DNA of 64,000 nucleotides from a virus. Within the stretch, counting starts at the first letter, position 1, and each line of letters opens with the position of its first letter. The stretch covers positions 58,664 to 122,663 of IMG/VR virus record IMGVR_UViG_3300010398_001198; one strand, written 5' to 3'. The translations under genes and the position numbers were made by a program. Positions 1 to 64,000 of the stretch are shown in pieces. A model generated the notes under the pieces. That model did no database searches, was not told the origin of the DNA, and was given only the letters and a program-made list of their open reading frames with translations.

Positions 1-2
1 CT

Positions 3-101
3 GACATTGTGGGCGCTCCAGTCCGTGGCTATTGTAAGAGCTGCTATCGCTATATCTGGGAGCAGGAGCGTGAGATTTCATCCGTGCCTCTACCTTCGTA
101 A
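3..101 (+). CDS. 3' fragment of a small Cys-motif protein (partial, runs off window)
   Basis: Frame reads DIVGAPVRGYCKSCYRYIWEQEREISSVPLPS*; RGxCxxCY resembles small phage Zn-ribbon motifs. Confidence 0.3.
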   Translation, partial: DIVGAPVRGYCKSCYRYIWEQEREISSVPLPS

Positions 102-318
102 TAGGTGCCATTTACTCACCGATTTGCCCTTGCATCTGCGCCATGCGGCGGAGTCGCGTCGGCTCCTGAAAGAGCACCTCGGCCAGATGCCCCTGTTTGC
201 CGACCTGAACAGCCCCTTTGCCCGGAGAGTGCGCCATGGCTGACGGCGACGATCTCCCTGATAGTGAGTACGAATCTATCTATGGTCGCGAGGCCCTCCT
301 GGACCGCCCCAACGGCCA

Positions 319-618
319 CTAAGCTACCCGCCACTGGTGCTGCTGTGCCGCCATCCGCGCTTGCGGCGAGCCCCGCGCCTCGTCCGCCTTGCGCACGTCG
401 GCCCAAAACGCCGGGGTGGCGAGTGGGATGCCGAGCTTGATATGCCCGGCCAGATTCTCGGAGCGCCCGCATGTGCACGACCAGGTGATGGATCTATCGG
501 CAAAACCCTCCTGGGGCAGCGTCAGGAGGACGTACTGCGTCACGCGCCACGTACAGATATGGGGCTGGGGCATGGCTCCTCTCCTAACGTCTGCGTAGCT
601 TCCCATGGCACCCGACAC
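319..618 (-). CDS. Hypothetical protein (CTC motif)
   Basis: 99-aa ORF continuing the leftward operon, overlaps HNH 3' end. Confidence 0.4.
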   Translation of the reverse strand: MSGAMGSYADVRRGAMPQPHICTWRVTQYVLLTLPQEGFADRSITWSCTCGRSENLAGHIKLGIPLATPAFWADVRKADEARGSPQARMAAQQHQWRVA

Positions 619-841
619 ACAACGTCACCAGGGCACGCATCGGCGCTTCCCACGGACCACCAGGGACATACCACTTATGATGCACTTGCAACTCCTTCTC
701 CTTTGCCCCACACTCCTGACACGTCCACCGATCCCGCTGCATGACCTCCAGCCGCCGCTTTTGCCACCGCGGGTCACGCAGGAGTTGCTGGTAGCGCGTC
801 GGGCGCGGGCGCTTCGGACGGCGCAGGGCGGTGCGGCTCAT
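584..841 (-). CDS. Small phage-type HNH endonuclease
   Basis: W..KRLEVMQRD.WTCQECG...LQVHH...LVTLCVGCH: CxxC + HNH core + CxxCH. Confidence 0.85.
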   Translation of the reverse strand: MSRTALRRPKRPRPTRYQQLLRDPRWQKRRLEVMQRDRWTCQECGAKEKELQVHHKWYVPGGPWEAPMRALVTLCVGCHGKLRRR

Positions 842-897
842 AGCGCCTCTCCTTCTCCACTCCCAATAGGCTGGGATGCCCTATGAAAACAGGGGCT

Positions 898-936
898 GAA
901 TTAGGGGGGGGTGGTGGCCCCACCCCCCCTTAATTC
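898..936. terminator. Intergenic 17-bp stem-loop, probable terminator/processing hairpin
   Basis: GAATTAGGGGGGGGTGG-TGGCC-CCACCCCCCCTTAATTC (one G.U pair) just 3' of the 960..2000 gene. Confidence 0.5.
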
Positions 937-959
937 CTTACGGACCTTTCTGCCCCTTC

Positions 960-2000
960 CTAGAGAATTTGTGGGAACTTTTGTCCCACTCTGCCATGCC
1001 AGACCAACTTCCCGGCATCGCGGAGTTTGATGCCAGGTTCTGTCACCGCGAGGTTCCAGGCATTAATAATCATCGGCGCCTTGGCTTCATCGCGCAGGAT
1101 GTACCGCACCCGCCGTGGGCCTTTTGGCTGGAGAATACGATTCCGTAAGATCAGAATCGGATCTCCTGGCTCTAAGTTTTCTCCTGTGGCCAGACTCCAA
1201 AAAAAGTGATCTGCTCGCCCTTTGCGCTGTTGGGAATCTGCCCCATCCCACGCTGGTGAAACCTCCCGAGGTCTGCCTCGCCTGGGCGGCTTGGGGTCTG
1301 CCGGCAGTGGCCCGACGCGACAGAGGTAATGGAGGGCAGTTGTCAGCCCGGGCGCTGCCAATCCCTGACATTTTTTCCCAAAGGGGATCGACTGCAGAAT
1401 AGACGCATGCTGCGGCAATGTATCCGTGAGTTCATTATCGGTGATATCAGGATGGGCATTCATCATTTGTCCGGTTTCATAGCGATAGACCCAGCGCAAG
1501 GCGGCAGCGATATTCGTGGCGTTCTTGACACCCTGAATCCCCAGAATATCTCCGGCGGTGCGCTTGGCCCCCTGGCCCATCGTCTTAAACCGCTCGAAGT
1601 CAATGCCGTGGACAACGAGGGTCCAGATCGTCTGTTGTAAATCAATCACGGCCTGAAGCCGGTGCTGGCCTTCGACAAGCCGTCCCTCATGGTCGAAAAT
1701 GATCGTTTCTCCGTTAATTTGCCACCGACTTTTCTCAATGGCCCGTTTGAGCCGTCGCAGTTGGGATAACCGTATACTGCGATTGGTGTTTTTCCGCTGT
1801 AAGAGGGTCATGGCCACTTCTGGGGTGATCTCCGCCAAATAAACGCTGATACCCAGGAGACTTAGCGGCAATGTGCGGATCGTACAGGAGAAAAGTGCCG
1901 CATCGAGCGTGATTATGTCCTCAGCATGGAGCACACTTAGTGGCGGGCTCTCATGGGTGAAGAGGTTGCGTTCCTGCTTCTGAGACGCTTCGCTCTGCAT
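960..2000 (-). CDS. ParB/Srx-like (DGQHR-type) domain protein
   Basis: NRSIR...WQINGETIIFDHEGRLVEGQHRLQAV matches the phage ParB-like N-domain; RBS AAAGGAG. Confidence 0.75.
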   Translation of the reverse strand: MQSEASQKQERNLFTHESPPLSVLHAEDIITLDAALFSCTIRTLPLSLLGISVYLAEITPEVAMTLLQRKNTNRSIRLSQLRRLKRAIEKSRWQINGETIIFDHEGRLVEGQHRLQAVIDLQQTIWTLVVHGIDFERFKTMGQGAKRTAGDILGIQGVKNATNIAAALRWVYRYETGQMMNAHPDITDNELTDTLPQHASILQSIPFGKKCQGLAAPGLTTALHYLCRVGPLPADPKPPRRGRPREVSPAWDGADSQQRKGRADHFFWSLATGENLEPGDPILILRNRILQPKGPRRVRYILRDEAKAPMIINAWNLAVTEPGIKLRDAGKLVWHGRVGQKFPQIL

Positions 2001-2021
2001 GGGAGAAGCTCCTTTCGTGAT

Positions 2022-2050
2022 CCCGGATGGTGCTTACATCACCATCCGGG
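2022..2050. promoter_or_regulatory. Perfect 11-bp intergenic inverted repeat
   Basis: CCCGGATGGTG-CTTACAT-CACCATCCGGG. Confidence 0.5.
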
Positions 2051-2054
2051 GGGC

Positions 2055-2267
2055 TTACTGGTCATTCCCTTCCCAGGGATTGACCGCATCGGGGAAGACT
2101 TCGCAGCCCACCCCAAAATAGACCGCCTCATAGCTGAACTCGTCGATGGCATCGAGGAGGTCATACACGAGACTTTTAAAGATGCGCGCCTGTCGCGTCT
2201 CGCGGGTCTCGCCATACGTGTTATAGAGAGCAGAGGGTGGAGGCCGTGGCTGCTGTGATTTCCTCAT
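2055..2267 (-). CDS. Hypothetical protein
   Basis: 70 aa, start overlaps stop of the HAD gene. Confidence 0.55.
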   Translation of the reverse strand: MRKSQQPRPPPSALYNTYGETRETRQARIFKSLVYDLLDAIDEFSYEAVYFGVGCEVFPDAVNPWEGNDQ

Positions 2268-2752
2268 GCGCGTCCTCCTGCCCCCTCTGGTGGTCGCTCA
2301 TGGGGCGGCGCGCTGTTCCGCGTCCAGGGTCGAAACGCCCGCAATGCCTCCACGTCCACCTCGTTCCAGTTGCCGCGAAACGTGATCGCCCGGTCATCAA
2401 TGGTCAGGAATGCCGGGGGCTTGTGTTCGGGAAACGTCAACGCCCAGCGCTCCGTGCCGTCCGGGCTCTCAGCAAACACCGCGTCCACCGTATCCAGACA
2501 GCCGTCCGCCATGACGTACCCGGCCATCTTCCCCCATTCCAGAGCCCAGCGCTGCATAGCCCGCCGTCCGATCAGTGCCCCGGAGCGCGAGGAGTGCACC
2601 GCCAGGGTGAAGTGCGGATGGGCCTCCTCCAGAAAGCGCCAGAGGCCGTCTGTGGGGGGATCAGGGCAGACGTCGATGCCCTGCCAGCCACTGGCATAGG
2701 AATGGATCACGCCGTCATAGTCTAAAATGAGCACGGGCCGATGGGCTGGCAT
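2264..2752 (-). CDS. Phage-type HAD-superfamily hydrolase (nucleotidase/3'-phosphatase-like)
   Basis: Motif I LDYDGVIHSY, motif II SSR, motif III/IV KPPA..TIDDRA. Confidence 0.8.
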   Translation of the reverse strand: MPAHRPVLILDYDGVIHSYASGWQGIDVCPDPPTDGLWRFLEEAHPHFTLAVHSSRSGALIGRRAMQRWALEWGKMAGYVMADGCLDTVDAVFAESPDGTERWALTFPEHKPPAFLTIDDRAITFRGNWNEVDVEALRAFRPWTRNSAPPHERPPEGAGGRA

Positions 2753-2755
2753 AGC

Positions 2756-3088
2756 TCACACCCCCTGCTCTTCCAGCGGCTCTGGGCTGCCCTCTGGCCA
2801 CGCCTCCAGACGATAGGTGCCGCGATCTGCACAGCCTGTCCCCGCTGCTGCATGTGGTGCAGTGACGAGGGGCTCCTGGGGCTCCTCACGTGCCGCCTCG
2901 TCCCAGGCATCCATCGCTAGATCGAGGGCCTCCCGCAGGACCGTCAGCACGCGTGGCTGCTCGTCCAGACGCAGGGCTTGCATCCGGGCATAGAGCGTTG
3001 CCGAGATGGGGAGATCGAGCCGGTGCCTGGCGTCACCCGGTCCTACGGCCAGGCGGCGCTGTTCGCGGAAGTAATACTGATAGATCAT
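2756..3088 (-). CDS. Hypothetical protein
   Basis: 110 aa, RBS AGGAG, tight operon spacing. Confidence 0.6.
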   Translation of the reverse strand: MIYQYYFREQRRLAVGPGDARHRLDLPISATLYARMQALRLDEQPRVLTVLREALDLAMDAWDEAAREEPQEPLVTAPHAAAGTGCADRGTYRLEAWPEGSPEPLEEQGV

Positions 3089-3098
3089 GGGATTGCTC

Positions 3099-3260
3099 CT
3101 ATCTCAGCCCAAGAATGATTACCCAGAACAACAACACCCACCCGAGGAAGGCCAGCCCGCTGCCCACGGCGACCAGCACGAGGAACAGCCGCCGGTCACG
3201 GGTGCACGTCGCATGCTCGCGCGGATACCAGCGGTCGTCATCGTTGTGGGCTTCGACCAT
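3099..3260 (-). CDS. Small single-TM membrane protein (53 aa; not in ORF track)
   Basis: AGGAGG RBS, MVEAHNDDDRWYPREHATCTRDRRLFLVLVAVGSGLAFLGWVLLFWVIILGLR*. Confidence 0.6.
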   Translation of the reverse strand: MVEAHNDDDRWYPREHATCTRDRRLFLVLVAVGSGLAFLGWVLLFWVIILGLR

Positions 3261-3281
3261 GGCGACCTCCTGTGGAGGAGA

Positions 3282-3358
3282 GGGTTAAGGTTTAAGGGGG
3301 GAAATGGCCACATGCTCTTCCTCTCTTGCTTAAAACTTAAATCTTAAAACTTAAATCT
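3282..3358. repeat. Heptamer-armed inverted element, copy E1
   Basis: (AGGGTTA/AGGTTTA) arm, spacer, (CTTAAAA/CTTAAAT) arm; supplies the TAA stop of the VRR-NUC gene. Confidence 0.75.
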
Positions 3359-3896
3359 CCCCTGTCGTGTCGGGGAACATATCAGGACGATCGATATACC
3401 AGCAGAGCGCCGTCGCCGCGGCGAGCCAGCCCTGATAGGTGCCGACGTAATGGCCCGCGTGTGCCAGCAAGGCGTGCATGGCCCGTTGGTTGGCATCGGC
3501 ACGACGACCCTGGGCTTTGAGCTCTAACCACATGCCGTGGTAGCCCCGGCGAGCCAGCGGCCAATGCAAATCTGGACACCCTGGACGCACGCCCATCGCC
3601 TTCAGGCGACCCGCGCCGGCCTTGCTCCGGTATTTGCCGTTCGGGATGTGGTAGAGGAGCCGGAGCAGAGGCACCTCACGCACCGCCACCTCATCGACCC
3701 AGCGCAGGAGGGCGATCTGCTCCTCTTCTTCCCACTGCCGCCGCCTGCGCATCGTGTGCCACTTGGTGGCTGGGAGATCGAGGCTCGGCACGGGCATCGC
3801 AGGAGCAGTGGGCGGTGTAGGGCGGGCGGCTCTGCCGTTAGTAATGACATAGCCCCGGGCCGTGAGCAGGTCTTCCATCGTCGTGATCAGGGCCAT
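3351..3896 (-). CDS. VRR-NUC domain nuclease (Holliday-junction resolvase-like)
   Basis: LYHIPNG...LKAMGVRPGCPDL...HGMWLELKA....Q. Confidence 0.85.
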   Translation of the reverse strand: MALITTMEDLLTARGYVITNGRAARPTPPTAPAMPVPSLDLPATKWHTMRRRRQWEEEEQIALLRWVDEVAVREVPLLRLLYHIPNGKYRSKAGAGRLKAMGVRPGCPDLHWPLARRGYHGMWLELKAQGRRADANQRAMHALLAHAGHYVGTYQGWLAAATALCWYIDRPDMFPDTTGEI

Positions 3897-4099
3897 ACGC
3901 CGTCCTCCTCTAGAGCCTCATTGGCCAGCCATTGGCGCAGGGCCTGCCGCTCCATCGCGGTCAGCACCAGCATGAGAAAGGCCACATGCGTCTCCGTTTC
4001 CATGGCGTCCCAGGCTCGCTGGAGCGTCTGCTTGGGCGTGGGGTGCTGCCGGGGCCTGACGCGGGCGGCCCGGCGCGGACGGGGCAGCGGCGCGGTCAT
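3887..4099 (-). CDS. Hypothetical protein
   Basis: 70 aa, overlaps both neighbours (translational coupling). Confidence 0.5.
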   Translation of the reverse strand: MTAPLPRPRRAARVRPRQHPTPKQTLQRAWDAMETETHVAFLMLVLTAMERQALRQWLANEALEEDGVWP

Positions 4100-4380
4100 G
4101 GCGTCTTCTCCCCTGGTGAGCGCCGTCTGACCCGCAGGGCGCGTGTCCAGCGATGACAACAGCACAGACAGCGACGCGGCTCAGGCACGCCGTCAAAGTG
4201 CACCAAATCAAAGGGGTGGACCTGCAGGGCCTGCGCCCAGCGCTCCAGCTCGGCCAGCGTCACCCCTTGTTCCTGGCGCTCGATGCGCTCCAGGCGCCGC
4301 TGACTGGTCTCTAACGTCGCGGCCAGCGCCTCACGCGACTGCTGCCGGCGCACGCACTCGTCAAACAACAACATCTCCAT
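4096..4380 (-). CDS. XRE-family HTH regulator (Cro-like position)
   Basis: SREALAATLETSQRRLERIERQEQGVTLAELERWAQALQV; first gene of leftward operon. Confidence 0.7.
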   Translation of the reverse strand: MEMLLFDECVRRQQSREALAATLETSQRRLERIERQEQGVTLAELERWAQALQVHPFDLVHFDGVPEPRRCLCCCHRWTRALRVRRRSPGEKTP

Positions 4381-4442
4381 AGGCTCGTTCCTGAGAGGGG
4401 GGCATGTACGTTGAAAAAGCGCTATAATTGCGAATAGGTGGT

Positions 4443-4470
4443 ATTATAAAGCGATTAGAGGACAGCGCAA
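4443..4470 (-). promoter_or_regulatory. Sigma70-like promoter for the leftward operon
   Basis: TTGCGC-16 bp-TATAAT in an AT-rich intergenic region. Confidence 0.5.
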
Positions 4471-4587
4471 GCGCAAAAAAATAGCACTATGCGCCTAGGG
4501 GTTTTTCCACAAAGCCAGACACTTCGCCTATTGTTTTTTTCGCTACAGTCCACTATTCTGTGCCAGATTCTGGTACGATAGATAAGC

Positions 4588-4688
4588 AGTTTTAAGCGTT
4601 AAGTTTTAAGTTTTAAGGGGGAGGAGATAGTGTAGGATGGTGCGCATCTGCACCAGTCTCCGACCCTTAACCCTTAACCCTTAAATCT
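4588..4688. repeat. Heptamer-armed inverted element, copy E2
   Basis: AGTTTTAAG-CGTTAAG-(TTTTAAG)2 ... (CCCTTAA)3-ATCT; terminal IR AG(T/A)TTTAAG. Confidence 0.8.
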
Positions 4689-4714
4689 ACGTGGTAGAAG
4701 GAGATCAGGAAGAC

Positions 4715-5197
4715 ATGGGACGCAGCCCGAAAATGCCGCTCGGTTCCTCGGAAGCGTTTGTGCTCCGGGCGTTGGAAGTCCGGGCCGCCGCTGCCACCCG
4801 CCTGCGGGTGGCGAAGGAGATCTCTGGGATCATGGATAGGGACCTGGGACACCAGGCGGGGCTGCAACAGCGGCATACCAGTTCGATCCTGGCCGGGGAG
4901 AAGTGGCCCTCGTTGCGGGCGCTCCTCTACCTGGCGTTCAGCCTGGAGGTGCCCCTGTCGCAGCTCCTCGTTCCATCGCCCAGCAGCGTCGAGGAGGACG
5001 ATCTTGCTGCGCATCTCCAGGCCATCCCCGACCTGCGCGCGCTCGTCTCTCGCGTGGCCCGGTGGCCCGCCGCGGACGTGGCCGCGCTGCGCCAACTTGC
5101 CACCCTCCTGGAGCACCGCCGCACCGTGCTGCCGGGTTTTGTCGCGATGCTGGAAGCGACCGCCGTGCTTGCCCCGCCGGCACCCTCTCCCGTCTAA
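4715..5197 (+). CDS. XRE-family HTH regulator (CI-like, divergent)
   Basis: DLGHQAGLQQRHTSSILAGEKWPSLRALLYLAFSLEVPLSQLL. Confidence 0.7.
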   Translation: MGRSPKMPLGSSEAFVLRALEVRAAAATRLRVAKEISGIMDRDLGHQAGLQQRHTSSILAGEKWPSLRALLYLAFSLEVPLSQLLVPSPSSVEEDDLAAHLQAIPDLRALVSRVARWPAADVAALRQLATLLEHRRTVLPGFVAMLEATAVLAPPAPSPV

Positions 5198-5333
5198 CCC
5201 GGTACCAAATTCTTCCTTGTGTTTTCCTGATGGATGGGATAGGGTTTTCCCCTATGCCTATCTAAGGGAATGACCTGAGTTGCCCACACCAGGCAGTTGG
5301 GGCCGCTGGCTCCGAGCCAGGAGGAGTGGTCCT

Positions 5334-5528
5334 ATGGCCGATGGGTGTTTGCGTCCTGATCTGGTTCTGGCCGATGTCCACCTGACGCGCCGTCCCCTGC
5401 CCCCCATCGCCCGTGATGAACTCCATGTCCTCCTCGACGTGTTGCCGGACAGCATGATGATGGCCCTGCATGCCACGCTGCGGGCCTTGCTCCAGCCGCC
5501 CAGGTATCCTGATCCCCCGGCCACCTGA
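5334..5528 (+). CDS. Small hypothetical protein
   Basis: AGGAGG RBS before ATG, 64 aa. Confidence 0.5.
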   Translation: MADGCLRPDLVLADVHLTRRPLPPIARDELHVLLDVLPDSMMMALHATLRALLQPPRYPDPPAT

Positions 5529-5653
5529 CCGTGCCTGCGGGCTCCCGTGTCGGAGCAGCACCTGTACCATGTCCGTCCAGGTATTACGCGCACCGATATT
5601 CCTGGTGCCCACTATTAGTTTTGCTGATAGGGGCTATTGCTTTTACTGATACG

Positions 5654-6757
5654 TCACCGCCGTAATCCTGGGCGTCTGCGCTCGCGGGGTTCGGGTTCTT
5701 TCGGTTTCTCTGGTGCCGGCGCGGGTGTCACGGGCCGCAAGAGTGCCCCCCGCGCTTGCCCCTGATACGTCCCGACCACCAGGATCGCCCCATCATTGCT
5801 GATCCCCACACTCCGCTGGAACGTCCAGCCGTCCGCCCCCGTGGTGAGTGGTAACAGCGGCACGGCCTGCCCCTGCTCACACCTGATCGCCTGGGTGATA
5901 TTGCCGGTGGCGGCAAAGCGCCCACTCTGCCCGACCGCCTCATCCGCATCGTTCAAGGCCCCCAGGCTGGTGAATTGATCCCCGGTGACGGGCTCACAGA
6001 GGATCACGGTCCCGTCGTACGCGCGCACAAAGCCACGACTCCCGCTGAGCGCCAGCACTTCACCTGCCACACTCCCAGCCGTGTTGATGGCGAAGCCGAG
6101 ACTGCCCCGACTGGGGGTGGTGACGGGATGGACGTCCGTCTCCCCGCCACTGAGCGGCCAGACGACGGCATGGGTGTCCCCGCCTGGCGTGGCGTCCCAG
6201 CCGACGATGGTGCCCGCCTCGTTGATGCCGAGGCCAAAGCTCGGCCCCTGCGCCAGGAGCGGGAGGATGGTCCAGCCGCTGCCGTCCGAGCGCAGGGCCA
6301 CAATCTGGGTGACGTCGGGATTATCGCCAAAGCCCGCAAAGAGCCCCTGCGTGTTCACCCCACTGGCGGCGGAAAAGAGGATGTCGCCATCCGTCGTGCC
6401 CAGGTCTTGAAACGCCCCATCCTCATTGAGGCCAAACGCGTGCGTGCGGGTGCCGAACGGTCCCAGGTGAAACTGCCCCGCCACGAGCTGCCCCGCCGTG
6501 CCCTGGCCGAACGCGGTGGTAACCTCGGCCGGGAGCGTGAGGATGGTCTGCACGCCATCCTCGGTGAGGAGGATCAGGGCCGTATGGGGGGTCGGCTGCT
6601 GCACCTCGACCTGCACCAGAGCGCGGTGTTGGGCACGGTCGAGGGCCACGGGGGTGACGCCAGGATCGAGGGCGAGCAAGGTATACTGCGCGGGGAAGGC
6701 GTGGGCGCCGCTGACGAGCCCACACAGAAGCAGACTGATAAGGAGCACTGGTCGCAT
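5654..6757 (-). CDS. Secreted HAF-repeat (extracellular repeat) protein
   Basis: Signal peptide MRPVLLISLLLCGLVSGAHA after GGAGG; repeats DLGT..., ASGVNTQG, GLGINEAGTIVG, HAVVW, FAINTAGSVAG, ALNDADEAVG; Pro/charged C-tail. Confidence 0.75.
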   Translation of the reverse strand: MRPVLLISLLLCGLVSGAHAFPAQYTLLALDPGVTPVALDRAQHRALVQVEVQQPTPHTALILLTEDGVQTILTLPAEVTTAFGQGTAGQLVAGQFHLGPFGTRTHAFGLNEDGAFQDLGTTDGDILFSAASGVNTQGLFAGFGDNPDVTQIVALRSDGSGWTILPLLAQGPSFGLGINEAGTIVGWDATPGGDTHAVVWPLSGGETDVHPVTTPSRGSLGFAINTAGSVAGEVLALSGSRGFVRAYDGTVILCEPVTGDQFTSLGALNDADEAVGQSGRFAATGNITQAIRCEQGQAVPLLPLTTGADGWTFQRSVGISNDGAILVVGTYQGQARGALLRPVTPAPAPEKPKEPEPRERRRPGLRR

Positions 6758-7027
6758 GCGAATCCCTCCAGGGCCATCTAGGGCCCACCCACGTTTCCGT
6801 TGCGATTCCTGGACGTGCGTCTCGTAAGCAGGCCTCACGGGCCACATAGGGCCCCACCGGGAGGCGGCGACGTCTGGGGAGAGTGTACGGGCTTTTGCAA
6901 GGGGCTGCGAGGGGCGAGTGCCAGGGGCTGGCCGTCGGGCTTCGAGGGCTACCGCGACCAGCCCGGCATCACGAGGCAGGGCCTCTTGATCGGCACAGTG
7001 TAGCACAGATGCCGGCGCGTGGACCAC

Positions 7028-7297
7028 TCAGGGGGCGCGCCCATAGACGAGTTCGTGCAGGCTGATCTCCAAGGCTTCGGCAATCGCCACGATGGTGGCG
7101 AGGGTGAGGCGGGGATGGCGGCCGGATTCGACCACCGCAATCGTATGCTGGGAGAGTTCGGCGACTTCGGCCAGGCGCGTCTGGGTCCACCCCTTTTCCA
7201 CACGCCGCCCCGCCACCCGGCGACCTATCGGCCCTAAGTTCAGTGGGCGCACCCCAATCCCTTTGGTGAGAGACACTGCTCCTATAAGTATCAACAT
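7028..7297 (-). CDS. XRE-family HTH regulator divergent from the tra operon
   Basis: GWTQTRLAEVAELSQHTIAVVESGRHPRLTLATIVAIAEALEISLHEL. Confidence 0.85.
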   Translation of the reverse strand: MLILIGAVSLTKGIGVRPLNLGPIGRRVAGRRVEKGWTQTRLAEVAELSQHTIAVVESGRHPRLTLATIVAIAEALEISLHELVYGRAP

Positions 7298-7380
7298 AGT
7301 ATCCCTTGCACGTCAAGCGATTCTGCATCCTTGATGGCGTGACGAACCTCCCCAATGCACGCCCGGTCACAAAAAAAAGA

Positions 7381-7409
7381 TTGTACATGATGCCCCGTTG
7401 CTCTACAAT
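7381..7409 (+). promoter_or_regulatory. Probable tra operon promoter
   Basis: TTGTAC-17 bp-TACAAT upstream of the first tra gene (RBS AGGAGA). Confidence 0.6.
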
Positions 7410-7463
7410 GAATGATTATGGTACTCTAATGAGCGAACGATACTAACCAAGAGGAGATGCAGC

Positions 7464-7934
7464 ATGAACCGTTGGTGGACTGGCGTGGCGGTTGCCTGCC
7501 TCATCGTCGGCGTGGGCCTGGCGCCCATGGCCTGGGCGAATACGGTGGCGACCACCGGCCAGGCGGTCCAGATTGGTGGGATTGATGATGCGGCTGCGAC
7601 CGGGTGGAGTTATATGACGGGCATGCCCCTGAAACTCCTGTCGGGAGGTGCCATTGCGACCGGACTGCTCCGTCTCGCGGGGGGCTATCCCGGCCAGGCC
7701 GTCCTGGCGGGGGGGGCTGGAGTCGGTGGCGCGTTTCTCTCGCGCACCGTGGACAGTGCCTACACCGCTGCGGCAGCGGCGACCGGGCTCCTGCAGGGGT
7801 TGCCAAGTGCCCTGCAGGCGTTTCTCGACGGGTTTACGGGCGTGCGTCTGGTGCATGACCCGGTGTTCTGGCTGGCGCTGGCCCTCGTGTTGTTGTGCCT
7901 CCATGGCCTGCGGCAGCATCGTCTGGGCCTCTAA
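7464..7934 (+). CDS. Putative conjugative pilin (TraA/VirB2-like)
   Basis: Signal peptide (..PMAWA) plus Gly/Ala-rich hydrophobic helices; first gene before traL. Confidence 0.45.
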   Translation: MNRWWTGVAVACLIVGVGLAPMAWANTVATTGQAVQIGGIDDAAATGWSYMTGMPLKLLSGGAIATGLLRLAGGYPGQAVLAGGAGVGGAFLSRTVDSAYTAAAAATGLLQGLPSALQAFLDGFTGVRLVHDPVFWLALALVLLCLHGLRQHRLGL

Positions 7935-7982
7935 CCGTGTGCTGGCCCTCTGGTGGACGCAGGGGGCCAGCGAAAGGGCGTC

Positions 7983-8114
7983 ATGGTGCTCTATGGTGAA
8001 CTCACGTTGGTAGCGCTGGTGCTCGGTGGGCTCTGGCTGGCGAGCCTGCGCCACCGGCAGCGCGACCCGAGGAAAGACACGCATGTGGAAACGCTGTCCT
8101 CAAGTGCTCGATGA
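7983..8114 (+). CDS. Possible small membrane peptide (43 aa)
   Basis: MVLYGELTLVALVLGGLWLASLRHRQRD..., overlaps traL start. Confidence 0.3.
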   Translation: MVLYGELTLVALVLGGLWLASLRHRQRDPRKDTHVETLSSSAR

Positions 8115-8358
8115 ACCCATTACCGTCTACGGCGTGGACCTGGATGATGTGCGCAATGTCGGCATGGTCTCGGTGGGCCTCCTGATGCTCCTGCCCCCGA
8201 CGATCTGGTTGCTCGGCACGCTCGTGGGCGGGTATGCCAATTACCGAGGCAAGCGTGGCAAGCCTCCGGGCGCGGTGCTGCACTGGCTGCATGAGATGCA
8301 ACTGCTCCCGCTCCCGGGTCTGTTGCCACCGCGTCCGATGACCTATAGCCCGTGGTAA
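8083..8358 (+). CDS. traL: Conjugative transfer protein TraL
   Basis: LDEP motif, TM segment, KRGKPPGAVLHWL; canonical position before traE. Confidence 0.75.
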   Translation: MWKRCPQVLDEPITVYGVDLDDVRNVGMVSVGLLMLLPPTIWLLGTLVGGYANYRGKRGKPPGAVLHWLHEMQLLPLPGLLPPRPMTYSPW

Positions 8359-8360
8359 GC

Positions 8361-8948
8361 ATGATGCCCTCCTGGATGGACAAATACATCACGACCGAGA
8401 CTATGCAGACCGGCTTGCTGACGGCGCTCGTCTTGAGCTTACTCCTCGCCCTTGGGGGCTGGACCGTGGTCGCCTGGCAGATCCTGCGTGGCCCGCTCGC
8501 CTACCTCGTGCCCCCAGGTGGCCCGGGCCTCGTGCGCCCCGGGGTCCTCGACGATGGGACGGCGCTCGATCTCGCTGAGCGGGTGCTCAAGGCGCGCTTT
8601 ACCTTTACGCCGGCCTCCTATAAGGCCGAGCAAGAGGCGGTCAAACGCTGTCTGGGTGGCGGGGCCGCCGCGGCCCTCACCGCGACCATGGAGCAGGAGC
8701 ACAAACTAGTCAAGCAGTATGAGGTGTTGAGTCAACTCCATGTCGAGCACGCGGAGATTCGGGCCCGGAAACACGGCAAGGTCCTCGTGCATCTCGAGGG
8801 CGTGCGCACCCTCACGATCAAGGCCCTCACGTACCGCGAAGAGTCGATCCATTCGGACATGGTGCTCACGCCGTTCTTTGGCACCGGCGAATGCCGGAGC
8901 ATCCTCATTGAGCAATGGCTGACGACCCCAGACTTGAAGACAGACTAG
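8361..8948 (+). CDS. traE: Conjugative transfer protein TraE (VirB8-like)
   Basis: N-terminal TM, FTFTPASY..Q, V.LEG.RTL; synteny. Confidence 0.7.
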   Translation: MMPSWMDKYITTETMQTGLLTALVLSLLLALGGWTVVAWQILRGPLAYLVPPGGPGLVRPGVLDDGTALDLAERVLKARFTFTPASYKAEQEAVKRCLGGGAAAALTATMEQEHKLVKQYEVLSQLHVEHAEIRARKHGKVLVHLEGVRTLTIKALTYREESIHSDMVLTPFFGTGECRSILIEQWLTTPDLKTD

Positions 8949-8955
8949 GAGGGCT

Positions 8956-9672
8956 ATGAGGACGCTTCTATTGGTGACGCTCCTACTCCTGCCGACCCTC
9001 AGTGGGGCCGCCCGGCTCGTGGCCGTCGATCAACCGGTCAGCGTGCGGCTCGAAGTCGCCCAGCCGACGGCCCTGGTCTTTCCGGAGCCCGTGACCTCGC
9101 TGACCACAGGGCTCACCAAGGAGCGCATCAGCGCGGACTTTGACGGCCCCTACGTCTTTGTCATGGCGAAGGATGCCGAGGTGAGTGGGCGGCTCTTTGT
9201 GGTCGGGGCCAGTGGGAAACTGTATCCCCCCGTCACGTTCAAGGTGACAACGCCCGCCGATGATACCGTGACGCTCACCACCGCCCCGCAGAGCGGGCGG
9301 GGTCCGCTCCCCGCATTTGGGGTGCCCTCCTTGCTCCGGGCGCTGCGGCTTCAGAGCCCTGTGCCCGGCCAGGAGATTGTCGAGGCCCCCGCCCCGACGC
9401 TGCCTGATAGTCGGGTCATCCTGGTACACACCAGCGCCGTGCAGGTGCAGGGAACCATTGGCGCCATCTATCTCGTGCGCAATACCCAGGCCACGGCCCT
9501 GCCGCTCGATCTCCGGATCGGGCGTCTCGAGCCAGCGCTGCCGGACACGCTCGATCTGGGCACGTGGGTCTGGCCGCCCCGGCTGACGATTCGGATGGTC
9601 GCGGCAGACACGGAACTGCTTGCGCCGGGCGCGGCTACGCGCATCTATGTCGTGCTGGAAAGGAGACCGTAA
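8956..9672 (+). CDS. traK: TraK-like outer-membrane core protein (VirB9-like)
   Basis: Signal peptide, PTALVFPEPV, LFVVGASGKLY, GAIYLVRN; synteny. Confidence 0.7.
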   Translation: MRTLLLVTLLLLPTLSGAARLVAVDQPVSVRLEVAQPTALVFPEPVTSLTTGLTKERISADFDGPYVFVMAKDAEVSGRLFVVGASGKLYPPVTFKVTTPADDTVTLTTAPQSGRGPLPAFGVPSLLRALRLQSPVPGQEIVEAPAPTLPDSRVILVHTSAVQVQGTIGAIYLVRNTQATALPLDLRIGRLEPALPDTLDLGTWVWPPRLTIRMVAADTELLAPGAATRIYVVLERRP

Positions 9673-10872
9673 GTGGCGCTCAATTGGCAGGTGGCGCTGC
9701 GCACGCAACTGCGCACCCATGTCCTCCGCACCGTCGTCCTTGGTGGCGTAACGGTGGGCATCCTCTGGTGGGGGCTGTCGCCGCCGTCCCGTGTCACCCC
9801 GCCCGCCGTGGCGAAAGTCCAGCCGCTGCCAAGTGCCGGGGTGCAGCGGGCACCGATGGCGGAGGGCTTCCTGACCCTCCAGAACGATCTGCGCGAGCTC
9901 AAAGGATCGGTGGCGGAGGAGAAACAGACGAACCGGGCCTTGCGCGAGGAACTGCGGACGGCGGCGCAAGACCGGAAGGTCGCGGATGAGGCACACAAGC
10001 AGGAACTGCTGCAACTGACCCGGCAGATGCAGGAAACGGAGCGCAAGATGGCGGCCGCCGCCGCGACCAAGCCGGCGCCAGCACTCCCAGCACCACGGCC
10101 CCAGCCTGCACCTCTTGTCACGCTCGCCAAGCCTGCGGTCGAGGATCTCAAGATCACGATCCTGCGCTCCAAAGAGGGGGCGAGCTTTCCCACGAAGACC
10201 GCCCGTCCCGCGCGGACTGACGCCCCCTATCTGCCCGCCGGCTCGCTTGCGGGTGCCCGGCTGATCACCGGCGCCATGGCCTCGACGCGGGAGGCTGGTG
10301 CCATTCCCGTCTTGCTGGCGCTCACGACGCCGTTTGTGCCGCCGTGGCAACTCCAAGGGCCTGGGGCCAATCCGCTCCCCACCGCCATGCCGATCCAGGG
10401 CTGCTTTGTGCTGGGACGCGCCGTCGGGGACCTGGCCAACTCGCGCACGATCATCAAAGGCGAACTCCTCTCCTGCGTCTTACCGGATGGCACCGCGTTT
10501 GAGGCGCCGCTCAAAGCGTATGTGATTGGGCTCGATCATTCCTATGGCCTGGTCTGTGAGGTGACCAAACATGAAAGCGCCGCGATCCTCAAGGCGTTTC
10601 TGACCGGGCTCCTGCAAGAAGCCTCGGCGGCCTTTGGGGTGGCACGCAGCAAGCTCGTGGTGACCTCCGGCAGTGGCCCGCAGCCCTTTTCAGGCGCCCA
10701 GACCTCGCTGCAAAAGATCAGCGATTTTTACTTGCAACAGGCCCAGTTCCTGTTGCCGACGTGTTGGGTGCAGGCCAATACCCCGGCGCGCCTTGTCGTC
10801 GAAGAAGGCGTGCCCCTGGAAGGCGTACCGACCCAGCATGTGTACTTTGCACGTCGTTTAGGCATGCCGTAG
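9673..10872 (+). CDS. traB: TraB/VirB10-like core protein
   Basis: TM + coiled coil + Pro linker + YLPAGS...GCFVLGRAVGDLANSR...LSCV. Confidence 0.85.
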   Translation: MALNWQVALRTQLRTHVLRTVVLGGVTVGILWWGLSPPSRVTPPAVAKVQPLPSAGVQRAPMAEGFLTLQNDLRELKGSVAEEKQTNRALREELRTAAQDRKVADEAHKQELLQLTRQMQETERKMAAAAATKPAPALPAPRPQPAPLVTLAKPAVEDLKITILRSKEGASFPTKTARPARTDAPYLPAGSLAGARLITGAMASTREAGAIPVLLALTTPFVPPWQLQGPGANPLPTAMPIQGCFVLGRAVGDLANSRTIIKGELLSCVLPDGTAFEAPLKAYVIGLDHSYGLVCEVTKHESAAILKAFLTGLLQEASAAFGVARSKLVVTSGSGPQPFSGAQTSLQKISDFYLQQAQFLLPTCWVQANTPARLVVEEGVPLEGVPTQHVYFARRLGMP

Positions 10873-10881
10873 AAGGAGAGC

Positions 10882-11409
10882 GTGATGCCACCTGATGAGT
10901 ATTGTTGGCAGTACATGAGTGCCCTGCTGGGCGTGCTGGTGCTGCTCCTCATCGCCTGCCTCTTTGGCGCCTGTACTGCGGCGCAGCAAGGTCCGCCGAT
11001 TCCTGACGTTCTGCCCCTCACGGCACCGGAGCCCGTGCCCGCCCCGGCTCTGCCTCTACCTCTGCCTGCCGCTGTCCCTGGCCCGGCTGTTGCGCCGCAG
11101 CAGTTCCGGGCCTGGGTCCCGCCGCAGACGACGGCAGCCGGTGACCGCATCGAGGGCCATTGGGCCGTGATTTCCCTGACCCCGCCTCCCGCAGAGACCT
11201 TGGAGCCTGCCAAGACGATCCCGCGTACGCCGCGCCAGGTCATCCCGGCGAAGGTGAGCACGGCACCGATTGCCCGGCCACAACCGGCGGATATGCCCAC
11301 CCCCGTCCTGCCGGGACAGGCGCCACTGTTTGGCACGCCGCCGATGCTGGCCGTGCCCAGTGCTCCCACGCTGGCACCGCCCGTCCTGCTGCCTGGAGGG
11401 ACGCCGTAA
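10882..11409 (+). CDS. traV: TraV-like lipoprotein
   Basis: Lipobox (LFGAC), FRAWVPPQTTAAGDRIEGHW motif. Confidence 0.75.
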   Translation: MMPPDEYCWQYMSALLGVLVLLLIACLFGACTAAQQGPPIPDVLPLTAPEPVPAPALPLPLPAAVPGPAVAPQQFRAWVPPQTTAAGDRIEGHWAVISLTPPPAETLEPAKTIPRTPRQVIPAKVSTAPIARPQPADMPTPVLPGQAPLFGTPPMLAVPSAPTLAPPVLLPGGTP

Positions 11410-13967
11410 TGGCACCGCCGTCGTTTGCCACCCTGTTGCCCCACTCGGTCCTTCTGGATCACGAGCAAGGGATTGTCCTGCTCATGACCTCGCCCAGTCG
11501 CTGGCAGGCCCCGCGGCTGGCCCTGGGGTGTGCGTGGGCCGTCGAGCCGCGCAATATCGAAGTGCTCGATGAGAGCGTCTGCACAGACATTGCGCGCATG
11601 CACGAAAGTCTCCTCAAGAGCTTGCCGCAGGGAGCTGCCCTGCAAACGATCATGACCATTCTGCCTGCCACGGAGGCGCCGGCCTGGACGGCCTTGCGGC
11701 CAACGACGACCGATGCTCCCGCGCAGGCTTTGCTGCTCCAGGAGCAACAGATGGCCCTGGCGGACGGGTTGCCGCACCGCGACGGCACCACATTGGGGCG
11801 GTTGCGCACGGTGCAGACCCTGGTGACCGTGCGTGTCCCCCTGCAGGGACTCCTACCCACGGTGACGCGCCTGGTGCGGAGTGTGCTCGCCTTGCCGCAG
11901 CACCATCGGCGTTCCTTAGGGCAGCGCCTGGCTGCGGAGTTGGAGGAGACGTTGGCGCATCTCGGGTCCTTGCGGCACGGCATTACGGAAACGTTGCGCA
12001 GCGTCGGGCATCGCGTCGAGGCGCTCGACGGGACAGCGCTGGGGCAGGCCCTGGCGCGTGCACTCGATCCCTCTGCATCCGGTGTGCCGGCGATTGACGC
12101 GACCAGTCCCCTCGGGGAGCAGGTCCTGCAACGGCCCCTCACCCAAGTCCCCGGTGGCTTTGGCTATGTCGATGCCACTGGCACGCTGACCGAGGTGGCG
12201 CAGATGCTCTCCCTGCATCATGCCCCGCCGCAGACCTATCCGGGCATCCTGTGTGCGCCCCGGGCGCCCGCCAGTACGAAACCGTTGGCCCTCTGGCAGG
12301 CCTGGGCGGGGCCGCTGACGCTGGTGGTCAATGTGGCCGCCGTCGATAGCCAGGCCGAGAAAAGCCGCTTGCAATGGAAGGCCCGCCTGGCAAGCTGGCA
12401 CGGCAAAGAGCAGGAGAGCGACAGCAGCGATGCGGAGAACGTGACCCTGAAAAAAGAACTCCAGACGCTCTTGCAGACGCTCTTTGTGACCGGTGGGCAG
12501 ATCTATTGGGGCCGCGTGCATGTGGTGCTCTGGGGCGAGCCACGCGCCGTCAAGCGTGGCCTCGACGAGGTCCAACGGTTGGGGCGGAGCCTGGACCTGG
12601 AATTTGCCCCGGAGCCTGGCGCCCTGGGGTCCACCCTCTGGTTGCAGACGCTGCCCCTCGGCTTTGACCCGGCCTATCCCGCAGAGAAGATCCTGCAACG
12701 TGCCCGGCGTATTCCGGGGGACATTCTCTCGGACCTGCTGACCCTCTACGGCGGCTGTCGCGGCACGGCCACGCCCGGGCTGCTCTATCTCAATCAGCGC
12801 GGCGAGACCGCCACCTGGCACCCCTTTGACTCGGCGACGAACCCGCACCTCATTATTACCGGGACGTCCGGCGCGGGCAAAACCTTTACCGTGGCGCACC
12901 TGGTCAATCAGTTAATGCCCCTCGGGGCGACGATGGTCCTTGTGGATCCGCTCACCAATTACCGGCAGCTCTGTGAGCTCTGGCAGGGGGACTATGTGGC
13001 CTTGGGCTTTGAGCGCCCGCCCTGCATCAATCCCTTTGCGGGGCCGCTCGACAGCCAGCATGTCTCCTTTCTCACGGCCATCCTGGCGCAGATGGCCGGG
13101 GGCGGCGGCGATCGGCTGACCTGGGAAGAGTTTAATGTGCTGGGGAACGCCGTGGGCTATTTTGCGCAGCACTGGGACACGCAGCGCGGCGAGCCCACGC
13201 TGGGCGTGTTTCATCAGGAAGTGTTGCAGGAGGGGATCTTTGAAGAGAAAGATCGGCGCTCGCGCATGCTGGGGCGCCAACTGGCCCGCAAGCTCGGGCT
13301 CTTTGTCGGCAACGGCCCCTATGTCCCCTTTCTCAATGGTCCCAACACGTTTCGCGTTCGCCCAGGCTTGACGCTCCTGGAGTTGAATCAATTGGAGAAA
13401 GCGAAGGACCTGCAAGCCATTCTGTTCTTTGCGCAGGTGCACTTTTACACGACCTTTTTCCGCGACCCGCAGCACTTCTATACCCCCAAATACATCCTGT
13501 TTGACGAGGTGTGGGCGTTTGACAAGTTTCCGCAAACGGCGGATGAGGTCGATAAGATCGTCCGCACCTACCGCAACTTTCATACCTGTGCCGGCTTTCT
13601 CTCGCAGGATGTCAAAACATGGGATACCCCGATGGGGCAGGTGATTCGGTCGATTGCCGGGCTGCGGCTCTTTCTCCAGCAAGCCGGGGGCGAGCTCCCG
13701 AAACTCAAGGACCTCTTTGACTTGACCGACGCCGAGATGCAGGTCTTTCGGCAGGTGAAACGGCATGCTGACTGGTCGAGTGGCTACCTCCAGGTGGACG
13801 GCGGCCACGGCGGCGTCCTCCGCCTGATTCCGGATCTGTATACCAAACTCCTCATGGCGCAAGACAGTGCGCTGGCCCAGCGGCGCCGGGCACTCCTCGC
13901 GGAGACCGGTGGCGATCTGGCCCGCACGATGCGCACCTTGCTCCAGGAGGCGCGGGCGCATGCGTGA
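11409..13967 (+). CDS. traC: TraC/VirB4 ATPase
   Basis: HLIITGTSGAGKT Walker A, ILFDEVW Walker B, R.YRNF...FLSQ; 852 aa. Confidence 0.92.
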   Translation: MAPPSFATLLPHSVLLDHEQGIVLLMTSPSRWQAPRLALGCAWAVEPRNIEVLDESVCTDIARMHESLLKSLPQGAALQTIMTILPATEAPAWTALRPTTTDAPAQALLLQEQQMALADGLPHRDGTTLGRLRTVQTLVTVRVPLQGLLPTVTRLVRSVLALPQHHRRSLGQRLAAELEETLAHLGSLRHGITETLRSVGHRVEALDGTALGQALARALDPSASGVPAIDATSPLGEQVLQRPLTQVPGGFGYVDATGTLTEVAQMLSLHHAPPQTYPGILCAPRAPASTKPLALWQAWAGPLTLVVNVAAVDSQAEKSRLQWKARLASWHGKEQESDSSDAENVTLKKELQTLLQTLFVTGGQIYWGRVHVVLWGEPRAVKRGLDEVQRLGRSLDLEFAPEPGALGSTLWLQTLPLGFDPAYPAEKILQRARRIPGDILSDLLTLYGGCRGTATPGLLYLNQRGETATWHPFDSATNPHLIITGTSGAGKTFTVAHLVNQLMPLGATMVLVDPLTNYRQLCELWQGDYVALGFERPPCINPFAGPLDSQHVSFLTAILAQMAGGGGDRLTWEEFNVLGNAVGYFAQHWDTQRGEPTLGVFHQEVLQEGIFEEKDRRSRMLGRQLARKLGLFVGNGPYVPFLNGPNTFRVRPGLTLLELNQLEKAKDLQAILFFAQVHFYTTFFRDPQHFYTPKYILFDEVWAFDKFPQTADEVDKIVRTYRNFHTCAGFLSQDVKTWDTPMGQVIRSIAGLRLFLQQAGGELPKLKDLFDLTDAEMQVFRQVKRHADWSSGYLQVDGGHGGVLRLIPDLYTKLLMAQDSALAQRRRALLAETGGDLARTMRTLLQEARAHA

Positions 13968-14430
13968 TCCCAAGCCCGTGCTCCTCCTGCTGTGCCTGCA
14001 AGGGTTGGGCCTCATGCTCCTCGCCGGCTGGTGGGCAATGCAGCCGGCAGACGAGCGGGTCGGGCGCCTCGTCACCCTGGCGGTGCAGGAACAGGCACCG
14101 CTGCCGCCGCCACGGGATCTCCTGGGGCAAGCCCAGTGGCTGCGCCTGCATCGGCAGCAAACGGGGCAGGGCCTGCTCGGGCTCCTCGCCGTGGGCTTCG
14201 TCATCGGGATCGGGGAAGGGCTGGCGACCCGCGCAACGGACCGCCTGGCGGGCTTTCGGCTTCAGCGCTGGACGTGTGGCGTGGTGGGCGTGGCGCTGGT
14301 GCCGGGACTGGTGGCGGCCTATCTCGTCCTGCCCTGGCCCCTGCCACTGCGGCTGGTGGGCGGCGCGGGCTGTGGTCTGCTGGCCGTCATGGGCTGGTGT
14401 CTGTGTGCAGGGAAACCGTATATTGCCTAA
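13960..14430 (+). CDS. Conjugation-associated membrane protein (DUF4400-like)
   Basis: Multi-TM 156 aa coupled to traC. Confidence 0.5.
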   Translation: MRDPKPVLLLLCLQGLGLMLLAGWWAMQPADERVGRLVTLAVQEQAPLPPPRDLLGQAQWLRLHRQQTGQGLLGLLAVGFVIGIGEGLATRATDRLAGFRLQRWTCGVVGVALVPGLVAAYLVLPWPLPLRLVGGAGCGLLAVMGWCLCAGKPYIA

Positions 14431-14434
14431 ATGA

Positions 14435-14463
14435 TTGAATTTACTATGAATTATGGGTATAAT
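14435..14463 (+). promoter_or_regulatory. Internal sigma70 promoter for the HNH gene
   Basis: TTGAAT-17 bp-TATAAT. Confidence 0.75.
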
Positions 14464-14544
14464 AAGGCAAGAAATGCAACGCCTTGCGACGATGTGTGGT
14501 GCATCGCCACAAGGCTCCACCCTTATATCTGGTTAGGAGATATC

Positions 14545-15726
14545 ATGGGTAGTATCCAAATCATTGCCTCTCGTTGTGCCCTCTGTCAAGACGATCCACG
14601 CTCCTTTCGTTCATATGCTTCTGTCATTGATATCAGTGGACAGACCTTTCATCGGCTGACGGTCGAGCATTTTGTCGGTATCGGACGTGCGCGACTAGCC
14701 TTCTGGTGTTGCCGGTGCGCCTGTGGTCAGGGGGCTATTGTGAGCGGCAACGCGCTGCGCCATGATTCCACGAAATCCTGTGGTTGCCTTGTCCATGAGA
14801 CGGTCAATGCCGGGCAGTTTCAGCCGACGCATGGGATGACCAACACACCACTCTTTCGGACGTGGTGCAACATGCTGACCCGCTGTCTGAATGCCCATTC
14901 TCCTGATTATGAGCGCTACGGCGCTCGCGGTATCACCGTGTGCCCTCAGTGGCAGGCCTCGTTTGAAACGTTTCTGGCAGATGTCGGAGAGCGTCCAGCA
15001 GGGATGACCCTGGATCGTATTGACGTCAATCGTCCCTATGAGCCGGGCAATGTGCTCTGGAGTTCTCCACGGGAGCAAAGCAATAACAAACGGAACAATC
15101 ATTTCTTGACCTTTCAAGGACGATGCCTTTCGTTGGCGCAATGGGCGATAGAGCGTGACATTCCCTATGCAGCCTTATGTAGTCGCGTGAGGGCGGGCTG
15201 GGCTGTCGAGAAAATCTTGACGACACCTGTTCGGATACGCCAACGCTCGCTTCCCTCTGCCGAGTCAGCACAACCAAGAAAGGGCTGGGGCAAATACAGC
15301 CATGGCATGAGTAAGACGCGCCTGCATCGGATTTGGCGGGGGATTCTCAATCGGTGTCTCAATACGCGCACGCCAGCCTTTCCCGACTATGGCGGGAGAG
15401 GCATCATGATCTGTGAGCGGTGGCGGCAATCCTTTCTGGCTTTTTATGAGGACGTGGGCGATGCGCCAGATGGCATGAGCTTGGAGCGTCTTGATAACGC
15501 TGGCCATTATGAGCCTGGCAATGTGCGGTGGGCTTCCCCGTTAGAACAAGCCAACAACAAACGGAACACGCGCCTGCTTCGCTATGCGGGAAAAGCACAA
15601 TCTGTCGCTGCGTGGGCGCGTGAACAAGGATTACCACTGGCGACTGTTTGGGGCCGCTTGCGATTGGGGTGGTCTGTCGCGGATACCTTATCAATCCCTG
15701 CCAAACGACAGCAAGGAGTGCTCTGA
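14545..15726 (+). CDS. Free-standing homing-type HNH endonuclease with tandemly duplicated nuclease domain
   Basis: Two copies of HGM...W..M..RC.N...Y..YG.RGI.VC..W..SF..F..D.G..P...(T/S)L(D/E)R.D....YEPGN..W....EQ.NNKRN; N-terminal KSCGC; RBS AGGAGA; lower GC. Confidence 0.88.
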   Translation: MGSIQIIASRCALCQDDPRSFRSYASVIDISGQTFHRLTVEHFVGIGRARLAFWCCRCACGQGAIVSGNALRHDSTKSCGCLVHETVNAGQFQPTHGMTNTPLFRTWCNMLTRCLNAHSPDYERYGARGITVCPQWQASFETFLADVGERPAGMTLDRIDVNRPYEPGNVLWSSPREQSNNKRNNHFLTFQGRCLSLAQWAIERDIPYAALCSRVRAGWAVEKILTTPVRIRQRSLPSAESAQPRKGWGKYSHGMSKTRLHRIWRGILNRCLNTRTPAFPDYGGRGIMICERWRQSFLAFYEDVGDAPDGMSLERLDNAGHYEPGNVRWASPLEQANNKRNTRLLRYAGKAQSVAAWAREQGLPLATVWGRLRLGWSVADTLSIPAKRQQGVL

Positions 15727-16997
15727 TGATTACAGCTCTTGTGCGACGTCTCCTTTTCCCGAGCATATTTTGTATGCTCCTCCCGTCTCTGGTCTCTGCT
15801 GATCTATGGGATGATGCTCGAAAGGCGACAAGAGCAGATATCGCTTTTCAAGATGCCGCAGGAAATACCATCCGAGGGACCGTGAATTTCCAGAGCGGTC
15901 AAAGCCAAGCCAATGTCACATTATTTCGGGGCAATGCGCAAGTGGGTGGTCCCTGTGGCAGCTTCAATCTCGGCGCTTCCCTGAAAGACGCGTTTGAGAC
16001 CATCCCCGATCTTCTCCAAACAGCAGGCGAGGCAGTCTTACAGGAATTGCCACTATTAGTATTATGTTATTCTGCACCTAGCGTCTGTGATATTTTCAAG
16101 CATTACTCCTCGCTCATCTCGGCGCTGGTGCAGGCGCGCTATGCCTCCTGCCAGCAGATCCAGACGGCGATGAGTTACGGTGGCATGCGGTTGCGGGGGG
16201 GCGCGGTCAGTCAGTGCTTGGAGGAACAGGCGAACACGGGCGCGACCCTCAACCAGGCGATGGCGACCTGCAACGGGCGCGTCGATGCGCTGCGCCGGCC
16301 TGATGGGACCACTGGCATTGAAGCGAATCTCATCAAAGACACCCTGGCTGCAGCCGGCGCCAGTACGGAATCCCAGACCCTGGCCCATAGCCTCCTGGGG
16401 GAAGTGACGTTGCGCGCCGGCGGCAACCAGCTCACGGCGCAGTCCGAACGGCCTCAGGCCGCGCTCCTGGCCCAGTATGCGGAACGGCGGGTGGCGGCCG
16501 AGCAGCGCTTGCGGGATGCGGTGCAAGAGTACCGCGACACCGGCACGCTCTCGCCGGCCACGCAGCAGGGGCTCTCCGTGCCTGGCCAACCGCTGCCACG
16601 CGTCGTCCTGGATGCCCTGGTGACGCTGGACAGTGATCCGGTGCGTCGGGATGTGTACGTGGGCAAGCTGGCGACTGGGGTCGCCCTGACGCAACTCGTC
16701 TGGGACTGCCACCAGCTCAGTGATGAACTCCAGGCGGCGATTCAGGCCAACAACCATCTCACGGATGAGGCGCGGCGACTGCTCGAAGCCAAGCATACCG
16801 CGCTGCGGCAGAACCTGGCGGAAGTTTTGCAGAAGGTCGAAGTGATGGAAAAACAATATCAGCCGGCGATTGACACCCTCCTGCGGGAGTACACCGCCGT
16901 GCAGCAACAGGCCACCAGTGTGGGGTTGCGGGCACCCGCCGTGACGGTGCCGAGTATGCCCTACCGGACCCAGACACCCATGGGCTACGGACGCTAG
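15726..16997 (+). CDS. TraH / PFL_4711-like mating-pore protein
   Basis: Signal peptide, GPCGSFNL, LVLCYSAPSVCD...ARYASCQQ, C-terminal coiled coil. Confidence 0.65.
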   Translation: MITALVRRLLFPSIFCMLLPSLVSADLWDDARKATRADIAFQDAAGNTIRGTVNFQSGQSQANVTLFRGNAQVGGPCGSFNLGASLKDAFETIPDLLQTAGEAVLQELPLLVLCYSAPSVCDIFKHYSSLISALVQARYASCQQIQTAMSYGGMRLRGGAVSQCLEEQANTGATLNQAMATCNGRVDALRRPDGTTGIEANLIKDTLAAAGASTESQTLAHSLLGEVTLRAGGNQLTAQSERPQAALLAQYAERRVAAEQRLRDAVQEYRDTGTLSPATQQGLSVPGQPLPRVVLDALVTLDSDPVRRDVYVGKLATGVALTQLVWDCHQLSDELQAAIQANNHLTDEARRLLEAKHTALRQNLAEVLQKVEVMEKQYQPAIDTLLREYTAVQQQATSVGLRAPAVTVPSMPYRTQTPMGYGR

Positions 16998-17005
16998 GAG
17001 GGGTT

Positions 17006-18484
17006 ATCGACTTCCTCTTTCTCTCATTACCCGAAGCCCTCTACGGCTACATGGGATTATCAATCCAGGCCCTCATCCGGGGCTCCGCCTTGCGCCAGCT
17101 GCCCCGCGTGATTGTGCTGGGCTGGTCTCTGGCCCTCCTCGCACGCGTCATGTTTCGTGGGGGCAGTCTGCGCCCGCTGGTGACCTACTTTGTCAGCAGC
17201 CTCCTCATCGGGATCCTCTTCTGGCCCGAAGCGGTCATCTTTGGCCGGCGCACCGCCTTTGTCACGGATGCGACCCGCGTGACCTCCTATGTGGCCAGTC
17301 AGGACCCCGGCGCCGAGGTGGTGACCGCGGCGGATACGCAGCAGGTGCCGCCCTTCCTGCAACCGCCGAGTCTGATTGCGCCGGGCTTTGGCATCCTCCT
17401 GCGCGCCTGGACGAACTTCTCGCTGGCCATCGCCCGTGCCATCAACAGCGAGACGCATCAACCCTTCCACAGTCTCCTGCCCATGCAGTGGCTGCTCGGG
17501 GTGTCGCTCACGACGGACATCACCAACGGCATTGCCGACTGGGTGCACAACTGCTACCTGCCGGTGCAGACGATGACGTTGGAAGCGCAGCAGGGGCGGA
17601 CGGTGGATGACCTGCTCCCCTGGGGCGACACGCCCTTACGCCAGGGCTTAGCGACCCGCAGTGTCATTCCCGGCGCGCAGACGGGCATCACCTTCATGCA
17701 GAGCACGGCGGCCAGTCGTGAGGTGGCCTGTGATGTCTACCTCGACGCGCTCGAAAGTGACACACAAGCGTGGCTGTTCCAACTGCGGACGCCGCGCAAT
17801 ACGCCGCTGCTCCAGGTCTTTCAAGAGGACCTCGGCATGGAGCCCCAGACACAGGCGCGCTTTATCCTGTACCGGGAAATGCTGCGGGCCTCGCAGGGAG
17901 GTGGCGTGCCGGCGCCGAGCCTGACCGGGACGTATGCCGCGCTGCGCGGCCTCGCGGTGGGCGGGCAAGCCGTGAGCGGGGCTGCGACGGGCTGGCTCTC
18001 CGGCATTGGGGCGCTGATTGGCACAGCCACAGGCACGGTGCGCGGGCTTGGCACCGAGTTCCAGGCGGTCATGAGTGGGCTGTCCTGGCTTATCCGGGCG
18101 GCGATTCTCCTGGTGTGGTTTGCGCCCTATGTGGTGGGGATCGTCACCATGGTGCACATCGCGCTCTTCCCCATCGTGCTCCTCTGGGTCTTCCTCAGCC
18201 CCGGCTCGCAACTCGTCATCCTGGCGCAGTACTTTGTCGCGCTGCTCTTTACCTCGTCGATTCCCCTCTGGTGGGCACTCGTGGACCAGGTGACGAAACT
18301 GGCGGCCAGCGCGGTGCCCAGTGCGGGCAGTGGGTATGATGCCGCCATCCTGGGCTTCCTGACCTCTGGGCTGTGGGTAGCGACCCTGACGGCTGTGGGT
18401 ATTCTGCTCATCCCGGTCATCACGTGGAGCATCTATTTTAAGACGTTTCGCTATATCAATGGACTGGCGCGTGTCGGCGCCTAG
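17006..18484 (+). CDS. traG: TraG N-terminal-domain (VirB6-like) membrane protein
   Basis: Multi-TM, DWVHNCYLP, periplasmic Cys pair; first ATG at 17051 but frame open from an ATC at 17006 behind GGAGG. Confidence 0.7.
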   Translation: MDFLFLSLPEALYGYMGLSIQALIRGSALRQLPRVIVLGWSLALLARVMFRGGSLRPLVTYFVSSLLIGILFWPEAVIFGRRTAFVTDATRVTSYVASQDPGAEVVTAADTQQVPPFLQPPSLIAPGFGILLRAWTNFSLAIARAINSETHQPFHSLLPMQWLLGVSLTTDITNGIADWVHNCYLPVQTMTLEAQQGRTVDDLLPWGDTPLRQGLATRSVIPGAQTGITFMQSTAASREVACDVYLDALESDTQAWLFQLRTPRNTPLLQVFQEDLGMEPQTQARFILYREMLRASQGGGVPAPSLTGTYAALRGLAVGGQAVSGAATGWLSGIGALIGTATGTVRGLGTEFQAVMSGLSWLIRAAILLVWFAPYVVGIVTMVHIALFPIVLLWVFLSPGSQLVILAQYFVALLFTSSIPLWWALVDQVTKLAASAVPSAGSGYDAAILGFLTSGLWVATLTAVGILLIPVITWSIYFKTFRYINGLARVGA

Positions 18485-18491
18485 GACAGGG

Positions 18492-18595
18492 AGTTTTAAG
18501 TTGGAAGTTTTAAGTTTTAAGGGGGAAAGGTTCAGAAGATGGTACGCGACTACATCAGTCTCCGACCGTAACCCTTCAAACTTCACCCTTAACCC
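18492..18595. repeat. Heptamer-armed inverted element, copy E3 (inside tra operon)
   Basis: AGTTTTAAG arms; 30-nt core matches E2 at 25/30 positions. Confidence 0.8.
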
Positions 18596-18616
18596 TCTTC
18601 TCCGAAGGAGAAGCCC

Positions 18617-18979
18617 ATGTCTGCTCCACTGCTCGTGATCAGTCGGCCCATCTACTACCCCCGCCATACCCTGGAGCCCTTGCCGGGGACACCCTGGCTG
18701 CGGCCGGCCTCGCTCCTGCGTCGGGCGCTCCCCCTGCTGCTCAGTGCGGTGGCGCTCCTTGGGGTGACGGCGGCGGCGAAACAGGCCCCGGCGCTGCTGG
18801 CCGTTACGGTCATTGTCGGCATCGTGGGCGTGGTGATCATTGGTGGAGGCCTGGCGACGATCAACCAGGTGCAGGTGTGTCCACACTGTCTGGGCGGCAT
18901 GGGCCTCGGGGCCAGCCGCTGTGGGCAGTGTGGGTTCCGCGCGTCAGCGAACCCCACACGAAGGAAGGTTGATGAGTAA
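18617..18979 (+). CDS. Membrane protein with C-terminal zinc ribbon
   Basis: Two TM helices, CPHC..CGQCG. Confidence 0.65.
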   Translation: MSAPLLVISRPIYYPRHTLEPLPGTPWLRPASLLRRALPLLLSAVALLGVTAAAKQAPALLAVTVIVGIVGVVIIGGGLATINQVQVCPHCLGGMGLGASRCGQCGFRASANPTRRKVDE

Positions 18980-19202
18980 ACGGCTCTCGATCCATGAGGA
19001 TGTCTACGACCGTCTGACGCAGCTCGCAGCCCGCTATAACTGTTCGGTCACGCGACTGCTCGTCGAACTGGCGGACCTCGGGGAACTCCTGAGCGAGGCC
19101 AGTCGCCTGGAATTTCACCTGCCCGAGCAGACCGGGGGCACCATGCGGGTCTGGCTCCCCGGCACCGGACTCCTCTGGCCGCATCTCGAGCCCCTGCCAT
19201 GA
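18972..19202 (+). CDS. Ribbon-helix-helix DNA-binding protein
   Basis: MSKRLSIHEDVYDRLTQLAARYNCSVTRLL. Confidence 0.6.
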   Translation: MSKRLSIHEDVYDRLTQLAARYNCSVTRLLVELADLGELLSEASRLEFHLPEQTGGTMRVWLPGTGLLWPHLEPLP

Positions 19203-20458
19203 GAATGCTGCTGGTAGGGCTGCTGCTCAGCCTCGCGATGCGGGTGCAGGCCGGGGAGGTGACGCTGGCCTTTGAGTATGAGCTCGACTTGCAATCCTCG
19301 GTCTCGTTTACCTTGCATGTGGTGGGCGCCCATGGGGGGCAGGCTGCCGCCCAGGATCTGCCGGTGGCGCTGTTGCCTCGGTGTCCGACGACGGCCACGT
19401 TTACCCCGCTCGTCGAGACCGTCTGTGTGCAGCTCTGCCTGGAGCCGGATGACTATAGTCTCACGGCGCAGGCGCATCGGGGCGTCGAAGCGAGCCCGTT
19501 CTCCAACATCCTGGACGTGGACCTGCGCGTGACCACGCCCTGTACCCTGCCGCTGCCTCCACCCCCGCCGGACAAGAAGCGCCATGCCTTTCCCATTCCG
19601 CCGCCCCCTCTTCCCATCCCCGTCGCGACGGATACGGTACTGGCCGATCTCCCCAATCCAGGATGCGTGACGTGGAAGATCACGGGTGCCTGCTTCTGCA
19701 ATCCGTTCACCCCCTGCGTGTCGGTCTCCTATTATGAGCCGGCCTATCTCGTCGAGGTGGTGAAGCAGCCCGGCACCACGCTGCTCACACTGGGGCAACC
19801 GCTGCTCGCGGCGGCGCTGAAGGCCGCCGGACTCAGTCTGTGGGGTGGGGGTGGCGCAGCCAATGCGACCGGCGACGGGCAGACGAATAAACATTATGCC
19901 GAGGCGCACGTGTGGCAATTTCCGCAGCTCCTCGGCGGCCCCTGCACGGGCTGTGCGCCGAGTGGGACGTTCACGCTGCACTACGCCAGCGAGCTCGATC
20001 TGCCCACCTGGCGCACCGCCACGGCGGCTCCCACGCCGCTCGACCTGGTGCAGCAGATTGGTGTCTGGGCGCGGCTCTATCCGCGTGGCGGCACGGTCAT
20101 CCATTCCAGCGAAGTCATCGCCAGTGCGGTCACGGCGATCCGGGCCATGGACATTACCCGGCAGCCCATTGGCACCCCGCCCAACGTCGATGTCCATCGC
20201 ATTCTGCAACCGATCCCGGACGATCATACCTGTGCCCAGATGGCGCTGCCCAAGCGTCTGCCCTGCATGACGCCGGGCACACCTCCGCCCCTGTGGGAAA
20301 CCGGGACGACCTCGAAACAGGGAAACTATTTACTGGTCTTTTGGCGTCAACGTACGTGCTGCGTCGAACCTGCACGCGCCACCTGCGGCATCACCGTGCC
20401 GGGTGTGGGTGGCCAAGGAGCCAATCTATGTCTGTTACCACCCTTGCCTACGCCGTAG
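19199..20458 (+). CDS. traU: TraU-family protein with extra N-terminal Fn3-like domain
   Basis: CVTWKITGACFC, VSYYEP, HYASELD..TWR, W..LYPRGG, Cys-rich C-terminus. Confidence 0.8.
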   Translation: MRMLLVGLLLSLAMRVQAGEVTLAFEYELDLQSSVSFTLHVVGAHGGQAAAQDLPVALLPRCPTTATFTPLVETVCVQLCLEPDDYSLTAQAHRGVEASPFSNILDVDLRVTTPCTLPLPPPPPDKKRHAFPIPPPPLPIPVATDTVLADLPNPGCVTWKITGACFCNPFTPCVSVSYYEPAYLVEVVKQPGTTLLTLGQPLLAAALKAAGLSLWGGGGAANATGDGQTNKHYAEAHVWQFPQLLGGPCTGCAPSGTFTLHYASELDLPTWRTATAAPTPLDLVQQIGVWARLYPRGGTVIHSSEVIASAVTAIRAMDITRQPIGTPPNVDVHRILQPIPDDHTCAQMALPKRLPCMTPGTPPPLWETGTTSKQGNYLLVFWRQRTCCVEPARATCGITVPGVGGQGANLCLLPPLPTP

Positions 20459-20778
20459 GGTTCAGTCTGCTGCTGTGGGGCATCCCCAGCCAGGCCCAGG
20501 ATGTCCGCTTTCACGACTGCGGACCGGCCATGCTGTTTCTGGGGGACTGTGCGCCGCCGCCTGACAGCAGTGCACCGCCTGTCCCGGTGGCACCACCCTC
20601 GCCGCTCTTTACTCCAGAGACGGTGGCGCGGGATACCCCGCCCGTCATGCTCGACTTGCTCAATGAGCCCACGCCGGACCGTGCCCGTGCCTTTCTGGCT
20701 TGGCAACAGACACGCCTTGCCCGTATCAAGGAGGTGACCGCGCTGCTCCAACGTCTGGCAAAGGAGCGGCAACCATGA
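20428..20778 (+). CDS. Exported conjugation accessory protein (TraF/TrbC N-terminal-like)
   Basis: Signal peptide, LLNEPTPDRARAFLAWQ; RBS AAGGAG. Confidence 0.5.
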   Translation: MSVTTLAYAVGFSLLLWGIPSQAQDVRFHDCGPAMLFLGDCAPPPDSSAPPVPVAPPSPLFTPETVARDTPPVMLDLLNEPTPDRARAFLAWQQTRLARIKEVTALLQRLAKERQP

Positions 20779-21131
20779 AGGAGACCATCCTGTTACCCGT
20801 CCGTCCGCAGGGCCGTGGCACCTCGACGCAGACGCGCTGGGCACGCTGGCAGGACTCCGCCACCAATCAGCGCTTCTTGTCGCTGAAGGCTCGCGAGCAA
20901 GGGTACACCGTGGTCTATGTGCCCCGGCAGTGTGAAGAGGTGTTCCTCGAGTTCGTCGGGCTGATGACGGTCTACAGCCATCTCGCCCCGCGGCGGGCCT
21001 GTCCCGAGGATGTCACGCTGGCCTGGCAGCGCTGGTGTACGCTGCTGCGCCGCCTGACGGCCTATTTTACCCGACGGCGTGCCGGTCAGTCTGGCACCTG
21101 TCCCCTTATGGAGGAGGAATCACATGCGTAA
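20775..21131 (+). CDS. Hypothetical protein
   Basis: 118 aa, coupled to neighbours. Confidence 0.55.
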   Translation: MKETILLPVRPQGRGTSTQTRWARWQDSATNQRFLSLKAREQGYTVVYVPRQCEEVFLEFVGLMTVYSHLAPRRACPEDVTLAWQRWCTLLRRLTAYFTRRRAGQSGTCPLMEEESHA

Positions 21132-21450
21132 AGCGCTCTGGTGGGGGCTGCTGTGTGGCATGCTCTGGCTGGCGAGTGTCGGTGGGGCGGCCTGGCTGCT
21201 GCACCGTTTTGCCCTCGCGCCACGTCCTGGGGATTTTGAACGGATCGCCATGTTTCGGATGGGTCTGGATGCCGCCATGGTGGAAGTGGAGTGTCTGGGG
21301 TTACGACCCCCCTACCGTGCGTGGCATAAGGATCAGGACTATGTCAACCTGTTATTTTTTGCGCAACCGGCGAGTTGTGACACGCTCCAGCATGTGCTGG
21401 ATATCGCGCATCAACCCTTCTCCCTGCGGGCCCCGGAACGGAGATTCTAA
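21124..21450 (+). CDS. Membrane-anchored hypothetical protein
   Basis: N-terminal TM, RBS GGAGG. Confidence 0.55.
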   Translation: MRKALWWGLLCGMLWLASVGGAAWLLHRFALAPRPGDFERIAMFRMGLDAAMVEVECLGLRPPYRAWHKDQDYVNLLFFAQPASCDTLQHVLDIAHQPFSLRAPERRF

Positions 21451-21453
21451 GCG

Positions 21454-23304
21454 ATGCCTCTCAGTGCGAAATTCCCTGCCCTTGAGACCACGTTGACTGC
21501 GCTCGCGGGTGGGCTGTGTCTGGCGAGTGGCTTCGGGCCTCCAGTCCTCCTGCCTGCTGCAGTCCAGCCCCTGGCGCTGGCGGCAGCGGGGGCCTGGGGT
21601 CTGCGGCGCACGCTCGCCCTCGATCACGCCCTCGCCCGCTGGTGGCGCTGGCATCATGGCCCCTCATGGCGCGTCACCGTCGATGTCCTGTCCCACGTCG
21701 AGGGCTGCCTCCTCGGCAAAGCCTTTCGGCTGGAAGCCCGCCACACGCAACTCCTTGAGGATATTCTGCGCACCGATGGCGCCCTGCCGCTCGACCGTGG
21801 CCCCCGCGGGGGCTATCCCCTGCTGCATGCCGTCGGGGAGGCAGAGGAAGTAGACCAGGTGCTCTCCGATGCCGAACTGGGGCGCCACACGCTGATCACG
21901 GGCACGCCAGGGAGTGGCAAAACCCGCGCCCTCGCCATGATTGCCTCGTCGCTCATGCAACGGCCGGGAGCGGTGGTCATGATCGATCCCAAAGGCGACC
22001 GCGAGCTCATGCTGCACTGTGCGGCGGAAGCCAAGCGCCACGGCAAACCCTGGGCCGTGCTTACCCCGGCCTTTCCGCAGCTCTCGGCCACCATGAACGT
22101 CCTGGATACCTGTCGTACCCCCGCCGAAGTGGCCATGCGCGTGCATGCCCTGATGCCGAGTGCCGGCGGCCGCAGCAATGAGCCGTTCTTTGAACAGTAT
22201 GCCCTGGCGTTGATCGAACGCATTGCCGATATCCAGCAACGCTTGGGGCAGCAGCATGGGCATCCGGTCGGGAATCCCTGGACGCTTGCGGACCTCTATC
22301 GCCCTGCAGTGCTCCGGCTGGATCTGCTCATGCTCGTTGATACCTATCTCGAGGCCATCGGTATCCCCAACACCCCGTTCAAGGGACGGAAGGGGAGCCG
22401 CTTCGACCATCGCTTTGCCCATTACCGGGCCACAGGATTGCGGGACATGACGATCGATGCGCTCCTGGATGACCTGGAGAAACCGCGGGACCATTTCACC
22501 AAAGTAACGGCGACCCTGATTCCTACCTTTAGGGGCGTGGTGGGGGAACCGCTGGAACGCCTGCTCTCCACGGTGCCGGCCGACCTCACCTGGACGCGCA
22601 TCGCGGAGGACGGGATGGTGGTGTATGTGGCGCTGGCTTCGATGCTGTTAGGGGATGATGCCAACCGCATTGGCCGCGTCATCCTGCAAGACCTCATCGG
22701 CTTTCTCGGCCAACGGTATGCGTACGCAGATGCGGCACAGGCTTCGCCCATTACCGTGCTCGTGGACGAGCTCTATGAGGTGCTCTATCCGCAGTTTACG
22801 ACCGCCCTGGCCATGTCCCGTGGCGCCCGGTGTCGGTGGATTCTGGCGCAGCAGTCCCTCGCCCATACGGCGGCGAAACTTGGACGCGATACCGCCCGCG
22901 TGCTGCTCGATAACTGTACGACGCGCCTCTATTTCCAACTCGCCGACAAGGAGACTGCCGAAGATGTCTCGGAGAGCTTGGGGACCTGTACGATTGACGT
23001 GCCGGCGCGGCGGCCTGACGTGACCAATGCCTACGGCGGGAGTGGCGGATTGGCCGGTGCGGCCCGCAAGGGCTTCAAGGCAGAACGGGTGCCACTCATC
23101 CGGCCCGAGTGGCTCTATGCGCTCCCCATTGGGGAGTATGTGGGCCGGATTCAAGGGGTGCCCGTCAAAGGGCGCATCCCGTTGCTCACCCTGCCGGATG
23201 AGGCAGCACGGACCCAGTTGGGCTTGCACGATCCCTGGCAGGCCCTCAACCCGGCAGCCCCACGGCTGCTGCCAATGCCAACGACAGAGGAGATCGCACC
23301 ATGA
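21454..23304 (+). CDS. traD: Type IV coupling protein TraD/VirD4
   Basis: N-terminal TMs, HTLITGTPGSGKT, VVMIDPKGD, VLVDE, SRGA, QSL...NCTT. Confidence 0.92.
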   Translation: MPLSAKFPALETTLTALAGGLCLASGFGPPVLLPAAVQPLALAAAGAWGLRRTLALDHALARWWRWHHGPSWRVTVDVLSHVEGCLLGKAFRLEARHTQLLEDILRTDGALPLDRGPRGGYPLLHAVGEAEEVDQVLSDAELGRHTLITGTPGSGKTRALAMIASSLMQRPGAVVMIDPKGDRELMLHCAAEAKRHGKPWAVLTPAFPQLSATMNVLDTCRTPAEVAMRVHALMPSAGGRSNEPFFEQYALALIERIADIQQRLGQQHGHPVGNPWTLADLYRPAVLRLDLLMLVDTYLEAIGIPNTPFKGRKGSRFDHRFAHYRATGLRDMTIDALLDDLEKPRDHFTKVTATLIPTFRGVVGEPLERLLSTVPADLTWTRIAEDGMVVYVALASMLLGDDANRIGRVILQDLIGFLGQRYAYADAAQASPITVLVDELYEVLYPQFTTALAMSRGARCRWILAQQSLAHTAAKLGRDTARVLLDNCTTRLYFQLADKETAEDVSESLGTCTIDVPARRPDVTNAYGGSGGLAGAARKGFKAERVPLIRPEWLYALPIGEYVGRIQGVPVKGRIPLLTLPDEAARTQLGLHDPWQALNPAAPRLLPMPTTEEIAP

Positions 23305-23681
23305 GACGACTACTCATCCTGGGCCTGAGTGTGGCCCTCACGGGCTGTGTCGCCACAGGCACGAAAGTCAGCCAGGACCGGCTGACCCACTTTGCCGAAG
23401 GGCAGACGCTCTGTACCGACATGGTGGCCGAGCTCGGGCCACCGACGCAGGAGACCCTGCGCAGTGACAAGACCCGCCAACTCACCTATAGCTACAGTCA
23501 GATGCAGGTGAATCCCCTGTCCTTTATCCCGGTGGCCGGCGCGTTTATCCGGAGCGGGAGCCAGGAGAACACGGCGGTGCTGATCGAATGTGATGCGCGG
23601 GGGGTGCTGGTCACCTACGAGTTGCAGCAGGGGCAGAGCACGACCGGGACCGGGTTCGTGAGTGGGGGGCGGCAAAAGTAG
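23301..23681 (+). CDS. Lipoprotein (SmpA/BamE-like), possible entry/surface exclusion factor
   Basis: Lipobox LTGC, ELGPP, TYSY..FIP; exclusion role inferred from position only. Confidence 0.6.
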   Translation: MRRLLILGLSVALTGCVATGTKVSQDRLTHFAEGQTLCTDMVAELGPPTQETLRSDKTRQLTYSYSQMQVNPLSFIPVAGAFIRSGSQENTAVLIECDARGVLVTYELQQGQSTTGTGFVSGGRQK

Positions 23682-23800
23682 CCGCCCGCTGGGTAGTGAC
23701 GGCGGAGCGAGCGGACGCGGCTTTCGCCCTTGCCTCACAGGGGGTTCGAGGGCGGGTGTCGCGGCCTGGCGCAAGTGACAGACCGGAAGCGAGGTGGGGA

Positions 23801-24712
23801 ATGCCGACCTTAGAGGGGCAGTTGGATGCGCTCACGCGGCGCAACCGGGATGGCTCGCACAAGACGCAGGGGGATCGGCGGCGTATGTTGCATTTGTTTG
23901 CGCGGCAACTGCATGAGTTAGGGTATCGGCAGTTGCGGGCGCAGGATCTGAAGGGGCGGCATCGGAACAAGTTGCTGGCATTGTGGGAGACGCAAGGGAT
24001 TACGGCGAAGGTGCGAGCGAATCGCATGGCGGTGCTGAACTGGTGGTATGAGAAGATTGGGAAGCCGGAGCTGATGGCGCGGCGCAATGCGGCGTATGGG
24101 ATCGCACGGCCAGAGCCGGTCGTCGTCTCGCGGGCGAAGGTGCTCAGTGCGGCGCAGCTCCTGCAGGTCGAGGATGCGTATGTGCAGATGAGTTTACGGC
24201 TGATCCAGGCCTTTGGGCTGCGGCGCAAGGAGAGTCTGATGCTGTGTCCCCATGCGGCAGATGGGGGCGCAGTCCTGCATATCATGTTCAATTGGGCGAA
24301 GAATGGGCGGGCGCGGCAGATACCGATCGTGCAGCCGGGCCAGCGAGAGGTCTTAGAGGTGGCCAAGGCGCTGGTCCGAGAGCCGGCCGCATCACTCGTG
24401 CCGGTGGACCGGACCTTCATCGAGCAAGAGAAGCGGTTTGATGCATGGGTACACAAGATTGGATTGGGCGGTGCGCATGGGTTGCGGCATGCCTGGGCAC
24501 AGGCGCGCTATGGGGTCCTCAGTGGGATGGCCTGTCCCTTGCTGGGGGGACCGTTGTGGTCCGCGATGACCCGTGACGAGCGCCAGCAGGATCGCCAGGC
24601 GCGGCAGGAGTTGACACGGGAATTGGGGCATGAGCGCGTGAGTCAAGTGGCCACCTATATCGGCACGAATCGGCCTGTACGTCCTCGCAGCGTCTCACCA
24701 TCAAGTGATTAG
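23801..24712 (+). CDS. Tyrosine recombinase (Integrase_1-type), candidate relaxase
   Basis: Catalytic set FGLRRKES, WAKNGR, HGLRH, LGHER, ATYIG; N-terminus GSHKTQGDRRRML. Confidence 0.85.
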   Translation: MPTLEGQLDALTRRNRDGSHKTQGDRRRMLHLFARQLHELGYRQLRAQDLKGRHRNKLLALWETQGITAKVRANRMAVLNWWYEKIGKPELMARRNAAYGIARPEPVVVSRAKVLSAAQLLQVEDAYVQMSLRLIQAFGLRRKESLMLCPHAADGGAVLHIMFNWAKNGRARQIPIVQPGQREVLEVAKALVREPAASLVPVDRTFIEQEKRFDAWVHKIGLGGAHGLRHAWAQARYGVLSGMACPLLGGPLWSAMTRDERQQDRQARQELTRELGHERVSQVATYIGTNRPVRPRSVSPSSD

Positions 24713-24746
24713 AGTCAGTGGGGCATGCATCTGGGTTCCTCCAGGG

Positions 24747-24880
24747 CATGGGAGTATCTCCGGACTCCCCCCATGAGACGCGATGCTGTCACCGTAGTAA
24801 GCAGCACCAGACGACCGAATCTATAGAAACAGCACAGTCAAAGAGCGGCCTGAGACGAGGTGCTGTTCACCCGTCTCAGG
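24747..24880. promoter_or_regulatory. Inverted-repeat cluster, candidate oriT/recombination site
   Basis: CATGGGAGT/ACTCCCCCCATG (24747-24775) and CCTGAGACG-A-GGTG-CTGTT-CACC-CGTCTCAGG (24849-24880) in a gene-free gap. Confidence 0.35.
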
Positions 24881-25482
24881 GTCCATCGGGACTTAGGGTG
24901 TCAGCGCAGGGCCGGCACCGTAGAGCTGGGACAGGAGCGCCTTGAACTGCGGCCAGGAGCCGAGTCCAGGCGGCGGAGGTGCAGGAGGCACCGCCATGGG
25001 GGGAGCGGCTGTGGGCGACGGCGAGCGGCGGGGGCTCCAGGACCGCGGAGCGAGACGCCAGCCAGCGGGCCGGACACAGCGAGAATGGGGCTCACCATAG
25101 AACACGGGCGATGTCTCGAACATACGCAACCTCCTTGGGCTGGTGCGCGGGCGGCAGACGACTGGCTGTGTGGTCATTGCGAGCCGCGCCTGGCGGGTGC
25201 ATAACCCAACCAGACGCAGCACAGGCAAGACGACCTGAGCCACGCAACGTCGTATCGCAGCGCATCAGCAGGGAAAAGGGCTGTGACGGGGGTAGAGAGG
25301 GTGTCACAGCAGGAGCCCAACGGTGTGGGCAGGCGTACCAGGAGTGGTACGGAGGACCGGCCCAAAGAGCCGGGGTGCTAGGCGCATGCCTAACAGATAC
25401 GCACAGTGTAGCCTGGGCAGGCGAGGGAACGCAAGCAAAATGTTCCCCCTGGAGACCGGCACGAGGGGGCCGCAGCGGGCGC

Positions 25483-25791
25483 TTACTTGCCGACGATGGC
25501 CTGATGGCTCTCTTCCGCGATCTTGATGAGCGCCACGCGCAAGGCGGCCTCATAGTCCCCGCCGGCGAGCCGCGTCTGTTGATAGGTCAGCAGGAACATG
25601 GCGAGGTGGTCGCGATAGCGGTCGGGCAGGTAGGGCAGGACGGTGCCCTGTTGCAGGGCGGTGACGGCCTGCCGAATGTCCGGTTCTGGAGCAAGGGGGG
25701 CATCTGCCTGGACGGGCCAGAGCAGCGTCAGGAGGCAGAGCCCGGTGAGGACAGGACGTAGAGCGGCGAATCGTACGAGAGTCGTGATCAT
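25483..25791 (-). CDS. Exported hypothetical protein
   Basis: Signal peptide ending VQA. Confidence 0.6.
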   Translation of the reverse strand: MITTLVRFAALRPVLTGLCLLTLLWPVQADAPLAPEPDIRQAVTALQQGTVLPYLPDRYRDHLAMFLLTYQQTRLAGGDYEAALRVALIKIAEESHQAIVGK

Positions 25792-25827
25792 AGGTGCTTT
25801 CCTTGCATGGTGGAAGAGAAGGCCCCG

Positions 25828-26049
25828 CTAGGGGGCCTCGTGCAGCGCCTCACGGTCGGCCTGGCGCTGCGTCAGCACGCGGTGCAGGTCGTCCACCGTG
25901 GTGGAGGGCATGACCCAGAGCACCTCAGCGGCAACGTGCAGCTCGATACTGCGGCGGACGGCCTTGGCCACGCGGACGGCCTCGGCGAAGACGGCCTCGA
26001 GGGGCGCGTCGGGGTGGGCCTTCAGGAGCAGAAAGGTCGGGTGCGTCAT
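25828..26049 (-). CDS. Hypothetical protein
   Basis: RBS AAGGAG, 73 aa. Confidence 0.55.
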   Translation of the reverse strand: MTHPTFLLLKAHPDAPLEAVFAEAVRVAKAVRRSIELHVAAEVLWVMPSTTVDDLHRVLTQRQADREALHEAP

Positions 26050-26270
26050 GGGGTCTCCTTCTTTGGTCGCTGTCTTTGCCATATCCACCCTCCGTGCTCA
26101 GACTCAGGTTCGATGGTCGTGACGAGGGCGAGCGCATCCTCAAAGAGACGGTCAAAGAACGCCCTGGGTTGTCCCGACGCCCCTGGATAGAGGGCAACAT
26201 AGCGTTTGGCAATGTCGAGCAATGCCTCAGCGGCCTGGGCGAGCCGTGCGTCACGGTTGTCTGGGGTCAT
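26046..26270 (-). CDS. Hypothetical protein
   Basis: RBS, coupled ORF. Confidence 0.55.
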   Translation of the reverse strand: MTPDNRDARLAQAAEALLDIAKRYVALYPGASGQPRAFFDRLFEDALALVTTIEPESEHGGWIWQRQRPKKETP

Positions 26271-26511
26271 CGTCGGTCTCCTTTCTGCCCGTGCGGGCGG
26301 GCGTGGTCTTGCGCCAGAGCGTCCGCCAGGGCGTCAGCATGGCATCCGAGGGCAGCAGCGTCACGGTGCCATCGTCGTGTTCCTCGACCAGGTACTCATC
26401 ATAGCCCTTGCCATAGTCGCGGCGATGGCGCTCGTAGGGAATGGGGGCGTAGCCGTCGAGATGGCGGCGGGGCCAGCGTCCGTAGGGACTGTTGGGGATC
26501 GTGAGGCTCAT
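26251..26511 (-). CDS. Hypothetical protein
   Basis: RBS AAGGAG, 86 aa. Confidence 0.55.
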   Translation of the reverse strand: MSLTIPNSPYGRWPRRHLDGYAPIPYERHRRDYGKGYDEYLVEEHDDGTVTLLPSDAMLTPWRTLWRKTTPARTGRKETDDDPRQP

Positions 26512-26523
26512 CGGTTCTCCTTG

Positions 26524-27039
26524 CTAGCTGTTGGCACGGAGATACAGCGCAAGACCATCATGCCGGCTGGGGTCGAGCGCCAGAATCTCATCGTAGACAT
26601 CAATGACCTCACGGGCAAACTGCCGCGCGGCCGTGCGCAGGCTGGCGATCCCGGAGTGACTACAGAATAGGGCCACGTCGCCGCGGATCTGTCCGGCAAA
26701 CTCCTCGGCCGTGCCAAAGAGATAGCTGACGTGCGGCGGCTTCTGGGCCAGCAGGACGGTGAGAAACGCCGTGGCCCAGATGGGGTTGGCCTCGATGCAG
26801 TAGACGCGGCGCGCATACTGCCCCAGGTGGAGAGCCAGGAGCCCCAGGCCTCCACCGATCTCCACCACGGTCTTGCCCTCCACCCGTGGGGCGAGATGGG
26901 CCGCGACGAGGGCGGCCGTCTCATCATCGGTGATGGTCAGGATACCGGCGGACGTGACCTGGTGGCGCTGGGCATAGGCGCGCAGCAGGTCTGAGCCCTC
27001 AAACGTGGCATAGAGGGTGTCAAGTAACTGGGCATTCAT
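26524..27039 (-). CDS. Class I SAM-dependent methyltransferase
   Basis: VVEIGGGLGLL motif I, VYCIEANP motif II. Confidence 0.8.
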   Translation of the reverse strand: MNAQLLDTLYATFEGSDLLRAYAQRHQVTSAGILTITDDETAALVAAHLAPRVEGKTVVEIGGGLGLLALHLGQYARRVYCIEANPIWATAFLTVLLAQKPPHVSYLFGTAEEFAGQIRGDVALFCSHSGIASLRTAARQFAREVIDVYDEILALDPSRHDGLALYLRANS

Positions 27040-27058
27040 AGGCATTCCTCCTTTCATG

Positions 27059-27313
27059 CTAGACGCGCCACAGCGGCGCCCGCAGCAGCCCATCGGCGTC
27101 CAGCCCCCGGGCCTCCTGCGTGCGGTCGAGGGCTGCGGCGGTGTCGATGGTCAGTTGCCCATTATTAAAGCCGAGCACAGGATATTGGTGCTCGGCTTTG
27201 TAGGCATCGTCCGGGGGCATCGCCAGGATGCCGACGACCATGATGAGGCGCCGGCCCTCTTTCTCGCCCACATCACGGGTAAACACTTGGCCGGTAATAT
27301 ACGGGGTCATCAA
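27059..27313 (-). CDS. Hypothetical protein
   Basis: RBS AAGGAG, 84 aa. Confidence 0.55.
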   Translation of the reverse strand: MMTPYITGQVFTRDVGEKEGRRLIMVVGILAMPPDDAYKAEHQYPVLGFNNGQLTIDTAAALDRTQEARGLDADGLLRAPLWRV

Positions 27314-27322
27314 GGCTCCTTG

Positions 27323-27898
27323 CTACGGCCTGGGCGGTTCTGCCGCCAGCGCCTTATAGATCGTCCTTCGCGAACACCCCAGCGTCTGGGCAATCGCCGT
27401 GATCTTCTCTCCCCCGCGTCGGAGCGCCTGCGCCTGCCGTTGTTTGTCCGGCGACAGCACCGGACGCCGTCCGCCCTTATGCCCCCGTGCCCGCGCCGCT
27501 TCAAGCCCGGCAATGACGCGCTCGCGGATCATCTCCCGTTCGAACTCGGCAAAGGCACCAAGCAGATCGAAGAACAGTTTGCCTGCCGTGCTCTGGAGGT
27601 CGAGGGCGGCGCCCAGGCCGTCCAGGATGTGCAGCCCAATCGCCTCAGTGCGGAAGTGGGCGGCGAGCTCTTGCAGATGGAGCAGGGACCGGGCCAGGCG
27701 GTCCAGCTTCCAGACGACGAGCGTATCGCCGCTGCGCAGCACCTGCAAACACTGCGCCAGCCCCGGACGTGCGGTGCGGGCACCGGAGGCTTTGTCGCCG
27801 TAGAGGTAGCGTTCGGGGACGCCAGCGGCCAGCAGGGCATCCCGTTGGAGGTCATACTTCTGGTCACGCGTCGAGACCCGCCAATAGCCGATAAGCAT
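27323..27898 (-). CDS. Small serine recombinase (resolvase/invertase) with C-terminal HTH
   Basis: IGYWRVSTRDQ, DKASG, GDTLVVWKLDRLARS, GL..ARARG..GGR. Confidence 0.95.
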   Translation of the reverse strand: MLIGYWRVSTRDQKYDLQRDALLAAGVPERYLYGDKASGARTARPGLAQCLQVLRSGDTLVVWKLDRLARSLLHLQELAAHFRTEAIGLHILDGLGAALDLQSTAGKLFFDLLGAFAEFEREMIRERVIAGLEAARARGHKGGRRPVLSPDKQRQAQALRRGGEKITAIAQTLGCSRRTIYKALAAEPPRP

Positions 27899-28005
27899 AC
27901 GATATGCCTCGCCTGCCAGCCTGTGGTATGCTAGCAGGTGCTCGTGTTGAATCCTGTGTGGTGCGAGCGAGCAACGCTCCCACGCTGCTCGCTCATCCTC
28001 ATCCT

Positions 28006-28203
28006 CTAGTGTTCGTGCCGTCCTTGGTCGTGATGCTCCTCGATCTTGTCTAACAGGCCGGGATGCTCCCGCTCAAAGGCCCGGCGCTCCGCCGCATCCT
28101 TCTCCTGCTGGGCACAGCGGCAATGTGTGGCACACTGTTCGCAATCGACACAGACGGGTTCCGCATTACACCGAGGGCATTCTTGCCAGAGTTGTCCACG
28201 CAT
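28006..28203 (-). CDS. Cys-rich small protein
   Basis: CPRC..VCVDCEQCATHCRC. Confidence 0.55.
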   Translation of the reverse strand: MRGQLWQECPRCNAEPVCVDCEQCATHCRCAQQEKDAAERRAFEREHPGLLDKIEEHHDQGRHEH

Positions 28204-28321
28204 AGGGTGCCTTTCCGTGGTTTGAGTTCCTCTCCCAATACGCACATATTGCTGCACACATTTGCCTGCCATCCAGGGGTTGTTCCTCCTTTCCCGTCCC
28301 CGTGGTCCTCAAACAGGTGTT

Positions 28322-28834
28322 TCATCCCATCCCCTCGAGTCGCCCCGCCTTGAGGTCCTCCCGCAAGGCCATCCAGAGCTTGCCGAGCAGGTTCTGGCCA
28401 TCATGGTTCGGTCCCCATCCCCAGGTCGCGTCTCGCCAGGAGTCCTCGACGATCTCGCGGTCCCCCGTCTCCAGCAGCTTCCGCCGCACGTACTCATGCT
28501 GTCGGAGCTTGGCGATCAGGATGGCCCGCATCACGGCCATCCGTCGCTCGTGCCAGGTCGAGGCGACGAGTCCTGCATGGTCCTGCGCCACGCGAAACGC
28601 CGCATGCGCCGAGCGGGCGACCCGGATCTGGCATTGCAGATCACAGGACGCACAATAGATATGGCAGGCATCATCCACGCCAGGATGGCGGAATTTTTCA
28701 TAGTGATAGACATGCTCACTGGTATCAAAATCCAGCCCCCGCCAGTGCAGCCGAAAGGGCGCGAAGTTGGACAAACAGTAGAACTCGTCGGGGTAGAAAT
28801 ACACCCGGCTCTCGGTATCCAGTCGATAGGGCAT
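28322..28834 (-). CDS. NADAR (YbiA/DUF1768) family protein
   Basis: LSNF, SEH.Y...KF, M......K..Q, LLETG...IVE....D..WG....GQNLLGKL.M.LR. Confidence 0.92.
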   Translation of the reverse strand: MPYRLDTESRVYFYPDEFYCLSNFAPFRLHWRGLDFDTSEHVYHYEKFRHPGVDDACHIYCASCDLQCQIRVARSAHAAFRVAQDHAGLVASTWHERRMAVMRAILIAKLRQHEYVRRKLLETGDREIVEDSWRDATWGWGPNHDGQNLLGKLWMALREDLKAGRLEGMG

Positions 28835-28864
28835 AAGTCTCCTTTCCTTCTCTGTCAGTCTGTG

Positions 28865-29054
28865 CTAGAGGGCCGCACAGCCGTCCTCGTGCCGCTGGGC
28901 CAACTCCTGCACGCGCCGCATCTCGCGGGGCCGGACCCAGGCTTCCAGGGCCGCCATCAGCTCCAGCGCCCCCTGCACCGTCAGGGTTGTGGTGGGTTGC
29001 TGCTCCGCAATGGTCAGGCGCAGCCGCTCCCCCACCGATCTCTACAGGGTCCAT
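28865..29054 (-). pseudogene. Small ORF with apparent +1 frameshift
   Basis: MDPVEI joins VGERLRLTIAEQQ...AL* only after removing one G; span 190 nt = 3n+1. Confidence 0.35.
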
Positions 29055-29099
29055 CCTCGCCTGCTTTCTAGGGGGCCGCGTAGGCAGCCCCGGGTGCGC

Positions 29100-29319
29100 C
29101 TACCACGTCTCCGGACGCGAGGGGAGGGCCGTGGTCGGATAGGTGATCACGCCGGCATCCAAGAGATGCTGCGTGTAGGCAGCTCCCGCAGCCCGCAGCT
29201 GCGCCAGCGCCTCCGCAAACCGCACCCCCGGTGCGGGCGGGGCCGTCCTGGATCTCGTAGTAGTGTGCGGCAAGCTGCCGGGCAACCGCACACCGCGCCT
29301 CGGCTGTGCAACAGGACAT
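29100..29319 (-). pseudogene. Small ORF with apparent +1 frameshift in a G run
   Basis: MSCC...GPART joins GVRFAEALAQL...ETW* after removing one G from GGGGG; span 220 nt = 3n+1. Confidence 0.35.
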
Positions 29320-29360
29320 AGCGTCTCTCCTTCTCGGGGGCCGCTCGGCAGCCCCGGTTC

Positions 29361-29549
29361 TTAGCTCCCCCAGGTCAGGAGCCAGCTTCCTGGGACATGG
29401 TGGGGGTCATCTGCCGCGGCACAGGCCGGGCAGAGCGCCCCCGTCGCCGCCTGGGGGTCGTCCACGAGATACTGGTCGTCCACAACGGCATCGTCGGTGT
29501 GCCTATCGCACCGATCACAGGTCATCGGTCCTATCGCTCTCAGTTCCAT
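29361..29549 (-). CDS. Small Zn-finger-like protein
   Basis: CDRC...LCPAC; RBS AGGAG. Confidence 0.55.
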   Translation of the reverse strand: MELRAIGPMTCDRCDRHTDDAVVDDQYLVDDPQAATGALCPACAAADDPHHVPGSWLLTWGS

Positions 29550-29623
29550 CGTCGTCTCCTTCTGGGGCCTCAGAGGCCCCTCTGGGGATCATACGTGTGC
29601 CGCCGACACCATGTCAGCAGCGC

Positions 29624-30025
29624 TCAGGCACGCTCCAGCACAAACCGCAGGTCCTCTGCGCTGACACGGGACCAGCCGTCGGTGGCACGATACCCACGCT
29701 CCTGGAGGACATAGCCGACGGCAAAGCGCGGGGGCTCCTGCCGCTCATTGATGCGGATCACCTGCCAATCCGAGCCATCCTCCCAGGCGGCCAGAGCCGC
29801 CTGGGGGTCTGTGGTTTCGTACGGCGGACCAAGAGGCTTGCCATACGTCACATCCTCAATGCATACGAGGTCATATTTCCCGCGAAAGGTTGCCCCACAG
29901 GTGCGGCACTCAAACTCCAGATGCGTATAGCACCAGGGGTGGTCATCCTCCAGGGTTGCCTCACACCGGTGGCTCTGACAGATGGGACAGATGGGGCACA
30001 AGATCGTCGGATGGGGTCTTGCCAT
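29624..30025 (-). CDS. Hypothetical Zn-binding protein
   Basis: CPIC...CRTC, RBS AAGGAG. Confidence 0.55.
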   Translation of the reverse strand: MARPHPTILCPICPICQSHRCEATLEDDHPWCYTHLEFECRTCGATFRGKYDLVCIEDVTYGKPLGPPYETTDPQAALAAWEDGSDWQVIRINERQEPPRFAVGYVLQERGYRATDGWSRVSAEDLRFVLERA

Positions 30026-30050
30026 ACTGTGGCTCCTTCCTCTGGGCAGC

Positions 30051-30299
30051 CTACGCCACCCCCTGTGTGTCCACATTGTGCCGCCGACACCACGTCAGCA
30101 GCATCGCTTCGTAGGCCCACGCGCCCGAGCGCCGGCCATGGTGCCAGCCGCCGCACGCGGTACACTCGTACACCTCCAACGTCAGGGGAATCCCCCCAGG
30201 CCAGCCCGCGTCAAGCGCCGCCTGCGCCTCGGCCTCAGTCTGGTACTGAGCCTTGCGGCCACAACTCACGCGGTGGCGGGGTCGGGAGGGCGTCTGCAT
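30051..30299 (-). CDS. Phage-type small protein
   Basis: C..K..Y...EA...VYECTACGGWH motif common in phage early genes. Confidence 0.6.
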   Translation of the reverse strand: MQTPSRPRHRVSCGRKAQYQTEAEAQAALDAGWPGGIPLTLEVYECTACGGWHHGRRSGAWAYEAMLLTWCRRHNVDTQGVA

Positions 30300-30313
30300 C
30301 GTCGTGCCCTCCC

Positions 30314-31165
30314 TTATTCGATCTCTTCCACCGTGAGCATGTCGATGTTCAAGGCCCTTCGCAAGGCCCGTCCCGTCGCCCGCGTGGCCGCGATGCGAAT
30401 GAAGTGTTGTTTCATGGGGGCTGCCTGGACATTGGCCGGCGTCGCATCCCCGATATCCGTAAAGCTCCGGCCATCGCCGAACCGCGCAACGCATTGGCAC
30501 ACGGCGACCTCTGGCGTCACTGTGACAATCGTAGTCGCCAGGTCGACCAGACCGCGCTCATGGGCCAACGCCACGAGACCGTTCACGTACACGTAGTACT
30601 TCCCCTGAATAAGCCGCACATACTGCTTGGGTACGTCGGCGAGCCGGAGCGGCGACGGGTCAGCGGCGGTCTCCTCTTCGGGAGGGCCGTCCTGCGCCGA
30701 TGGTATCTCCGCGACGGGGGGGGCAGAGACCTCTACCCCCTGCTCCAGTCGCTCCAATTCCGCTGACAGATCCTTCGGGGGCATCTGCAACTGCTCCGGC
30801 GTGAGATGGGAGGCCCGGTGCGCCAGGACCACGGCAATCCGGTGCTTGCACAACCCGAGAGGCGCCTGGTGCTGCTGAAAATCCTCACACTCACAGGTTT
30901 TCCCTTGAACTTGGTAGCACCCGCTGCCGGTCTCGGATGCCACCTCATAGACGCCATCACCCTTGTAGACCACTTTGCTGCGATCGAGGGCGAGTGCCGT
31001 GGCCGGTGAGATGCGTGAGGTCAGCGCCTTGTCCGTACTGCGGAGGGAGGCCACCGCCGAGGAAAGGCGCACAGCCTTCTTCCAGAGTGCGTCATCAAAC
31101 GCGACGGTCCCCTGGCCTTCACGGGGAGCTTGGGTCGTGCCATTCGTCTGTGTTACACTTGCCAT
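30314..31165 (-). CDS. SWIM zinc finger fused to Rad52/Sak-like single-strand annealing domain
   Basis: CECEDF...LCKHRIAV (SWIM); IQGK.YV..NGL..LAH...F.D.GDATP....IRIAATRA.GRALR. Confidence 0.65.
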   Translation of the reverse strand: MASVTQTNGTTQAPREGQGTVAFDDALWKKAVRLSSAVASLRSTDKALTSRISPATALALDRSKVVYKGDGVYEVASETGSGCYQVQGKTCECEDFQQHQAPLGLCKHRIAVVLAHRASHLTPEQLQMPPKDLSAELERLEQGVEVSAPPVAEIPSAQDGPPEEETAADPSPLRLADVPKQYVRLIQGKYYVYVNGLVALAHERGLVDLATTIVTVTPEVAVCQCVARFGDGRSFTDIGDATPANVQAAPMKQHFIRIAATRATGRALRRALNIDMLTVEEIE

Positions 31166-31202
31166 TGCATGACTCCTTCTCGGTCAGTTGGATAATGCAT
31201 CA

Positions 31203-31235
31203 CCCCCCTGTCAGGGTGACGTCCTAACAGGGGGG
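31203..31235. terminator. Intergenic stem-loop
   Basis: CCCCCCTGT...ACAGGGGGG. Confidence 0.4.
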
Positions 31236-31243
31236 CTCTCTAT

Positions 31244-31573
31244 TTAGGCTCTGCCGTCTGCCCCGCAGACAGCGCAATACTGCTGCTCGTTCCACGCGTG
31301 GACGTGCGCCGCCATGGCCCGTACCTCCTCTTGGGCTTGGCGCAAGACGCTGCTGACGGTATCGAGTTCCGTCAGCGTCCCCTCATACGCCGTGGGGCCA
31401 CCGTCGCCGTGGAGCGTCGTCATCTCCTGGATGGCCGCGGTTTCGCGGGCCAGTTGGACGGCCAGGTGACTGCCGCGTAGCGAGGCGATCTCCAGCCACT
31501 GGAGGGCCGTGAGTTCGCCCTGGCGAAAGACGCGATAGCCGTTGTGATCGGTGATCTGTACTCGTATCTGCAT
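31244..31573 (-). CDS. Hypothetical protein
   Basis: RBS AGGAG, C-terminal CxxC. Confidence 0.6.
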   Translation of the reverse strand: MQIRVQITDHNGYRVFRQGELTALQWLEIASLRGSHLAVQLARETAAIQEMTTLHGDGGPTAYEGTLTELDTVSSVLRQAQEEVRAMAAHVHAWNEQQYCAVCGADGRA

Positions 31574-31585
31574 CGTCTGTCTCCT

Positions 31586-31735
31586 CTATGCTATCGTTGT
31601 AATCGTATACCCCTGGTCGCGGAGTATCCGCAGCCACGCCTCGGGCACCGTCCCCACCACGCGCAGGACCTGCCCCTCCTCGACCCACCGCAGCACCGTC
31701 TCGGTCGCGGTCCGCTGCATCGTGATGATCTTCAT
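31586..31735 (-). CDS. Small hypothetical protein
   Basis: 49 aa, coupled. Confidence 0.45.
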   Translation of the reverse strand: MKIITMQRTATETVLRWVEEGQVLRVVGTVPEAWLRILRDQGYTITTIA

Positions 31736-31929
31736 ACGCCACCGTCCCGGCGCCCCAGCGCCAGCAGCACGCGCCGCTGTTGCTCCGGGTTGCCGTCGAG
31801 TCCAAACGTCTGCCAGGTCCACACCCGCCCGGCTTCGCCGTAGCGCACAATCGCCTCCGCCACATGCTGGGCGCGTTGCACCGCGGTGCGGATGCGCTGA
31901 GGCCCGTAGGCTTTTCTGCCGAACTTCAT
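31732..31929 (-). CDS. Small hypothetical protein
   Basis: 65 aa, RBS AAGG. Confidence 0.5.
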   Translation of the reverse strand: MKFGRKAYGPQRIRTAVQRAQHVAEAIVRYGEAGRVWTWQTFGLDGNPEQQRRVLLALGRRDGGV

Positions 31930-32021
31930 GCTATACTTCCTTTCGTTGGTGATGCTTTGCGAGTCATCCGACACACGGTCCGCAGATAGGCCTCACCCTC
32001 CTGCGGACCACCTTCTCCATG

Positions 32022-32306
32022 TTAGTCCTCGTTCTCGTCCTCTGCGTCCTCCTTCCGTTGCCGTGGGCGCAGCAAGAGCCGCGCCGCGTTCAGTTTCGTG
32101 ATCCATCCCTGCACCACCTGCCCCGTCGCGACGCCCAGGCCCCCGGCATACAGCGCCTCGTGCATCGAGGCGACCACGTCGGTGAGCAGCGTCCAGGGGT
32201 CCGACGGCACCGTGGGGGACCGACTGAGACAGCAGGCTGGGCACTCGTCCCAGCCGAGCTGGTGGTACACGTCGCACATATCACAGGGCTCGTCCGCCAT
32301 CCGCAT
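32022..32306 (-). CDS. Hypothetical Cys-motif protein
   Basis: CDMC...CPACC. Confidence 0.5.
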   Translation of the reverse strand: MRMADEPCDMCDVYHQLGWDECPACCLSRSPTVPSDPWTLLTDVVASMHEALYAGGLGVATGQVVQGWITKLNAARLLLRPRQRKEDAEDENED

Positions 32307-32331
32307 CTTCTCTGGGCGGCGCGTGGCCGCC

Positions 32332-32688
32332 TTAGGCTTTCTTGATCGTCAGAATCTCGACGAGGGGCTCGCCGTCCGAGCCCCAGCCGACAATGCGCCC
32401 CGTTCCGAGGTACAGCGGGCGCTCCGCAATCCCATACCACCAGCCGGTATACTGCGTGTCCCCGTCCACGATCTCATACACCGACACCCCCGCCTCGCCG
32501 GTCTGCTCGCGGTGGTTGCGGCTGCATCCCCCTGCCGGCGGGGCACCATGCCGGGCAAAGCGAATCACCTCGCCCAGCCGCGCCATCCGACAGGCATGGC
32601 ACGGATCGCTACAGGGGACGTCGTCTCCCCGGCCCCACGGGGCATACACGCTCGTGTGGCCACAGGCATGGCGGTAATATTGGGCCAT
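32332..32688 (-). CDS. Phage-type hypothetical protein
   Basis: R.G.PP.GG.S.N..E...E.GVSVY motif; RBS AGGAG. Confidence 0.6.
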   Translation of the reverse strand: MAQYYRHACGHTSVYAPWGRGDDVPCSDPCHACRMARLGEVIRFARHGAPPAGGCSRNHREQTGEAGVSVYEIVDGDTQYTGWWYGIAERPLYLGTGRIVGWGSDGEPLVEILTIKKA

Positions 32689-32901
32689 CGTTCGTCTCCT
32701 CTGGGATGGCTTACGCCGCCACCCGCGGTCGTGTGTTACTCGCCGCCATTGAGATAATGCACCCGCGCCGCGGCCGCGTCGGGGGAGTCATGATCACTGT
32801 CCGCATGCCACTGGCCCTGCGGATCGTAAAAGCCCACCGTCCACAGCCGGGGCTCGCTTTTGACGTACACCCAACAGATGCTCATCCTCGTCTCCCTCCC
32901 C

Positions 32902-33033
32902 CTAATGGGTACGTTGAATCAAGTCGGTGATCCGTTCGAGTGCCTTGATCACCAGGACCACCTCCAGGCCCACGCCCAACGTCATCAGGCCCAGCGTGAG
33001 CCCGACGACGGCCAACAGCACGCGATCCGCCAT
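32902..33033 (-). CDS. Small single-TM protein
   Basis: 43 aa, RBS GAGGAG. Confidence 0.5.
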   Translation of the reverse strand: MADRVLLAVVGLTLGLMTLGVGLEVVLVIKALERITDLIQRTH

Positions 33034-33121
33034 AGGTTCTCCTCGTGCCCCCGCCTCACCCTGTCTGGCATTGCTAGCCGTGTGCCGGGTGCATGCCTGA
33101 GAGTGGGCGGGGTGGTGTGTG

Positions 33122-33337
33122 CTAGGACCGCAAATAGGCGAGGTCCTTCTCATACTTCAGGTGATGGGCTTCCTGTTCGGTCAGCCCCAGAAACTCCCCG
33201 GGTTCAAAGTGAATCTCATCGGGATAGAAGCTGAACAACTCCTTCTCAGTGCCATCCTCCAGGGTAATGTGCACCACCGGCAGCGGCATGAAGCTACTGG
33301 CCGGGTTGGTCGTGATACGAGCGCCAACGATTTTCAT
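33122..33337 (-). CDS. Phage-type conserved hypothetical protein
   Basis: LFSFYPDEI.F...EF.GLT..EA..L...KD..YL. Confidence 0.65.
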   Translation of the reverse strand: MKIVGARITTNPASSFMPLPVVHITLEDGTEKELFSFYPDEIHFEPGEFLGLTEQEAHHLKYEKDLAYLRS

Positions 33338-33359
33338 GCGTCTTCCTTCTTTGTCAGTG

Positions 33360-33580
33360 TGCCTTGGGCCGGAATTGCACCGGCTCGCGTGGATTGTGGG
33401 TGCCTCCCTCTGCTGGGACCATCTTGGCCGTCTCCCTGCCGTACTGTTACGGTGCGCACCGCGTACGGGGCTACCCTCTCGAAGGGCTGCTTGTCGCTTA
33501 CGGGTCACGGGGGTGGGTTGCAGGTCCAGGCGCCACCACGCTGGCGAATCCATGCGTGTCACTGTCCACGCCGCCAGGGC
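33360..33580 (-). ncRNA. tRNA-like structured RNA with a 151-nt insertion in place of the anticodon loop
   Basis: Acceptor GCCCTGG/CCAAGGC+A, D-arm GCGTG-GACAGTGA-CACGC, stem TGGATT/AATCCA, 5-nt variable linker, T-arm GCCGG-TGCAATT-CCGGC; fills an intergenic gap. Confidence 0.7.
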
Positions 33581-33587
33581 ACGAGTC

Positions 33588-33782
33588 TTAGGATTGTGTC
33601 TTGGCCTTCAAACGTCCAACCATAACCCGAACGCCAAAGCGCTGGCCGCAGCCGCCACACGCGGCGCGGCGCTGGTTCTGGTGAAAGATAATCCTGCCAC
33701 CACAGACGCACGTATAGATGACCTGAAAGCCATCACCAAGGTGCACCTGAACATGCCCGGTGTGGGCCGTTGTCGTTGCCAT
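33588..33782 (-). CDS. Small Zn-ribbon protein
   Basis: CVCG...CGGCG. Confidence 0.5.
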   Translation of the reverse strand: MATTTAHTGHVQVHLGDGFQVIYTCVCGGRIIFHQNQRRAACGGCGQRFGVRVMVGRLKAKTQS

Positions 33783-33979
33783 TGGTATTTCGCCCCTTGC
33801 TTTGGGGTTGACCCTCTCAGACTGGAGAGGGCTCATCAGTGCTCCAGCATTAGGAGCAGATACCAGACTCTCTTGAGCTGTCCCGCCTCGGCTCTGCGTG
33901 TCTGGCAAGTCCCCTTGTCAGCCCGCACCGTCCAAGGGTTGGCGGCGCCACCTGCGTGTGCAGTCGCTATATGCCTACT

Positions 33980-34008
33980 ATTATAAGCCTCTCTTGTATA
34001 CTTTTCAA
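33980..34008 (-). promoter_or_regulatory. Strong leftward sigma70 promoter
   Basis: TTGAAA-17 bp-TATAAT. Confidence 0.75.
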
Positions 34009-34016
34009 TATAAAAA

Positions 34017-34032
34017 TACACTATTTAGTGTA
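34017..34032. promoter_or_regulatory. Palindromic operator between divergent promoters
   Basis: TACACTA-TT-TAGTGTA. Confidence 0.6.
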
Positions 34033-34045
34033 AAATACTCGCATA

Positions 34046-34074
34046 TTGCAGAAAATTCCTTGATTGGCTATACT
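34046..34074 (+). promoter_or_regulatory. Rightward promoter for XRE gene
   Basis: TTGCAG-17 bp-TATACT. Confidence 0.7.
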
Positions 34075-34094
34075 TGCGAGAGAAAGGGGGGACT

Positions 34095-34340
34095 ATGATC
34101 CATTGTGGACAGCGCTTGCTGCTCGCACGGCGGACCCGCAAGCTCACGCAGACGGCCCTTGCCAAGCAGGTGGGGCTCAATCTCAATACGATTTCGCGGG
34201 CTGAGCGGAGCCCAGTGGCGACGCTGAGCGGTTACTATATTGCCCGGCTGGCGCAGACGCTCGATGTGAGCGCCGACTACCTCTTAGGGCTCGACGAGGC
34301 GGCCACGCCACAGCTCGCGGCCAGTGTTGCCAGAGAGTGA
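34095..34340 (+). CDS. XRE-family HTH repressor
   Basis: LTQTALAKQVGLNLNTISRAE...LAQTLDVSADYLLG. Confidence 0.9.
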   Translation: MIHCGQRLLLARRTRKLTQTALAKQVGLNLNTISRAERSPVATLSGYYIARLAQTLDVSADYLLGLDEAATPQLAASVARE

Positions 34341-34457
34341 CGGCAACCGCTTTGCGGCCCCTCGCTCGCCGTGGGACCAGGCCGCTCGCCTTCAGCGCGG
34401 AGCGGCCCCTCGTGACCTCCGTCCGTAGATTGAACCTAGGATGAACCCAGGATGGAC

Positions 34458-34820
34458 CTAGAGCAGGGCCAGTTGGGTATTGACCTGGTAACTGCGCGGC
34501 ACGTACTCCTGCCGTGTCGCTTCATCCCAGACTGCCCACGTATAGAACCACCGGCCACCTTCCCGCTGCGACACCGTATGATATGTGGCGTTGCCGTGGC
34601 CATGGCGCGAGGGCGTGGTGCCCACCGGATAGCCCACGAGGTGGTAATGCACCGGGCCTGGTGGTGGCGGGTGCTCCTGCCCCATGTAGTTCAGCCGGTC
34701 AGTATACGCAGAACACGTACACGGCCCCAGGACGCGGGTCACGCGCAGGCCCTCGGGGTAGCAGGGATCGGGGCCGTAGTGGGCCGTGCGGACGTCGAGA
34801 ATATCGCCTTCGCGCAGCAT
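34458..34820 (-). CDS. Hypothetical protein
   Basis: 120 aa, RBS AAGGAG. Confidence 0.55.
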   Translation of the reverse strand: MLREGDILDVRTAHYGPDPCYPEGLRVTRVLGPCTCSAYTDRLNYMGQEHPPPPGPVHYHLVGYPVGTTPSRHGHGNATYHTVSQREGGRWFYTWAVWDEATRQEYVPRSYQVNTQLALL

Positions 34821-34833
34821 CAGGATCTCCTTC

Positions 34834-35025
34834 TTACGCAGGGTGACAGTCGCGGGTAAGCCGGCCAAAGGCGCAACACACCTTACAGAGCACCTGCTGC
34901 CCATTGATGACGTAGACTTCCTGCCAACACCCGGGCCGACAGCCCCAAAACTCCTGGGCCAGGACCGGTCCCAGGCCGAGGGTGAGGGTGAGGGCGAGGG
35001 CGATCACGAGGCGTTTCCAGAACAT
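34834..35025 (-). CDS. Small secreted Cys-rich peptide
   Basis: Signal peptide MFWKRLVIALALTLTLGLGPVLA + 40-aa mature part with 6 Cys; RBS AAAGGAG. Confidence 0.65.
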   Translation of the reverse strand: MFWKRLVIALALTLTLGLGPVLAQEFWGCRPGCWQEVYVINGQQVLCKVCCAFGRLTRDCHPA

Positions 35026-35038
35026 ACGGGGTCTCCTT

Positions 35039-35272
35039 TCAGCGCGTGTGGGCGTCGTCGGTTGGGACCTGCATGCCGTCGCGGGCCATCTCCCGCAGCA
35101 GCAGTTGTATGTCGCGGGCGAGCCGCCGCGCATGCTTGGGACAGAGGGCGAGCAGCAGGCCTTGGGGGCCAAGGACCTCGACGTGGTGGCCCCAAGACGC
35201 ACAGGCGCCAGCGGGATAATCAGCCCCGCAGCGCACGACGTTGGTAGAGCGATGGACGATGATGGCAGACAT
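35039..35272 (-). CDS. Hypothetical protein (LCPKH motif)
   Basis: RBS AAAGGAG. Confidence 0.55.
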   Translation of the reverse strand: MSAIIVHRSTNVVRCGADYPAGACASWGHHVEVLGPQGLLLALCPKHARRLARDIQLLLREMARDGMQVPTDDAHTR

Positions 35273-35284
35273 ACGGGGCTCCTT

Positions 35285-36082
35285 TCAGCGGGTGTGGGGG
35301 CCTTTGGCGAAATTGTCATTGCGCCGCTGCCGCAAACAATATGCGCATTGCGTATATCCTGGAGGAACATGAGCTGTCAGCGTACACCTGGTGCCCATGG
35401 TCATCACCTCGTGCGTACGAGCTGTGACCCGCAAGGTCACGGTGCCACAATGGGTCATCCAGCCGTAGCGCCACTGATAATGCGGGTATCCGCTCGGTGC
35501 CTGCGCAACATCCTGGCCCTCGTCAATCACATAGCTACGGAAACTATGGACCATGGTCGAGGGCAAGACGTTGGCATAGACTGATGGTGGATCGACGAGA
35601 GCGATCTTGTCTTTCGGGTCAACGCGGACGAGGCGCTGCCGCAGCAAGAAGTCGAGGGCATAGTGCTTCTGCATCCATATCCCTATGGGTGCTCCTAAGA
35701 CCAGGAAGCACGGCATAGGGGGCTGCGGACGAGTCGGTATCGGCAGCGCTTGGGGAGCAGGCGTCTCGGTGGGGACGGCCACAAGCATCTCCGCAAACTG
35801 CGGCGTTGCCTCTCGCACGAGGGCGGTGAGCCGCACCGTATCCATCGGCACTGCGAACCATTCTCCACGAATACGATGGGCCGCCAGTAACGCATGGACC
35901 CGTTTTTCAATCTGGCGCAGATAGGCAGGCACATAGACGCTTGCCAGGATACCTAAGCGCGAGGGATATCCTGTCTGTAAGGCTTGCAAGCGTTCCTCGA
36001 CTGTCGTTGACGTGCTGCCAATTTTCACCGCTGTTTCGCCCTGCACGCCAATGGCATAAATGAAACCACCTTGGATCATCAT
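35285..36082 (-). CDS. T5orf172/GIY-YIG-like domain protein with unknown C-terminal domain
   Basis: GFIYAI...VKIGST...EERLQALQTG...EK.VH..L...RIRGEWF. Confidence 0.8.
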   Translation of the reverse strand: MMIQGGFIYAIGVQGETAVKIGSTSTTVEERLQALQTGYPSRLGILASVYVPAYLRQIEKRVHALLAAHRIRGEWFAVPMDTVRLTALVREATPQFAEMLVAVPTETPAPQALPIPTRPQPPMPCFLVLGAPIGIWMQKHYALDFLLRQRLVRVDPKDKIALVDPPSVYANVLPSTMVHSFRSYVIDEGQDVAQAPSGYPHYQWRYGWMTHCGTVTLRVTARTHEVMTMGTRCTLTAHVPPGYTQCAYCLRQRRNDNFAKGPHTR

Positions 36083-36112
36083 GTCTCCCTTCGCTTCCCC
36101 GGGTCAGAGGGC

Positions 36113-36352
36113 AAGTGTCTAAAGTGTCTAAGAGACTCTAGGGGCTTATTAGACACTTGAGATTTGCATTATCAATAGGTTAGATACTTTTAGATAGTTG
36201 TGCGGGACAATTCCCATATGTGCACCCGAATATATAGGACAGACGTGCGCGTCTTTCGCATGCGCGCATAAGGCAATTAACCGTGGAAACTGTCTAACTC
36301 TGTCTAAGTGTCTAACCAACTCTCTATGGTTTATCATGAACTCTCTTAGATA
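36113..36352. other. Putative replication origin (iterons around an AT-richer core) at the 3' end of the primase-helicase
   Basis: Nine T(G/A)TCTAA/TTAGA(C/T)A copies at 36116, 36125, 36149, 36180, 36190, 36291, 36301, 36309, 36346. Confidence 0.65.
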
Positions 36353-38016
36353 CTGGTGTCTTTGAGTGCTACGCCCAGGCGCCACACGTAGTTACTGACG
36401 TGCTTGGCATAGCCCCGCTCATCGAGGCGTTTGCCCATGGCGGTTAAGGTCATGGCGTATTCTCCGGTGGTGGCACACCAGGATTTATAGGCGTCATACA
36501 GTTCGCCGGCCTTGACCCGCGCTTCGTCCAGCCGGATGCAGCATTCCTCGAGAAAGCGGCCCAGGCTGTCCATGTCGCTGCGGTACTCGGCGGTGGCCTG
36601 GTGCACCACGTCCGGTACTCCTAAGCCGGTCTGGCGCCACGCGAGACATCCGCGGACCGCCCAGGCCAGGATGCCCGGCAATTCTGCTTGGAGCTTGGCG
36701 GGCAGATCTTTGTCTTGCTCATGGTCGGGGATCGTCACCGTAAACGGAATCCGGTGCAGCCTGCGCCAGATCGCATGGTCGGCTCCGCGAATGGTTGGTA
36801 AATGATTGCACGCCACCATGAGCTTAAAGGTCGGCTTGAACTCGAAAAACTCCTGATGCAAAAACCGGGCGGTTACCATGTCTTGCCCGGTCAGGCGCTT
36901 GAGCAGCTCCTCATCCAGCCGCTTGCCCTCACCAATTTCGACCGCGGTCACGAGGCGAGCCCCACGCAGCCGGGCGATATCGTTGGGAATGGTATCCTGC
37001 CGTTCCTTCGCGAGCAGCGAGGCAGAGGGCGTCGTCAGGGCATAGCCACCAAAGAGCGCCCGCAGCGTTTCCAGATAGGTGCTCTTGCCATTGGCCCCAC
37101 TGCCATGCAGGACACACATGCACTGTTCGCTGGTGTCGCCCGTCAGGGCATAGCCGACAAAGCGCTGCTGAAATTCGATGAGCGTCTGGGCCTGCTGATC
37201 CGCCTGGTTGCGATTGTCCATCTCCCCAGCGCCCATGGTATCGGGATCGATCGGGCCTTGCGATCCTCCCATAATCCGCCAGAGGAAGTGTTCCCACGTG
37301 GGGCAGGTGGCGAGGGGATCATAGACAATCTCCAGGCATTTCGTGAGCATATCGGTCTGGCAGTGATCCCGCAGTATCCCCGTGCGCAGGTCCAGCGTGC
37401 CATTCGCACAATTGAGCAGCCAGGGATCGATATCGAGAGCCTCGGTGCCCACACTGATCCCCTCCCAGCTCTGGGCCTGCTCGACGGCGGCCTTGAGGCG
37501 GGCGGTACTGAAACTTTTGGTGACATGCCGTTGCAGGGCCTGGATCTGGTCCTCATCCATCCCGGCCTGGGCATACCAGAGGTGTTGCATGGTCTGACGT
37601 TGCCAAAGGATCATGCGGTCTGTCGTATCGGGTTGCCAATGGGTGTCCATCCACGTCAGCCACGTCTTCCAGGGATGGCAGTAGCGCATCTCATGTCCAT
37701 GCAGGCGCACGAGTTGCAGCGCATTATAGGCATCGCTATAGGGATAGTCTTCCTGGTCAAGGGACAGCACCGGATTCCATCGTTGGTGCGCATGGTCGAG
37801 ATACTCTTGCACCAGTTCGGTGGTCTCGGGATGGAGTAAGGCTGCGTCCAGGGCAGCAAAGAGCTCGAACACCTGCGAGATGTTCGAGACCCCAAGGATC
37901 GGCGTGAGCGAGGCAGCCTCAGTCCCTTCATCGCAGGGTGGCGTCTCCTCGGCCCGCACGACCCCATTGCATTCTGCAGGGTTTTCGGGCATACTTTCTT
38001 GCCTTTCCATTTCCAT
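36346..38016 (-). CDS. P4-family phage/plasmid primase-helicase (D5-like SF3)
   Basis: D5_N (LNCANGTLDLRTG), LHGSGANGKST, LRGARLV...E, LKRLTGQD, WRRL..IPF. Confidence 0.92.
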   Translation of the reverse strand: MEMERQESMPENPAECNGVVRAEETPPCDEGTEAASLTPILGVSNISQVFELFAALDAALLHPETTELVQEYLDHAHQRWNPVLSLDQEDYPYSDAYNALQLVRLHGHEMRYCHPWKTWLTWMDTHWQPDTTDRMILWQRQTMQHLWYAQAGMDEDQIQALQRHVTKSFSTARLKAAVEQAQSWEGISVGTEALDIDPWLLNCANGTLDLRTGILRDHCQTDMLTKCLEIVYDPLATCPTWEHFLWRIMGGSQGPIDPDTMGAGEMDNRNQADQQAQTLIEFQQRFVGYALTGDTSEQCMCVLHGSGANGKSTYLETLRALFGGYALTTPSASLLAKERQDTIPNDIARLRGARLVTAVEIGEGKRLDEELLKRLTGQDMVTARFLHQEFFEFKPTFKLMVACNHLPTIRGADHAIWRRLHRIPFTVTIPDHEQDKDLPAKLQAELPGILAWAVRGCLAWRQTGLGVPDVVHQATAEYRSDMDSLGRFLEECCIRLDEARVKAGELYDAYKSWCATTGEYAMTLTAMGKRLDERGYAKHVSNYVWRLGVALKDTSI

Positions 38017-38073
38017 AGTGACGTCGGCCCGACTGAATCGCTCCCCAGCGCAGTCGGGCCTTCGTGTTTCTGG

Positions 38074-38409
38074 TTACGGTCTGCGCTGCTCGCCGCGCCA
38101 GGCCCCGCGTGTCTGCCGCTGGTGGACCATCTGCTGCGCCAGGGTGACGGCTTCCTGCGCGTGCGTGGGCGTCAGGTGTCGCCCTTCCAGCAGTGCGACC
38201 AGGGTATCCACCACCTGATGAAACACCGGATGATGCCGGTAGCGCTCCTCGGGCGTGTCGTCGGAAGTCCGGCGCAGTTCGAACCCCCACCCCTCAGGCC
38301 GAGGCCTGTCCCGTGCTGCCGCCCGCACTTGGTCGAGGAATCGTTGTTCCTCCTGGGTGGGCGTCTGCTCCCACCAGCCGGGCGGAATATTCCCACGTGA
38401 TTCCGTCAT
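38074..38409 (-). CDS. Hypothetical protein
   Basis: 111 aa, RBS AGGAGG. Confidence 0.6.
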   Translation of the reverse strand: MTESRGNIPPGWWEQTPTQEEQRFLDQVRAAARDRPRPEGWGFELRRTSDDTPEERYRHHPVFHQVVDTLVALLEGRHLTPTHAQEAVTLAQQMVHQRQTRGAWRGEQRRP

Positions 38410-38417
38410 CGTTCCTC

Positions 38418-38840
38418 CTACGCATCAAGCTCGTCGTTATCCACCGCGGGCCGCAGCGGCTCCCCACAATCGGGGCAGGGTGGTCCGTCCGCCGCTTCGC
38501 CTGGCAACATCTGACTCATCGCGAACCCAATCTGGCCGTACTTCGCGATAAAATCCCACAAATCCGGCAGCGTGTCGATCCAGACAACGCTGTCCACATC
38601 AAGCTGGTCGATGGTGAGCGCATAGCGCGGCCAGTAGACGTCGGGCTCCTGCCGCCCCCACACGGTAAAGTGCCCCACGTAGCAGCGGCCCACGCCACTG
38701 TGCGCGAGCTGCTTGTAGCCCAGGTCAAAGAGCCACTCCCCCAGATCCTCGTCGTCGGCGATATAGGCCGGGATCTGACCGGGCTGGGGCGCCCGAATCC
38801 AGCCGTCCGTCAGGGTATAGGTGTATTCGTCAATGCTCAT
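38418..38840 (-). CDS. Hypothetical protein, C-terminal CPDC ribbon
   Basis: 140 aa, RBS AAAGGA. Confidence 0.6.
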   Translation of the reverse strand: MSIDEYTYTLTDGWIRAPQPGQIPAYIADDEDLGEWLFDLGYKQLAHSGVGRCYVGHFTVWGRQEPDVYWPRYALTIDQLDVDSVVWIDTLPDLWDFIAKYGQIGFAMSQMLPGEAADGPPCPDCGEPLRPAVDNDELDA

Positions 38841-38861
38841 GCGGTCCTTTCGTGGTTTTCG

Positions 38862-39092
38862 TCAGGCCGAGCAGACCCGCTTATGGTCCGTCCGCCCGGT
38901 CAGGTAATCGAGACTCACGCCTAACACATCAGCAATGCGCACGGCCAGGACCACGCGCGGACTTACCGTACGCCCCGTTTCGATGTACACGATATTGACC
39001 CGAGGCGTCCCCACGGCCCGCGCTAAGGCCCCTTGTGTCAGCCCTGCCTTCTCCCGCGACGCTCGAATCCGGTGTCCCAATACTGCACTCAT
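38862..39092 (-). CDS. XRE-family HTH protein
   Basis: GLTQGALARAVGTPRVNIVYIETG...IADVLGVSLDYLTG. Confidence 0.9.
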   Translation of the reverse strand: MSAVLGHRIRASREKAGLTQGALARAVGTPRVNIVYIETGRTVSPRVVLAVRIADVLGVSLDYLTGRTDHKRVCSA

Positions 39093-39253
39093 ACGCTCCC
39101 TCCTTTCTTCAGGAGTGTAGTGTTTTTTTAACAGGCTGTCAAGCACAATGATGAGGCAGTACTGCGGCGTGTGGTAGCTGCACACCTGTGCATGTGGCAT
39201 CAGGGGGTGATGCCTACCCATCGGGGGGTGGTGGGTAGGCACTCCTGGTGTCG

Positions 39254-39436
39254 CTAGCGGGCCGGATGCTCCGCCGCCCAGCGGGCTTCATCGGCCTCCG
39301 CCTGCCACTCCGCCTCACGGTCGGCCTGCCAGCGGGCCTCATCGGCAAGGTCTTCCGCCTTCAGCGCCCTCATCTCGGCGAGGTCCTCAGCGGTCATGGG
39401 CACGGCGGTCCACTCGGTCGTCTCTGGGGTCTGCAT
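39254..39436 (-). CDS. Small acidic hypothetical protein
   Basis: 60 aa, RBS AAGGAG. Confidence 0.5.
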   Translation of the reverse strand: MQTPETTEWTAVPMTAEDLAEMRALKAEDLADEARWQADREAEWQAEADEARWAAEHPAR

Positions 39437-39531
39437 AGGTCGTCTCCTTCTTGCGTTGTCGGTTTCGCCCCGGCTGGTGCATCCAGCCTCGGTGGTTCCA
39501 CCCTCGCCCAGCCCTTCGCGGACTGCGCGGC

Positions 39532-39548
39532 GCACGCTATCCGACAGG
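39532..39548 (-). repeat. Degenerate copy of the CCTGTCGGCAGCGTGC motif
   Basis: Minus strand CCTGTCGGATAGCGTGC, abutting element E4. Confidence 0.5.
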
Positions 39549-39549
39549 C

Positions 39550-39654
39550 AGTTTTAAGTGTCAAGGGTTAAGGGTTAAGTTCAGAGGACGGTGCAGGGTC
39601 GCCCCCGCCTCCGAACGTTCCCCCCTTAACACTTAAAACTTGAAACTTAAATCT
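39550..39654. repeat. Heptamer-armed inverted element, copy E4
   Basis: AGTTTTAAG...(AGGGTTA)2 ... CTTAACA-CTTAAAA-CTTGAAA-CTTAAATCT; supplies the stop of 39647..39922. Confidence 0.8.
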
Positions 39655-39922
39655 CACTTTGACAAAACCGGCACTTCTTTGCTTCCACCCGGATGGGCTC
39701 GGCGCACAGGGGGCAGATGCGAAAGGCCCCGACGGCAGCGCCCATCCGGCGAGCGGCCCGCTGGTCGAGGGTCTCCCGCGAGGGGAGTACCGCCACGACC
39801 AGCACGGCGAACAGGCCAAAGACAAAGCCGGCCACGGCCCAGCCACCGGCGCTGCGGCCCTTGGCAGTGGCGATAGTCGGCGCGACGATGGCGCCCGCAA
39901 TAGCAAACAGCAACCATTCCAT
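39647..39922 (-). CDS. Membrane protein with C-terminal zinc ribbon
   Basis: KGRS..GW...G...G.FA; CPLCAEPI...AKKCRFC. Confidence 0.75.
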   Translation of the reverse strand: MEWLLFAIAGAIVAPTIATAKGRSAGGWAVAGFVFGLFAVLVVAVLPSRETLDQRAARRMGAAVGAFRICPLCAEPIRVEAKKCRFCQSEI

Positions 39923-39986
39923 AGCAACACTCCTTTTCGTGTGACATTGCGTGTGACAGGCCCGGCATGTGCCGGGCCCTAGGGAC

Positions 39987-42900
39987 TTAATCCGCCGCCG
40001 CCAGGTCCTCCTGGGCTTGCTGCTGGCGGGTAATCGTGGTGACAATCGCCTCCGCCACCGACACGCGGGCCGTCGTCTCCCGCAAGGCACTCTCGGCGTG
40101 GTGCTGCTGCGTGGCCCGCAGGTCGGCAATCTGCTGCACGAGTTCGGGCTGCTGGCCCACGTCGCCGCCCTCGGCCATGGTGTCTTCGAGGGCATCGCGC
40201 AGCCAGGTGAGGTCTTTGAGGTAGGCTTTGAGCGTAAAGGGCAGGGCGGTCTGCGCCTCGGCGTTACGCCCTTCTTGCTCGACCTGGGCCAGGAGGTGCT
40301 GGGCCTGCGCCACCCGTACCGGGACATCCGCTTCGAGGTCGCGCAGGGCGGACAGGACGCCGGCGCCGGGATGCGTGCGCCGTCCTAAGGCCACGCGGCG
40401 GGTGGCCTGGCCTTCGAGCCAGACTTCCGCGCCGAACAGGCCACTCACGGCGAGCCCGAAGCGCAGGCCCTTGTACGTGCCGAGGGCCACGGTCGTACTC
40501 ACTTTGAGGCCCAGGTACGGCTCGACGTAGGGATCGAGCAGGCGCCGGGCCTCGGCGGGGGTGAGGGGAAAGACGGCGCTCGGGGCGTACTGGCCGTCGA
40601 GCGTGAGCACCCCGGCGTGCTGCCAGCGTGCCAGCGCGGCCAGGTCGGCCTGGAGCTGGTGCAGGTAGCGCGTCTGGCGGGCCACGTCGTCCGGCAGGCT
40701 TTTCAGCCGCCGCCGGGCCTGAAACACCTGATCCTTATGATGGTTGGCGAGGATCGTTACCCGGCGCACCTCGGCGCTCGTCTCGGCCAGGACGCGCATA
40801 GCGGGATGGCCGGACACGAGCGCTTTGAGTTGGGCATAGGTCAGTTCCTCTTCGCCCACATCTGCCGCCGTGCGGGCGGTGACGGCGCCGGAGAGAAACT
40901 GGTGCAGGAAATGGGCCTTGCCCTCGAGCGCCTGCCACACCACGGCTTCCACGGACCCTTCGGTGCCGTAGACATAGATATACACGGGCTTCCCCCAGTC
41001 GCGGTGCAGATTGCCCTGGCGCAGCATGCGGCCATGGCGCTGTTCGATATCACTGGGCCGATATGGGACATCGACGTGATGGATGGCCACCAGCCGTTCC
41101 TGCACGTTGACACCGGTGCCCAACTTCTCCGTCGAGCCCAGGAGCACGCGGACTTCGCCGTGCTGCACCTGCGTACAGAGACGCAGGCGGGCCTGATCGG
41201 TTTTCGCCTGATCGATGCGGGCAATCTGGTGGCGGGGTTTCCCCCGTGCGACGAGCCCCTCGATCACCTGATCGTAGAAACAAAAGCCCCAGGCGGTCGG
41301 TTTCACGCCGATGTCGCAGAAGATGAGCTGCGTCGCCCGGTCGGCCTCGCCATCGTCCCAGTGCTGCACCACCCGGTCACACAGGGCATGGAGCTTGGAC
41401 TCGGGCCAGTCGTCCGCCGTGGGCTCCAACAGGCGAGCATCGACCGCCATCTTCTTGCCGTCGCCGAGGATGGTGACGGGTTCGCCACTGTGGCGCCCCG
41501 CCTGGCCGCTCCGCACGCGCTCGTAGCGCGCGACGAGGTCTTCTTGCATCCGGCGCTGCGTGGGCGACATCGGACACAGGACGGGCTGCGCCGCCCCGCC
41601 GGCGAGCGGTGGGACAGGCAGGTGCAGCTGCTCGGCGGTCTTATACGCCAGGAATTGCCCGAGCATCTGCTGCAAGTCGGGCAGGTTGGTAAAGTTGGCG
41701 AAGCGCGAGCGCGGACGGAGCGTCTGGCCATCGGGGCCGAACTCCATTTTCGTCACGACTTCGCCAAACGTCGCCGCCCAGGCATCGAAGTGCCCAATCC
41801 CGCTCTCCTCCAAGGCGTCGGGGGTGAGCATCTTCTGGATGGAGTAGAGTTCGCCCATGGTGTTGGTCACGGGGGTCGCACTGGCGAAGGTACAGCCGTG
41901 GCCGGGACGCTGGGCGTGGAGGTATTGGGTTTTCAGGTAGAGGTCGAAGGCGCGCCCCGAGCCCTCACTGGTGACCCCCGCCACGTACTTCATTTTCGTG
42001 GGGGTCTCCAAGTTCTTCGCAAAGTGCGCTTCATCGACGACGAGGTAATCAATGCCCAGCTCATCGAACACCAGCCCGTCATCTTTCGGGATGGCGTGGA
42101 GCAAGTCGTGCAGGCGGGCCTGATACACACTCTTCTGCCGCTCTAAGGCCTTCCTGATGTTATGCTGGTCGCGCCCATGCTCGCGCTCATGGTCGACGAG
42201 CAGGGCGGTAAACTCCGCGATGAGGGTGTCCAGGGCCTGGCGCTGCACGCCAACCGACAGTGCCAGATGCCCAAAGGCGGTGTGCGTGGTGATGATGCCA
42301 TCCCACAGCCCACTGCTCATCTTGGCCGCCATGAGCTTGCGGCGCTCTTTGGTAAAGTCCTCGGCCCCGGCAATGAGATAGCGGGCCGTGGGATACAGCT
42401 TCACGGCCATGCGCCCGACTTGTTCGAGCGTGCTGTTTTTGACGACAAACAGGGGCTTGCGAATGAGCCCCGCCTGTTTCATCTTCATACATCCGGCCAG
42501 GTAGGTATAGGTCTTGCCGCCGCCGACGGCATGCCCCAGGTAGGTATTGCCCATCGTGAGCATCTGCCAGACGCCGGCCTTCTGATCCGTGGTGAGGGTA
42601 ATGAGCGGGGTCATGCCCGGAAAGGTGAGATGGTCGCCGTTCACCTCTCTGGCCCGGTGCGTGTTCCGCAGGGCATTATAGAGCCCCACGCAGCGCTCAC
42701 TGCGGGTGCCGTCTGCCCACAGCCACTGCTTAAAGTGCGCCTTGAGGGCGGCCTGTTTCTCCTGCGCCACCAGGGTTTCTGCCTGATTGATCACCTGATG
42801 CTCGGTGCCATCGGGCCAGGTGATGGTATCGTGCACGACGGGCGCTTGCAGGTTGAGGGCCTGCTGCAGCAGGGTGATGCCGGAGACCCGCTGCGAGCCG

Positions 42901-44951
42901 TAGGTGACCCGCGCCTGGTCGCTGGCGTGGACGCTTTGCGGGGCTTCCACGCCCCAGGTGGCGAGGGCGCGCTGGTGCGTGACGCGCAGCATGGAGCGAT
43001 ACTGGGGCTGAAAGGTCGCGCAGGCAAAGTCGGTGATGAGATCGACGGGTATCCAGGGGGCGCCGAGATTGGCGTCAATCTCGGACGGCAGCAGATCGGG
43101 CGGCTGCACGGCCTCCAGGGCGTCCACGTTGCGCTGATAGGCCGGGTCCTGGTGTGCGAACACCCGCGCTTGCTCCAGCTTGCGCTTGACGTGCCCACTG
43201 AGGTAGACATCGGCGGTTTCCCACGTCTGGCTGGCGGGATCGTGGTAGAGCAGGTCGCCCAGTTCGTCGACGACCACCTCGACGGGCTGGCCATAGAGAT
43301 CGGCGATGGCGCTGACGTCCACCTGCCCGGTCTGATTGAGGACGACCAGGAGCCCCTCGGCGGCACTGTCCACGGCGGTAATGGGCTCCTCGCTGCCGAC
43401 CACATCCTGCGTGAGAATGGCCTCAGCGCGCGCCTCGCCCGTGCTCTCGTTGTAGTCTTCCAGCGCCATGACGAGGGTCACATCGGGATCGTCCTGAAAG
43501 CCGAGCAGGTTGGGCAGACGGCGTACCGTCGTGCCATCAGCCCGCGTCGAGACGCTGACGGTATTGATCGGGCCGTAGGCGGCGACAAAGGCGAGATAGG
43601 TCTGTTGCAGCGTGCGGCGGGCCGCCTGGCGCTGGGCTTGCGGGGCGCCGGCGCGCTGGAGCTGCACGGCCTGGGCGCGCTGATCGCGCAGGCGGATCAA
43701 GTGGGCGACGCGTGTCCCGAGCGTGCCCGTGAGGCGGATGGGGGCACCGGCGCGGAGCACCGGGCTCACCTGGCCCTCCTGCACCTGGCAGATACGGTCG
43801 CCCTCCACCAGGAGCGAGCCTTCGGCCAGGGTGGTGGTCGGCAGGGGGGGGAGGGGGCGCGGCGTGCGCCCCCCAGGCTGGACGGCGTAGACGCCCTTGG
43901 GGAGGCGCGTCAGGGCTTTGGCGAGCTGCTCGGCGAGCACCCCCGTACTGGTGACACTGTAGCCGTCCGTGCTGCCATAGAGGCGCTCCTGGCGGCTGAC
44001 CGTGCCCAGGATCATGGCCGCGTCATGTCCGTCAAAGTAGCGATTGAGGGTGAGAGGCGTCGCGTCCTCGGTCTCGCCGAGCAGGCGGGTCTGATACGTA
44101 CCCAGCCAGGGCTTGTCGCCGTGGGGCGCGGTGAGCGGGGCTTCGCGCTTCAGGAAGAAGATCAGATCGGCCACGACCCGTGTGCCCTCGACGACAAAGG
44201 CGTCACTGGGCAAGCGGATGGCGCCTAGGAAGGCGGCGCGCTCATCGAGCGCCCGGCGAAAATGGTCCTGCTGGCGATCCAGCAGGTAATGGGTGACGAC
44301 GAGGGCCAGCACGCCCCCCGGCCTGAGCGCATCGATACTCTTGGCGATGCATAGCTCATGCAGGGAGAGCTTGCGGCCCCAGTAGGCCGTCTTTTCCTGC
44401 GAAAAGGGGACATTGCCCACCACGGCATCGACACTCTCGGCGTCGAGGTGACTCTGCTGGATGGGTTCCACCCGAATATCATGGCGTGGATAGAGCTGGC
44501 GGCAGATACGCCCGGAAAGGTTGTCCTGTTCGATACCGATGAAGGACATGGTGGCGGGCGCAACTCCGCAGAAGCGACCTATGCCGCAGCCCGGTTCGAG
44601 GACCGTGGCGTCGTCGGGCACACCGCAGTGCTTGAGGCCCAGGAAGAGGGCACGCATGAGGAGGCGGGGCGTGTAGAAGGCCGTGTAGGTGCTGCGGGCC
44701 GCACTCGCATAGTCCTCGGGCGTCAGCGTGGTCTGGAGCTGCGTCCCCAGGGCTTCCCACCCGGCGTCTTTGTACTGACCGGTGAGGGCATGGGGGAACA
44801 GGTCAAGCGCCAGCACCCCAAAGCCGGGAAAGGCGGCAAGGGTCTGACGCTCGACCGGCGTGGGGGCCGCACGGCGGGCCTCCAGGTCGTACAGGGTCGT
44901 GACGGCGTCCAGGGCCGCTTGGGCCTGGACCTTCAGGGGAATTGGTGGCAT
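39987..44951 (-). CDS. DarB-like DNA methylase + SNF2-type helicase fusion (1654 aa)
   Basis: LEPGCGIGRF and VGNVPF methylase motifs; HAVGGGKT, VVDEAH, ATPVTNTMGE, GTGVNVQERL, QRHGRMLRQGN helicase motifs. Confidence 0.9.
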   Translation of the reverse strand: MPPIPLKVQAQAALDAVTTLYDLEARRAAPTPVERQTLAAFPGFGVLALDLFPHALTGQYKDAGWEALGTQLQTTLTPEDYASAARSTYTAFYTPRLLMRALFLGLKHCGVPDDATVLEPGCGIGRFCGVAPATMSFIGIEQDNLSGRICRQLYPRHDIRVEPIQQSHLDAESVDAVVGNVPFSQEKTAYWGRKLSLHELCIAKSIDALRPGGVLALVVTHYLLDRQQDHFRRALDERAAFLGAIRLPSDAFVVEGTRVVADLIFFLKREAPLTAPHGDKPWLGTYQTRLLGETEDATPLTLNRYFDGHDAAMILGTVSRQERLYGSTDGYSVTSTGVLAEQLAKALTRLPKGVYAVQPGGRTPRPLPPLPTTTLAEGSLLVEGDRICQVQEGQVSPVLRAGAPIRLTGTLGTRVAHLIRLRDQRAQAVQLQRAGAPQAQRQAARRTLQQTYLAFVAAYGPINTVSVSTRADGTTVRRLPNLLGFQDDPDVTLVMALEDYNESTGEARAEAILTQDVVGSEEPITAVDSAAEGLLVVLNQTGQVDVSAIADLYGQPVEVVVDELGDLLYHDPASQTWETADVYLSGHVKRKLEQARVFAHQDPAYQRNVDALEAVQPPDLLPSEIDANLGAPWIPVDLITDFACATFQPQYRSMLRVTHQRALATWGVEAPQSVHASDQARVTYGSQRVSGITLLQQALNLQAPVVHDTITWPDGTEHQVINQAETLVAQEKQAALKAHFKQWLWADGTRSERCVGLYNALRNTHRAREVNGDHLTFPGMTPLITLTTDQKAGVWQMLTMGNTYLGHAVGGGKTYTYLAGCMKMKQAGLIRKPLFVVKNSTLEQVGRMAVKLYPTARYLIAGAEDFTKERRKLMAAKMSSGLWDGIITTHTAFGHLALSVGVQRQALDTLIAEFTALLVDHEREHGRDQHNIRKALERQKSVYQARLHDLLHAIPKDDGLVFDELGIDYLVVDEAHFAKNLETPTKMKYVAGVTSEGSGRAFDLYLKTQYLHAQRPGHGCTFASATPVTNTMGELYSIQKMLTPDALEESGIGHFDAWAATFGEVVTKMEFGPDGQTLRPRSRFANFTNLPDLQQMLGQFLAYKTAEQLHLPVPPLAGGAAQPVLCPMSPTQRRMQEDLVARYERVRSGQAGRHSGEPVTILGDGKKMAVDARLLEPTADDWPESKLHALCDRVVQHWDDGEADRATQLIFCDIGVKPTAWGFCFYDQVIEGLVARGKPRHQIARIDQAKTDQARLRLCTQVQHGEVRVLLGSTEKLGTGVNVQERLVAIHHVDVPYRPSDIEQRHGRMLRQGNLHRDWGKPVYIYVYGTEGSVEAVVWQALEGKAHFLHQFLSGAVTARTAADVGEEELTYAQLKALVSGHPAMRVLAETSAEVRRVTILANHHKDQVFQARRRLKSLPDDVARQTRYLHQLQADLAALARWQHAGVLTLDGQYAPSAVFPLTPAEARRLLDPYVEPYLGLKVSTTVALGTYKGLRFGLAVSGLFGAEVWLEGQATRRVALGRRTHPGAGVLSALRDLEADVPVRVAQAQHLLAQVEQEGRNAEAQTALPFTLKAYLKDLTWLRDALEDTMAEGGDVGQQPELVQQIADLRATQQHHAESALRETTARVSVAEAIVTTITRQQQAQEDLAAAD

Positions 44952-45044
44952 AGTGCTGCTACCTCCGTGAGTAAATGCGCAACATGAGGGCACGGGGGAA
45001 GGCCGGGTGGATGTAACGAGCACCCACCCGGCTGGTGTGTCCGG

Positions 45045-45353
45045 TTAGAGATGCGTGGTGAGGCCCGTCACGCGGGTAAAGCAGGCTTGCAGGTCTTCCG
45101 CGTAGATGTCCTCACAGGACTCGATGACCTGGGGTCCGCTCCGCGTCGCCCGCAGATAGTCCACCGTATAAGTGTCCATCGGCGTCAGGGTAATACGGCA
45201 CCCGTTGATCCCGCCTTTCACAAAGCCTGCCTTTCCGGGCAGGGCAAAACTCAGGCTGTCGGCACTCCCGACCAGGTGCTTCGCCCCGGTCATGGCGAGA
45301 AAGCGCCGCCCGCCCAACTGTTCGAGAATCGTTGTGGCGACGGTCATATCCAT
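45045..45353 (-). CDS. Conserved phage/plasmid hypothetical protein
   Basis: TILEQLGG.RF.AMTGAK...ITL...DTY.V motif; RBS AAAGGAG. Confidence 0.7.
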   Translation of the reverse strand: MDMTVATTILEQLGGRRFLAMTGAKHLVGSADSLSFALPGKAGFVKGGINGCRITLTPMDTYTVDYLRATRSGPQVIESCEDIYAEDLQACFTRVTGLTTHL

Positions 45354-45364
45354 CCGTGTCTCCT

Positions 45365-45973
45365 TTACTGGACGATGACTTCGGCACCCCGCAGGAGGTG
45401 CGGAAAGTCGGTGATGAGGGCCTCGGCAGTAGCGATATCGGGCACGACAAAGGCGCGCTGGATGTTCTCTGTCCAAAAGGTATAGGACGCGAGCACGCTC
45501 ACATACGCCTGCCCCCCGCAGCGGATCAGATACCCCATCCCGGTCACTGGCGTCCCAGCCATGGCCCGCAACCGATGCAGACACATGGCCCGTTCATGAC
45601 TGAGGACGGCTTGCTGCCGGAGCATGGCGAGGATGGTGCGTTCGCGTGCGTGGGTAAGCCCCTCGCCATAGTACCGCTCAAACGCTTCGACATCGGCGAG
45701 CGACGGATACGCCTGGAGGCTGTCCCACTGGACGTGCCCCACGTCATCGAGAAACATGACGCCCAGCGTGGCGTAGGTGGACGCCTTGGGCTTGTTCCAC
45801 ACCAGCCCTGGCCGCTTGGGGTTGCTCGTCTGCGTGACGAAGCGGTAGCCATGCCGCGGGTGACACTCCAGCCAGGCCCGCCGCTGGCAGCGTAGGCGAA
45901 AGCCATAGGGGTAGTCGGCGGTGACATGGGCAGTCTCGGGAGAGACATGCCCGGAGAGGAGGGTGGTTGCCAT
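45365..45973 (-). CDS. Conserved phage hypothetical protein
   Basis: DYPYGFRLRC.RR.W.E...G.RFV.QT.NPK...WNKPK.STY. Confidence 0.7.
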   Translation of the reverse strand: MATTLLSGHVSPETAHVTADYPYGFRLRCQRRAWLECHPRHGYRFVTQTSNPKRPGLVWNKPKASTYATLGVMFLDDVGHVQWDSLQAYPSLADVEAFERYYGEGLTHARERTILAMLRQQAVLSHERAMCLHRLRAMAGTPVTGMGYLIRCGGQAYVSVLASYTFWTENIQRAFVVPDIATAEALITDFPHLLRGAEVIVQ

Positions 45974-46066
45974 AGCTGTGTCCTTTCTGTGTCTGTCGGT
46001 GACGCCCCGATGCGGGACACCCGCATCTCGGTGATTCACCCTCCCCTGGGGCTCGTCCCAGGGGGC

Positions 46067-46082
46067 GCACGCTGCCGACAGG
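46067..46082 (-). repeat. CCTGTCGGCAGCGTGC intergenic motif, copy 1
   Basis: Follows stop of 46087..46287; followed by GC hairpin and GGGTG. Confidence 0.75.
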
Positions 46083-46086
46083 GGCG

Positions 46087-46287
46087 TTACTCCACCCGCA
46101 TCACGGCGATCCCGTCGTAGGGGCTGACGACATACGTCTGGCCGACCTGCAAAGCCGCGATGGCGTCAATATGCTCGTTGTCATCAAGCCCGTAGGCGGT
46201 CTGTTCCGCCAGTTCCTTCAAGGGGAACCGGTCCGTCGTGGGCTCCCGGTCGCTGTGCGGGCTGAGCACGATGGTATAGCGTTTCAT
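46087..46287 (-). CDS. Small hypothetical protein
   Basis: 66 aa, RBS AGGAG. Confidence 0.55.
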   Translation of the reverse strand: MKRYTIVLSPHSDREPTTDRFPLKELAEQTAYGLDDNEHIDAIAALQVGQTYVVSPYDGIAVMRVE

Positions 46288-46377
46288 GCCTGACTCCTGT
46301 CCCTGGTTGTCGGTGACGCCCAGGCCGCACCACGCGGCCACGGTGGCTGACACCCTCCCTCCCCAGCGGGGAGGGGC

Positions 46378-46393
46378 GCACGCTGCCGACAGG
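46378..46393 (-). repeat. CCTGTCGGCAGCGTGC intergenic motif, copy 2
   Basis: Exact 16-mer after stop of 46396..46704. Confidence 0.75.
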
Positions 46394-46395
46394 GG

Positions 46396-46704
46396 TTAGT
46401 AGGGGGACGCTTGGTACACCTCCTGAAAAGGGGCGAGTGGCATCTGGCTGGTGGCGCGCAGGGCATCCGCGACCGCCCCATAGAGGCGGCCATCGCGGTC
46501 TTGCAGATGGCCGCACCCCTCCAGCAAGTCGAGGAGCCCGACGAGGAGATCGCCCATTTCGATGATGGAGTCGATCTCTTCGCCCACCGGGCTCCAGTCC
46601 TGCCACTCCGGGTCGGGCTCCTCGCAGAAGGGGCATGGCCCGGTCTGCGGCTTGGGGTACTTTTCGTTACAGGCCATACACTCGACAAAACGCGGGGTCT
46701 TCAT
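46396..46704 (-). CDS. Zn-ribbon hypothetical protein
   Basis: CMAC...CPFC. Confidence 0.6.
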   Translation of the reverse strand: MKTPRFVECMACNEKYPKPQTGPCPFCEEPDPEWQDWSPVGEEIDSIIEMGDLLVGLLDLLEGCGHLQDRDGRLYGAVADALRATSQMPLAPFQEVYQASPY

Positions 46705-46707
46705 GGC

Positions 46708-47040
46708 TTAGTCTCCTTCGTCTGGTTCCGGGGCATACACCCACACCCAGGCCTGCACCCACACGCCATCGTCGGCGCGGGAGAGGCGGGCATCGTCGTC
46801 AATTTCGATGTCCGTACACTGATACTCGTCTCTGGCCCACTGCCGATACTCGGCATCGGTATGGATGCGCGGGGCAGGGACAGGCTCTGGCTCGCCCGAC
46901 GCGCAGTGGTGGCAGATGACGGCGCGGGGATGCTGGCGGGCATGCTGCGTCCAGGGCTGTTCGCCGCATACATCACAGAGCAAGTGGGCCTCGAAGAGCA
47001 GGTCCATGTTGGGGGTGTAGCGGATCAGGGCGGTCGTCAT
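46708..47040 (-). CDS. Phage-type hypothetical protein
   Basis: CDVC..CHHC; IEIDDDA..S.ADDG.WVQAWVWV. Confidence 0.65.
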   Translation of the reverse strand: MTTALIRYTPNMDLLFEAHLLCDVCGEQPWTQHARQHPRAVICHHCASGEPEPVPAPRIHTDAEYRQWARDEYQCTDIEIDDDARLSRADDGVWVQAWVWVYAPEPDEGD

Positions 47041-47225
47041 ACGGGCTCCTTGCGCACGGTATAGTCCCGGCGATTGGGTTTCAGGGCGCCGAAGCGCTGC
47101 GTGCAGCACTTCGCCCAGGCGGCCTTGGCGTTCGTGGCCCGGACATAGAACGGGGGATGCCAGCCGCCGATGGGCTGGACACAGTAGCGCGGGAATTGGA
47201 GGTGGGCATGGATGGACGGGTTCAT
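47037..47225 (-). CDS. Small hypothetical protein
   Basis: 62 aa, coupled. Confidence 0.5.
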   Translation of the reverse strand: MNPSIHAHLQFPRYCVQPIGGWHPPFYVRATNAKAAWAKCCTQRFGALKPNRRDYTVRKEPV

Positions 47226-47476
47226 GGGGCCTCCTCTACAGGAATGTAGGTGCCATCGGCGGCGATGGCGAACACCTGCGGGTCTTCCTCATAGGCGTAC
47301 TCATGCTCGGTGACATGCTCGACCACCCCAGCAAACGGGACCAGATCGTCCGGGTCGCCCTTGCCATTGGCATACTCATAGTCATGGGCCAGTTGGGTGG
47401 CTGTGGCGGCATCGGGTGCGTCTACGACAAATTCCTCTTTGTACACGTTGTAGATTTCCACACAGTACTTCGGCAT
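47222..47476 (-). CDS. Small acidic hypothetical protein
   Basis: 84 aa, RBS AGGAG. Confidence 0.55.
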   Translation of the reverse strand: MPKYCVEIYNVYKEEFVVDAPDAATATQLAHDYEYANGKGDPDDLVPFAGVVEHVTEHEYAYEEDPQVFAIAADGTYIPVEEAP

Positions 47477-47526
47477 ACGGGTCTCCTGGTGTCGATGCGG
47501 GGGCGCACGGCGCCCCCAGGTTGGGA

Positions 47527-47829
47527 CTAGAACAGGTCACAGACCGCCCGTTGCAGCGGCGTGGGCGGCGTGCGCCCTTCATAGTCGCGGGCGAGCTGCG
47601 CCTCGATGTCGGGGGGAATCTCGGCCTGCCCGTGCAGGAGGGAGCCGAGTTGCGCGACGCTGGTGATCTGGCCCGGCTCGGTGCCTTCCCAGACCGTGAG
47701 GGCGACGCCGTCGTCCGGCCCCTCACACGTGTACACTTGGGCAAAGAACGTGCCGAGCGGATTATCCCACCCGACGATGGCGTCGTGATCGCCACTCTGC
47801 GGCAATACAGGAATACGGTACTGACTCAT
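47527..47829 (-). CDS. Conserved mobile-element hypothetical protein
   Basis: VGWDNPLGTFFAQV motif. Confidence 0.65.
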   Translation of the reverse strand: MSQYRIPVLPQSGDHDAIVGWDNPLGTFFAQVYTCEGPDDGVALTVWEGTEPGQITSVAQLGSLLHGQAEIPPDIEAQLARDYEGRTPPTPLQRAVCDLF

Positions 47830-47876
47830 ACGGTGTCTCCTTTCGAGAGGTGGGGGCGACCATGCGCCCCCGGTGG

Positions 47877-49244
47877 TTATGCCAACTGTGCCAGCATCGG
47901 GGCGATGGCCCCGTCGCTGTGCTGCGGATCGCTACTCACCTGATAACAGGCGGTGGCGACAGGTTTGAGGGTGGTGAGGTCGGCATCGCCCCCGATACCG
48001 ATCCCGTAGAGCGAGAGCCCGTCTTCGGCCATGCGCTGGGCGAGGGCCTCGCGGGTGGCGTCATCCACATCGCCCTCGCCATCGGTGACGAAGATGATGT
48101 CCGCCCGCGTGAGACACGGGCTGTCCGTGAGCAACGTCAACGCCCGACTGAGCGGGGCGGTAAAATCCGTGCCGCCCGTGGCGTCTTGCAGCAGCACCTC
48201 CATGAGGGCGTCCTGATCGGTGACCCGACCGCCCTCGACCACTACTTCCTTGCTGACGCCGTAGTCAAACGTCACACAGCCCCAGGTGCGCCCTTGTTCA
48301 CGACAGAGCGTCAGCAGGGCGAGGGCCACGGCCTTCGACCAGTAGAGGCGGGTGCGCGGTGTGCGCATGGAACTGCTCTTGTCCAGCAGCACCAGCATCG
48401 GGCCGCGGCCTTCCGGCACGTCGCCTTTCACGTCGTACTGGAGGGCCTTGCGTCCGGCGATTTTCCCGAGCACCTGCAAGCGGGCCAGGCGTGCGCCGCG
48501 CAGCCCCGCCAGTTCCTGGGGCAAGATGCGGGCCAGGTCGCCGCCGATGGTGAGCCCGGTAATGGCGCCCACATGCGACTGGCCCTTGCTGCGCTTGGTA
48601 CTGTGCGCGAGCCGGGTGAGACGTCCGGCCATCTGGGCGATCAGCTTGAGCATGTCGCTCTGGCCCATGAGCTCCCAGAGCCCGCGCACCTGTTCCAGTT
48701 CGACCAGATTCTCCCCCTGGCCGGGCTGCGTGCCGGCGTGGATGCCGAGGGCCTCCCCAATACCTTCCATCGCCCCTGCCGCCTCATCGACGGCCTTGCC
48801 CGCCTGGCGCAGGGCCTGGCGCAGGGTCCGGCGCGTGTCGCCGCCGCCCTCTCCGGGTTGCCCCTGCCCCGGCACCTGGAAGGATTCCTGCCCGTGCTGC
48901 TGGTCTGGCGTGCCGCGTGGGGCGAGATCGACCAGCGCCCGCAGTAAGTACTCTGTAGCCAGCCCTGCCTGGAAACCCGACTGCAGGCACCGCGCCCGCA
49001 GCGGTTTCCATTCCGCCAGGTCCTGGGCCTGCGCCAGCAGGTCGGTGGCCCACTGCGGCGCGCCCGGATGTGCGGGGGGCGTACTGCGCAGATAGAGCAA
49101 GCTATGGATATCATCAGCCACCCCGGCAAACTGTGGTTGTTTCTTTGTCCCTGTCGCAACCAATTGTCGGGCCGGTTGGCTGTGCGCAAGGTGGCTCCGC
49201 CACAGGGTTTGACTCCATTTACTACTGTCCAAGCATAAACTCAT
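47877..49244 (-). CDS. von Willebrand A domain protein (ViaA/YehP-like partner of MoxR)
   Basis: GDLARILPQEL, VLLDKSSSM (MIDAS), GGTDF, IIFVTDG. Confidence 0.9.
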   Translation of the reverse strand: MSLCLDSSKWSQTLWRSHLAHSQPARQLVATGTKKQPQFAGVADDIHSLLYLRSTPPAHPGAPQWATDLLAQAQDLAEWKPLRARCLQSGFQAGLATEYLLRALVDLAPRGTPDQQHGQESFQVPGQGQPGEGGGDTRRTLRQALRQAGKAVDEAAGAMEGIGEALGIHAGTQPGQGENLVELEQVRGLWELMGQSDMLKLIAQMAGRLTRLAHSTKRSKGQSHVGAITGLTIGGDLARILPQELAGLRGARLARLQVLGKIAGRKALQYDVKGDVPEGRGPMLVLLDKSSSMRTPRTRLYWSKAVALALLTLCREQGRTWGCVTFDYGVSKEVVVEGGRVTDQDALMEVLLQDATGGTDFTAPLSRALTLLTDSPCLTRADIIFVTDGEGDVDDATREALAQRMAEDGLSLYGIGIGGDADLTTLKPVATACYQVSSDPQHSDGAIAPMLAQLA

Positions 49245-49558
49245 AGGGCCTCCGCATCGTGGGCGGCGAGCGCCCGATCGACCAGGACGTTGCGCCGCCG
49301 TGCCTCTAACACCTCAGCCTGCCCTTGGAGCACGGCGGCCAGGACGCGCATATCGTCGGGGGAACTAAAACAGAGATAGACGGGCGCGTGCGTGGGACCC
49401 TGCGCCCGCTGTATGAAGCCGACCGAGCAGGTCGCCGCTTCGTTGTTGTAGTCCGGGTCATTGTCAAAGTGCCAGCTTTCCAGCAGGGTCGCCGCAAAGG
49501 ACTGGCCGCGACACCGTTCGATATGCGTGCCCGTCAGCTGCTGTTCGAGATACGCCAT
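49241..49558 (-). CDS. Hypothetical protein
   Basis: 105 aa between MoxR and vWA, coupled to vWA. Confidence 0.6.
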   Translation of the reverse strand: MAYLEQQLTGTHIERCRGQSFAATLLESWHFDNDPDYNNEAATCSVGFIQRAQGPTHAPVYLCFSSPDDMRVLAAVLQGQAEVLEARRRNVLVDRALAAHDAEAL

Positions 49559-49659
49559 GGGTCTGTTCTCCTTCCTGAGAGTCTGTCGGTGGACGCCCCT
49601 CTCGCGCCATGCGAGATCGGTGGCTCACACCCGCTCTCCCCCGCCCATGGGAGAGAGCC

Positions 49660-49675
49660 GCACGCTGCCGACAGG
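49660..49675 (-). repeat. CCTGTCGGCAGCGTGC intergenic motif, copy 3
   Basis: Exact 16-mer immediately after the MoxR stop codon. Confidence 0.75.
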
Positions 49676-50863
49676 TTACGCCGTCATCAGGGCCGGCATG
49701 TCGATGGCGCCGAGCCCCATGCGTTTCGCCAGGACCTGGGCCAGTTTCTTTTGCTCGGCATGGACTTTCTTGAGGGAGCCCATGGCGCGCTGGCGACTGG
49801 TCTCACGGGCGGTGCTGCTGGCGATGTCCGTGGCCAGGGCTTTCACCATGTCCACTAACTGGACGTTGGTGCTTTCGGCCTGGGTAAGAAAGTCGGGCTC
49901 ATCGACGCCCGGCAGCTTGTGCAGCAGGTCCAGGGCGTCGTCTTCAATTTCCAGGGCGCGCTGTTGGAGCGGGTTACTGACGGCGTAGATGGTGCGCTGC
50001 ACGACGCTGCGGACTTTCGGGTCTTCCCACCAGGAGTGGGCGAGAATCCCCAGATCTTCCAGCGTCATGGTGCTTTCACCGTGCAGCCACGCATGTGCCC
50101 GGATGAGTGGGAAGGCCCACGTCCACATGCGGGGGGTAATGCGCACGCCCTCCTGCTCCAGCCGTTCCCGCAGATCGAGGGCGGCTTCGAGGACTTCCCC
50201 GGTATTCGTGACCGTCTGCGCTTCGGCCTGGGCCACCCGCAGATCATCGAGGGTCATGGTCGCCCGAATATCGTGGACCTGCGGCGGATCGGTCGCCAGC
50301 CGCACAAACGAGGCTCGGTCCGCAATGGGGGCAATCTCTTCCCGCAGGAGGAAGCGATTGTTGAGGGCTTCCAGTTCCCACTGCCCGATCAGGTGGGAGT
50401 TCGACGCGGCAAAGGCGGAGATCATGGGCAGCGTGAGGGGTGCCGGCATGCCCGTCTCCTTAATCTGGCGCTTGCCGCCCAGCACCTGGACGAGAATGGA
50501 GTAGACCAGCATATTGGCCCGACCAATTTCATCCAACCAGACAATATCGCCCTCGACCAGCGATTGGGCATGACAGCGGCGCCGTAGCCCGTGATCAGCG
50601 TAGGCCAGCATATCTTGCGGCCCCAAGATATCATCGTCGGTCGTGCCCGGATTACAGGTACATTCAAAGAGCCGTGCGCCCTCGATACGGGCGAGCAGGC
50701 AATCAACCAGAAAGGTTTTGGCGATGCCGGGCGAGCCGACCTGGATGTAGTTTTGTCGGGTCAGCAGGGCGAGCAAGGCGTTATCGACGGCCTGTTCCCG
50801 TTCCAGCAACAGGCGGTTCATATCGGCCCGGACGGCCTGGATCTTGTCATACGCAACAGACAT
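49676..50863 (-). CDS. MoxR/RavA-family AAA+ ATPase
   Basis: GSPGIAKT Walker A, WLDEI Walker B, ASN, ALNNRF. Confidence 0.9.
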   Translation of the reverse strand: MSVAYDKIQAVRADMNRLLLEREQAVDNALLALLTRQNYIQVGSPGIAKTFLVDCLLARIEGARLFECTCNPGTTDDDILGPQDMLAYADHGLRRRCHAQSLVEGDIVWLDEIGRANMLVYSILVQVLGGKRQIKETGMPAPLTLPMISAFAASNSHLIGQWELEALNNRFLLREEIAPIADRASFVRLATDPPQVHDIRATMTLDDLRVAQAEAQTVTNTGEVLEAALDLRERLEQEGVRITPRMWTWAFPLIRAHAWLHGESTMTLEDLGILAHSWWEDPKVRSVVQRTIYAVSNPLQQRALEIEDDALDLLHKLPGVDEPDFLTQAESTNVQLVDMVKALATDIASSTARETSRQRAMGSLKKVHAEQKKLAQVLAKRMGLGAIDMPALMTA

Positions 50864-50937
50864 GGGTAGACTCCTTTCAGGGGTCGTTGGATTGGTGTCG
50901 GGCGCTCCGTGGCGTGGACCGCCCGACGAACGATGCT

Positions 50938-51204
50938 CTAGCGATGCGAGAAGTAGCGGGCCTGGTGTCCGGCTAACGCGGCTTCATGGCGGGCCAGTGC
51001 GAGTTGGCCCGTGGCGCGGTAGTGCAGACTCCAGGCCCGACACCGCGCGTACTGCCGGAGTTTCGACATGCTGTAAAACGACGTGTGCATGAGGCGGGCC
51101 TGCCGTATCATGTCGCCCGCGGCAAAGCGCCGCAGGGTCTCTTCCGTCGCATCCTTCAATTCCTGCCAGAGTGCCTGCACCCGGCTTTGTTCGTGCTGAC
51201 TCAT
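50938..51204 (-). CDS. Hypothetical protein
   Basis: 88 aa, RBS AGGAG. Confidence 0.5.
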   Translation of the reverse strand: MSQHEQSRVQALWQELKDATEETLRRFAAGDMIRQARLMHTSFYSMSKLRQYARCRAWSLHYRATGQLALARHEAALAGHQARYFSHR

Positions 51205-51322
51205 CTCCTGTTCCTTTCGTTCACAGTCGGTATCGCCCCGCATCCCACCCTGGGAGGCTCGGTGGTCAACACCTACGCCCGGCCTTTCTCCGGGCATCGC
51301 ACGCTTCCGACCGTTGTTCTTG

Positions 51323-52420
51323 TTACCACGTCGTGGGCAGGTCTGACGCCGGGCCAGGCGCCGCCAGCAGCGCCGCCAGGTCCGGGTCCAACGCCTCGTC
51401 GCCCGCCTCGACCAGCAGGGCGACATCGTCCAGATCCCCGTCCACACTGAGGGAGCCGTCCGCCAGGGCGCTCGCCAGCGCATACTCCCCTTGCGCCGCG
51501 AGGGCGAGGAGCTGCTGCACCTGCGCGTCCACGGGTGGGGCCTGGCCGCGTTCGCGGGTGCCATCGGCATGAATGACGGTATCGACCCGCACCGTCAAGA
51601 GGTCGCGGACCTGGGCATCAATACTGCGCAGGGCGCCCCGCACGTCGTCCAGGGTGATGCCAATCGCGGCATCGTAGGCCATGGCTTTGGCCCGCAACTC
51701 CCGCAACTGCCCGAGCCGGTCGCGGTAGACCGTGGCGGACTGGGAGCCATCAAAGCCCGCGACTTCGGCCTTCAGGGCGGCAATCTGGTCGGCGATGCCG
51801 GCCTGGGCGACTTCCCGCACATCCCCCCGGCTTTCGGGCTCGATTTCCCCGATCACCAGCCCGATGCCCACCTCGTCCAGATACGCCCGCAGGCTTTCGA
51901 GCTGCGCCGTGCCCTGCGGGGGAATCCAGTACATCCCGCCCGATTCCAGGAAGGGCAGGCCGCGACACGGGCCTTTGATGTAGTCGATGATATGGGCCGT
52001 CCAGTCGCCCTGGAGCACCATGCCCCGCAGTTCTTGGTACGCCGTGTTGATCGTGCGGGCGACTTCATGCTCGCCGGTGATGCGCCCGGTGTCCCACTCC
52101 GCATCCCATTTCAGGGTGGCGTCGTGGGTGAAGTCGGTGCGTTCGCGGGCCTCGTCTTTTTCGACAGCCGCGATGGTGTACACGACTTTCGTTTTGCCCG
52201 TGGTGAGGGACGACAGCAGCCACCCGGCGCTTTTGGCTTTGCCGATGTACGACGTGATAGCGCGGCCCACCATGGCGCGGTCGCCGGCGTACTGCGGGAC
52301 CATGGTCGAAGGCATGCCATGCCGGGCGGCGATGGCGTCAATCTCTGCGGGGGTGCGGGGCCGGAACGAATCGCGTACCCGGTATGTCACTAAACTGCCG
52401 TTGGTAAACTTCTCAGCCAT
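51323..52420 (-). CDS. DUF6744/DUF3150-like protein upstream of MoxR-vWA
   Basis: G.LV.Y..., SGGMYWIP, C-terminal coiled coil; position typical of the third gene of such modules. Confidence 0.6.
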   Translation of the reverse strand: MAEKFTNGSLVTYRVRDSFRPRTPAEIDAIAARHGMPSTMVPQYAGDRAMVGRAITSYIGKAKSAGWLLSSLTTGKTKVVYTIAAVEKDEARERTDFTHDATLKWDAEWDTGRITGEHEVARTINTAYQELRGMVLQGDWTAHIIDYIKGPCRGLPFLESGGMYWIPPQGTAQLESLRAYLDEVGIGLVIGEIEPESRGDVREVAQAGIADQIAALKAEVAGFDGSQSATVYRDRLGQLRELRAKAMAYDAAIGITLDDVRGALRSIDAQVRDLLTVRVDTVIHADGTRERGQAPPVDAQVQQLLALAAQGEYALASALADGSLSVDGDLDDVALLVEAGDEALDPDLAALLAAPGPASDLPTTW

Positions 52421-52430
52421 GCTTTGCTCC

Positions 52431-52652
52431 TTAGCGCCACAGCGGGCGCGGGCGGTTGTACTTGCCGGTCATGAACGTTGCGCCGGCGAACAGGGACGGG
52501 GCGGCGTCGGGATAGCGCCCCGTATACGCCGCGCTCAGGGCTTCTTGCAGATCCTCCGGGGCTTCATCCAGGAGGCAGATGAGGTGTTCGAGGGTGTCCT
52601 GGGCTAAGGTTGCCACGGCGGTCGCGGCGAGGTCGTGGGTGGTCGGTCGCAT
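52431..52652 (-). CDS. Hypothetical protein
   Basis: 73 aa, RBS AAGGAG. Confidence 0.55.
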   Translation of the reverse strand: MRPTTHDLAATAVATLAQDTLEHLICLLDEAPEDLQEALSAAYTGRYPDAAPSLFAGATFMTGKYNRPRPLWR

Positions 52653-52661
52653 GTGGGCTCC

Positions 52662-52886
52662 TTATTTCCGCATCAGTCGCGGGTATTGCGTGGGATCGAA
52701 GGGCCGCTTGCCGTCTTTGGCGCCGGCCCACACCTCGAGCACGGGCAGGTCGTCGCAGTCGCGGCCCTGGCGCACGCACAGGCGCACGGCCAGGCGGGTC
52801 TGCTTGCTCCAACGGCGCTTATCACGCTTTTCGCTGCGGGCCGTGGTATTGCCCGCAATAGGGGTCTGTCGGTAGGAATGGGCCAT
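52662..52886 (-). CDS. Small basic conserved-looking protein
   Basis: SYRQTPI.G.TTA.SEK.DK...W...KDGK...MRK. Confidence 0.65.
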   Translation of the reverse strand: MAHSYRQTPIAGNTTARSEKRDKRRWSKQTRLAVRLCVRQGRDCDDLPVLEVWAGAKDGKRPFDPTQYPRLMRK

Positions 52887-52889
52887 CCA

Positions 52890-53320
52890 GGGTCCTTTCG
52901 GTGCTTGTCTCTCGGTGTCGCCCTGCCAGCACCATGCTGGCGCAGTGGCCACACACTTGTGCCCAGGCCTCACCTGAGCACCGCACGCCCCGAGAGACGG
53001 GGTGGCTTGAGGGTCGGTAGCAGGGGCCGTCCGGGACACGTCCGGTTCCCCTGGTCCTGCAGGTCGCCCGCTGGGTCGCTGGCCCAGCAGGGGGTGGGAG
53101 CTGTCCCCACCCGCTCCGGCGTCACTGACCGCCGGTCTTGCCCATCGCTGGCGCTCCGGGTGCGTCGACAAGGCCCCAGGCAGACGCTCATGTCCACTGT
53201 AGCCCGTTTCACCGGATACCACCTTGATGGTGCCGCAGACGCCTCACGCGGGGAGTCAACCCCCACGCGCCCCTGTCACTGTCGTATCTCCCCTGCCCGC
53301 CGGGTAGGAGATGACTCCGG
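52890..53320 (-). ncRNA. Hairpin-dense untranslated leader, candidate structured RNA
   Basis: About 8 stems in about 430 nt with no credible ORF. Confidence 0.35.
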
Positions 53321-53668
53321 GTCGTGCGTCGCGGCTCTGCTGTTGTGAAAGACCAGCCCGCCCCGCGCATGGTGGCGGCAGGCGAGACGGCGGGAGACTG
53401 GGGCCGTGCCCAGCAGGGCGGCCACCTGTCGGCGGCTGTTCGTGCCCGGCGCCCCCCGCGCGTCATGTACTACATAAGGAAGTATAGCATAAAATTATGC
53501 GAAAAGATAATGCGTAAAGAGAAAAATAGAGAGAAATATTGTTGCTTTTGCTGAAAACGTGTTATACTTCTCTATATGCCCTAGTTATTACTAGGATACT
53601 TTGTTCTATAGGCGCTGCTTGCGCCTAGGCCATTCTAGGATACAAAGCTCTAAGAGAAGGGTTCAGCC

Positions 53669-53953
53669 ATGATTAAACTGAAGCGCCCCGCTGTCCCCAC
53701 CAACGCCACCCTGGGCGCCCGCGTCAAAGCCCGCCGCCGCGCCCTCGCCCTGCGCCCCGAAGCCGTCACGGCGGCCTGCGGCCTGTCCAATACCACCCTC
53801 GCCTACCTCGAAAGCGGGCGCGGCCTGCGCTCCGAATACCTCCCCACCCTGGCCGCCGTCCTGGGCGTCTCCCTCGACTTCCTCTTCGGGCTCACCGACG
53901 ACCCGACCCCGGTGGGCGACCAGGCGGGGGCGGCGGCGACCGTGCCCGGCTAG
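53669..53953 (+). CDS. XRE-family HTH repressor (divergent from early operon)
   Basis: LGARVKARR...CGLSNTTLAYLESG...LAAVLGVSLDFLFG; AT-rich promoter region 53465-53660. Confidence 0.85.
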   Translation: MIKLKRPAVPTNATLGARVKARRRALALRPEAVTAACGLSNTTLAYLESGRGLRSEYLPTLAAVLGVSLDFLFGLTDDPTPVGDQAGAAATVPG

Positions 53954-54440
53954 GCGGCAGCGCTGGGCTCTGTCCCGGACGACCCCCAACCGGTTTTTGC
54001 CCGACGAGCCCCCCCCCGCTGCGCTCGCCCACCACGCCGGGACCTGCTGCCACCCCTGCGCCTGGACCCACCCTGCTCACCACGCTCCCGCGCCCGTCAA
54101 GACGCCGCATGCGCCCGCGTGCGCATCCACCCTGCTTCGCCGCGGGCGCCCCCCTGCCAGTGAGGGACTGCAGCGGGCTCGCGCGTCCAGGTGGGCCTGT
54201 CCCTGCGCCGCGCTGCGCCCACACCGCCCCGCACCCGTCCGCCTCTCCCGCCTGCCCGCGCCTCTCCGCTTGGGCACCCGCTGCGCCCGTGGGGCACGTC
54301 TACGCCTGGAACTGCTCCCTGCGTGCGATCCCGGACCTGGGACGCCCACCGTGCCTCTGCGACACGCGGACCCGCTCGCCCTGGAGCACGATCCCGCACC
54401 CTGCCCCGATTCTGCCTGCCCCGGTTCTGCCTACCCCACT

Positions 54441-54506
54441 CTGGACGCTCCACCCTGGGGTAGGTCGGATCTGGATACCCCACCCTGGACGCTCCACCCT
54501 GGGGTA
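54441..54506 (+). repeat. Two 22-bp direct repeats 44 bp apart
   Basis: CTGGACGCTCCACCCTGGGGTA at 54441 and 54485. Confidence 0.75.
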
Positions 54507-54602
54507 CCCCGCCTGGGACTAGGACAGCCAGACTGCCCCAGCCTGCGCTGCCCCGCTCGGGACTAGCGCGGGTGCGGGTAGAAGACTTGTGTCTAAGAAC
54601 AT

Positions 54603-54696
54603 GAGACCGAGACCAAGACCAAGACCAAGACCCGAGACCGAGACCCGAGACCCGAGACCGAGACCGAGACCGAGACCAAGACCAGAGACCAAGACC
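54603..54696 (+). repeat. Tandem hexamer array (R-AGACC x15)
   Basis: GAGACC/AAGACC units with occasional 1-nt spacers. Confidence 0.95.
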
Positions 54697-54886
54697 AGAG
54701 AGCTATGCTTACCACTATGCCGATGAAAAGAAGATCGCTTGCCACTAGGAGCCACTAGGAGCCATGCAAGAACGTTGTGCTACTGTGCCATGCCTGCAAA
54801 GACAAACGGCACTAGGATTGCTCGCTAGTGCCGCTTCGCTGTTCGCCTATGCTGTTATGCCGATGAAAGACGCTGGTATGGTGTCC

Positions 54887-55150
54887 CTATCCCCGTAGCC
54901 GCAACGTACATGCGCCATCTGCCGTGCTATACGTGCAGTCTATGTCGAATTGCTCATTCCTGTATGTCCATGCCGTTCGCTCTAAGGTTACGCTGGACTT
55001 CCCTGTTACCAGCGTGACGTATGCAGGATAGATACCTTTGGGCCATCCTAAGCTTTTTGCCGACGTCCAATAGATCCCTTTGCCTATGCTAGACTCACAG
55101 TCTGCACTGTCAATGCTCCACACTGCGCTTGTGATCCGATGCCTTGTCAT
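54887..55150 (-). CDS. Hypothetical protein
   Basis: 87 aa, atypical codon usage. Confidence 0.5.
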   Translation of the reverse strand: MTRHRITSAVWSIDSADCESSIGKGIYWTSAKSLGWPKGIYPAYVTLVTGKSSVTLERTAWTYRNEQFDIDCTYSTADGACTLRLRG

Positions 55151-55203
55151 GCCGATTATCCCCTATGCCGATGTGCGCATGCCTTATAGACCATCCTAGC
55201 GCC

Positions 55204-55244
55204 AAAAAAAGAAACTCCGCAGTGCAACCTACACACTGCGGAGT
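55204..55244 (-). terminator. Rho-independent terminator
   Basis: ACTCCGCAGTG/CACTGCGGAGT stem followed on the minus strand by TTCTTTTTTT. Confidence 0.85.
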
Positions 55245-55270
55245 CTCAGACCATCTCTGATACTACGGTA

Positions 55271-56992
55271 CTACGCTTGCATGCGTTTTTCGTACCGCGC
55301 GCGCGCATGGAACACCAATTTTGCTGCGCGCACATGATCGCCTTCACACAAGCCGAGACGTTTGGCAATTGCCGTGTTCCCCATGCCTTTGACCAGCAAT
55401 GCCTCTACCTCCCGTACCTCATGCTCCGATAACTCTTTGCCGCGTGCGGATGTGACAGCCGTAGCACTACTGCCATGCCGATGTACCTCTACCATGCCAT
55501 TGCTTGACGGTGTAGCGGCAACCTTGCGCACAACCCCAGTATCCTTCTTTGCCTTGCTCGCAACCTTGACATAGAGCAAGCCAGTATTGAACGCACGCGC
55601 CAGTCTTTGATCCCGCTCTGCTTGGGATAGCGCCGTATTGCCGATGATCGCATACAGCGTATTGAGCCGGAGTCTCATCTCACTATCGATCACAACCACA
55701 GCACGCGCCTTGCTCTGTGCCGCCTGGGCCGCCGATACCGCTTCTTGACACGCTTTGACACGTTTTTTTGCCTGTAAGACCTTGATTTGTACGTCTAAAT
55801 CCTCCTCATCTGCAGCTTGCGCCGCTTCTTGTGCCGCAAACAGCGTGTCTTGTGCAAGCTGCAATGCCGTTTCCGCTTCTTGCACTGCTTTGTCTGCCTC
55901 AGTAGACGCTGTATCTAACACTGTCGCATCCGCGCAAGCGATAGACCGTACATCGGCATCCGGGACGAGCGCGCTATAGTCGATAACGCTATCCTGATAC
56001 TCTGCGCCGCTCGCTACATCGGCATACGACACACTAGGAGCCACTACAGACGCCATAGGAGCCACACTAGGAGCCATAGGAGCCACACTGCTCCCAGACA
56101 GCGCGTGCCATCCATTCGCACCAACGGACAAAAACCGCGTACCATCCCTGTATTGATCCCGCTGTACCGTTTCCTTCTCCTTCGGACACGACACCATGCG
56201 CACAACCTTCCCGTTGTACATGCCGATATGAGAGTCTAGGATCATGGTTGCCGGCAGATCACCGAGCGGATTTGTCGTATACAGCAAAACATGCTCGGTT
56301 GCCTCTACACAGTCCAGCATAGCCTTATCGCTGGTTGCACTGTCCATACCATTATCCAGCAGTGCCGCATTATCGATATTCCCCCGTGCGAGCATCTCCT
56401 CATGATCGCTTGCCGCGCTAGCGCTATCGTCTGCTACCAACTCCGCTAAGTATGCCGCGCTATCACTTCCAGTACTTCCGCCTATCTCTTCTGCACAGAT
56501 CACACAATGCAAACCTATCGACCCATGTTTGCTGCATGTTATCTCTACACTCTCGTCTAACAACTCCGCTAAGTACGATGCGCTCTCATCTTGTGCCGCT
56601 TGCTCTGCGATAATCGCTTGCACGTCCGCACTGTGCCGCGTGTCTTGCTCTGCGCTACACCGTGCTAGCGCTTGCCGATACGCCCCTACCTTGTCGTCTG
56701 CACTGCCAAGTACCGTCTCCGCTACACTGCCATTGTGTACGCCATATACCGCGTATGCATGGTCTGTGCCTGTGCTGAACCGCAGATGATGAAATCCGCC
56801 TAGCTGTGCCGCATCTCTAACGGCATGTTGCATCAAACCCTCGTTTCGGTCTACCTCTACCGCTACCTCTACCGCGCTACCATCATGCCATACCATATCC
56901 AGAGTCTCCTTCCTTTGCGCCAGACTTGCCGCAATGTAACCAGCATAGACCGTGCTACCAGATACCGCTTGATGTGTCGCTACTGTTGCCAT
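55271..56992 (-). CDS. 573-aa orphan: acidic repeats, coiled coil, C-terminal HTH-like end
   Basis: Own promoter, RBS AAGGGA and terminator; SAxYLAEL x2, SVAPMA repeats, EVEALL.KG...TAIAKRLG. Confidence 0.75.
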   Translation of the reverse strand: MATVATHQAVSGSTVYAGYIAASLAQRKETLDMVWHDGSAVEVAVEVDRNEGLMQHAVRDAAQLGGFHHLRFSTGTDHAYAVYGVHNGSVAETVLGSADDKVGAYRQALARCSAEQDTRHSADVQAIIAEQAAQDESASYLAELLDESVEITCSKHGSIGLHCVICAEEIGGSTGSDSAAYLAELVADDSASAASDHEEMLARGNIDNAALLDNGMDSATSDKAMLDCVEATEHVLLYTTNPLGDLPATMILDSHIGMYNGKVVRMVSCPKEKETVQRDQYRDGTRFLSVGANGWHALSGSSVAPMAPSVAPMASVVAPSVSYADVASGAEYQDSVIDYSALVPDADVRSIACADATVLDTASTEADKAVQEAETALQLAQDTLFAAQEAAQAADEEDLDVQIKVLQAKKRVKACQEAVSAAQAAQSKARAVVVIDSEMRLRLNTLYAIIGNTALSQAERDQRLARAFNTGLLYVKVASKAKKDTGVVRKVAATPSSNGMVEVHRHGSSATAVTSARGKELSEHEVREVEALLVKGMGNTAIAKRLGLCEGDHVRAAKLVFHARARYEKRMQA

Positions 56993-57051
56993 GTTCCATT
57001 CCCTTTCAGTGTGGTATGCCGCAGAGCACTATGCCCGCGGGCACGAAAAAA

Positions 57052-57079
57052 ACTATATACTGAAGTATAGCCATTGCAA
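57052..57079 (-). promoter_or_regulatory. Promoter for the 573-aa gene
   Basis: TTGCAA-16 bp-TATAGT. Confidence 0.5.
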
Positions 57080-57544
57080 GAGAAAGTGTAAAGCTATCGC
57101 CTAACGAAAAGTGAAGAGAAGTGCAGGTGAGAGGAAAGATTTTTCGCGGTACTCCTGCGTACCATGTGCCGCTACCTTCTTCCACTTCCATACACTACGC
57201 TCTCCTGTGCACTTAGGATATTCCACTATGTACCAGCAGGAGCACGATGCGCCAGTACTGGTAAGGGATACGCTAGCGCGCTAGCGGGGGATATGGGACT
57301 GACTGGTAGCGTACTGACTGTGGTATGGGGGAGGTGTGGGCTAAGGTGTTCCCTGAAAATTCCACACTTTTTTTCCTCGCATGCCATCTCTGGTACGACC
57401 TATGCAATATAGATATCTTCTTCTATAGGTACGCTGCACTGCTCGCATGCACCACACTGCCACACTGCCACATCGGTCCCGCGTACCATCCCAGTCCTAC
57501 ACCGATGCCTCTACACCGATGCCTCTACCGGAGCCTACACCTGC

Positions 57545-57659
57545 ACCACACTGCCACACCGGAGCTCCACTGTGCCGCGTACCACACCGGAACTACACCG
57601 GAGCTTGCCTCTACCACACTGCCACACCGGAGCTCCACTGTGCCGCGTACCACACCGGA
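57545..57659 (+). repeat. 47-bp perfect direct repeat with nested CACACCGGAG units
   Basis: ACCACACTGCCACACCGGAGCTCCACTGTGCCGCGTACCACACCGGA at 57545 and 57613. Confidence 0.9.
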
Positions 57660-58276
57660 GCTTGCCGCAGTGCGTACCAGGCATACCCTGCCAAAAGTGT
57701 ACACGGGGTATACCGCTGGTAAACTAGCAGCTAGCTACTAGCTATCTTCTATCTAGCTGCTATCTTCTCTCTCGCTGCTATCTCGCAGCTAGTACGTCCG
57801 ATGTGGGATACCCCTGGCCGCACTGGTCTGGCGGGGGCGTTCTGGTAGAATTGTGACATCTCGGCCTAGCCTGCGTGTGAAACCTGTTCCGAGGTACGCG
57901 CCCCTAAACACGCCCTCTCCCTGCACGCCCGTGTGTCCCACAGCCTCGGCCCCACAGCGTCACGCCATGGTCCTATGCGCATGCGGGTGGGCGTGCGGGC
58001 GGGGGAGCCCGTGGGAGTGCGGGCAGTGGTGGCGGGCGCGGTGCGGCTCGCAGGCCAGTGCGGGTGGGCGGTGGTGGTGGGACGGGCGGGGGAGCCCGGC
58101 GCGAGGCGCTTGACAGGGGGGTGGGGTGAGGCGGACACTAGAGGCGGGAGCAGGGGTCGCGGGTGGTCGTGCTGGTGAGGGACGGCGCTCGCGCCAGCGT
58201 GGGGCGGAGCACGCAGGGGGCAGGGGCGGTACGTCCTGCGGCAGCAGCCCATCGTGACGAAGAAGGAGAGAGCGGG

Positions 58277-58654
58277 ATGGCAGCAGGGGTGGGAGAGGAC
58301 AGGGTCGCATATGCGCGACGGATGGCGGCGTTACTGGACGAGTGGAACCGGGAGGGGGCCGAGGGGGGACAGGTGGTGGACGCCCAGAGGCGGTACCGGT
58401 GGAGTGTGGACATGGGGCGGCGGCCAGCCGGGGTGGTGCTGGAAGAGTTGGGGCAGGGGGAAGAGTCAGAGAGGCGGTATACGACGTCTGCGGCGATGGT
58501 GGCGGGGGGGCGGTTGCACGTGGAAGAGTTGGTCCCGTTACCGGGGTATATCTGTGAGGGGTGTCTGGATGCGCCGGCGGTAGGATGGCAGGGGGCGCCG
58601 TGGGGGGGCGAGATGGCGGTGTGTGCGGGATGTTGGGGGAGAGGTGGGCGATGA
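58277..58654 (+). CDS. Hypothetical protein with CxxC...CxxC
   Basis: CEGC...CAGC; coupled to the methylase. Confidence 0.55.
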   Translation: MAAGVGEDRVAYARRMAALLDEWNREGAEGGQVVDAQRRYRWSVDMGRRPAGVVLEELGQGEESERRYTTSAAMVAGGRLHVEELVPLPGYICEGCLDAPAVGWQGAPWGGEMAVCAGCWGRGGR

Positions 58655-59997
58655 GTGAGCGGCGGTGGAAGGTGAGTATTGTCGGGCATGGGGAAGTGGA
58701 TCCGCGGACGATCGTGTTACATCCGCAGAATCCGAAGGCGCATCCGCGGGAGCAGCATGAGGTGGTCGGGGCGTCGTTAGAGGAGTTAGGGTGGTTAAAG
58801 GGGGTGATGATCAACCGCGTGACGGGGCATTTACTGGATGGGGAAGAGCGGGTGACGCTGGCGATCGCGCAGGGGGAGCGGACGGTGCCGGTGGACTATG
58901 TCGAGGTGCCGGCGGAGCACGAGGCGACGGTGCTGCGGGTGTTGGACCAGAGTGCGGCGCTGGCGCGGATGGACGTAGAGCGGTGGCGGGCGTTAGCGGC
59001 GGGGAGTCCGGCGCCGGTGTCGGGGGTGCTGCGGGCGTTTTTTGCGGAGCAGATTCGGGCGGAAGAGAAGGGGCGGGGGGCGCGGCGGAATGCGGCGGGG
59101 GAGTGGGAAGGGACGTGGCGGGATGGGGTGAAGGAGATGGAAGGGGCGTTAGCGGCGGCGGCGGACGCGGTCCGGGGGGAGTGGGGGGTGGCGCCAGGCC
59201 AGTTGTGGGCGTGTGGGGAGCACCGCGTCATCTGTGGGGACAGCCTGGACGCGGGGGTGGTGCAGCGGGTGTGTGGGGAGAGGCGGGTGGCCCTGGTGGT
59301 GACGAGTCCGCCGTACAGTGTGGGGAAGGGGTATGAGGCGGGGGAGACGGTCGGGACGCAGCGGGGGTTGATTGAGGGGTTAGGGCGGCGGTGCGCGGCG
59401 GTGGTGCAGCCGGGGGGATTTGTGGTGGTGAACTTTGGGGATCCGTGGGCACGGGAGACGGCGGGGCCGTGGACGGGGAGTGCGCGGGCGTGTGTGTATC
59501 CGATGGGGCGGGAGTATTGGCGGGCGTGGCACGAGGAGTTAGGCTGGGACCTCTATGCGTGCCGGGTGTGGGTGAAGCCGTATGCGCGGCTGCGGCAGCC
59601 GCTGTGGACGTATCACACGAGCTTGGCGCATCAGGGGGAGTGGGAGCAGGTGTGGACGTGGCGGTTGCCTGGGGGGGAGGGGGAGCAGGTGTACACCTGG
59701 GACGTCAGCGCCCATAGTGTGTGGAGTTCGGTGGGGGAAGTCGATAGTGATGGGGCGGGGCCGTGGGCGCACTGGGGGGCGGGGTTTCCGCAGTGGGTAC
59801 CGCGGCAGGTGCTCAGGGCGCATAGTGCACCGGGGCAGGTGGTGTGGGAGCCGTTTCTGGGGGCGGGAACGACCCTGTTGGCGTGTGAGGAATTGGGGCG
59901 CACGTGTGTGGGGAGTGACCGGGATCCATGCGCGATCGCCCTGACATTACAACGGTTTAGGGACGCGACGGGGGTGAGGCCGGTGCAAGTGGGGTAG
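58651..59997 (+). CDS. ParB-N + N4/N6 DNA methyltransferase (phage packaging-region type)
   Basis: HPQNPKAH...GHLLDG(E)ER ParB-like; HRVICGDS, VTSPPY, FP, EPFLGAGTT. Confidence 0.88.
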   Translation: MSERRWKVSIVGHGEVDPRTIVLHPQNPKAHPREQHEVVGASLEELGWLKGVMINRVTGHLLDGEERVTLAIAQGERTVPVDYVEVPAEHEATVLRVLDQSAALARMDVERWRALAAGSPAPVSGVLRAFFAEQIRAEEKGRGARRNAAGEWEGTWRDGVKEMEGALAAAADAVRGEWGVAPGQLWACGEHRVICGDSLDAGVVQRVCGERRVALVVTSPPYSVGKGYEAGETVGTQRGLIEGLGRRCAAVVQPGGFVVVNFGDPWARETAGPWTGSARACVYPMGREYWRAWHEELGWDLYACRVWVKPYARLRQPLWTYHTSLAHQGEWEQVWTWRLPGGEGEQVYTWDVSAHSVWSSVGEVDSDGAGPWAHWGAGFPQWVPRQVLRAHSAPGQVVWEPFLGAGTTLLACEELGRTCVGSDRDPCAIALTLQRFRDATGVRPVQVG

Positions 59998-60022
59998 CGG
60001 TCCATACAAGAGGTAAACGTCC

Positions 60023-60694
60023 ATGCCACTGCCGAATAACACGCAGTACTGTACTGCCCATAAACGTGATGGCTCTGTGTGTACGAATGTCGTCGTCAAA
60101 GGCATGCGGACCTGCCGCATGCATGGGGGCAAATCCTTACAGGGGCCGGCGAATCCGCACTATCGGACGGGGCGGTATTCCAAGAGTTTGCCGGCGCAAT
60201 TAGCCGTCCGCTATGAAGAGGCGCGGGCGAATCCGCGGCTGTTGTCGTTAGACGATGACATTGCGCTGACGGAAGGGCGCTTAGCGGCGTTGCTGGAGCA
60301 GGCGGAGACGGGGGAATCGGGGGCGTGCTGGCGGGCCTTGCGGGGGGAGATGGATGCGTTTGAGGCGGCGTTAGCGCAGGGGGACATGGACGGCATGCAG
60401 ACGCACTTTGCGGCGATGCGGGGCCTGGTGCAGCGCGGGGCGGCGACGGTGGGGGTGTGGGACGAGGTGCAGGCGGTGCTGGTGACGCGCACGCGGCAGG
60501 TGCAGACGCAGGTGAAGACGTTGCAGAGCATGCAGCAGATGCTGACGGTGCAGCAGCACATGCTGATGGTGGGGGCGCTGACGGACGCGGTGGTGCGGGC
60601 GGTGCAGAAGTATGCCGAGGTGGGGGCGGGGCGGAAGATTCTCAGGGACATCCAGGCCGAGTTTACGCGGCTGGTGACGTTAGAGGAGCGCTAG
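60023..60694 (+). CDS. HGGxSTG-domain protein, probable terminase small subunit
   Basis: CTAHKRDG..C...CRMHGGKS..GP.NP.YRTGRYSK; directly upstream of terL. Confidence 0.75.
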   Translation: MPLPNNTQYCTAHKRDGSVCTNVVVKGMRTCRMHGGKSLQGPANPHYRTGRYSKSLPAQLAVRYEEARANPRLLSLDDDIALTEGRLAALLEQAETGESGACWRALRGEMDAFEAALAQGDMDGMQTHFAAMRGLVQRGAATVGVWDEVQAVLVTRTRQVQTQVKTLQSMQQMLTVQQHMLMVGALTDAVVRAVQKYAEVGAGRKILRDIQAEFTRLVTLEER

Positions 60695-60696
60695 CG

Positions 60697-63474
60697 ATGG
60701 ACGCGATTCTCCAGCCCAGGACGCGGACGCAGGGCTCGCCGATGGCGCAGGGGCTGGCGCATGCGGCGCGCATCTTAGGGGCGGCGCTGGGCGAGGGACC
60801 GGCGGTGTCGCGGCGCACGGAGGTGTTTCGGGCGCTCCCGGACGATCCCATGCGCTGGTTGCTCAGCACCTTTCCCACGTACTTTCAGAATCCGCGCGGG
60901 GAGTTTGTGCCGTTGGCGGCGCATCACGAGGCGTTCTGGCGCTGGCTCTGGGCGCTCAGACCGGGGATGGCGGCGCGCACGTTCATCGCCATCTGGAGCC
61001 GGGCCGGGGGCAAGTCGACGTCGCTGGAACTCGGGTCGGCGTGTGTGGGGTATTTTGGGCTGCGGCGCTATGTCTTGTACATTTGCCATGAAGAAGGGAC
61101 GCCGATCTATGATCCAGCCTGCGGGGCATGGATGGCAGTGGAGAGGCATCCCACGGCGCAACGGCGACGCGGTGATGGTCTCGAAGTCACCATCGCGGGC
61201 TTGCCATTTGCGCCGGAAGTGGTCACGCCTGAGCATCGGTACCTCGCGAGGCGGATAGCGCGGCGGGACCGTGGGCACGGCAAGCCGGTGGACATCCACT
61301 ATGGGCGTCCGCAGTGGATTGAGGCGCAAGATCTCGACTGGAACACATGGATTGGGTATCCCATTGACCGCACCGAGGACGCGACGTATCCGGCGTTGAC
61401 GCGATGGAGTCGGCAGACGCGCCAGCAGGAAGCGTGGGCCTGTCCGTTTTTCGAGGATCCGGAATGGTGGTGGCTCTTTGGGCTGTGGTGGGGCGATGGG
61501 ACCCTGGGAGGCGCCGGGAATGCCCAGATAGCGTTTAGCTGTGCGACGAAATATCCGCAGATTCGGGAGCGTCTGATTGATTGTCTCGAGGATGCGGAGT
61601 TGCCGTGGCATGAAGTGCCGGCGCCGGATGGCGCGGCCTGTAGTAGCATTTCGTTTTGTCATGCGCCCCTGGCGCGGTGGCTCCAGACGTGGCGGGCTGG
61701 GCGCAATCGGAAACAGCCGCCGGGGTGGGTTGAACGGTTGCCGCTGGAGTATCAACGGGCCTTGGTGCGTGGCTATTGTGATGCCGACAGTGCGCAGAGT
61801 GATCGGGGCATGGCGTTGACGAGTATTCACCTGCCGGGTCTGCTGGCGGTGCGGCGCATGTTGATGCGGTTGGGGGTGCCGTCCTATCTCAGTCGGCAGA
61901 CACGGGACCGGGATTTTAGCTATAAGGGACGCGTCTATCAGGTGCAACCGTCGTATACGCTCAGAGTCGAAGAGGGGCGAGAGGCGTTAGGCTATGAGAC
62001 TGGGGCGGCGCCCAAGGATGCGGTGCGCGATCTCTTTATCAGCGATGGCTGCTTATGGTCGCGTGTCCGGGAGGTGGAGGTGGCCTACGATCGGACGTTT
62101 GTGCCGATCCAGACCGCCAGCGAGACGTACTATACGCATGCGGGGCTCTCGCATAATTGCGCCACCCAGAAGCAGGCGGATGATCATGTGGCGAACGTGG
62201 CGACGCTGTTAGAGGGGTTAGGGGTGGAGCGCGCCATTAACCGCTATGGGTTTTCACGGGGCTGGAATATCAATCGCTTACGGACGGCGGATGGGTATAC
62301 GCAGGATGCGATTGGGCTTGATGCGGCGGCGCGGGGGGTGCGCATCGATGAGTTTCGCCCGGACGGCGTGTTTCTCGATGAACTCGATGAGCAACTCGAT
62401 ACGGCGGCGACGATTGCCAAGAAGATTGACGTGCTGACGCGGGCGCTGCTGCCGACGGGGGATGCGGCGCTGACGGTGGCGGGGGTGCAGAACCTGCCGA
62501 ACAAGGACGGCATCTTTGCGCAACTCGCCGATGGGCGGGCCGAGTTTTTGATGGACCGCTACGTCTCAGGCCCGCATCCGGCGCTGCGGGGCTTAGGCGA
62601 GCAGGACTGGTATCAGCAGGTGCGGGGGGCGGACGGGAGTACGGCCTTTCGCTTTGTCGGGGGGACGCCGGTGTGGGCCGGGCAGGACCTGGCGGCGTGT
62701 ACGGCGTTGCTCAACACGATTGGGCCGCGGGCGTTTGAGATTGAGTGTTTGCACCGCATTGGGCGCTTAGCGGGGAGTATCTTTCAGCGCGCCTGGTTTG
62801 GCATCGTGCCGGACTGGCCGCGAGGGTGTCGGCAGGTGCGCTACTGGGACTTTGCGGCGACCGAGGTGGCGGACGAGACGCCCAGGCGGCGGGGGAAGGA
62901 TCCGGACTGGACGGTGGGCCTCTTGCTCGGGGAGTGGCGGGGGCAGTTCTGGGTGCTGGACGTGCAGCGCGTGCGACTCTCGCCGGACGGGGTGGAAAAG
63001 CTGGTGGCGCAGACGGCGGCGCTCGATGGGCCGAGCGTGGAAATCTGGTTGGAAGAAGAAGGGGGGAGTAGCGGCAAGGCGGTGACGGCGACGTACCGGC
63101 AGCGCGTGCTGGTGGGCTATACGGTGCGCACCTGGCACACGACGGGGAGTAAAGGGGAGCGCGCCAAGCCGGTGAGTGCAGCGGCGGAAGCGGGCAATGT
63201 GATGCTGGTGCAGGCGCCGTGGAATGCGGCGTTTGTCGACGAGGTGGAGAAATTTGGGCTCCCGGATGTGCACGATGATCAGGTGGATGCGCTGTCGGGG
63301 GCGCACTATGCGCTGACGCTCGGGCAGACGTGGTTGTCGAGTGAGTTGTCGCTGACGCCGGCGTTGGAGCGCATGACGCAGCAGGGGATGGAGGCGCGGG
63401 CGCAGACGGCGGTGTTACTGCCGGCGCTGGCGGGGATGTGGGGGGTGGCGGACTGGGAGGAGGAGGTGGCATGA
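60697..63474 (+). CDS. terL: Terminase large subunit containing an intein (925 aa precursor)
   Basis: WSRAGGKST Walker A, FLDE Walker B, RYWDFAAT, DWTVG, HDDQVDALSGA nuclease domain. Confidence 0.92.
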   Translation: MDAILQPRTRTQGSPMAQGLAHAARILGAALGEGPAVSRRTEVFRALPDDPMRWLLSTFPTYFQNPRGEFVPLAAHHEAFWRWLWALRPGMAARTFIAIWSRAGGKSTSLELGSACVGYFGLRRYVLYICHEEGTPIYDPACGAWMAVERHPTAQRRRGDGLEVTIAGLPFAPEVVTPEHRYLARRIARRDRGHGKPVDIHYGRPQWIEAQDLDWNTWIGYPIDRTEDATYPALTRWSRQTRQQEAWACPFFEDPEWWWLFGLWWGDGTLGGAGNAQIAFSCATKYPQIRERLIDCLEDAELPWHEVPAPDGAACSSISFCHAPLARWLQTWRAGRNRKQPPGWVERLPLEYQRALVRGYCDADSAQSDRGMALTSIHLPGLLAVRRMLMRLGVPSYLSRQTRDRDFSYKGRVYQVQPSYTLRVEEGREALGYETGAAPKDAVRDLFISDGCLWSRVREVEVAYDRTFVPIQTASETYYTHAGLSHNCATQKQADDHVANVATLLEGLGVERAINRYGFSRGWNINRLRTADGYTQDAIGLDAAARGVRIDEFRPDGVFLDELDEQLDTAATIAKKIDVLTRALLPTGDAALTVAGVQNLPNKDGIFAQLADGRAEFLMDRYVSGPHPALRGLGEQDWYQQVRGADGSTAFRFVGGTPVWAGQDLAACTALLNTIGPRAFEIECLHRIGRLAGSIFQRAWFGIVPDWPRGCRQVRYWDFAATEVADETPRRRGKDPDWTVGLLLGEWRGQFWVLDVQRVRLSPDGVEKLVAQTAALDGPSVEIWLEEEGGSSGKAVTATYRQRVLVGYTVRTWHTTGSKGERAKPVSAAAEAGNVMLVQAPWNAAFVDEVEKFGLPDVHDDQVDALSGAHYALTLGQTWLSSELSLTPALERMTQQGMEARAQTAVLLPALAGMWGVADWEEEVA
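61084..62157 (+). other. LAGLIDADG-containing intein (358 aa) in TerL
   Basis: N-terminal C (CHEEGTPI), C-terminal SHN followed by Cys+1; blocks FGLWWGDG and RGYCDADS. Confidence 0.92.
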
Positions 63475-63842
63475 GCGCGCCCGGGGAAGTGCCGGTGCCT
63501 GAGGAGATCGCGGCGTATCTGCGTGGGTGGCGTGCGGGGCTACACACCGTACTGCGGTGGTATACCGTGGGCGCGCTGCTCCTGGTGGGCCTATGGCTGG
63601 GGACGGCGGTGCTCCAGTGGCAGACGAACCAGGCCCAACGCGGGCTGCTTGAGACCTACGACCGGCGCCAGGAGCAACGCGTCATGCGGGCCACATGCCA
63701 TGTGTTGCTCTACGCCATCGACCCGGCGACCACGACGGGCTTTAACAGTGCGGCGCAGACGTGTACGGTGGAGCGGGAGGATAAGCCCACGCTGCACCTG
63801 CGCTGGCAGGGCGGGCACTGGACGAGCGAGCGGCCGCTGTGA
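63471..63842 (+). CDS. Membrane-anchored hypothetical protein
   Basis: One TM helix, coupled to terL. Confidence 0.55.
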   Translation: MSAPGEVPVPEEIAAYLRGWRAGLHTVLRWYTVGALLLVGLWLGTAVLQWQTNQAQRGLLETYDRRQEQRVMRATCHVLLYAIDPATTTGFNSAAQTCTVEREDKPTLHLRWQGGHWTSERPL

Positions 63843-63965
63843 GGGGGACCAAGCAAAAGACGGGGAGAGACCATAACCACACGCCTCCCCTCCGCCCCGC
63901 CCAGCCTATACGGGTAGGGCACGGATGTCAACCAGCGGTCGTGAGCCGCCAGAAAGGGAGCGCCC

Positions 63966-64000
63966 ATGTCTGAGCCGATCACCAATGGCACCGCCTATCC
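63966..64000 (+). CDS. Start of next gene (partial; possibly portal by position)
   Basis: RBS AAGGGAG + ATG; only 11 codons visible. Confidence 0.3.
   Translation, partial: MSEPITNGTAY

Follow-up and report, generated by a model that had tools for sequence, protein, structure and literature searches.

A soil tailed-phage genome carrying an F/G-like type IV secretion system without a recognised relaxase

Can a tailed phage also be a conjugative element? A first-pass annotation of a 64-kb stretch of viral DNA (hereafter the window) placed packaging genes and a full conjugative tra operon in one element, and proposed a candidate conjugative phage or phage-plasmid. The window was the final 64 kb of a 122,663-bp IMG/VR virus contig (genome G0), and no tRNA genes were found in it. 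Three adjacent genes near its end included the large terminase and a candidate small one.

58561–59997, plus strand: N6/N4 DNA methylase (profile match)
60023–60694, plus strand: small terminase candidate (223-aa gene immediately 5′ of TerL; by position only)
60697–63474 (also a start at 60457), plus strand: TerL, large terminase (925-aa gene call; Terminase_6C, E 4.7e-13; intein-like LAGLIDADG_3 insert)

Of the two terminase subunits annotated, the large one was thus identified by its profile (Terminase_6C) and the small one by location. The same contig encoded a major capsid protein (phrog_1005, E 5e-67), an XkdF maturation protease and tail genes for a sheath, baseplate J, SLT/LysM tail proteins, an S74 fibre chaperone and fibres. 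The portal gene was absent from the contig itself, but an independently assembled ENA contig (k141_6024120, L085) ran from the contig end to the contig start through 4,024 bp that contained it (PF06074 Portal_Mu, 507 aa). L085 was 99.2–99.98% identical to both contig ends, giving a circular map of ~126.7 kb, of which the window is about half. The portal, capsid and tail genes for which the first-pass annotation had advised looking were therefore all found, and G0 had the set by which Caudoviricetes are recognised (large terminase, portal, capsid protein with protease, and tail genes). No host junctions were seen in any assembly; virion DNA and replicating DNA would look alike on such a circular map.

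A ~15-kb plus-strand tra operon (8026–23304) encoded a predicted MPF-F/G-like type IV secretion system (T4SS) with a coupling protein. Its genes and the three that follow it are listed here (G1 and the L numbers are relatives).

8026–8358, plus strand: TraL-like protein with one membrane helix (TM; PF07178, E 0.008, sub-threshold)
8352–8948, plus strand: TraE-like protein, N-terminal TM (36% identity to G1_065; positional counterparts in L006 and L082 match PF05309)
8956–9672, plus strand: TraK-like protein with signal peptide (TraK_C, E 0.006, sub-threshold; L082 homologue recorded as TraK_C)
9673–10872, plus strand: TraB/TrbI, VirB10-like (PF03743, E 2.3e-12)
10882–11409, plus strand: lipoprotein candidate at the TraV position (hydrophobic N-terminus ending FGAC)
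11409–13967, plus strand: TraC/VirB4 ATPase, 852 aa (public gene call; ORF opens at 11160; P-loop_TraG and TraC_F_IV, E 3e-16)
13964–14434, plus strand: conserved 156-aa tra gene with no assigned role (156-aa gene in the same place in L005, L081, L082 and L091)
14545–15726, plus strand: phage-type HNH homing endonuclease (phrog_3377, E 1.4e-99; low GC)
15726–16997, plus strand: Cys-rich secreted protein at the TraH position (weak TIGR03755 match; invariant Cys in 6 homologues)
17051–18484, plus strand: polytopic membrane protein, TraG_N-like (topology)
18617–18979, plus strand: 120-aa two-helix protein, pilin candidate (topology only)
19199–20458, plus strand: TraU (PF06834, E 1.4e-21; TIGR03756, E 6e-13)
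20428–21450, plus strand: three small ORFs of 116, 118 and 108 aa (gene calls; at the position of the MOBH relaxase of basal relatives)
21454–23304, plus strand: type IV coupling protein (T4CP), TraD/VirD4 class (PF10412, PF12696 and PF02534, E 4e-18)
23301–23681, plus strand: conserved lipoprotein 3′ of the T4CP gene (lipobox LTGC; 50% identity to G1_050)
23801–24712, plus strand: tyrosine recombinase, Integrase_1 family (PF12834/PF12835; catalytic R-K-HxxR-H-Y intact by alignment)
27323–27898, minus strand: small serine resolvase (PF00239, E 3e-39)

TraB, TraC, TraU and the T4CP were clear, and TraL and TraK were sub-threshold; TraE, TraV, TraH, TraG and the pilin were assigned through homologues or topology, the first four of these names being taken from Pfam matches of relatives, signal peptides, lipoboxes and membrane topology. 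TraW, TraN, TraF and TrbC were not recognised in the G0 system. A tra operon was borne out, but as no relaxase was found (see below), the term "full conjugative" was an overstatement. The TraV position was held in all relatives by a gene of 159–174 aa, and no PDB relative was found for the TraH-position or TraG_N-like protein. The Walker A and B motifs of TraC were invariant across 22 homologues and those of the T4CP were intact in an alignment, suggesting that both ATPases have kept their function. As the first-pass annotation had reasoned from TraK and TraV, a diderm host could reasonably be inferred from the lipoproteins and from the outer-membrane components resembling TraK, TraB and TraV.

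The gene set and order (TraL-E-K-B-V-C ... TraU ... T4CP) were those of MOBH-associated MPF-F/G systems, both F-like (SXT/R391, IncA/C) and G-type (ICEclc/PAPI-1/ICEHin1056). G0 matched TraC_F_IV, TraU, TrbI and TraK_C, with weak matches to the ICE families TIGR03755 and TIGR03756, and the nearest non-phage relatives of its T4SS carried TraI_2 (MOBH). G0 differed from these systems in that it lacked a relaxase and its T4SS was inside a tailed-phage genome. Its TraC shared no more than 27% identity with the TraC of any plasmid in PLSDB.

Both borders of the T4SS were crossed by Logan per-run contigs from three soil samples (X1, X2 and X5) at even depths of 13, 12.6 and 18.6, and in a 70.6-kb ENA contig TraU was identical and the order of genes was unchanged as far as the recombinase and resolvase. 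A chimeric assembly joining a phage to a plasmid of the same soil, for which a metagenome contig with internal repeats gives some room, is thus extremely improbable: the same joins recurred in the per-run assemblies of the three samples and in at least two separate ENA assemblies, the depth over the borders was even, and a related genome closed on itself with both modules (G1, below).

No step in GC content was seen at the T4SS borders, and no att-like direct repeat longer than 15 nt flanked the system when the two flanks were compared, in agreement with the first-pass annotation on both points. The longest word common to the flanks was 15 nt and fell within a coding region; at 14 nt, three words were shared against ~0.6 expected by chance. 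Inside the operon, the HNH insertion was polymorphic, the strain of run X1 having 352 other letters in place of 14431–16081 and no HNH gene. A heptad-armed hairpin specific to G0 occurred in nine copies in the head, tail, regulatory and tra regions. The four in the window were at the sites annotated (3.3, 4.6, 18.5 and 39.6 kb), and five more lay in the upstream 58 kb.

3285–3373, no strand: heptad-armed palindromic element, degenerate copy (repeat match; weak fold)
4581–4690, plus strand: heptad-armed hairpin (GTTTTAAG x4 ... CTTAACC x3), just 5′ of the gene at 4691 (RNA fold z −3.4)
18485–18600, plus strand: heptad-armed element in the tra operon, right arm degenerate (fold no better than shuffles)
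39543–39670, no strand: heptad-armed hairpin (fold z −4.9)

Two diverged IMG/VR phages (G1 and G2) also had the T4SS. G1 was complete (141.6 kb, 99-bp terminal repeat, CheckV 100%) and carried TerS, TerL, portal, capsid protein and tape measure genes together with a syntenic T4SS. Between G1 and G2, the tail genes (32–50% identity) and the T4SS (24–47%) were both common and similarly diverged. The synteny check advised by the annotation thus found phage genes with the T4SS in G1, and tail genes with the T4SS in G2. In a quick tree, TraC of G0, G1, G2, L006 and L081 formed one supported clade (SH-aLRT 98); L006 and L081 were large contigs that did not reach structural genes. The T4SS module was therefore retained in large phage genomes that form a clade but have diverged. 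No alignment was possible between the head genes of G0 and those of G1, suggesting that the module may have passed from one phage backbone to another instead of descending strictly vertically. Capsid relatives (45–56% identity) with complete genomes of 50–63 kb were without TraC.

These last two results, and the tyrosine recombinase bounding the tra block on one side, would also fit the recent insertion of an ICE or conjugative plasmid of separate origin into an unrelated (pro)phage, the two being independent elements side by side. Against this, neither att-like repeats nor a GC step was seen. Moreover, the block had no relaxase and so was not a self-sufficient ICE, the operon contained both the G0-specific heptad element and an HNH gene of phage type, and the pairing was kept in G1 and G2 with tail genes and T4SS equally diverged. 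We consider a recent insertion unlikely. Of the observations that the first-pass annotation took as decisive against its own proposal (att repeats, a coverage step, a chimera, a lack of structural genes), none was made. That the phage genes and the T4SS are one element is strongly supported by the virion genes on the contig, the closure of the circle, the independent assemblies of even depth and the diverged relatives that keep both. The window thus probably belongs to one soil phage genome of the contractile-tail type that carries the T4SS, with its coupling ATPase and the linked tyrosine recombinase, as a resident, inherited module.

Could the element instead be a plasmid? A large or decaying conjugative plasmid that had taken up a prophage or a cluster resembling a tailocin would explain the Integrase_1 recombinase, the serine resolvase, the circular map without host junctions, an ArdC-N gene in G1 and one further gene of the window, a DarB-like antirestriction protein. 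This gene and the replication gene were as follows.

36346–38016, minus strand: D5/P4-type primase-helicase (D5_N, E 2.6e-29; DUF5906, Pox_D5)
39987–45023, minus strand: DarB-like antirestriction methylase-helicase, 1678 aa (phrog_10089, E 0; Helicase_C, ResIII)

No plasmid-type Rep family was found in Pfam scans of G0, where the primase-helicase (the annotated P4 primase) was the sole initiator-type match, and neither ParB_N nor ParA (AAA_31) was detected; a ParB_N domain stood alone in G1, as did a ParA-like gene in G2. The packaging, head and tail gene set was full and intact, the presence of several homing HNH genes and of an intein in the terminase is typical of phages that replicate lytically, and CheckV and IMG/VR classed G1 as a complete virus. 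A plasmid rather than a virus is, on this evidence, very unlikely. G0 resembled P1-type phage-plasmids in being a tailed phage of large size and temperate appearance whose map is circular, with a tyrosine recombinase (cf. Cre), a resolvase and a DarB-like protein, but differed in that ParA, ParB and a plasmid Rep were not found. Mating-pair formation genes are not known from P1 or the other phage-plasmids described. The E. coli replicon p1002-1, described in a preprint as a known conjugative plasmid fused with a P1-like phage-plasmid (each half still occurring free in related isolates; SegMantX, 10.1101/2025.03.14.643293), also has phage and conjugation genes on one replicon, but the G0 T4SS was without a near relative among the plasmids searched, had no relaxase and was kept across diverged phages. 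Thus, of the proposal of a conjugative phage or phage-plasmid, the one phage element with a T4SS stood; G0 had no detectable relaxase, ParA or ParB, and its status as a phage-plasmid is unproven.

Six-frame searches of G0, G1 and G2 with the relaxase profiles for MOBH, MOBP/Q and MOBF (PF07514, PF03432 and PF08751) gave no match, no relaxase was found in Pfam scans of called genes, and tblastn with TraI_2 of relatives gave no remnant. In the basal non-phage relatives L084 and L091, TraI_2 (MOBH) and a 205/209-aa gene lay between TraU and the T4CP. The phage clade had neither gene and no remnant of either, and the first of its three small ORFs at this place in G0 was homologous to a 119-aa gene of L091. 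The MOBH relaxase was therefore cleanly lost in the phage clade relative to the basal relatives.

The Integrase_1 recombinase was beside the T4CP gene in G0, G1, G2 and L006, and adjoined it only in relaxase-less genomes, a complementary pattern of 2 versus 4 loci. In a marine mobilome study, PF12835 was frequent in relaxase-less T4SS elements (PMC11104534). A precedent for a conjugative nickase with a tyrosine-recombinase fold is the relaxase TcpM of Clostridium perfringens pCW3 (cited in PMC11104534); the G0 enzyme was intact, T4CP-linked and exactly where a relaxase was missing, a possible parallel in function. In contrast to TcpM, members of the Integrase_1 family also occur commonly on small plasmids, most of them non-mobilisable, for which a role in resolution is likelier, so an ordinary resolution or integration enzyme fits as well as a nickase.

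We infer from these gene contents that the phage genome may be self-conjugating. In lysogens or infected cells, the T4SS would build a pilus and channel, into which the coupling protein would feed a substrate, most likely the phage's own DNA. This DNA could be processed by a non-canonical nickase, with the T4CP-linked Integrase_1 recombinase as the leading candidate, and the outcome would be a contact-dependent route alongside virions. It is a tentative proposal, possible rather than probable, that this soil tailed-phage lineage transmits its genome in two ways, by virions and by an F/G-like T4SS in which the Integrase_1 recombinase or another phage DNA-processing enzyme has taken the place of the MOBH relaxase. 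If true, these would be the first truly conjugative viruses, with a new relaxase class.

A tentative alternative is a working T4SS that does not move the phage genome, serving for protein delivery, DNA release or uptake, or pili for adhesion, aggregation or prey or host contact, as a lysogenic-conversion or infection-aid module. The lack of a relaxase in G0, G2 and the complete G1, and the clean loss of TraI_2, fit it; the conserved T4CP and VirB4 motifs do too, as effector-translocating T4SSs also need both proteins. It is opposed by the lack of candidate effector or toxin-immunity genes adjoining the operon and by the recombinase remaining T4CP-linked. Also, the known role of F/G-type systems that have TraU and TraH-like parts is DNA transfer rather than the delivery of proteins. 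The T4SS may give the virus a second route, dependent on cell contact, for passing DNA or proteins from cell to cell.

The remaining annotated genes were two nucleases, an HNH and a VRR-NUC, both present in the window as sub-threshold matches only, and the cI/Cro-like switches, which were recovered as two regulator genes.

584–841: HNH (sub-threshold match)
4096–4380, minus strand: cI/Cro-type HTH regulator (HTH_31/HTH_3)
7028–7297, minus strand: HTH_3 regulator (cI/Cro-type), divergent from the tra operon (homologue G1_068 by blastp)

The G1 homologue of the second regulator also adjoined the tra operon, and HTH genes were in the matching place beside tra in L006, L081 and L082.

The virus record that carries the window as its bases 58,664-122,663 (G0; 122,663 bp) is listed in IMG/VR as linear, with a CheckV completeness of 77%; it was without terminal repeats, no tRNA was found, and GC content was about 63%. 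Genes were called by GC3 bias and scanned against Pfam, PHROGs and NCBIfam, which placed the following phage genes in the window and in the 58 kb upstream of it.

60697-63474: large terminase (TerL), a long ORF with a LAGLIDADG insert at about residues 431-486, between the ATPase and nuclease parts
window: N6/N4 methylase and D5/P4-type primase-helicase
window: cI/Cro-type HTH genes, HNH and VRR-NUC (the last two weak)
window: small terminase, named by position only
39987-45023, minus strand: DarB-like antirestriction protein, 1678 aa (phrog_10089, a family of phage P1, E 0)
upstream 58 kb: XkdF-type prohead protease and HNH genes
upstream 58 kb: major capsid protein, lambda-E-type (phrog_1005, E 5e-67)
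upstream 58 kb: tail sheath, SLT and LysM tail proteins, baseplate J, and a fibre with an S74 chaperone
upstream 58 kb: LamG and beta-helix fibre proteins

Among the phage genes proposed in the first-pass annotation, TerL, the methylase, the primase and the cI/Cro-type regulators were recovered, HNH and VRR-NUC gave weak matches, and the small terminase stood by its position. The LAGLIDADG insert of TerL is probably an intein; a TraC homologue elsewhere (P0020) also carried a LAGLIDADG insert. In P1, DarB is packaged into virions.

The portal gene was missing from the IMG/VR contig and was present on ENA contig k141_6024120 (L085, 111.7 kb), in the order methylase, 223 aa, TerL, 123 aa, Portal_Mu (507 aa), HNH (405 aa), small ORFs, HNH, protease, 562 aa, 133 aa and capsid. 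The first 4,925 bases of L085 matched the last 4,925 of the IMG/VR contig (99.2% identity), and its bases 8,950-20,591 matched that contig's first 11,642 (99.98% identity). Because L085 matched both contig ends, G0 has a circular map of about 126.7 kb, with the contig break at the portal region. HNH genes crowded the head region (locus L001, 255-905 and 4952-5707; L085, 6533-7750, 9204-9854, 13901-14593 and 17235-17855) and their presence varied between assemblies, which probably accounts for the break. The portal on L085 and the capsid and tail genes upstream were those looked for beyond the window, and by every sequence test for a tailed phage the G0 genome is one.

Two other stretches of the window were observed. 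At 47877-50863 (minus strand) a MoxR-type AAA ATPase (bpMoxR) lay near a vWA protein with a 105-aa ORF between them, which is the pairing of MoxR-vWA ternary conflict systems. A 4.6-kb low-GC (0.54-0.60), repeat-rich stretch (53954-58560) upstream of the methylase and terminase genes showed a sharp flip of GC skew (-0.22 to +0.46), tandem arrays ((GAGACC)n at 54603-54701, 21-nt units at 56035 and 29-68-nt units at 57440-57660) and a poorly coding 573-aa ORF whose end matched HTH_38; the stretch may serve as an origin or pac region.

The conjugation genes of the window were as follows.

8026-23304, plus strand: tra operon, with TrbI/TraB, TraC/VirB4, TraU and a TraD/VirD4-class coupling protein (T4CP), each over Pfam cut-offs
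within the operon, plus strand: TraL and TraK_C, sub-threshold matches
within the operon, plus strand: TraE, named from homologues on the relatives L006 and L082 that match PF05309
within the operon, plus strand: TraV-position lipoprotein, named without a Pfam match
within the operon, plus strand: TraH-position protein, Cys-rich and secreted, weak TIGR03755 match
within the operon, plus strand: TraG_N-like polytopic protein and two-helix pilin candidate, both named without a Pfam match
14545-15726, within the operon: phage-type HNH homing endonuclease, a low-GC ORF (E 1e-99)
directly 3' of the T4CP: a lipoprotein, then a tyrosine recombinase (Integrase_1/Phage_int_SAM_2)

NCBIfam gave no name for 8 of the 10 tra proteins, and the TraH-position and TraG_N-like proteins had no match in PDB profile searches. 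The recombinase kept its residue set R-K-HxxR-H-Y intact. Its gene was followed by a 770-bp G-rich non-coding gap (24713-25482; GC skew about +0.15) in which no convincing site-like repeats were seen; an RNA gene, a transfer origin or a site for recombination may lie in it. A diderm host, as had been proposed from the gene names, is suggested by the lipoproteins and by the T4SS parts of outer-membrane type.

The first-pass annotation had placed the phage and tra genes on one element, with no att-like repeat or compositional break between them. Logan per-run contigs from four soil runs were compared over window 6001-26000. Both T4SS borders were crossed by long contigs in three runs (X1, 36.8 kb; X2, 27.1 and 32.0 kb; X5, 17.8 kb), with flat depth inside versus outside the block (about 13, 12.6 and 18.6, respectively), and the fourth (X3) gave only patchy cover; since the runs possibly include the source sample, these are independent assemblies, not independent biology. 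A 70.6-kb ENA contig had the same TraU, and its gene order from there to the recombinase and resolvase was identical. No direct repeat >15 nt was common to both T4SS flanks, and GC content did not step at either border of the tra block. The HNH gene inside the operon resembled those of the head region. A chimeric assembly or a nested ICE was ruled against by the border-crossing contigs of even depth, the absent flank repeats, this HNH gene and a heptad-armed element found in both parts. With virion genes on the same circular map, closed via L085, these results supported a single element. In run X1, 352 unrelated letters replaced a 1.65-kb HNH segment (window 14431-16082), indicating that the HNH gene is polymorphic, and dense SNPs lay just upstream (14037-14358).

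The heptad element consisted of four GTTTTAAG-type heptads, a variable centre and three or four inverted CTTAA(A/C)(A/C) heptads, and occurred in nine copies over the whole contig.

G000 contig: 84, 3344, 6579, 16236, 51786, 61948, 63253, 77157 and 98215
of these in the window: 3285, 4590, 18494 and 39552 (window positions)

Copies separated head genes as well as tail genes. Others lay in the regulatory region, next to the DarB-like gene and within the tra operon, where a degenerate copy stood just upstream of the pilin candidate; its reported occurrence in both phage-type operons and the tra operon was thus borne out. Being absent from G1 and G2, two diverged IMG/VR phage records with the same T4SS, the element is a mark of G0 and links its tra operon with the remainder of the genome. 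Long hairpins beat shuffled controls in six of the eight folded copies (z -2.7 to -6.1). Most of the nine elements lay just 5' of ribosome-binding sites between co-directional genes, and their arms tolerated G-U-type changes. They resemble long dsRNA stems, as at an RNase III-type site for processing or regulation, more than protein operators.

A full conjugative T4SS had been claimed; TraB, TraC, TraU and the T4CP stood, and a relaxase was not found. None was seen when the G0 genes and 110 proteins of G1 were scanned against Pfam, and TraI_2 (MOBH), Relaxase (MOBP/Q) and TrwC (MOBF) were absent from G0, G1 and G2 in six-frame searches, even at E 1. Two members of the TraC family bore a relaxase: a Tectimicrobiota MAG contig (L082/L084), on which ParB and a type I R-M system were also present, and a JGI contig of 64.7 kb (L091). 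In both, a TraI_2 relaxase gene and a gene of 205/209 aa stood between TraU and T4CP, and T4CP was not followed by Integrase_1. In a provisional quick ML tree with distant TraC-like proteins as the root, the relaxase-bearing sequences lay at the base, and G0, G1, G2 and the relatives L006 and L081 formed a derived clade (SH-aLRT 98). No remnants of either TraI_2 protein or its partner were detected in the clade by tblastn; a 119-aa gene just 3' of TraU was conserved. The clade T4CPs kept Walker A and B and were about 50% identical to the relaxase-linked T4CPs. Integrase_1 adjoined T4CP in G0, G1, G2 and L006, the L081 contig ending before that point.

PF12835 is among the enzymes frequent in T4SS elements without a relaxase (marine mobilome study, PMC11104534). 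The Integrase_1 family was also common on 5-8-kb plasmids, mostly typed as non-mobilisable, on which a resolution role is the ordinary reading and counts against a relaxase role. The predicted complex of the T4CP cytoplasmic part with the recombinase scored 0.01, which gave no answer and weighs neither way. Judged by gene content, G0 falls outside the self-transmissible elements at the relaxase.

The closest non-self TraC matches were 45-56% identical and all metagenomic, and the best plasmid or cultured-phage TraC was at most 27% identical. No match was obtained by PLSDB megablast with the tra region, by single-protein TraC scans of IMG/VR or by scanning GTDB species genomes with a TraC profile; in IMG/VR, a profile scan gave two records, G1 (141,598 bp, 99-bp terminal repeat, CheckV completeness 100%) and G2 (98,897 bp, 88% complete). 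G1 carried TerS, TerL, portal, capsid protein and tape measure together with a syntenic T4SS and recombinase (36-56% identity to G0), so that terL and traC co-occur in a homologue, as the first reading had asked. G1 and G2 had in common TerS and a tail-gene run (32-50%, including a 1,700-1,900-aa protein at 50%), their T4SS with recombinase being 24-47% identical, as would be expected under joint inheritance of both modules. The structural genes common to G0 and G1 were fibre-type only: capsid and terminase gave no BLASTP match between them, and the G0 sheath protein and Baseplate_J family had none in G1 or G2, so the tail cores differ or are too diverged. Complete 50-63-kb genomes of capsid relatives (45-56% identity) were without TraC. 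Either head and tail cores were exchanged inside a lineage that bears the T4SS, or the block itself moved between phage backbones. On the 134-kb L006 contig, the 10 kb examined held small early-type ORFs only.

G0 had HTH regulator pairs, a tyrosine recombinase and a serine resolvase; ParA, ParB and plasmid Rep were not found in it. No assembly contained a host junction, and plasmid-prophage, integrated prophage and virion DNA look alike in such data. Capsid relatives in Blastocatellia, Methylococcaceae and Dehalococcoidia MAGs were about 50% identical, too distant for naming a host.

The G0 machine is predicted to work like MOBH-associated F/G-type conjugation systems, but G0 is without a relaxase; the only 'conjugative phage-plasmid' found in the literature searched was a plasmid cointegrate. 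G0 represents a phage lineage with a resident F/G-like T4SS lacking a relaxase. Horizontal gene transfer is treated as having two separate vehicles, phages and conjugative elements. Here a clade of phage genomes (one complete, one closed in this work) has retained, under apparent selection, a mating channel and a coupling ATPase that are both intact, and this retention shows that one virus can stably house the two toolkits. Should the T4SS move the phage genome, ideas on host range, receptor dependence, limits of capsid size and evasion of defences would have to be revised for such phages, and virus/plasmid classifiers would mislabel them. Because the MOBH relaxase was cleanly lost while the T4CP was kept, there is a concrete place to seek a non-canonical relaxase. 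Interest is high because contact-dependent phage transmission and this possible relaxase become directly testable.

G1 also carried (loci L012-L019) a TET-associated glycosyltransferase, DUF5131, an ArdC-N antirestriction domain and a Gp3-like recombination directionality factor, which suggests hypermodified DNA and antirestriction functions.

Follow-up and report, generated by a model that had tools for sequence, protein, structure and literature searches.

A candidate MpsA-type (MOB_M) relaxase with a tyrosine recombinase fold at the end of a conjugation operon in a tailed-phage-like genome

Introduction

Relaxases resembling tyrosine recombinases are represented by TcpM, MobK and MpsA, which together form the class MOB_M (preprint 10.64898/2026.01.13.699239). 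Members of this class are abundant in chromosomes, where 96% are next to an integrase, and they occur alone or with MPF_G systems (preprint 10.64898/2026.01.13.699239). PF12835 is the signature used by the Burrus laboratory for MpsA-like DNA-processing (DTR) proteins (PMC10484663). In SGI1, the nucleophile of MpsA is Y319 and the accompanying MpsB has 98 aa; nicking by MpsA has never been shown, and the nick site could not be mapped (PMC6414798). In the presence of the helper relaxase TraI, SGI1 is transferred 3–5 logs more efficiently (PMC6414798; PMC13635750), so that an MpsA-like protein alone may be inefficient. MobK of pIGRK uses its catalytic tyrosine to nick the plasmid's oriT in vitro (PMC8152469), and direct nicking of this kind has been shown in the class only for this distant member. 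Both TcpM and MobK lack the core-binding domain and have no significant sequence similarity to MpsA (PMC8152469).

Here, we describe a candidate member of this class in IMG/VR record IMGVR_UViG_3300010398_001198, a linear sequence of 122,663 bp with a CheckV completeness estimate of 77%. The stretch analysed, hereafter the window, is the right-hand 64 kb of the record. Its phage genes include a large terminase with a LAGLIDADG insert, a D5/P4-type primase and a 1678-aa helicase protein. The recombinase-like relaxase class is already published, and the unusual part of the present case is the tailed-phage carrier.

Results

Organization of the locus

A plus-strand operon in the window encodes divergent conjugation proteins of the F/G type (Pfam and NCBIfam assignments) in the order traL...traC...traU-traD-lipoprotein-recombinase, with the recombinase gene last. 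The features of the locus are:

9673–10872, plus strand: TraB/TrbI-like protein
11160–13967, plus strand: TraC/VirB4
19199–20458, plus strand: TIGR03756-like protein, a TraU homologue
21454–23304, plus strand: traD, type IV coupling protein, 616 aa (Pfam TrwB_AAD_bind, TraG-D_C, T4SS-DNA_transf)
23301–23681, plus strand: small lipoprotein-like gene, 126 aa, between traD and the recombinase gene (phrog_3135, function unknown)
23682–23800, no strand: spacer of 119 nt, 5′ of the recombinase gene, the usual position of the family cis element
23801–24712, plus strand: MpsA-family (MOB_M-like) tyrosine-recombinase-type protein, candidate relaxase, 303 aa (PF12834 and PF12835)
24713–25482, no strand: non-coding gap of about 770 nt between the 3′ ends of the tra operon and the minus-strand block, candidate oriT and/or small-RNA region
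24747–24775, no strand: inverted repeat 1, with the core 24750–24769 (GGGAGT-8 nt-ACTCCC), 38 nt after the recombinase stop
24849–24880, no strand: inverted repeat 2, a perfect 9-bp stem with a 14-nt loop, extendable to 13 pairs
25483–28834, minus strand: block of small genes transcribed towards the gap (unknowns, methyltransferase-like, resolvase, NADAR), recognized by ORFs and GC3 signal
27323–27898, minus strand: serine resolvase (Pfam Resolvase and HTH_7), conserved in a second viral record, L157
28322–28834, minus strand: NADAR (Pfam NADAR)
39987–45023, minus strand: helicase protein, 1678 aa

The operon also encodes a TIGR03755-like protein. The top NCBIfam match of traD is the SXT/TOL-type TraD model TIGR03743 (E 6.8e-71, under the model's cut-off). 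No Pfam or NCBIfam match was obtained for the lipoprotein-like gene, whose homologues are found 3′ of traD in L157 (36% identity) and adjoining a family recombinase gene in contig L089. The recombinase gene starts 497 nt after the end of traD, and the original prediction had correctly placed it directly after traD and a lipoprotein. The ATG at 23801 is taken as its start, not the GTG at 23696, because homologues begin at the same Met. In the minus-strand block, the methyltransferase-like gene has a weak RrnaAD Pfam match.

Active site and fold of the recombinase-type protein

The 303-aa protein matches PF12834 (N-terminal SAM-like domain) with 52.9 bits and PF12835 (Integrase_1) with 29.1 bits against a cut-off of 23, and has no match in PHROG or NCBIfam. 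An intact R-K-H-R-H-Y set had been predicted for it, and this is borne out by alignments of 14 and 62 homologues, in which R141 (together with R142, in GLRRxE), K167 (W-x-K-G-G), H226-x-x-R229, H277 and Y286 are invariant. The catalytic motifs align with those of IntI4. An AlphaFold2 model (pLDDT 93.9, pTM 0.79) consists of a helical N-terminal domain and a catalytic domain, and Foldseek aligns it over both domains, across about 300 columns, with IntI4, Tn1549 Int, lambda Int, XerH and Cre. As modelled, the protein thus has the two-domain tyrosine recombinase fold with the catalytic set intact.

Relationship to MpsA

More than 1,400 homologues of the protein were found, most of them 287–288 aa long. 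The closest relatives, P0002 and P0003, share 72–74% identity with it; their contigs were not among the matches when viral and metagenome contigs were scanned with the protein or with a three-sequence alignment. A reference for MpsA came from a 3.1-kb record (L087, from a Salmonella Kentucky host), which was found via a weak match in a phage collection. Its 321-aa ORF (1528–2493) ends in ...NSYLG with a Tyr at 319 and is followed by a 99-aa, MpsB-sized ORF. We identify this ORF as MpsA of SGI1, because its Y319 and the next ORF fit the published MpsA and MpsB.

MpsA itself matches PF12835 with 43.5 bits. When the profile of the window protein's family was compared with MpsA by hhalign, the probability was 99.3% (E 8.7e-21, 255 columns), and the alignment takes in family-specific motifs up to the C-terminal ELGHxR...YLG. 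A tblastn search of the 122,663-bp record with MpsA gave a single match, the recombinase gene (E 9e-13), and the same query matched in 137 of 151 family loci. A quick tree places MpsA on a very long branch within, not outside, the family and joins the recombinases of the window and of L157 in a supported clade. When E. coli genomes were searched by blastn with a family gene from Klebsiella, no match was returned and hence no link to the named E. coli MOB_M proteins. On these sequence comparisons, we assign the 303-aa protein to the same family as MpsA of SGI1.

Search for other relaxases and integrases

In a six-frame search of the whole 122,663 bp, no match was found to PF07514, PF03432, PF08751, PF03389 or PF01076, while positive controls matched. 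These relaxase models cover MOB_F, MOB_P, MOB_Q, MOB_V and MOB_H. The same search gave no PF00589 match at E 0.01, and PF12835 occurs once in the record. By these models, the record has no tyrosine recombinase and no candidate for a relaxase other than the 303-aa protein. The lack of an HUH or HD (MOB_H) relaxase, originally noted for the window, extends with these five Pfam models to the whole record; a canonical relaxase outside the window, which would have spoken against the proposed role, was not found in the rest of this 77%-complete sequence. Because the record is linear and incomplete to this extent, the part not recovered could still contain a canonical relaxase or an integrase.

A second phage-like record and the wider family

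A similar arrangement is seen in L157 (also G001), a second viral record of 98.9 kb and 88% completeness. Its order is two tra genes, traU, a small gene, traD, a lipoprotein gene, 2.1 kb of intervening sequence, the recombinase gene and, further on, a serine resolvase. Proteins in the shared gene order are 34–41% identical to those of the window (39% for traD). L157 has no match to PF07514, PF08751 or PF03432 (MOB_H, MOB_F and MOB_P) and none to PF00589. Co-occurrence of the recombinase with conjugation loci that lack a relaxase, a pattern looked for from the outset, is thus seen in L157, which keeps traU-traD-lipoprotein-recombinase and in which none of the three relaxase families tested was found. 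With traD as bait, a single sequence recovered nothing and a traD alignment recovered only the contig of L157.

Other members of the family are encoded beside coupling protein genes on very small plasmids. The Vibrio plasmid pSIO1 (4.9 kb) and the Psychrobacter plasmid pA53P3 (8.1 kb) carry a family gene, a small ORF and a T4CP gene; both are typed as non-mobilizable, and no known relaxase is present. The same recombinase-small ORF-T4CP module was found in six metagenome contigs, and in six loci a TraD-like gene lies 3–6 kb downstream of the family gene. Among PLSDB plasmids with a homologue, 120 of 200 are typed as non-mobilizable. Some plasmids have a MobQ or MobA/MobL relaxase near the family gene, and the family member is thus not always the sole relaxase.

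In chromosomes, at least 38 of 80 loci have a genuine PF00589 integrase within 6 kb, and islands carry a separate P4-type integrase. The family member in these islands is therefore not the integrase. The integrase neighbourhood of the chromosomal loci agrees with the MOB_M survey (preprint 10.64898/2026.01.13.699239). A universal downstream partner was considered and rejected; the small ORFs 3′ of family genes form unrelated clusters (AlpA/Xis-like and others). No MpsB homologue was found in the record (best E 0.044) or in the 151 family loci.

The family cis element

Many family genes are preceded by a conserved element. In 57 of 106 family loci, TGGTGTCC is found within a hairpin core, (C)GGGAGTGGTGTCCC(G), located 85–180 nt upstream of the gene start. 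The closing pair of the core covaries, and a further hairpin, whose arms covary between lineages, is located 5′ of it. A box, CAGAAACACTTACC, follows 57–75 nt after the core. In the SGI1 record, GGGGGTAGAGCCCCC is positioned exactly at the overlap of two small upstream ORFs, and CACTTACC is found about 70 nt before mpsA. The 125-bp minimal oriT of SGI1 has been placed at such an ORF overlap (PMC6414798). Given these positions of GGGGGTAGAGCCCCC and CACTTACC, the family cis element very likely corresponds, as judged by sequence, to the mapped oriT of SGI1 and its neighbourhood.

For a MOB_M-type gene, a GGGAGTGGTGTCCC-like core and a AACACTTACC box would be expected beside the gene, and the window departs from this expectation. 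The 119-nt spacer has no match to the core hairpin or to the AACACTTACC box, and pattern searches for core and box near the window recombinase gene gave hits at chance level. With nhmmer, the best window match of the cis element (E 0.11) is elsewhere than at the gene. A covariance model of the element, which as a control found it before the gene in plasmids L160, L004 and L003, gave nothing in 23600–25500 or elsewhere in the window, and nothing near the L157 recombinase gene.

Loose echoes of the core are GGGAGT-8-ACTCCC at 24750–24769 in the window and GGGGGT-12-CCCCC in L157, 222 nt before the recombinase gene; the SGI1 core is the only hairpin of the GGGAGT-echo type in its record. This pattern carries little weight, because it was defined after seeing the cases. 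A hairpin at 905–929 with GGGGGTGGTGGCCCC, near a variant of the family core, was set aside as it is 23 kb from the gene and resembles an intergenic terminator-type palindrome.

The gap downstream of the recombinase gene

The roughly 770 nt after the recombinase gene had been described as free of convincing genes, and this description holds: the gap has no codon-position GC pattern, its longest ORF has no Pfam match, and no credible Rfam match was obtained. Scans of it for promoter and terminator consensus sequences were negative, and a comparison with L157 showed no similarity.

The two strong inverted repeats reported for the gap both exist; they are not unusual for the window, in which about 20 comparable hairpins with a perfect 9-bp stem occur (32 stem/loop entries versus 8.6 in shuffles). 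The first 188 nt of the gap (24713–24900) fold better than 200 of 200 shuffles (z = −2.84). Inverted repeat 1 has the same 5′ arm, GGGAGT, as the family core GGGAGTGGTGTCCC and is one of three such hairpins in the window. It is part of a branched fold, with AGAAACAGCAC 75 nt after GGGAGT-8-ACTCCC. Inverted repeat 2 may do no more than terminate transcription of the tra operon; in the viral collection its sequence was matched once, at a place without tra or recombinase relatives nearby. Exact-pattern scans of viral contigs matched the two hairpin sequences 57 times and once, in no case near relatives of the recombinase or tra genes. The words CCTGAGAC and CGTCTC are common to inverted repeat 2 and to hairpins of SGI1 and the marine lineage; the order of the arms is reversed, and the likeness was treated as chance.

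Discussion

A probable relaxase in the guise of an integrase

The product of the gene at 23801–24712 is probably an MpsA-type (MOB_M) relaxase, with a role in processing DNA for conjugation and not in integration. This "integrase" gene would be the missing relaxase of the element, because it is a relative of MpsA. The sequence of events that we infer starts with the binding of the 303-aa protein to a hairpin-forming site on the element. The fused N-terminal SAM-like domain (PF12834) would probably do the DNA binding that SGI1 assigns also to a separate MpsB. Tyr286 would then cut one strand and form a covalent 3′-phosphotyrosyl link, as in tyrosine recombinases, and the adjacent TraD would deliver the resulting protein–DNA complex to the type IV secretion system of F/G-like type.

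The original prediction, that the protein nicks an oriT in the gap, gains support in its enzymatic half from the MpsA homology and the operon context; its other half is no more than plausible, as the cis site is upstream of the gene in the family and, by experiment, in SGI1, and the family cis element is absent from the gap and from the rest of the window. The gap at 24713–25482 is the best local candidate for oriT, and we propose it tentatively. Alternatively, oriT could be on the other side of the recombinase gene, where the lipoprotein gene ends (3′) and the 119-nt spacer follows, or it could be a site elsewhere. Nicking of the plus strand in the gap, with transfer 5′ to 3′, would bring the right-hand minus-strand genes into the recipient first and the tra operon last; the transferred strand would be the template of these minus-strand genes. 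F- and I-type plasmids typically have such a leading-region layout, in which leading genes enter the recipient first and the tra operon last. By its orientation, the minus-strand block (25483–28834) is a possible leading region.

Alternative roles

It is unlikely, in our view, that the gene encodes a conventional site-specific recombinase of a phage or phage-plasmid, that is, an integrase or a Cre/Xer-like dimer resolvase acting on a palindrome in the gap. The full two-domain fold and active site would suit such an enzyme, whereas the family groups with MpsA and not with integrases, and the protein lacks matches to PF00589 (E 0.01) and PHROG. No second tyrosine recombinase is present in the record, which carries phage and P4-type replication genes; however, resolution could be carried out by the serine recombinase located 2.6 kb away, and family members elsewhere adjoin true integrases in islands and T4CP genes on tiny plasmids. 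The palindrome GGGAGT-8-ACTCCC, whose two arms have 6 bp each and which is located 38 nt after the gene, could provide a recombination site, yet the position of the gene at the end of the tra operon is kept in L157.

Less likely again is a necessary oriT-binding accessory factor, with a second enzyme for cleavage or efficient transfer in the missing part of this incomplete genome, in an unrecognized domain (no domain is assigned to residues 1–800 of the helicase protein encoded at 39987–45023, minus strand) or in a helper element, as the 3–5 log drop of MpsAB-driven SGI1 mobilization without TraI might suggest, since MobK of pIGRK nicks oriT in vitro by its catalytic Tyr (PMC8152469), two independent phage-like records have no MOB_F, MOB_P or MOB_H match, and the active site is strictly conserved.

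Significance

With a relaxase of the MpsA type, the DNA-transfer set of the phage would plausibly be complete, consisting of the T4SS, a coupling protein and the relaxase, and this makes the idea of a conjugative phage testable. More speculatively, and with considerable doubt, the present record and IMGVR_UViG_3300036826_000567 may represent a soil tailed-phage lineage with a self-sufficient conjugation module, in which a tyrosine-recombinase-type relaxase is the sole DNA-processing enzyme and the cis site has diverged and moved relative to all other family members. If this is true, the phage genome of the lineage could pass directly from cell to cell in addition to being transmitted in particles. 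Elements like that of the window are scored as relaxase-less or non-mobilizable, because MOB-suite, older versions of CONJscan and PGAP call the family "integrase". The family-wide upstream hairpin and box could serve as an inexpensive marker by which to predict oriT in many genomic islands and small plasmids.

Comparison with known systems

Among best structural matches, Cre, XerH, IntI4 and lambda Int (Foldseek E 7e-7 to 7e-4) have the same catalytic residues as the window protein. Their identity to it is only 12–17%, and a sequence search of solved structures reached a best E of 0.79. The context of these enzymes is integration or resolution, whereas that of the window gene is conjugation.

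TcpM of pCW3 (Clostridium perfringens) is the recombinase-like relaxase of a self-transmissible plasmid, and the window gene resembles it in being the only visible relaxase. MobK of pIGRK (Klebsiella pneumoniae) is likewise a recombinase-like relaxase that nicks oriT via the catalytic tyrosine (PMC8152469). The window protein has a core-binding domain and is thereby set apart from TcpM and MobK as these are described (PMC8152469).

MpsA of SGI1, which acts with MpsB, oriT_SGI1 and sgm-sRNA, is a PF12835 protein like that of the window, and the profile match between them is almost full length. The two share GLRxxE, TKGGRxRxxPI, HGxRHxYAQxRY and ELGHxR...YLG with the C-terminal nucleophile Tyr. 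In addition, MpsA works with a TraD-type coupling protein, which is reminiscent of the traD setting in the window. However, their identity is only about 28%, and the window protein has a clear N-terminal PF12834; this fused domain may replace MpsB, which is present in SGI1 and has no homologue in the window record. The non-coding region is downstream of the gene in the window and upstream in SGI1. An SGI1-like core hairpin is absent from the downstream region of the window, and the CACTTACC box is absent from the window as a whole. Further, the window element has a full T4SS and T4CP of its own, whereas SGI1 borrows them and profits from the MOB_H relaxase of its helper.

The MOB_M proteins, a class defined in CONJscan, of MPF_G ICEs such as SGI-4 (preprint 10.64898/2026.01.13.699239) present the arrangement proposed here, in which a tyrosine-recombinase-like protein is the sole relaxase of a self-transmissible element. 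The likeness extends to the T4SS of the window, with its G/F-type components TIGR03756 and TIGR03755 and an SXT/TOL-type TraD. Chromosomal relatives adjoin an integrase, in agreement with the preprint, whereas the window record has no detected integrase and is tailed-phage-like.

Genes around the recombinase gene

A small lipoprotein-like gene (phrog_3135) adjoins a recombinase gene of the PF12834/PF12835 family in the window, in the second viral contig (L157) and in L089, another contig with a family gene.

window 23301-23681, lipoprotein-like gene
L157:7522-7896, lipoprotein-like gene
L089:914-1162 (-), lipoprotein-like gene

Because this adjacency recurs in three independent contigs, with the two genes convergent in one of them, a functional tie of the lipoprotein-like gene to the transfer module is suggested. 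In L157, 2.1 kb without assigned features separates the two genes, and an HNH endonuclease gene (L157:10900-11259) lies directly 3' of the recombinase-like gene, whereas in the window this position is taken by the 770-nt gap. Coding-strand GC skew is strongly positive across the recombinase gene and its flanks, at +0.13 to +0.18 in the window (23001-26000) and +0.18 to +0.20 in L157 (9001-11000), and the nearby tra genes differ from this region in skew.

Other genes in the window

window 39987-45023 (-), 1678-aa helicase protein with an SF2 core (ResIII, Helicase_C; residues 826-1337)
window 60457-63474 (+), large terminase gene with a LAGLIDADG-type insert (Pfam)

About 800 N-terminal residues of the helicase protein carry no domain assignment, and the protein may be a helicase that is DarB-like or associated with conjugation. 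In the terminase product, Pfam places LAGLIDADG_3 at residues 431-486 and Terminase_6C at 796-950; the insert probably encodes an intein or homing endonuclease domain.

Small plasmids

NC_006860.1 (L001), small plasmid pSIO1
NZ_MN657117.1 (L004), small plasmid pA53P3

Both plasmids, typed as non-mobilizable by MOB-suite, consist of hardly more than a replication gene, annotated on pA53P3 but not on pSIO1, and a module in which a small ORF and a T4CP gene follow a recombinase-like gene. They are probably mobilizable plasmids whose relaxase goes unrecognised.

Hairpins and the upstream element

The window holds two more G-rich hairpins with the pattern GGGRGT...CYCCC.

window 905-929, GGGGGGGTGGTGGCCCCACCCCCCC, in an intergenic spacer, flanked by AATTA/TTAATT
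window 30719-30740 (-), within an ORF

A 10-mer in the latter, GGGGGTAGAG, is also present in the SGI1 oriT core.

PF12834/PF12835 genes have a family-wide non-coding element on their upstream side (loci within L007-L158), for example:

L012:5321-5407, element 5' of the family gene
L110:9889-9981, element 5' of the family gene

It comprises a hairpin that covaries between lineages, an invariant core hairpin, GGGAGTGGTGTCCC, and a box, CAGAAACACTTACC, 57-75 nt beyond the core hairpin. The element appears usable as an oriT/leader marker for elements of the class named MOB_M. In the SGI1 record (L087), the oriT region (L087:1100-1190) contains GGGGGTAGAGCCCCC, which matches the family core hairpin, and CACTTACC (L087:1455-1470) lies upstream of mpsA.
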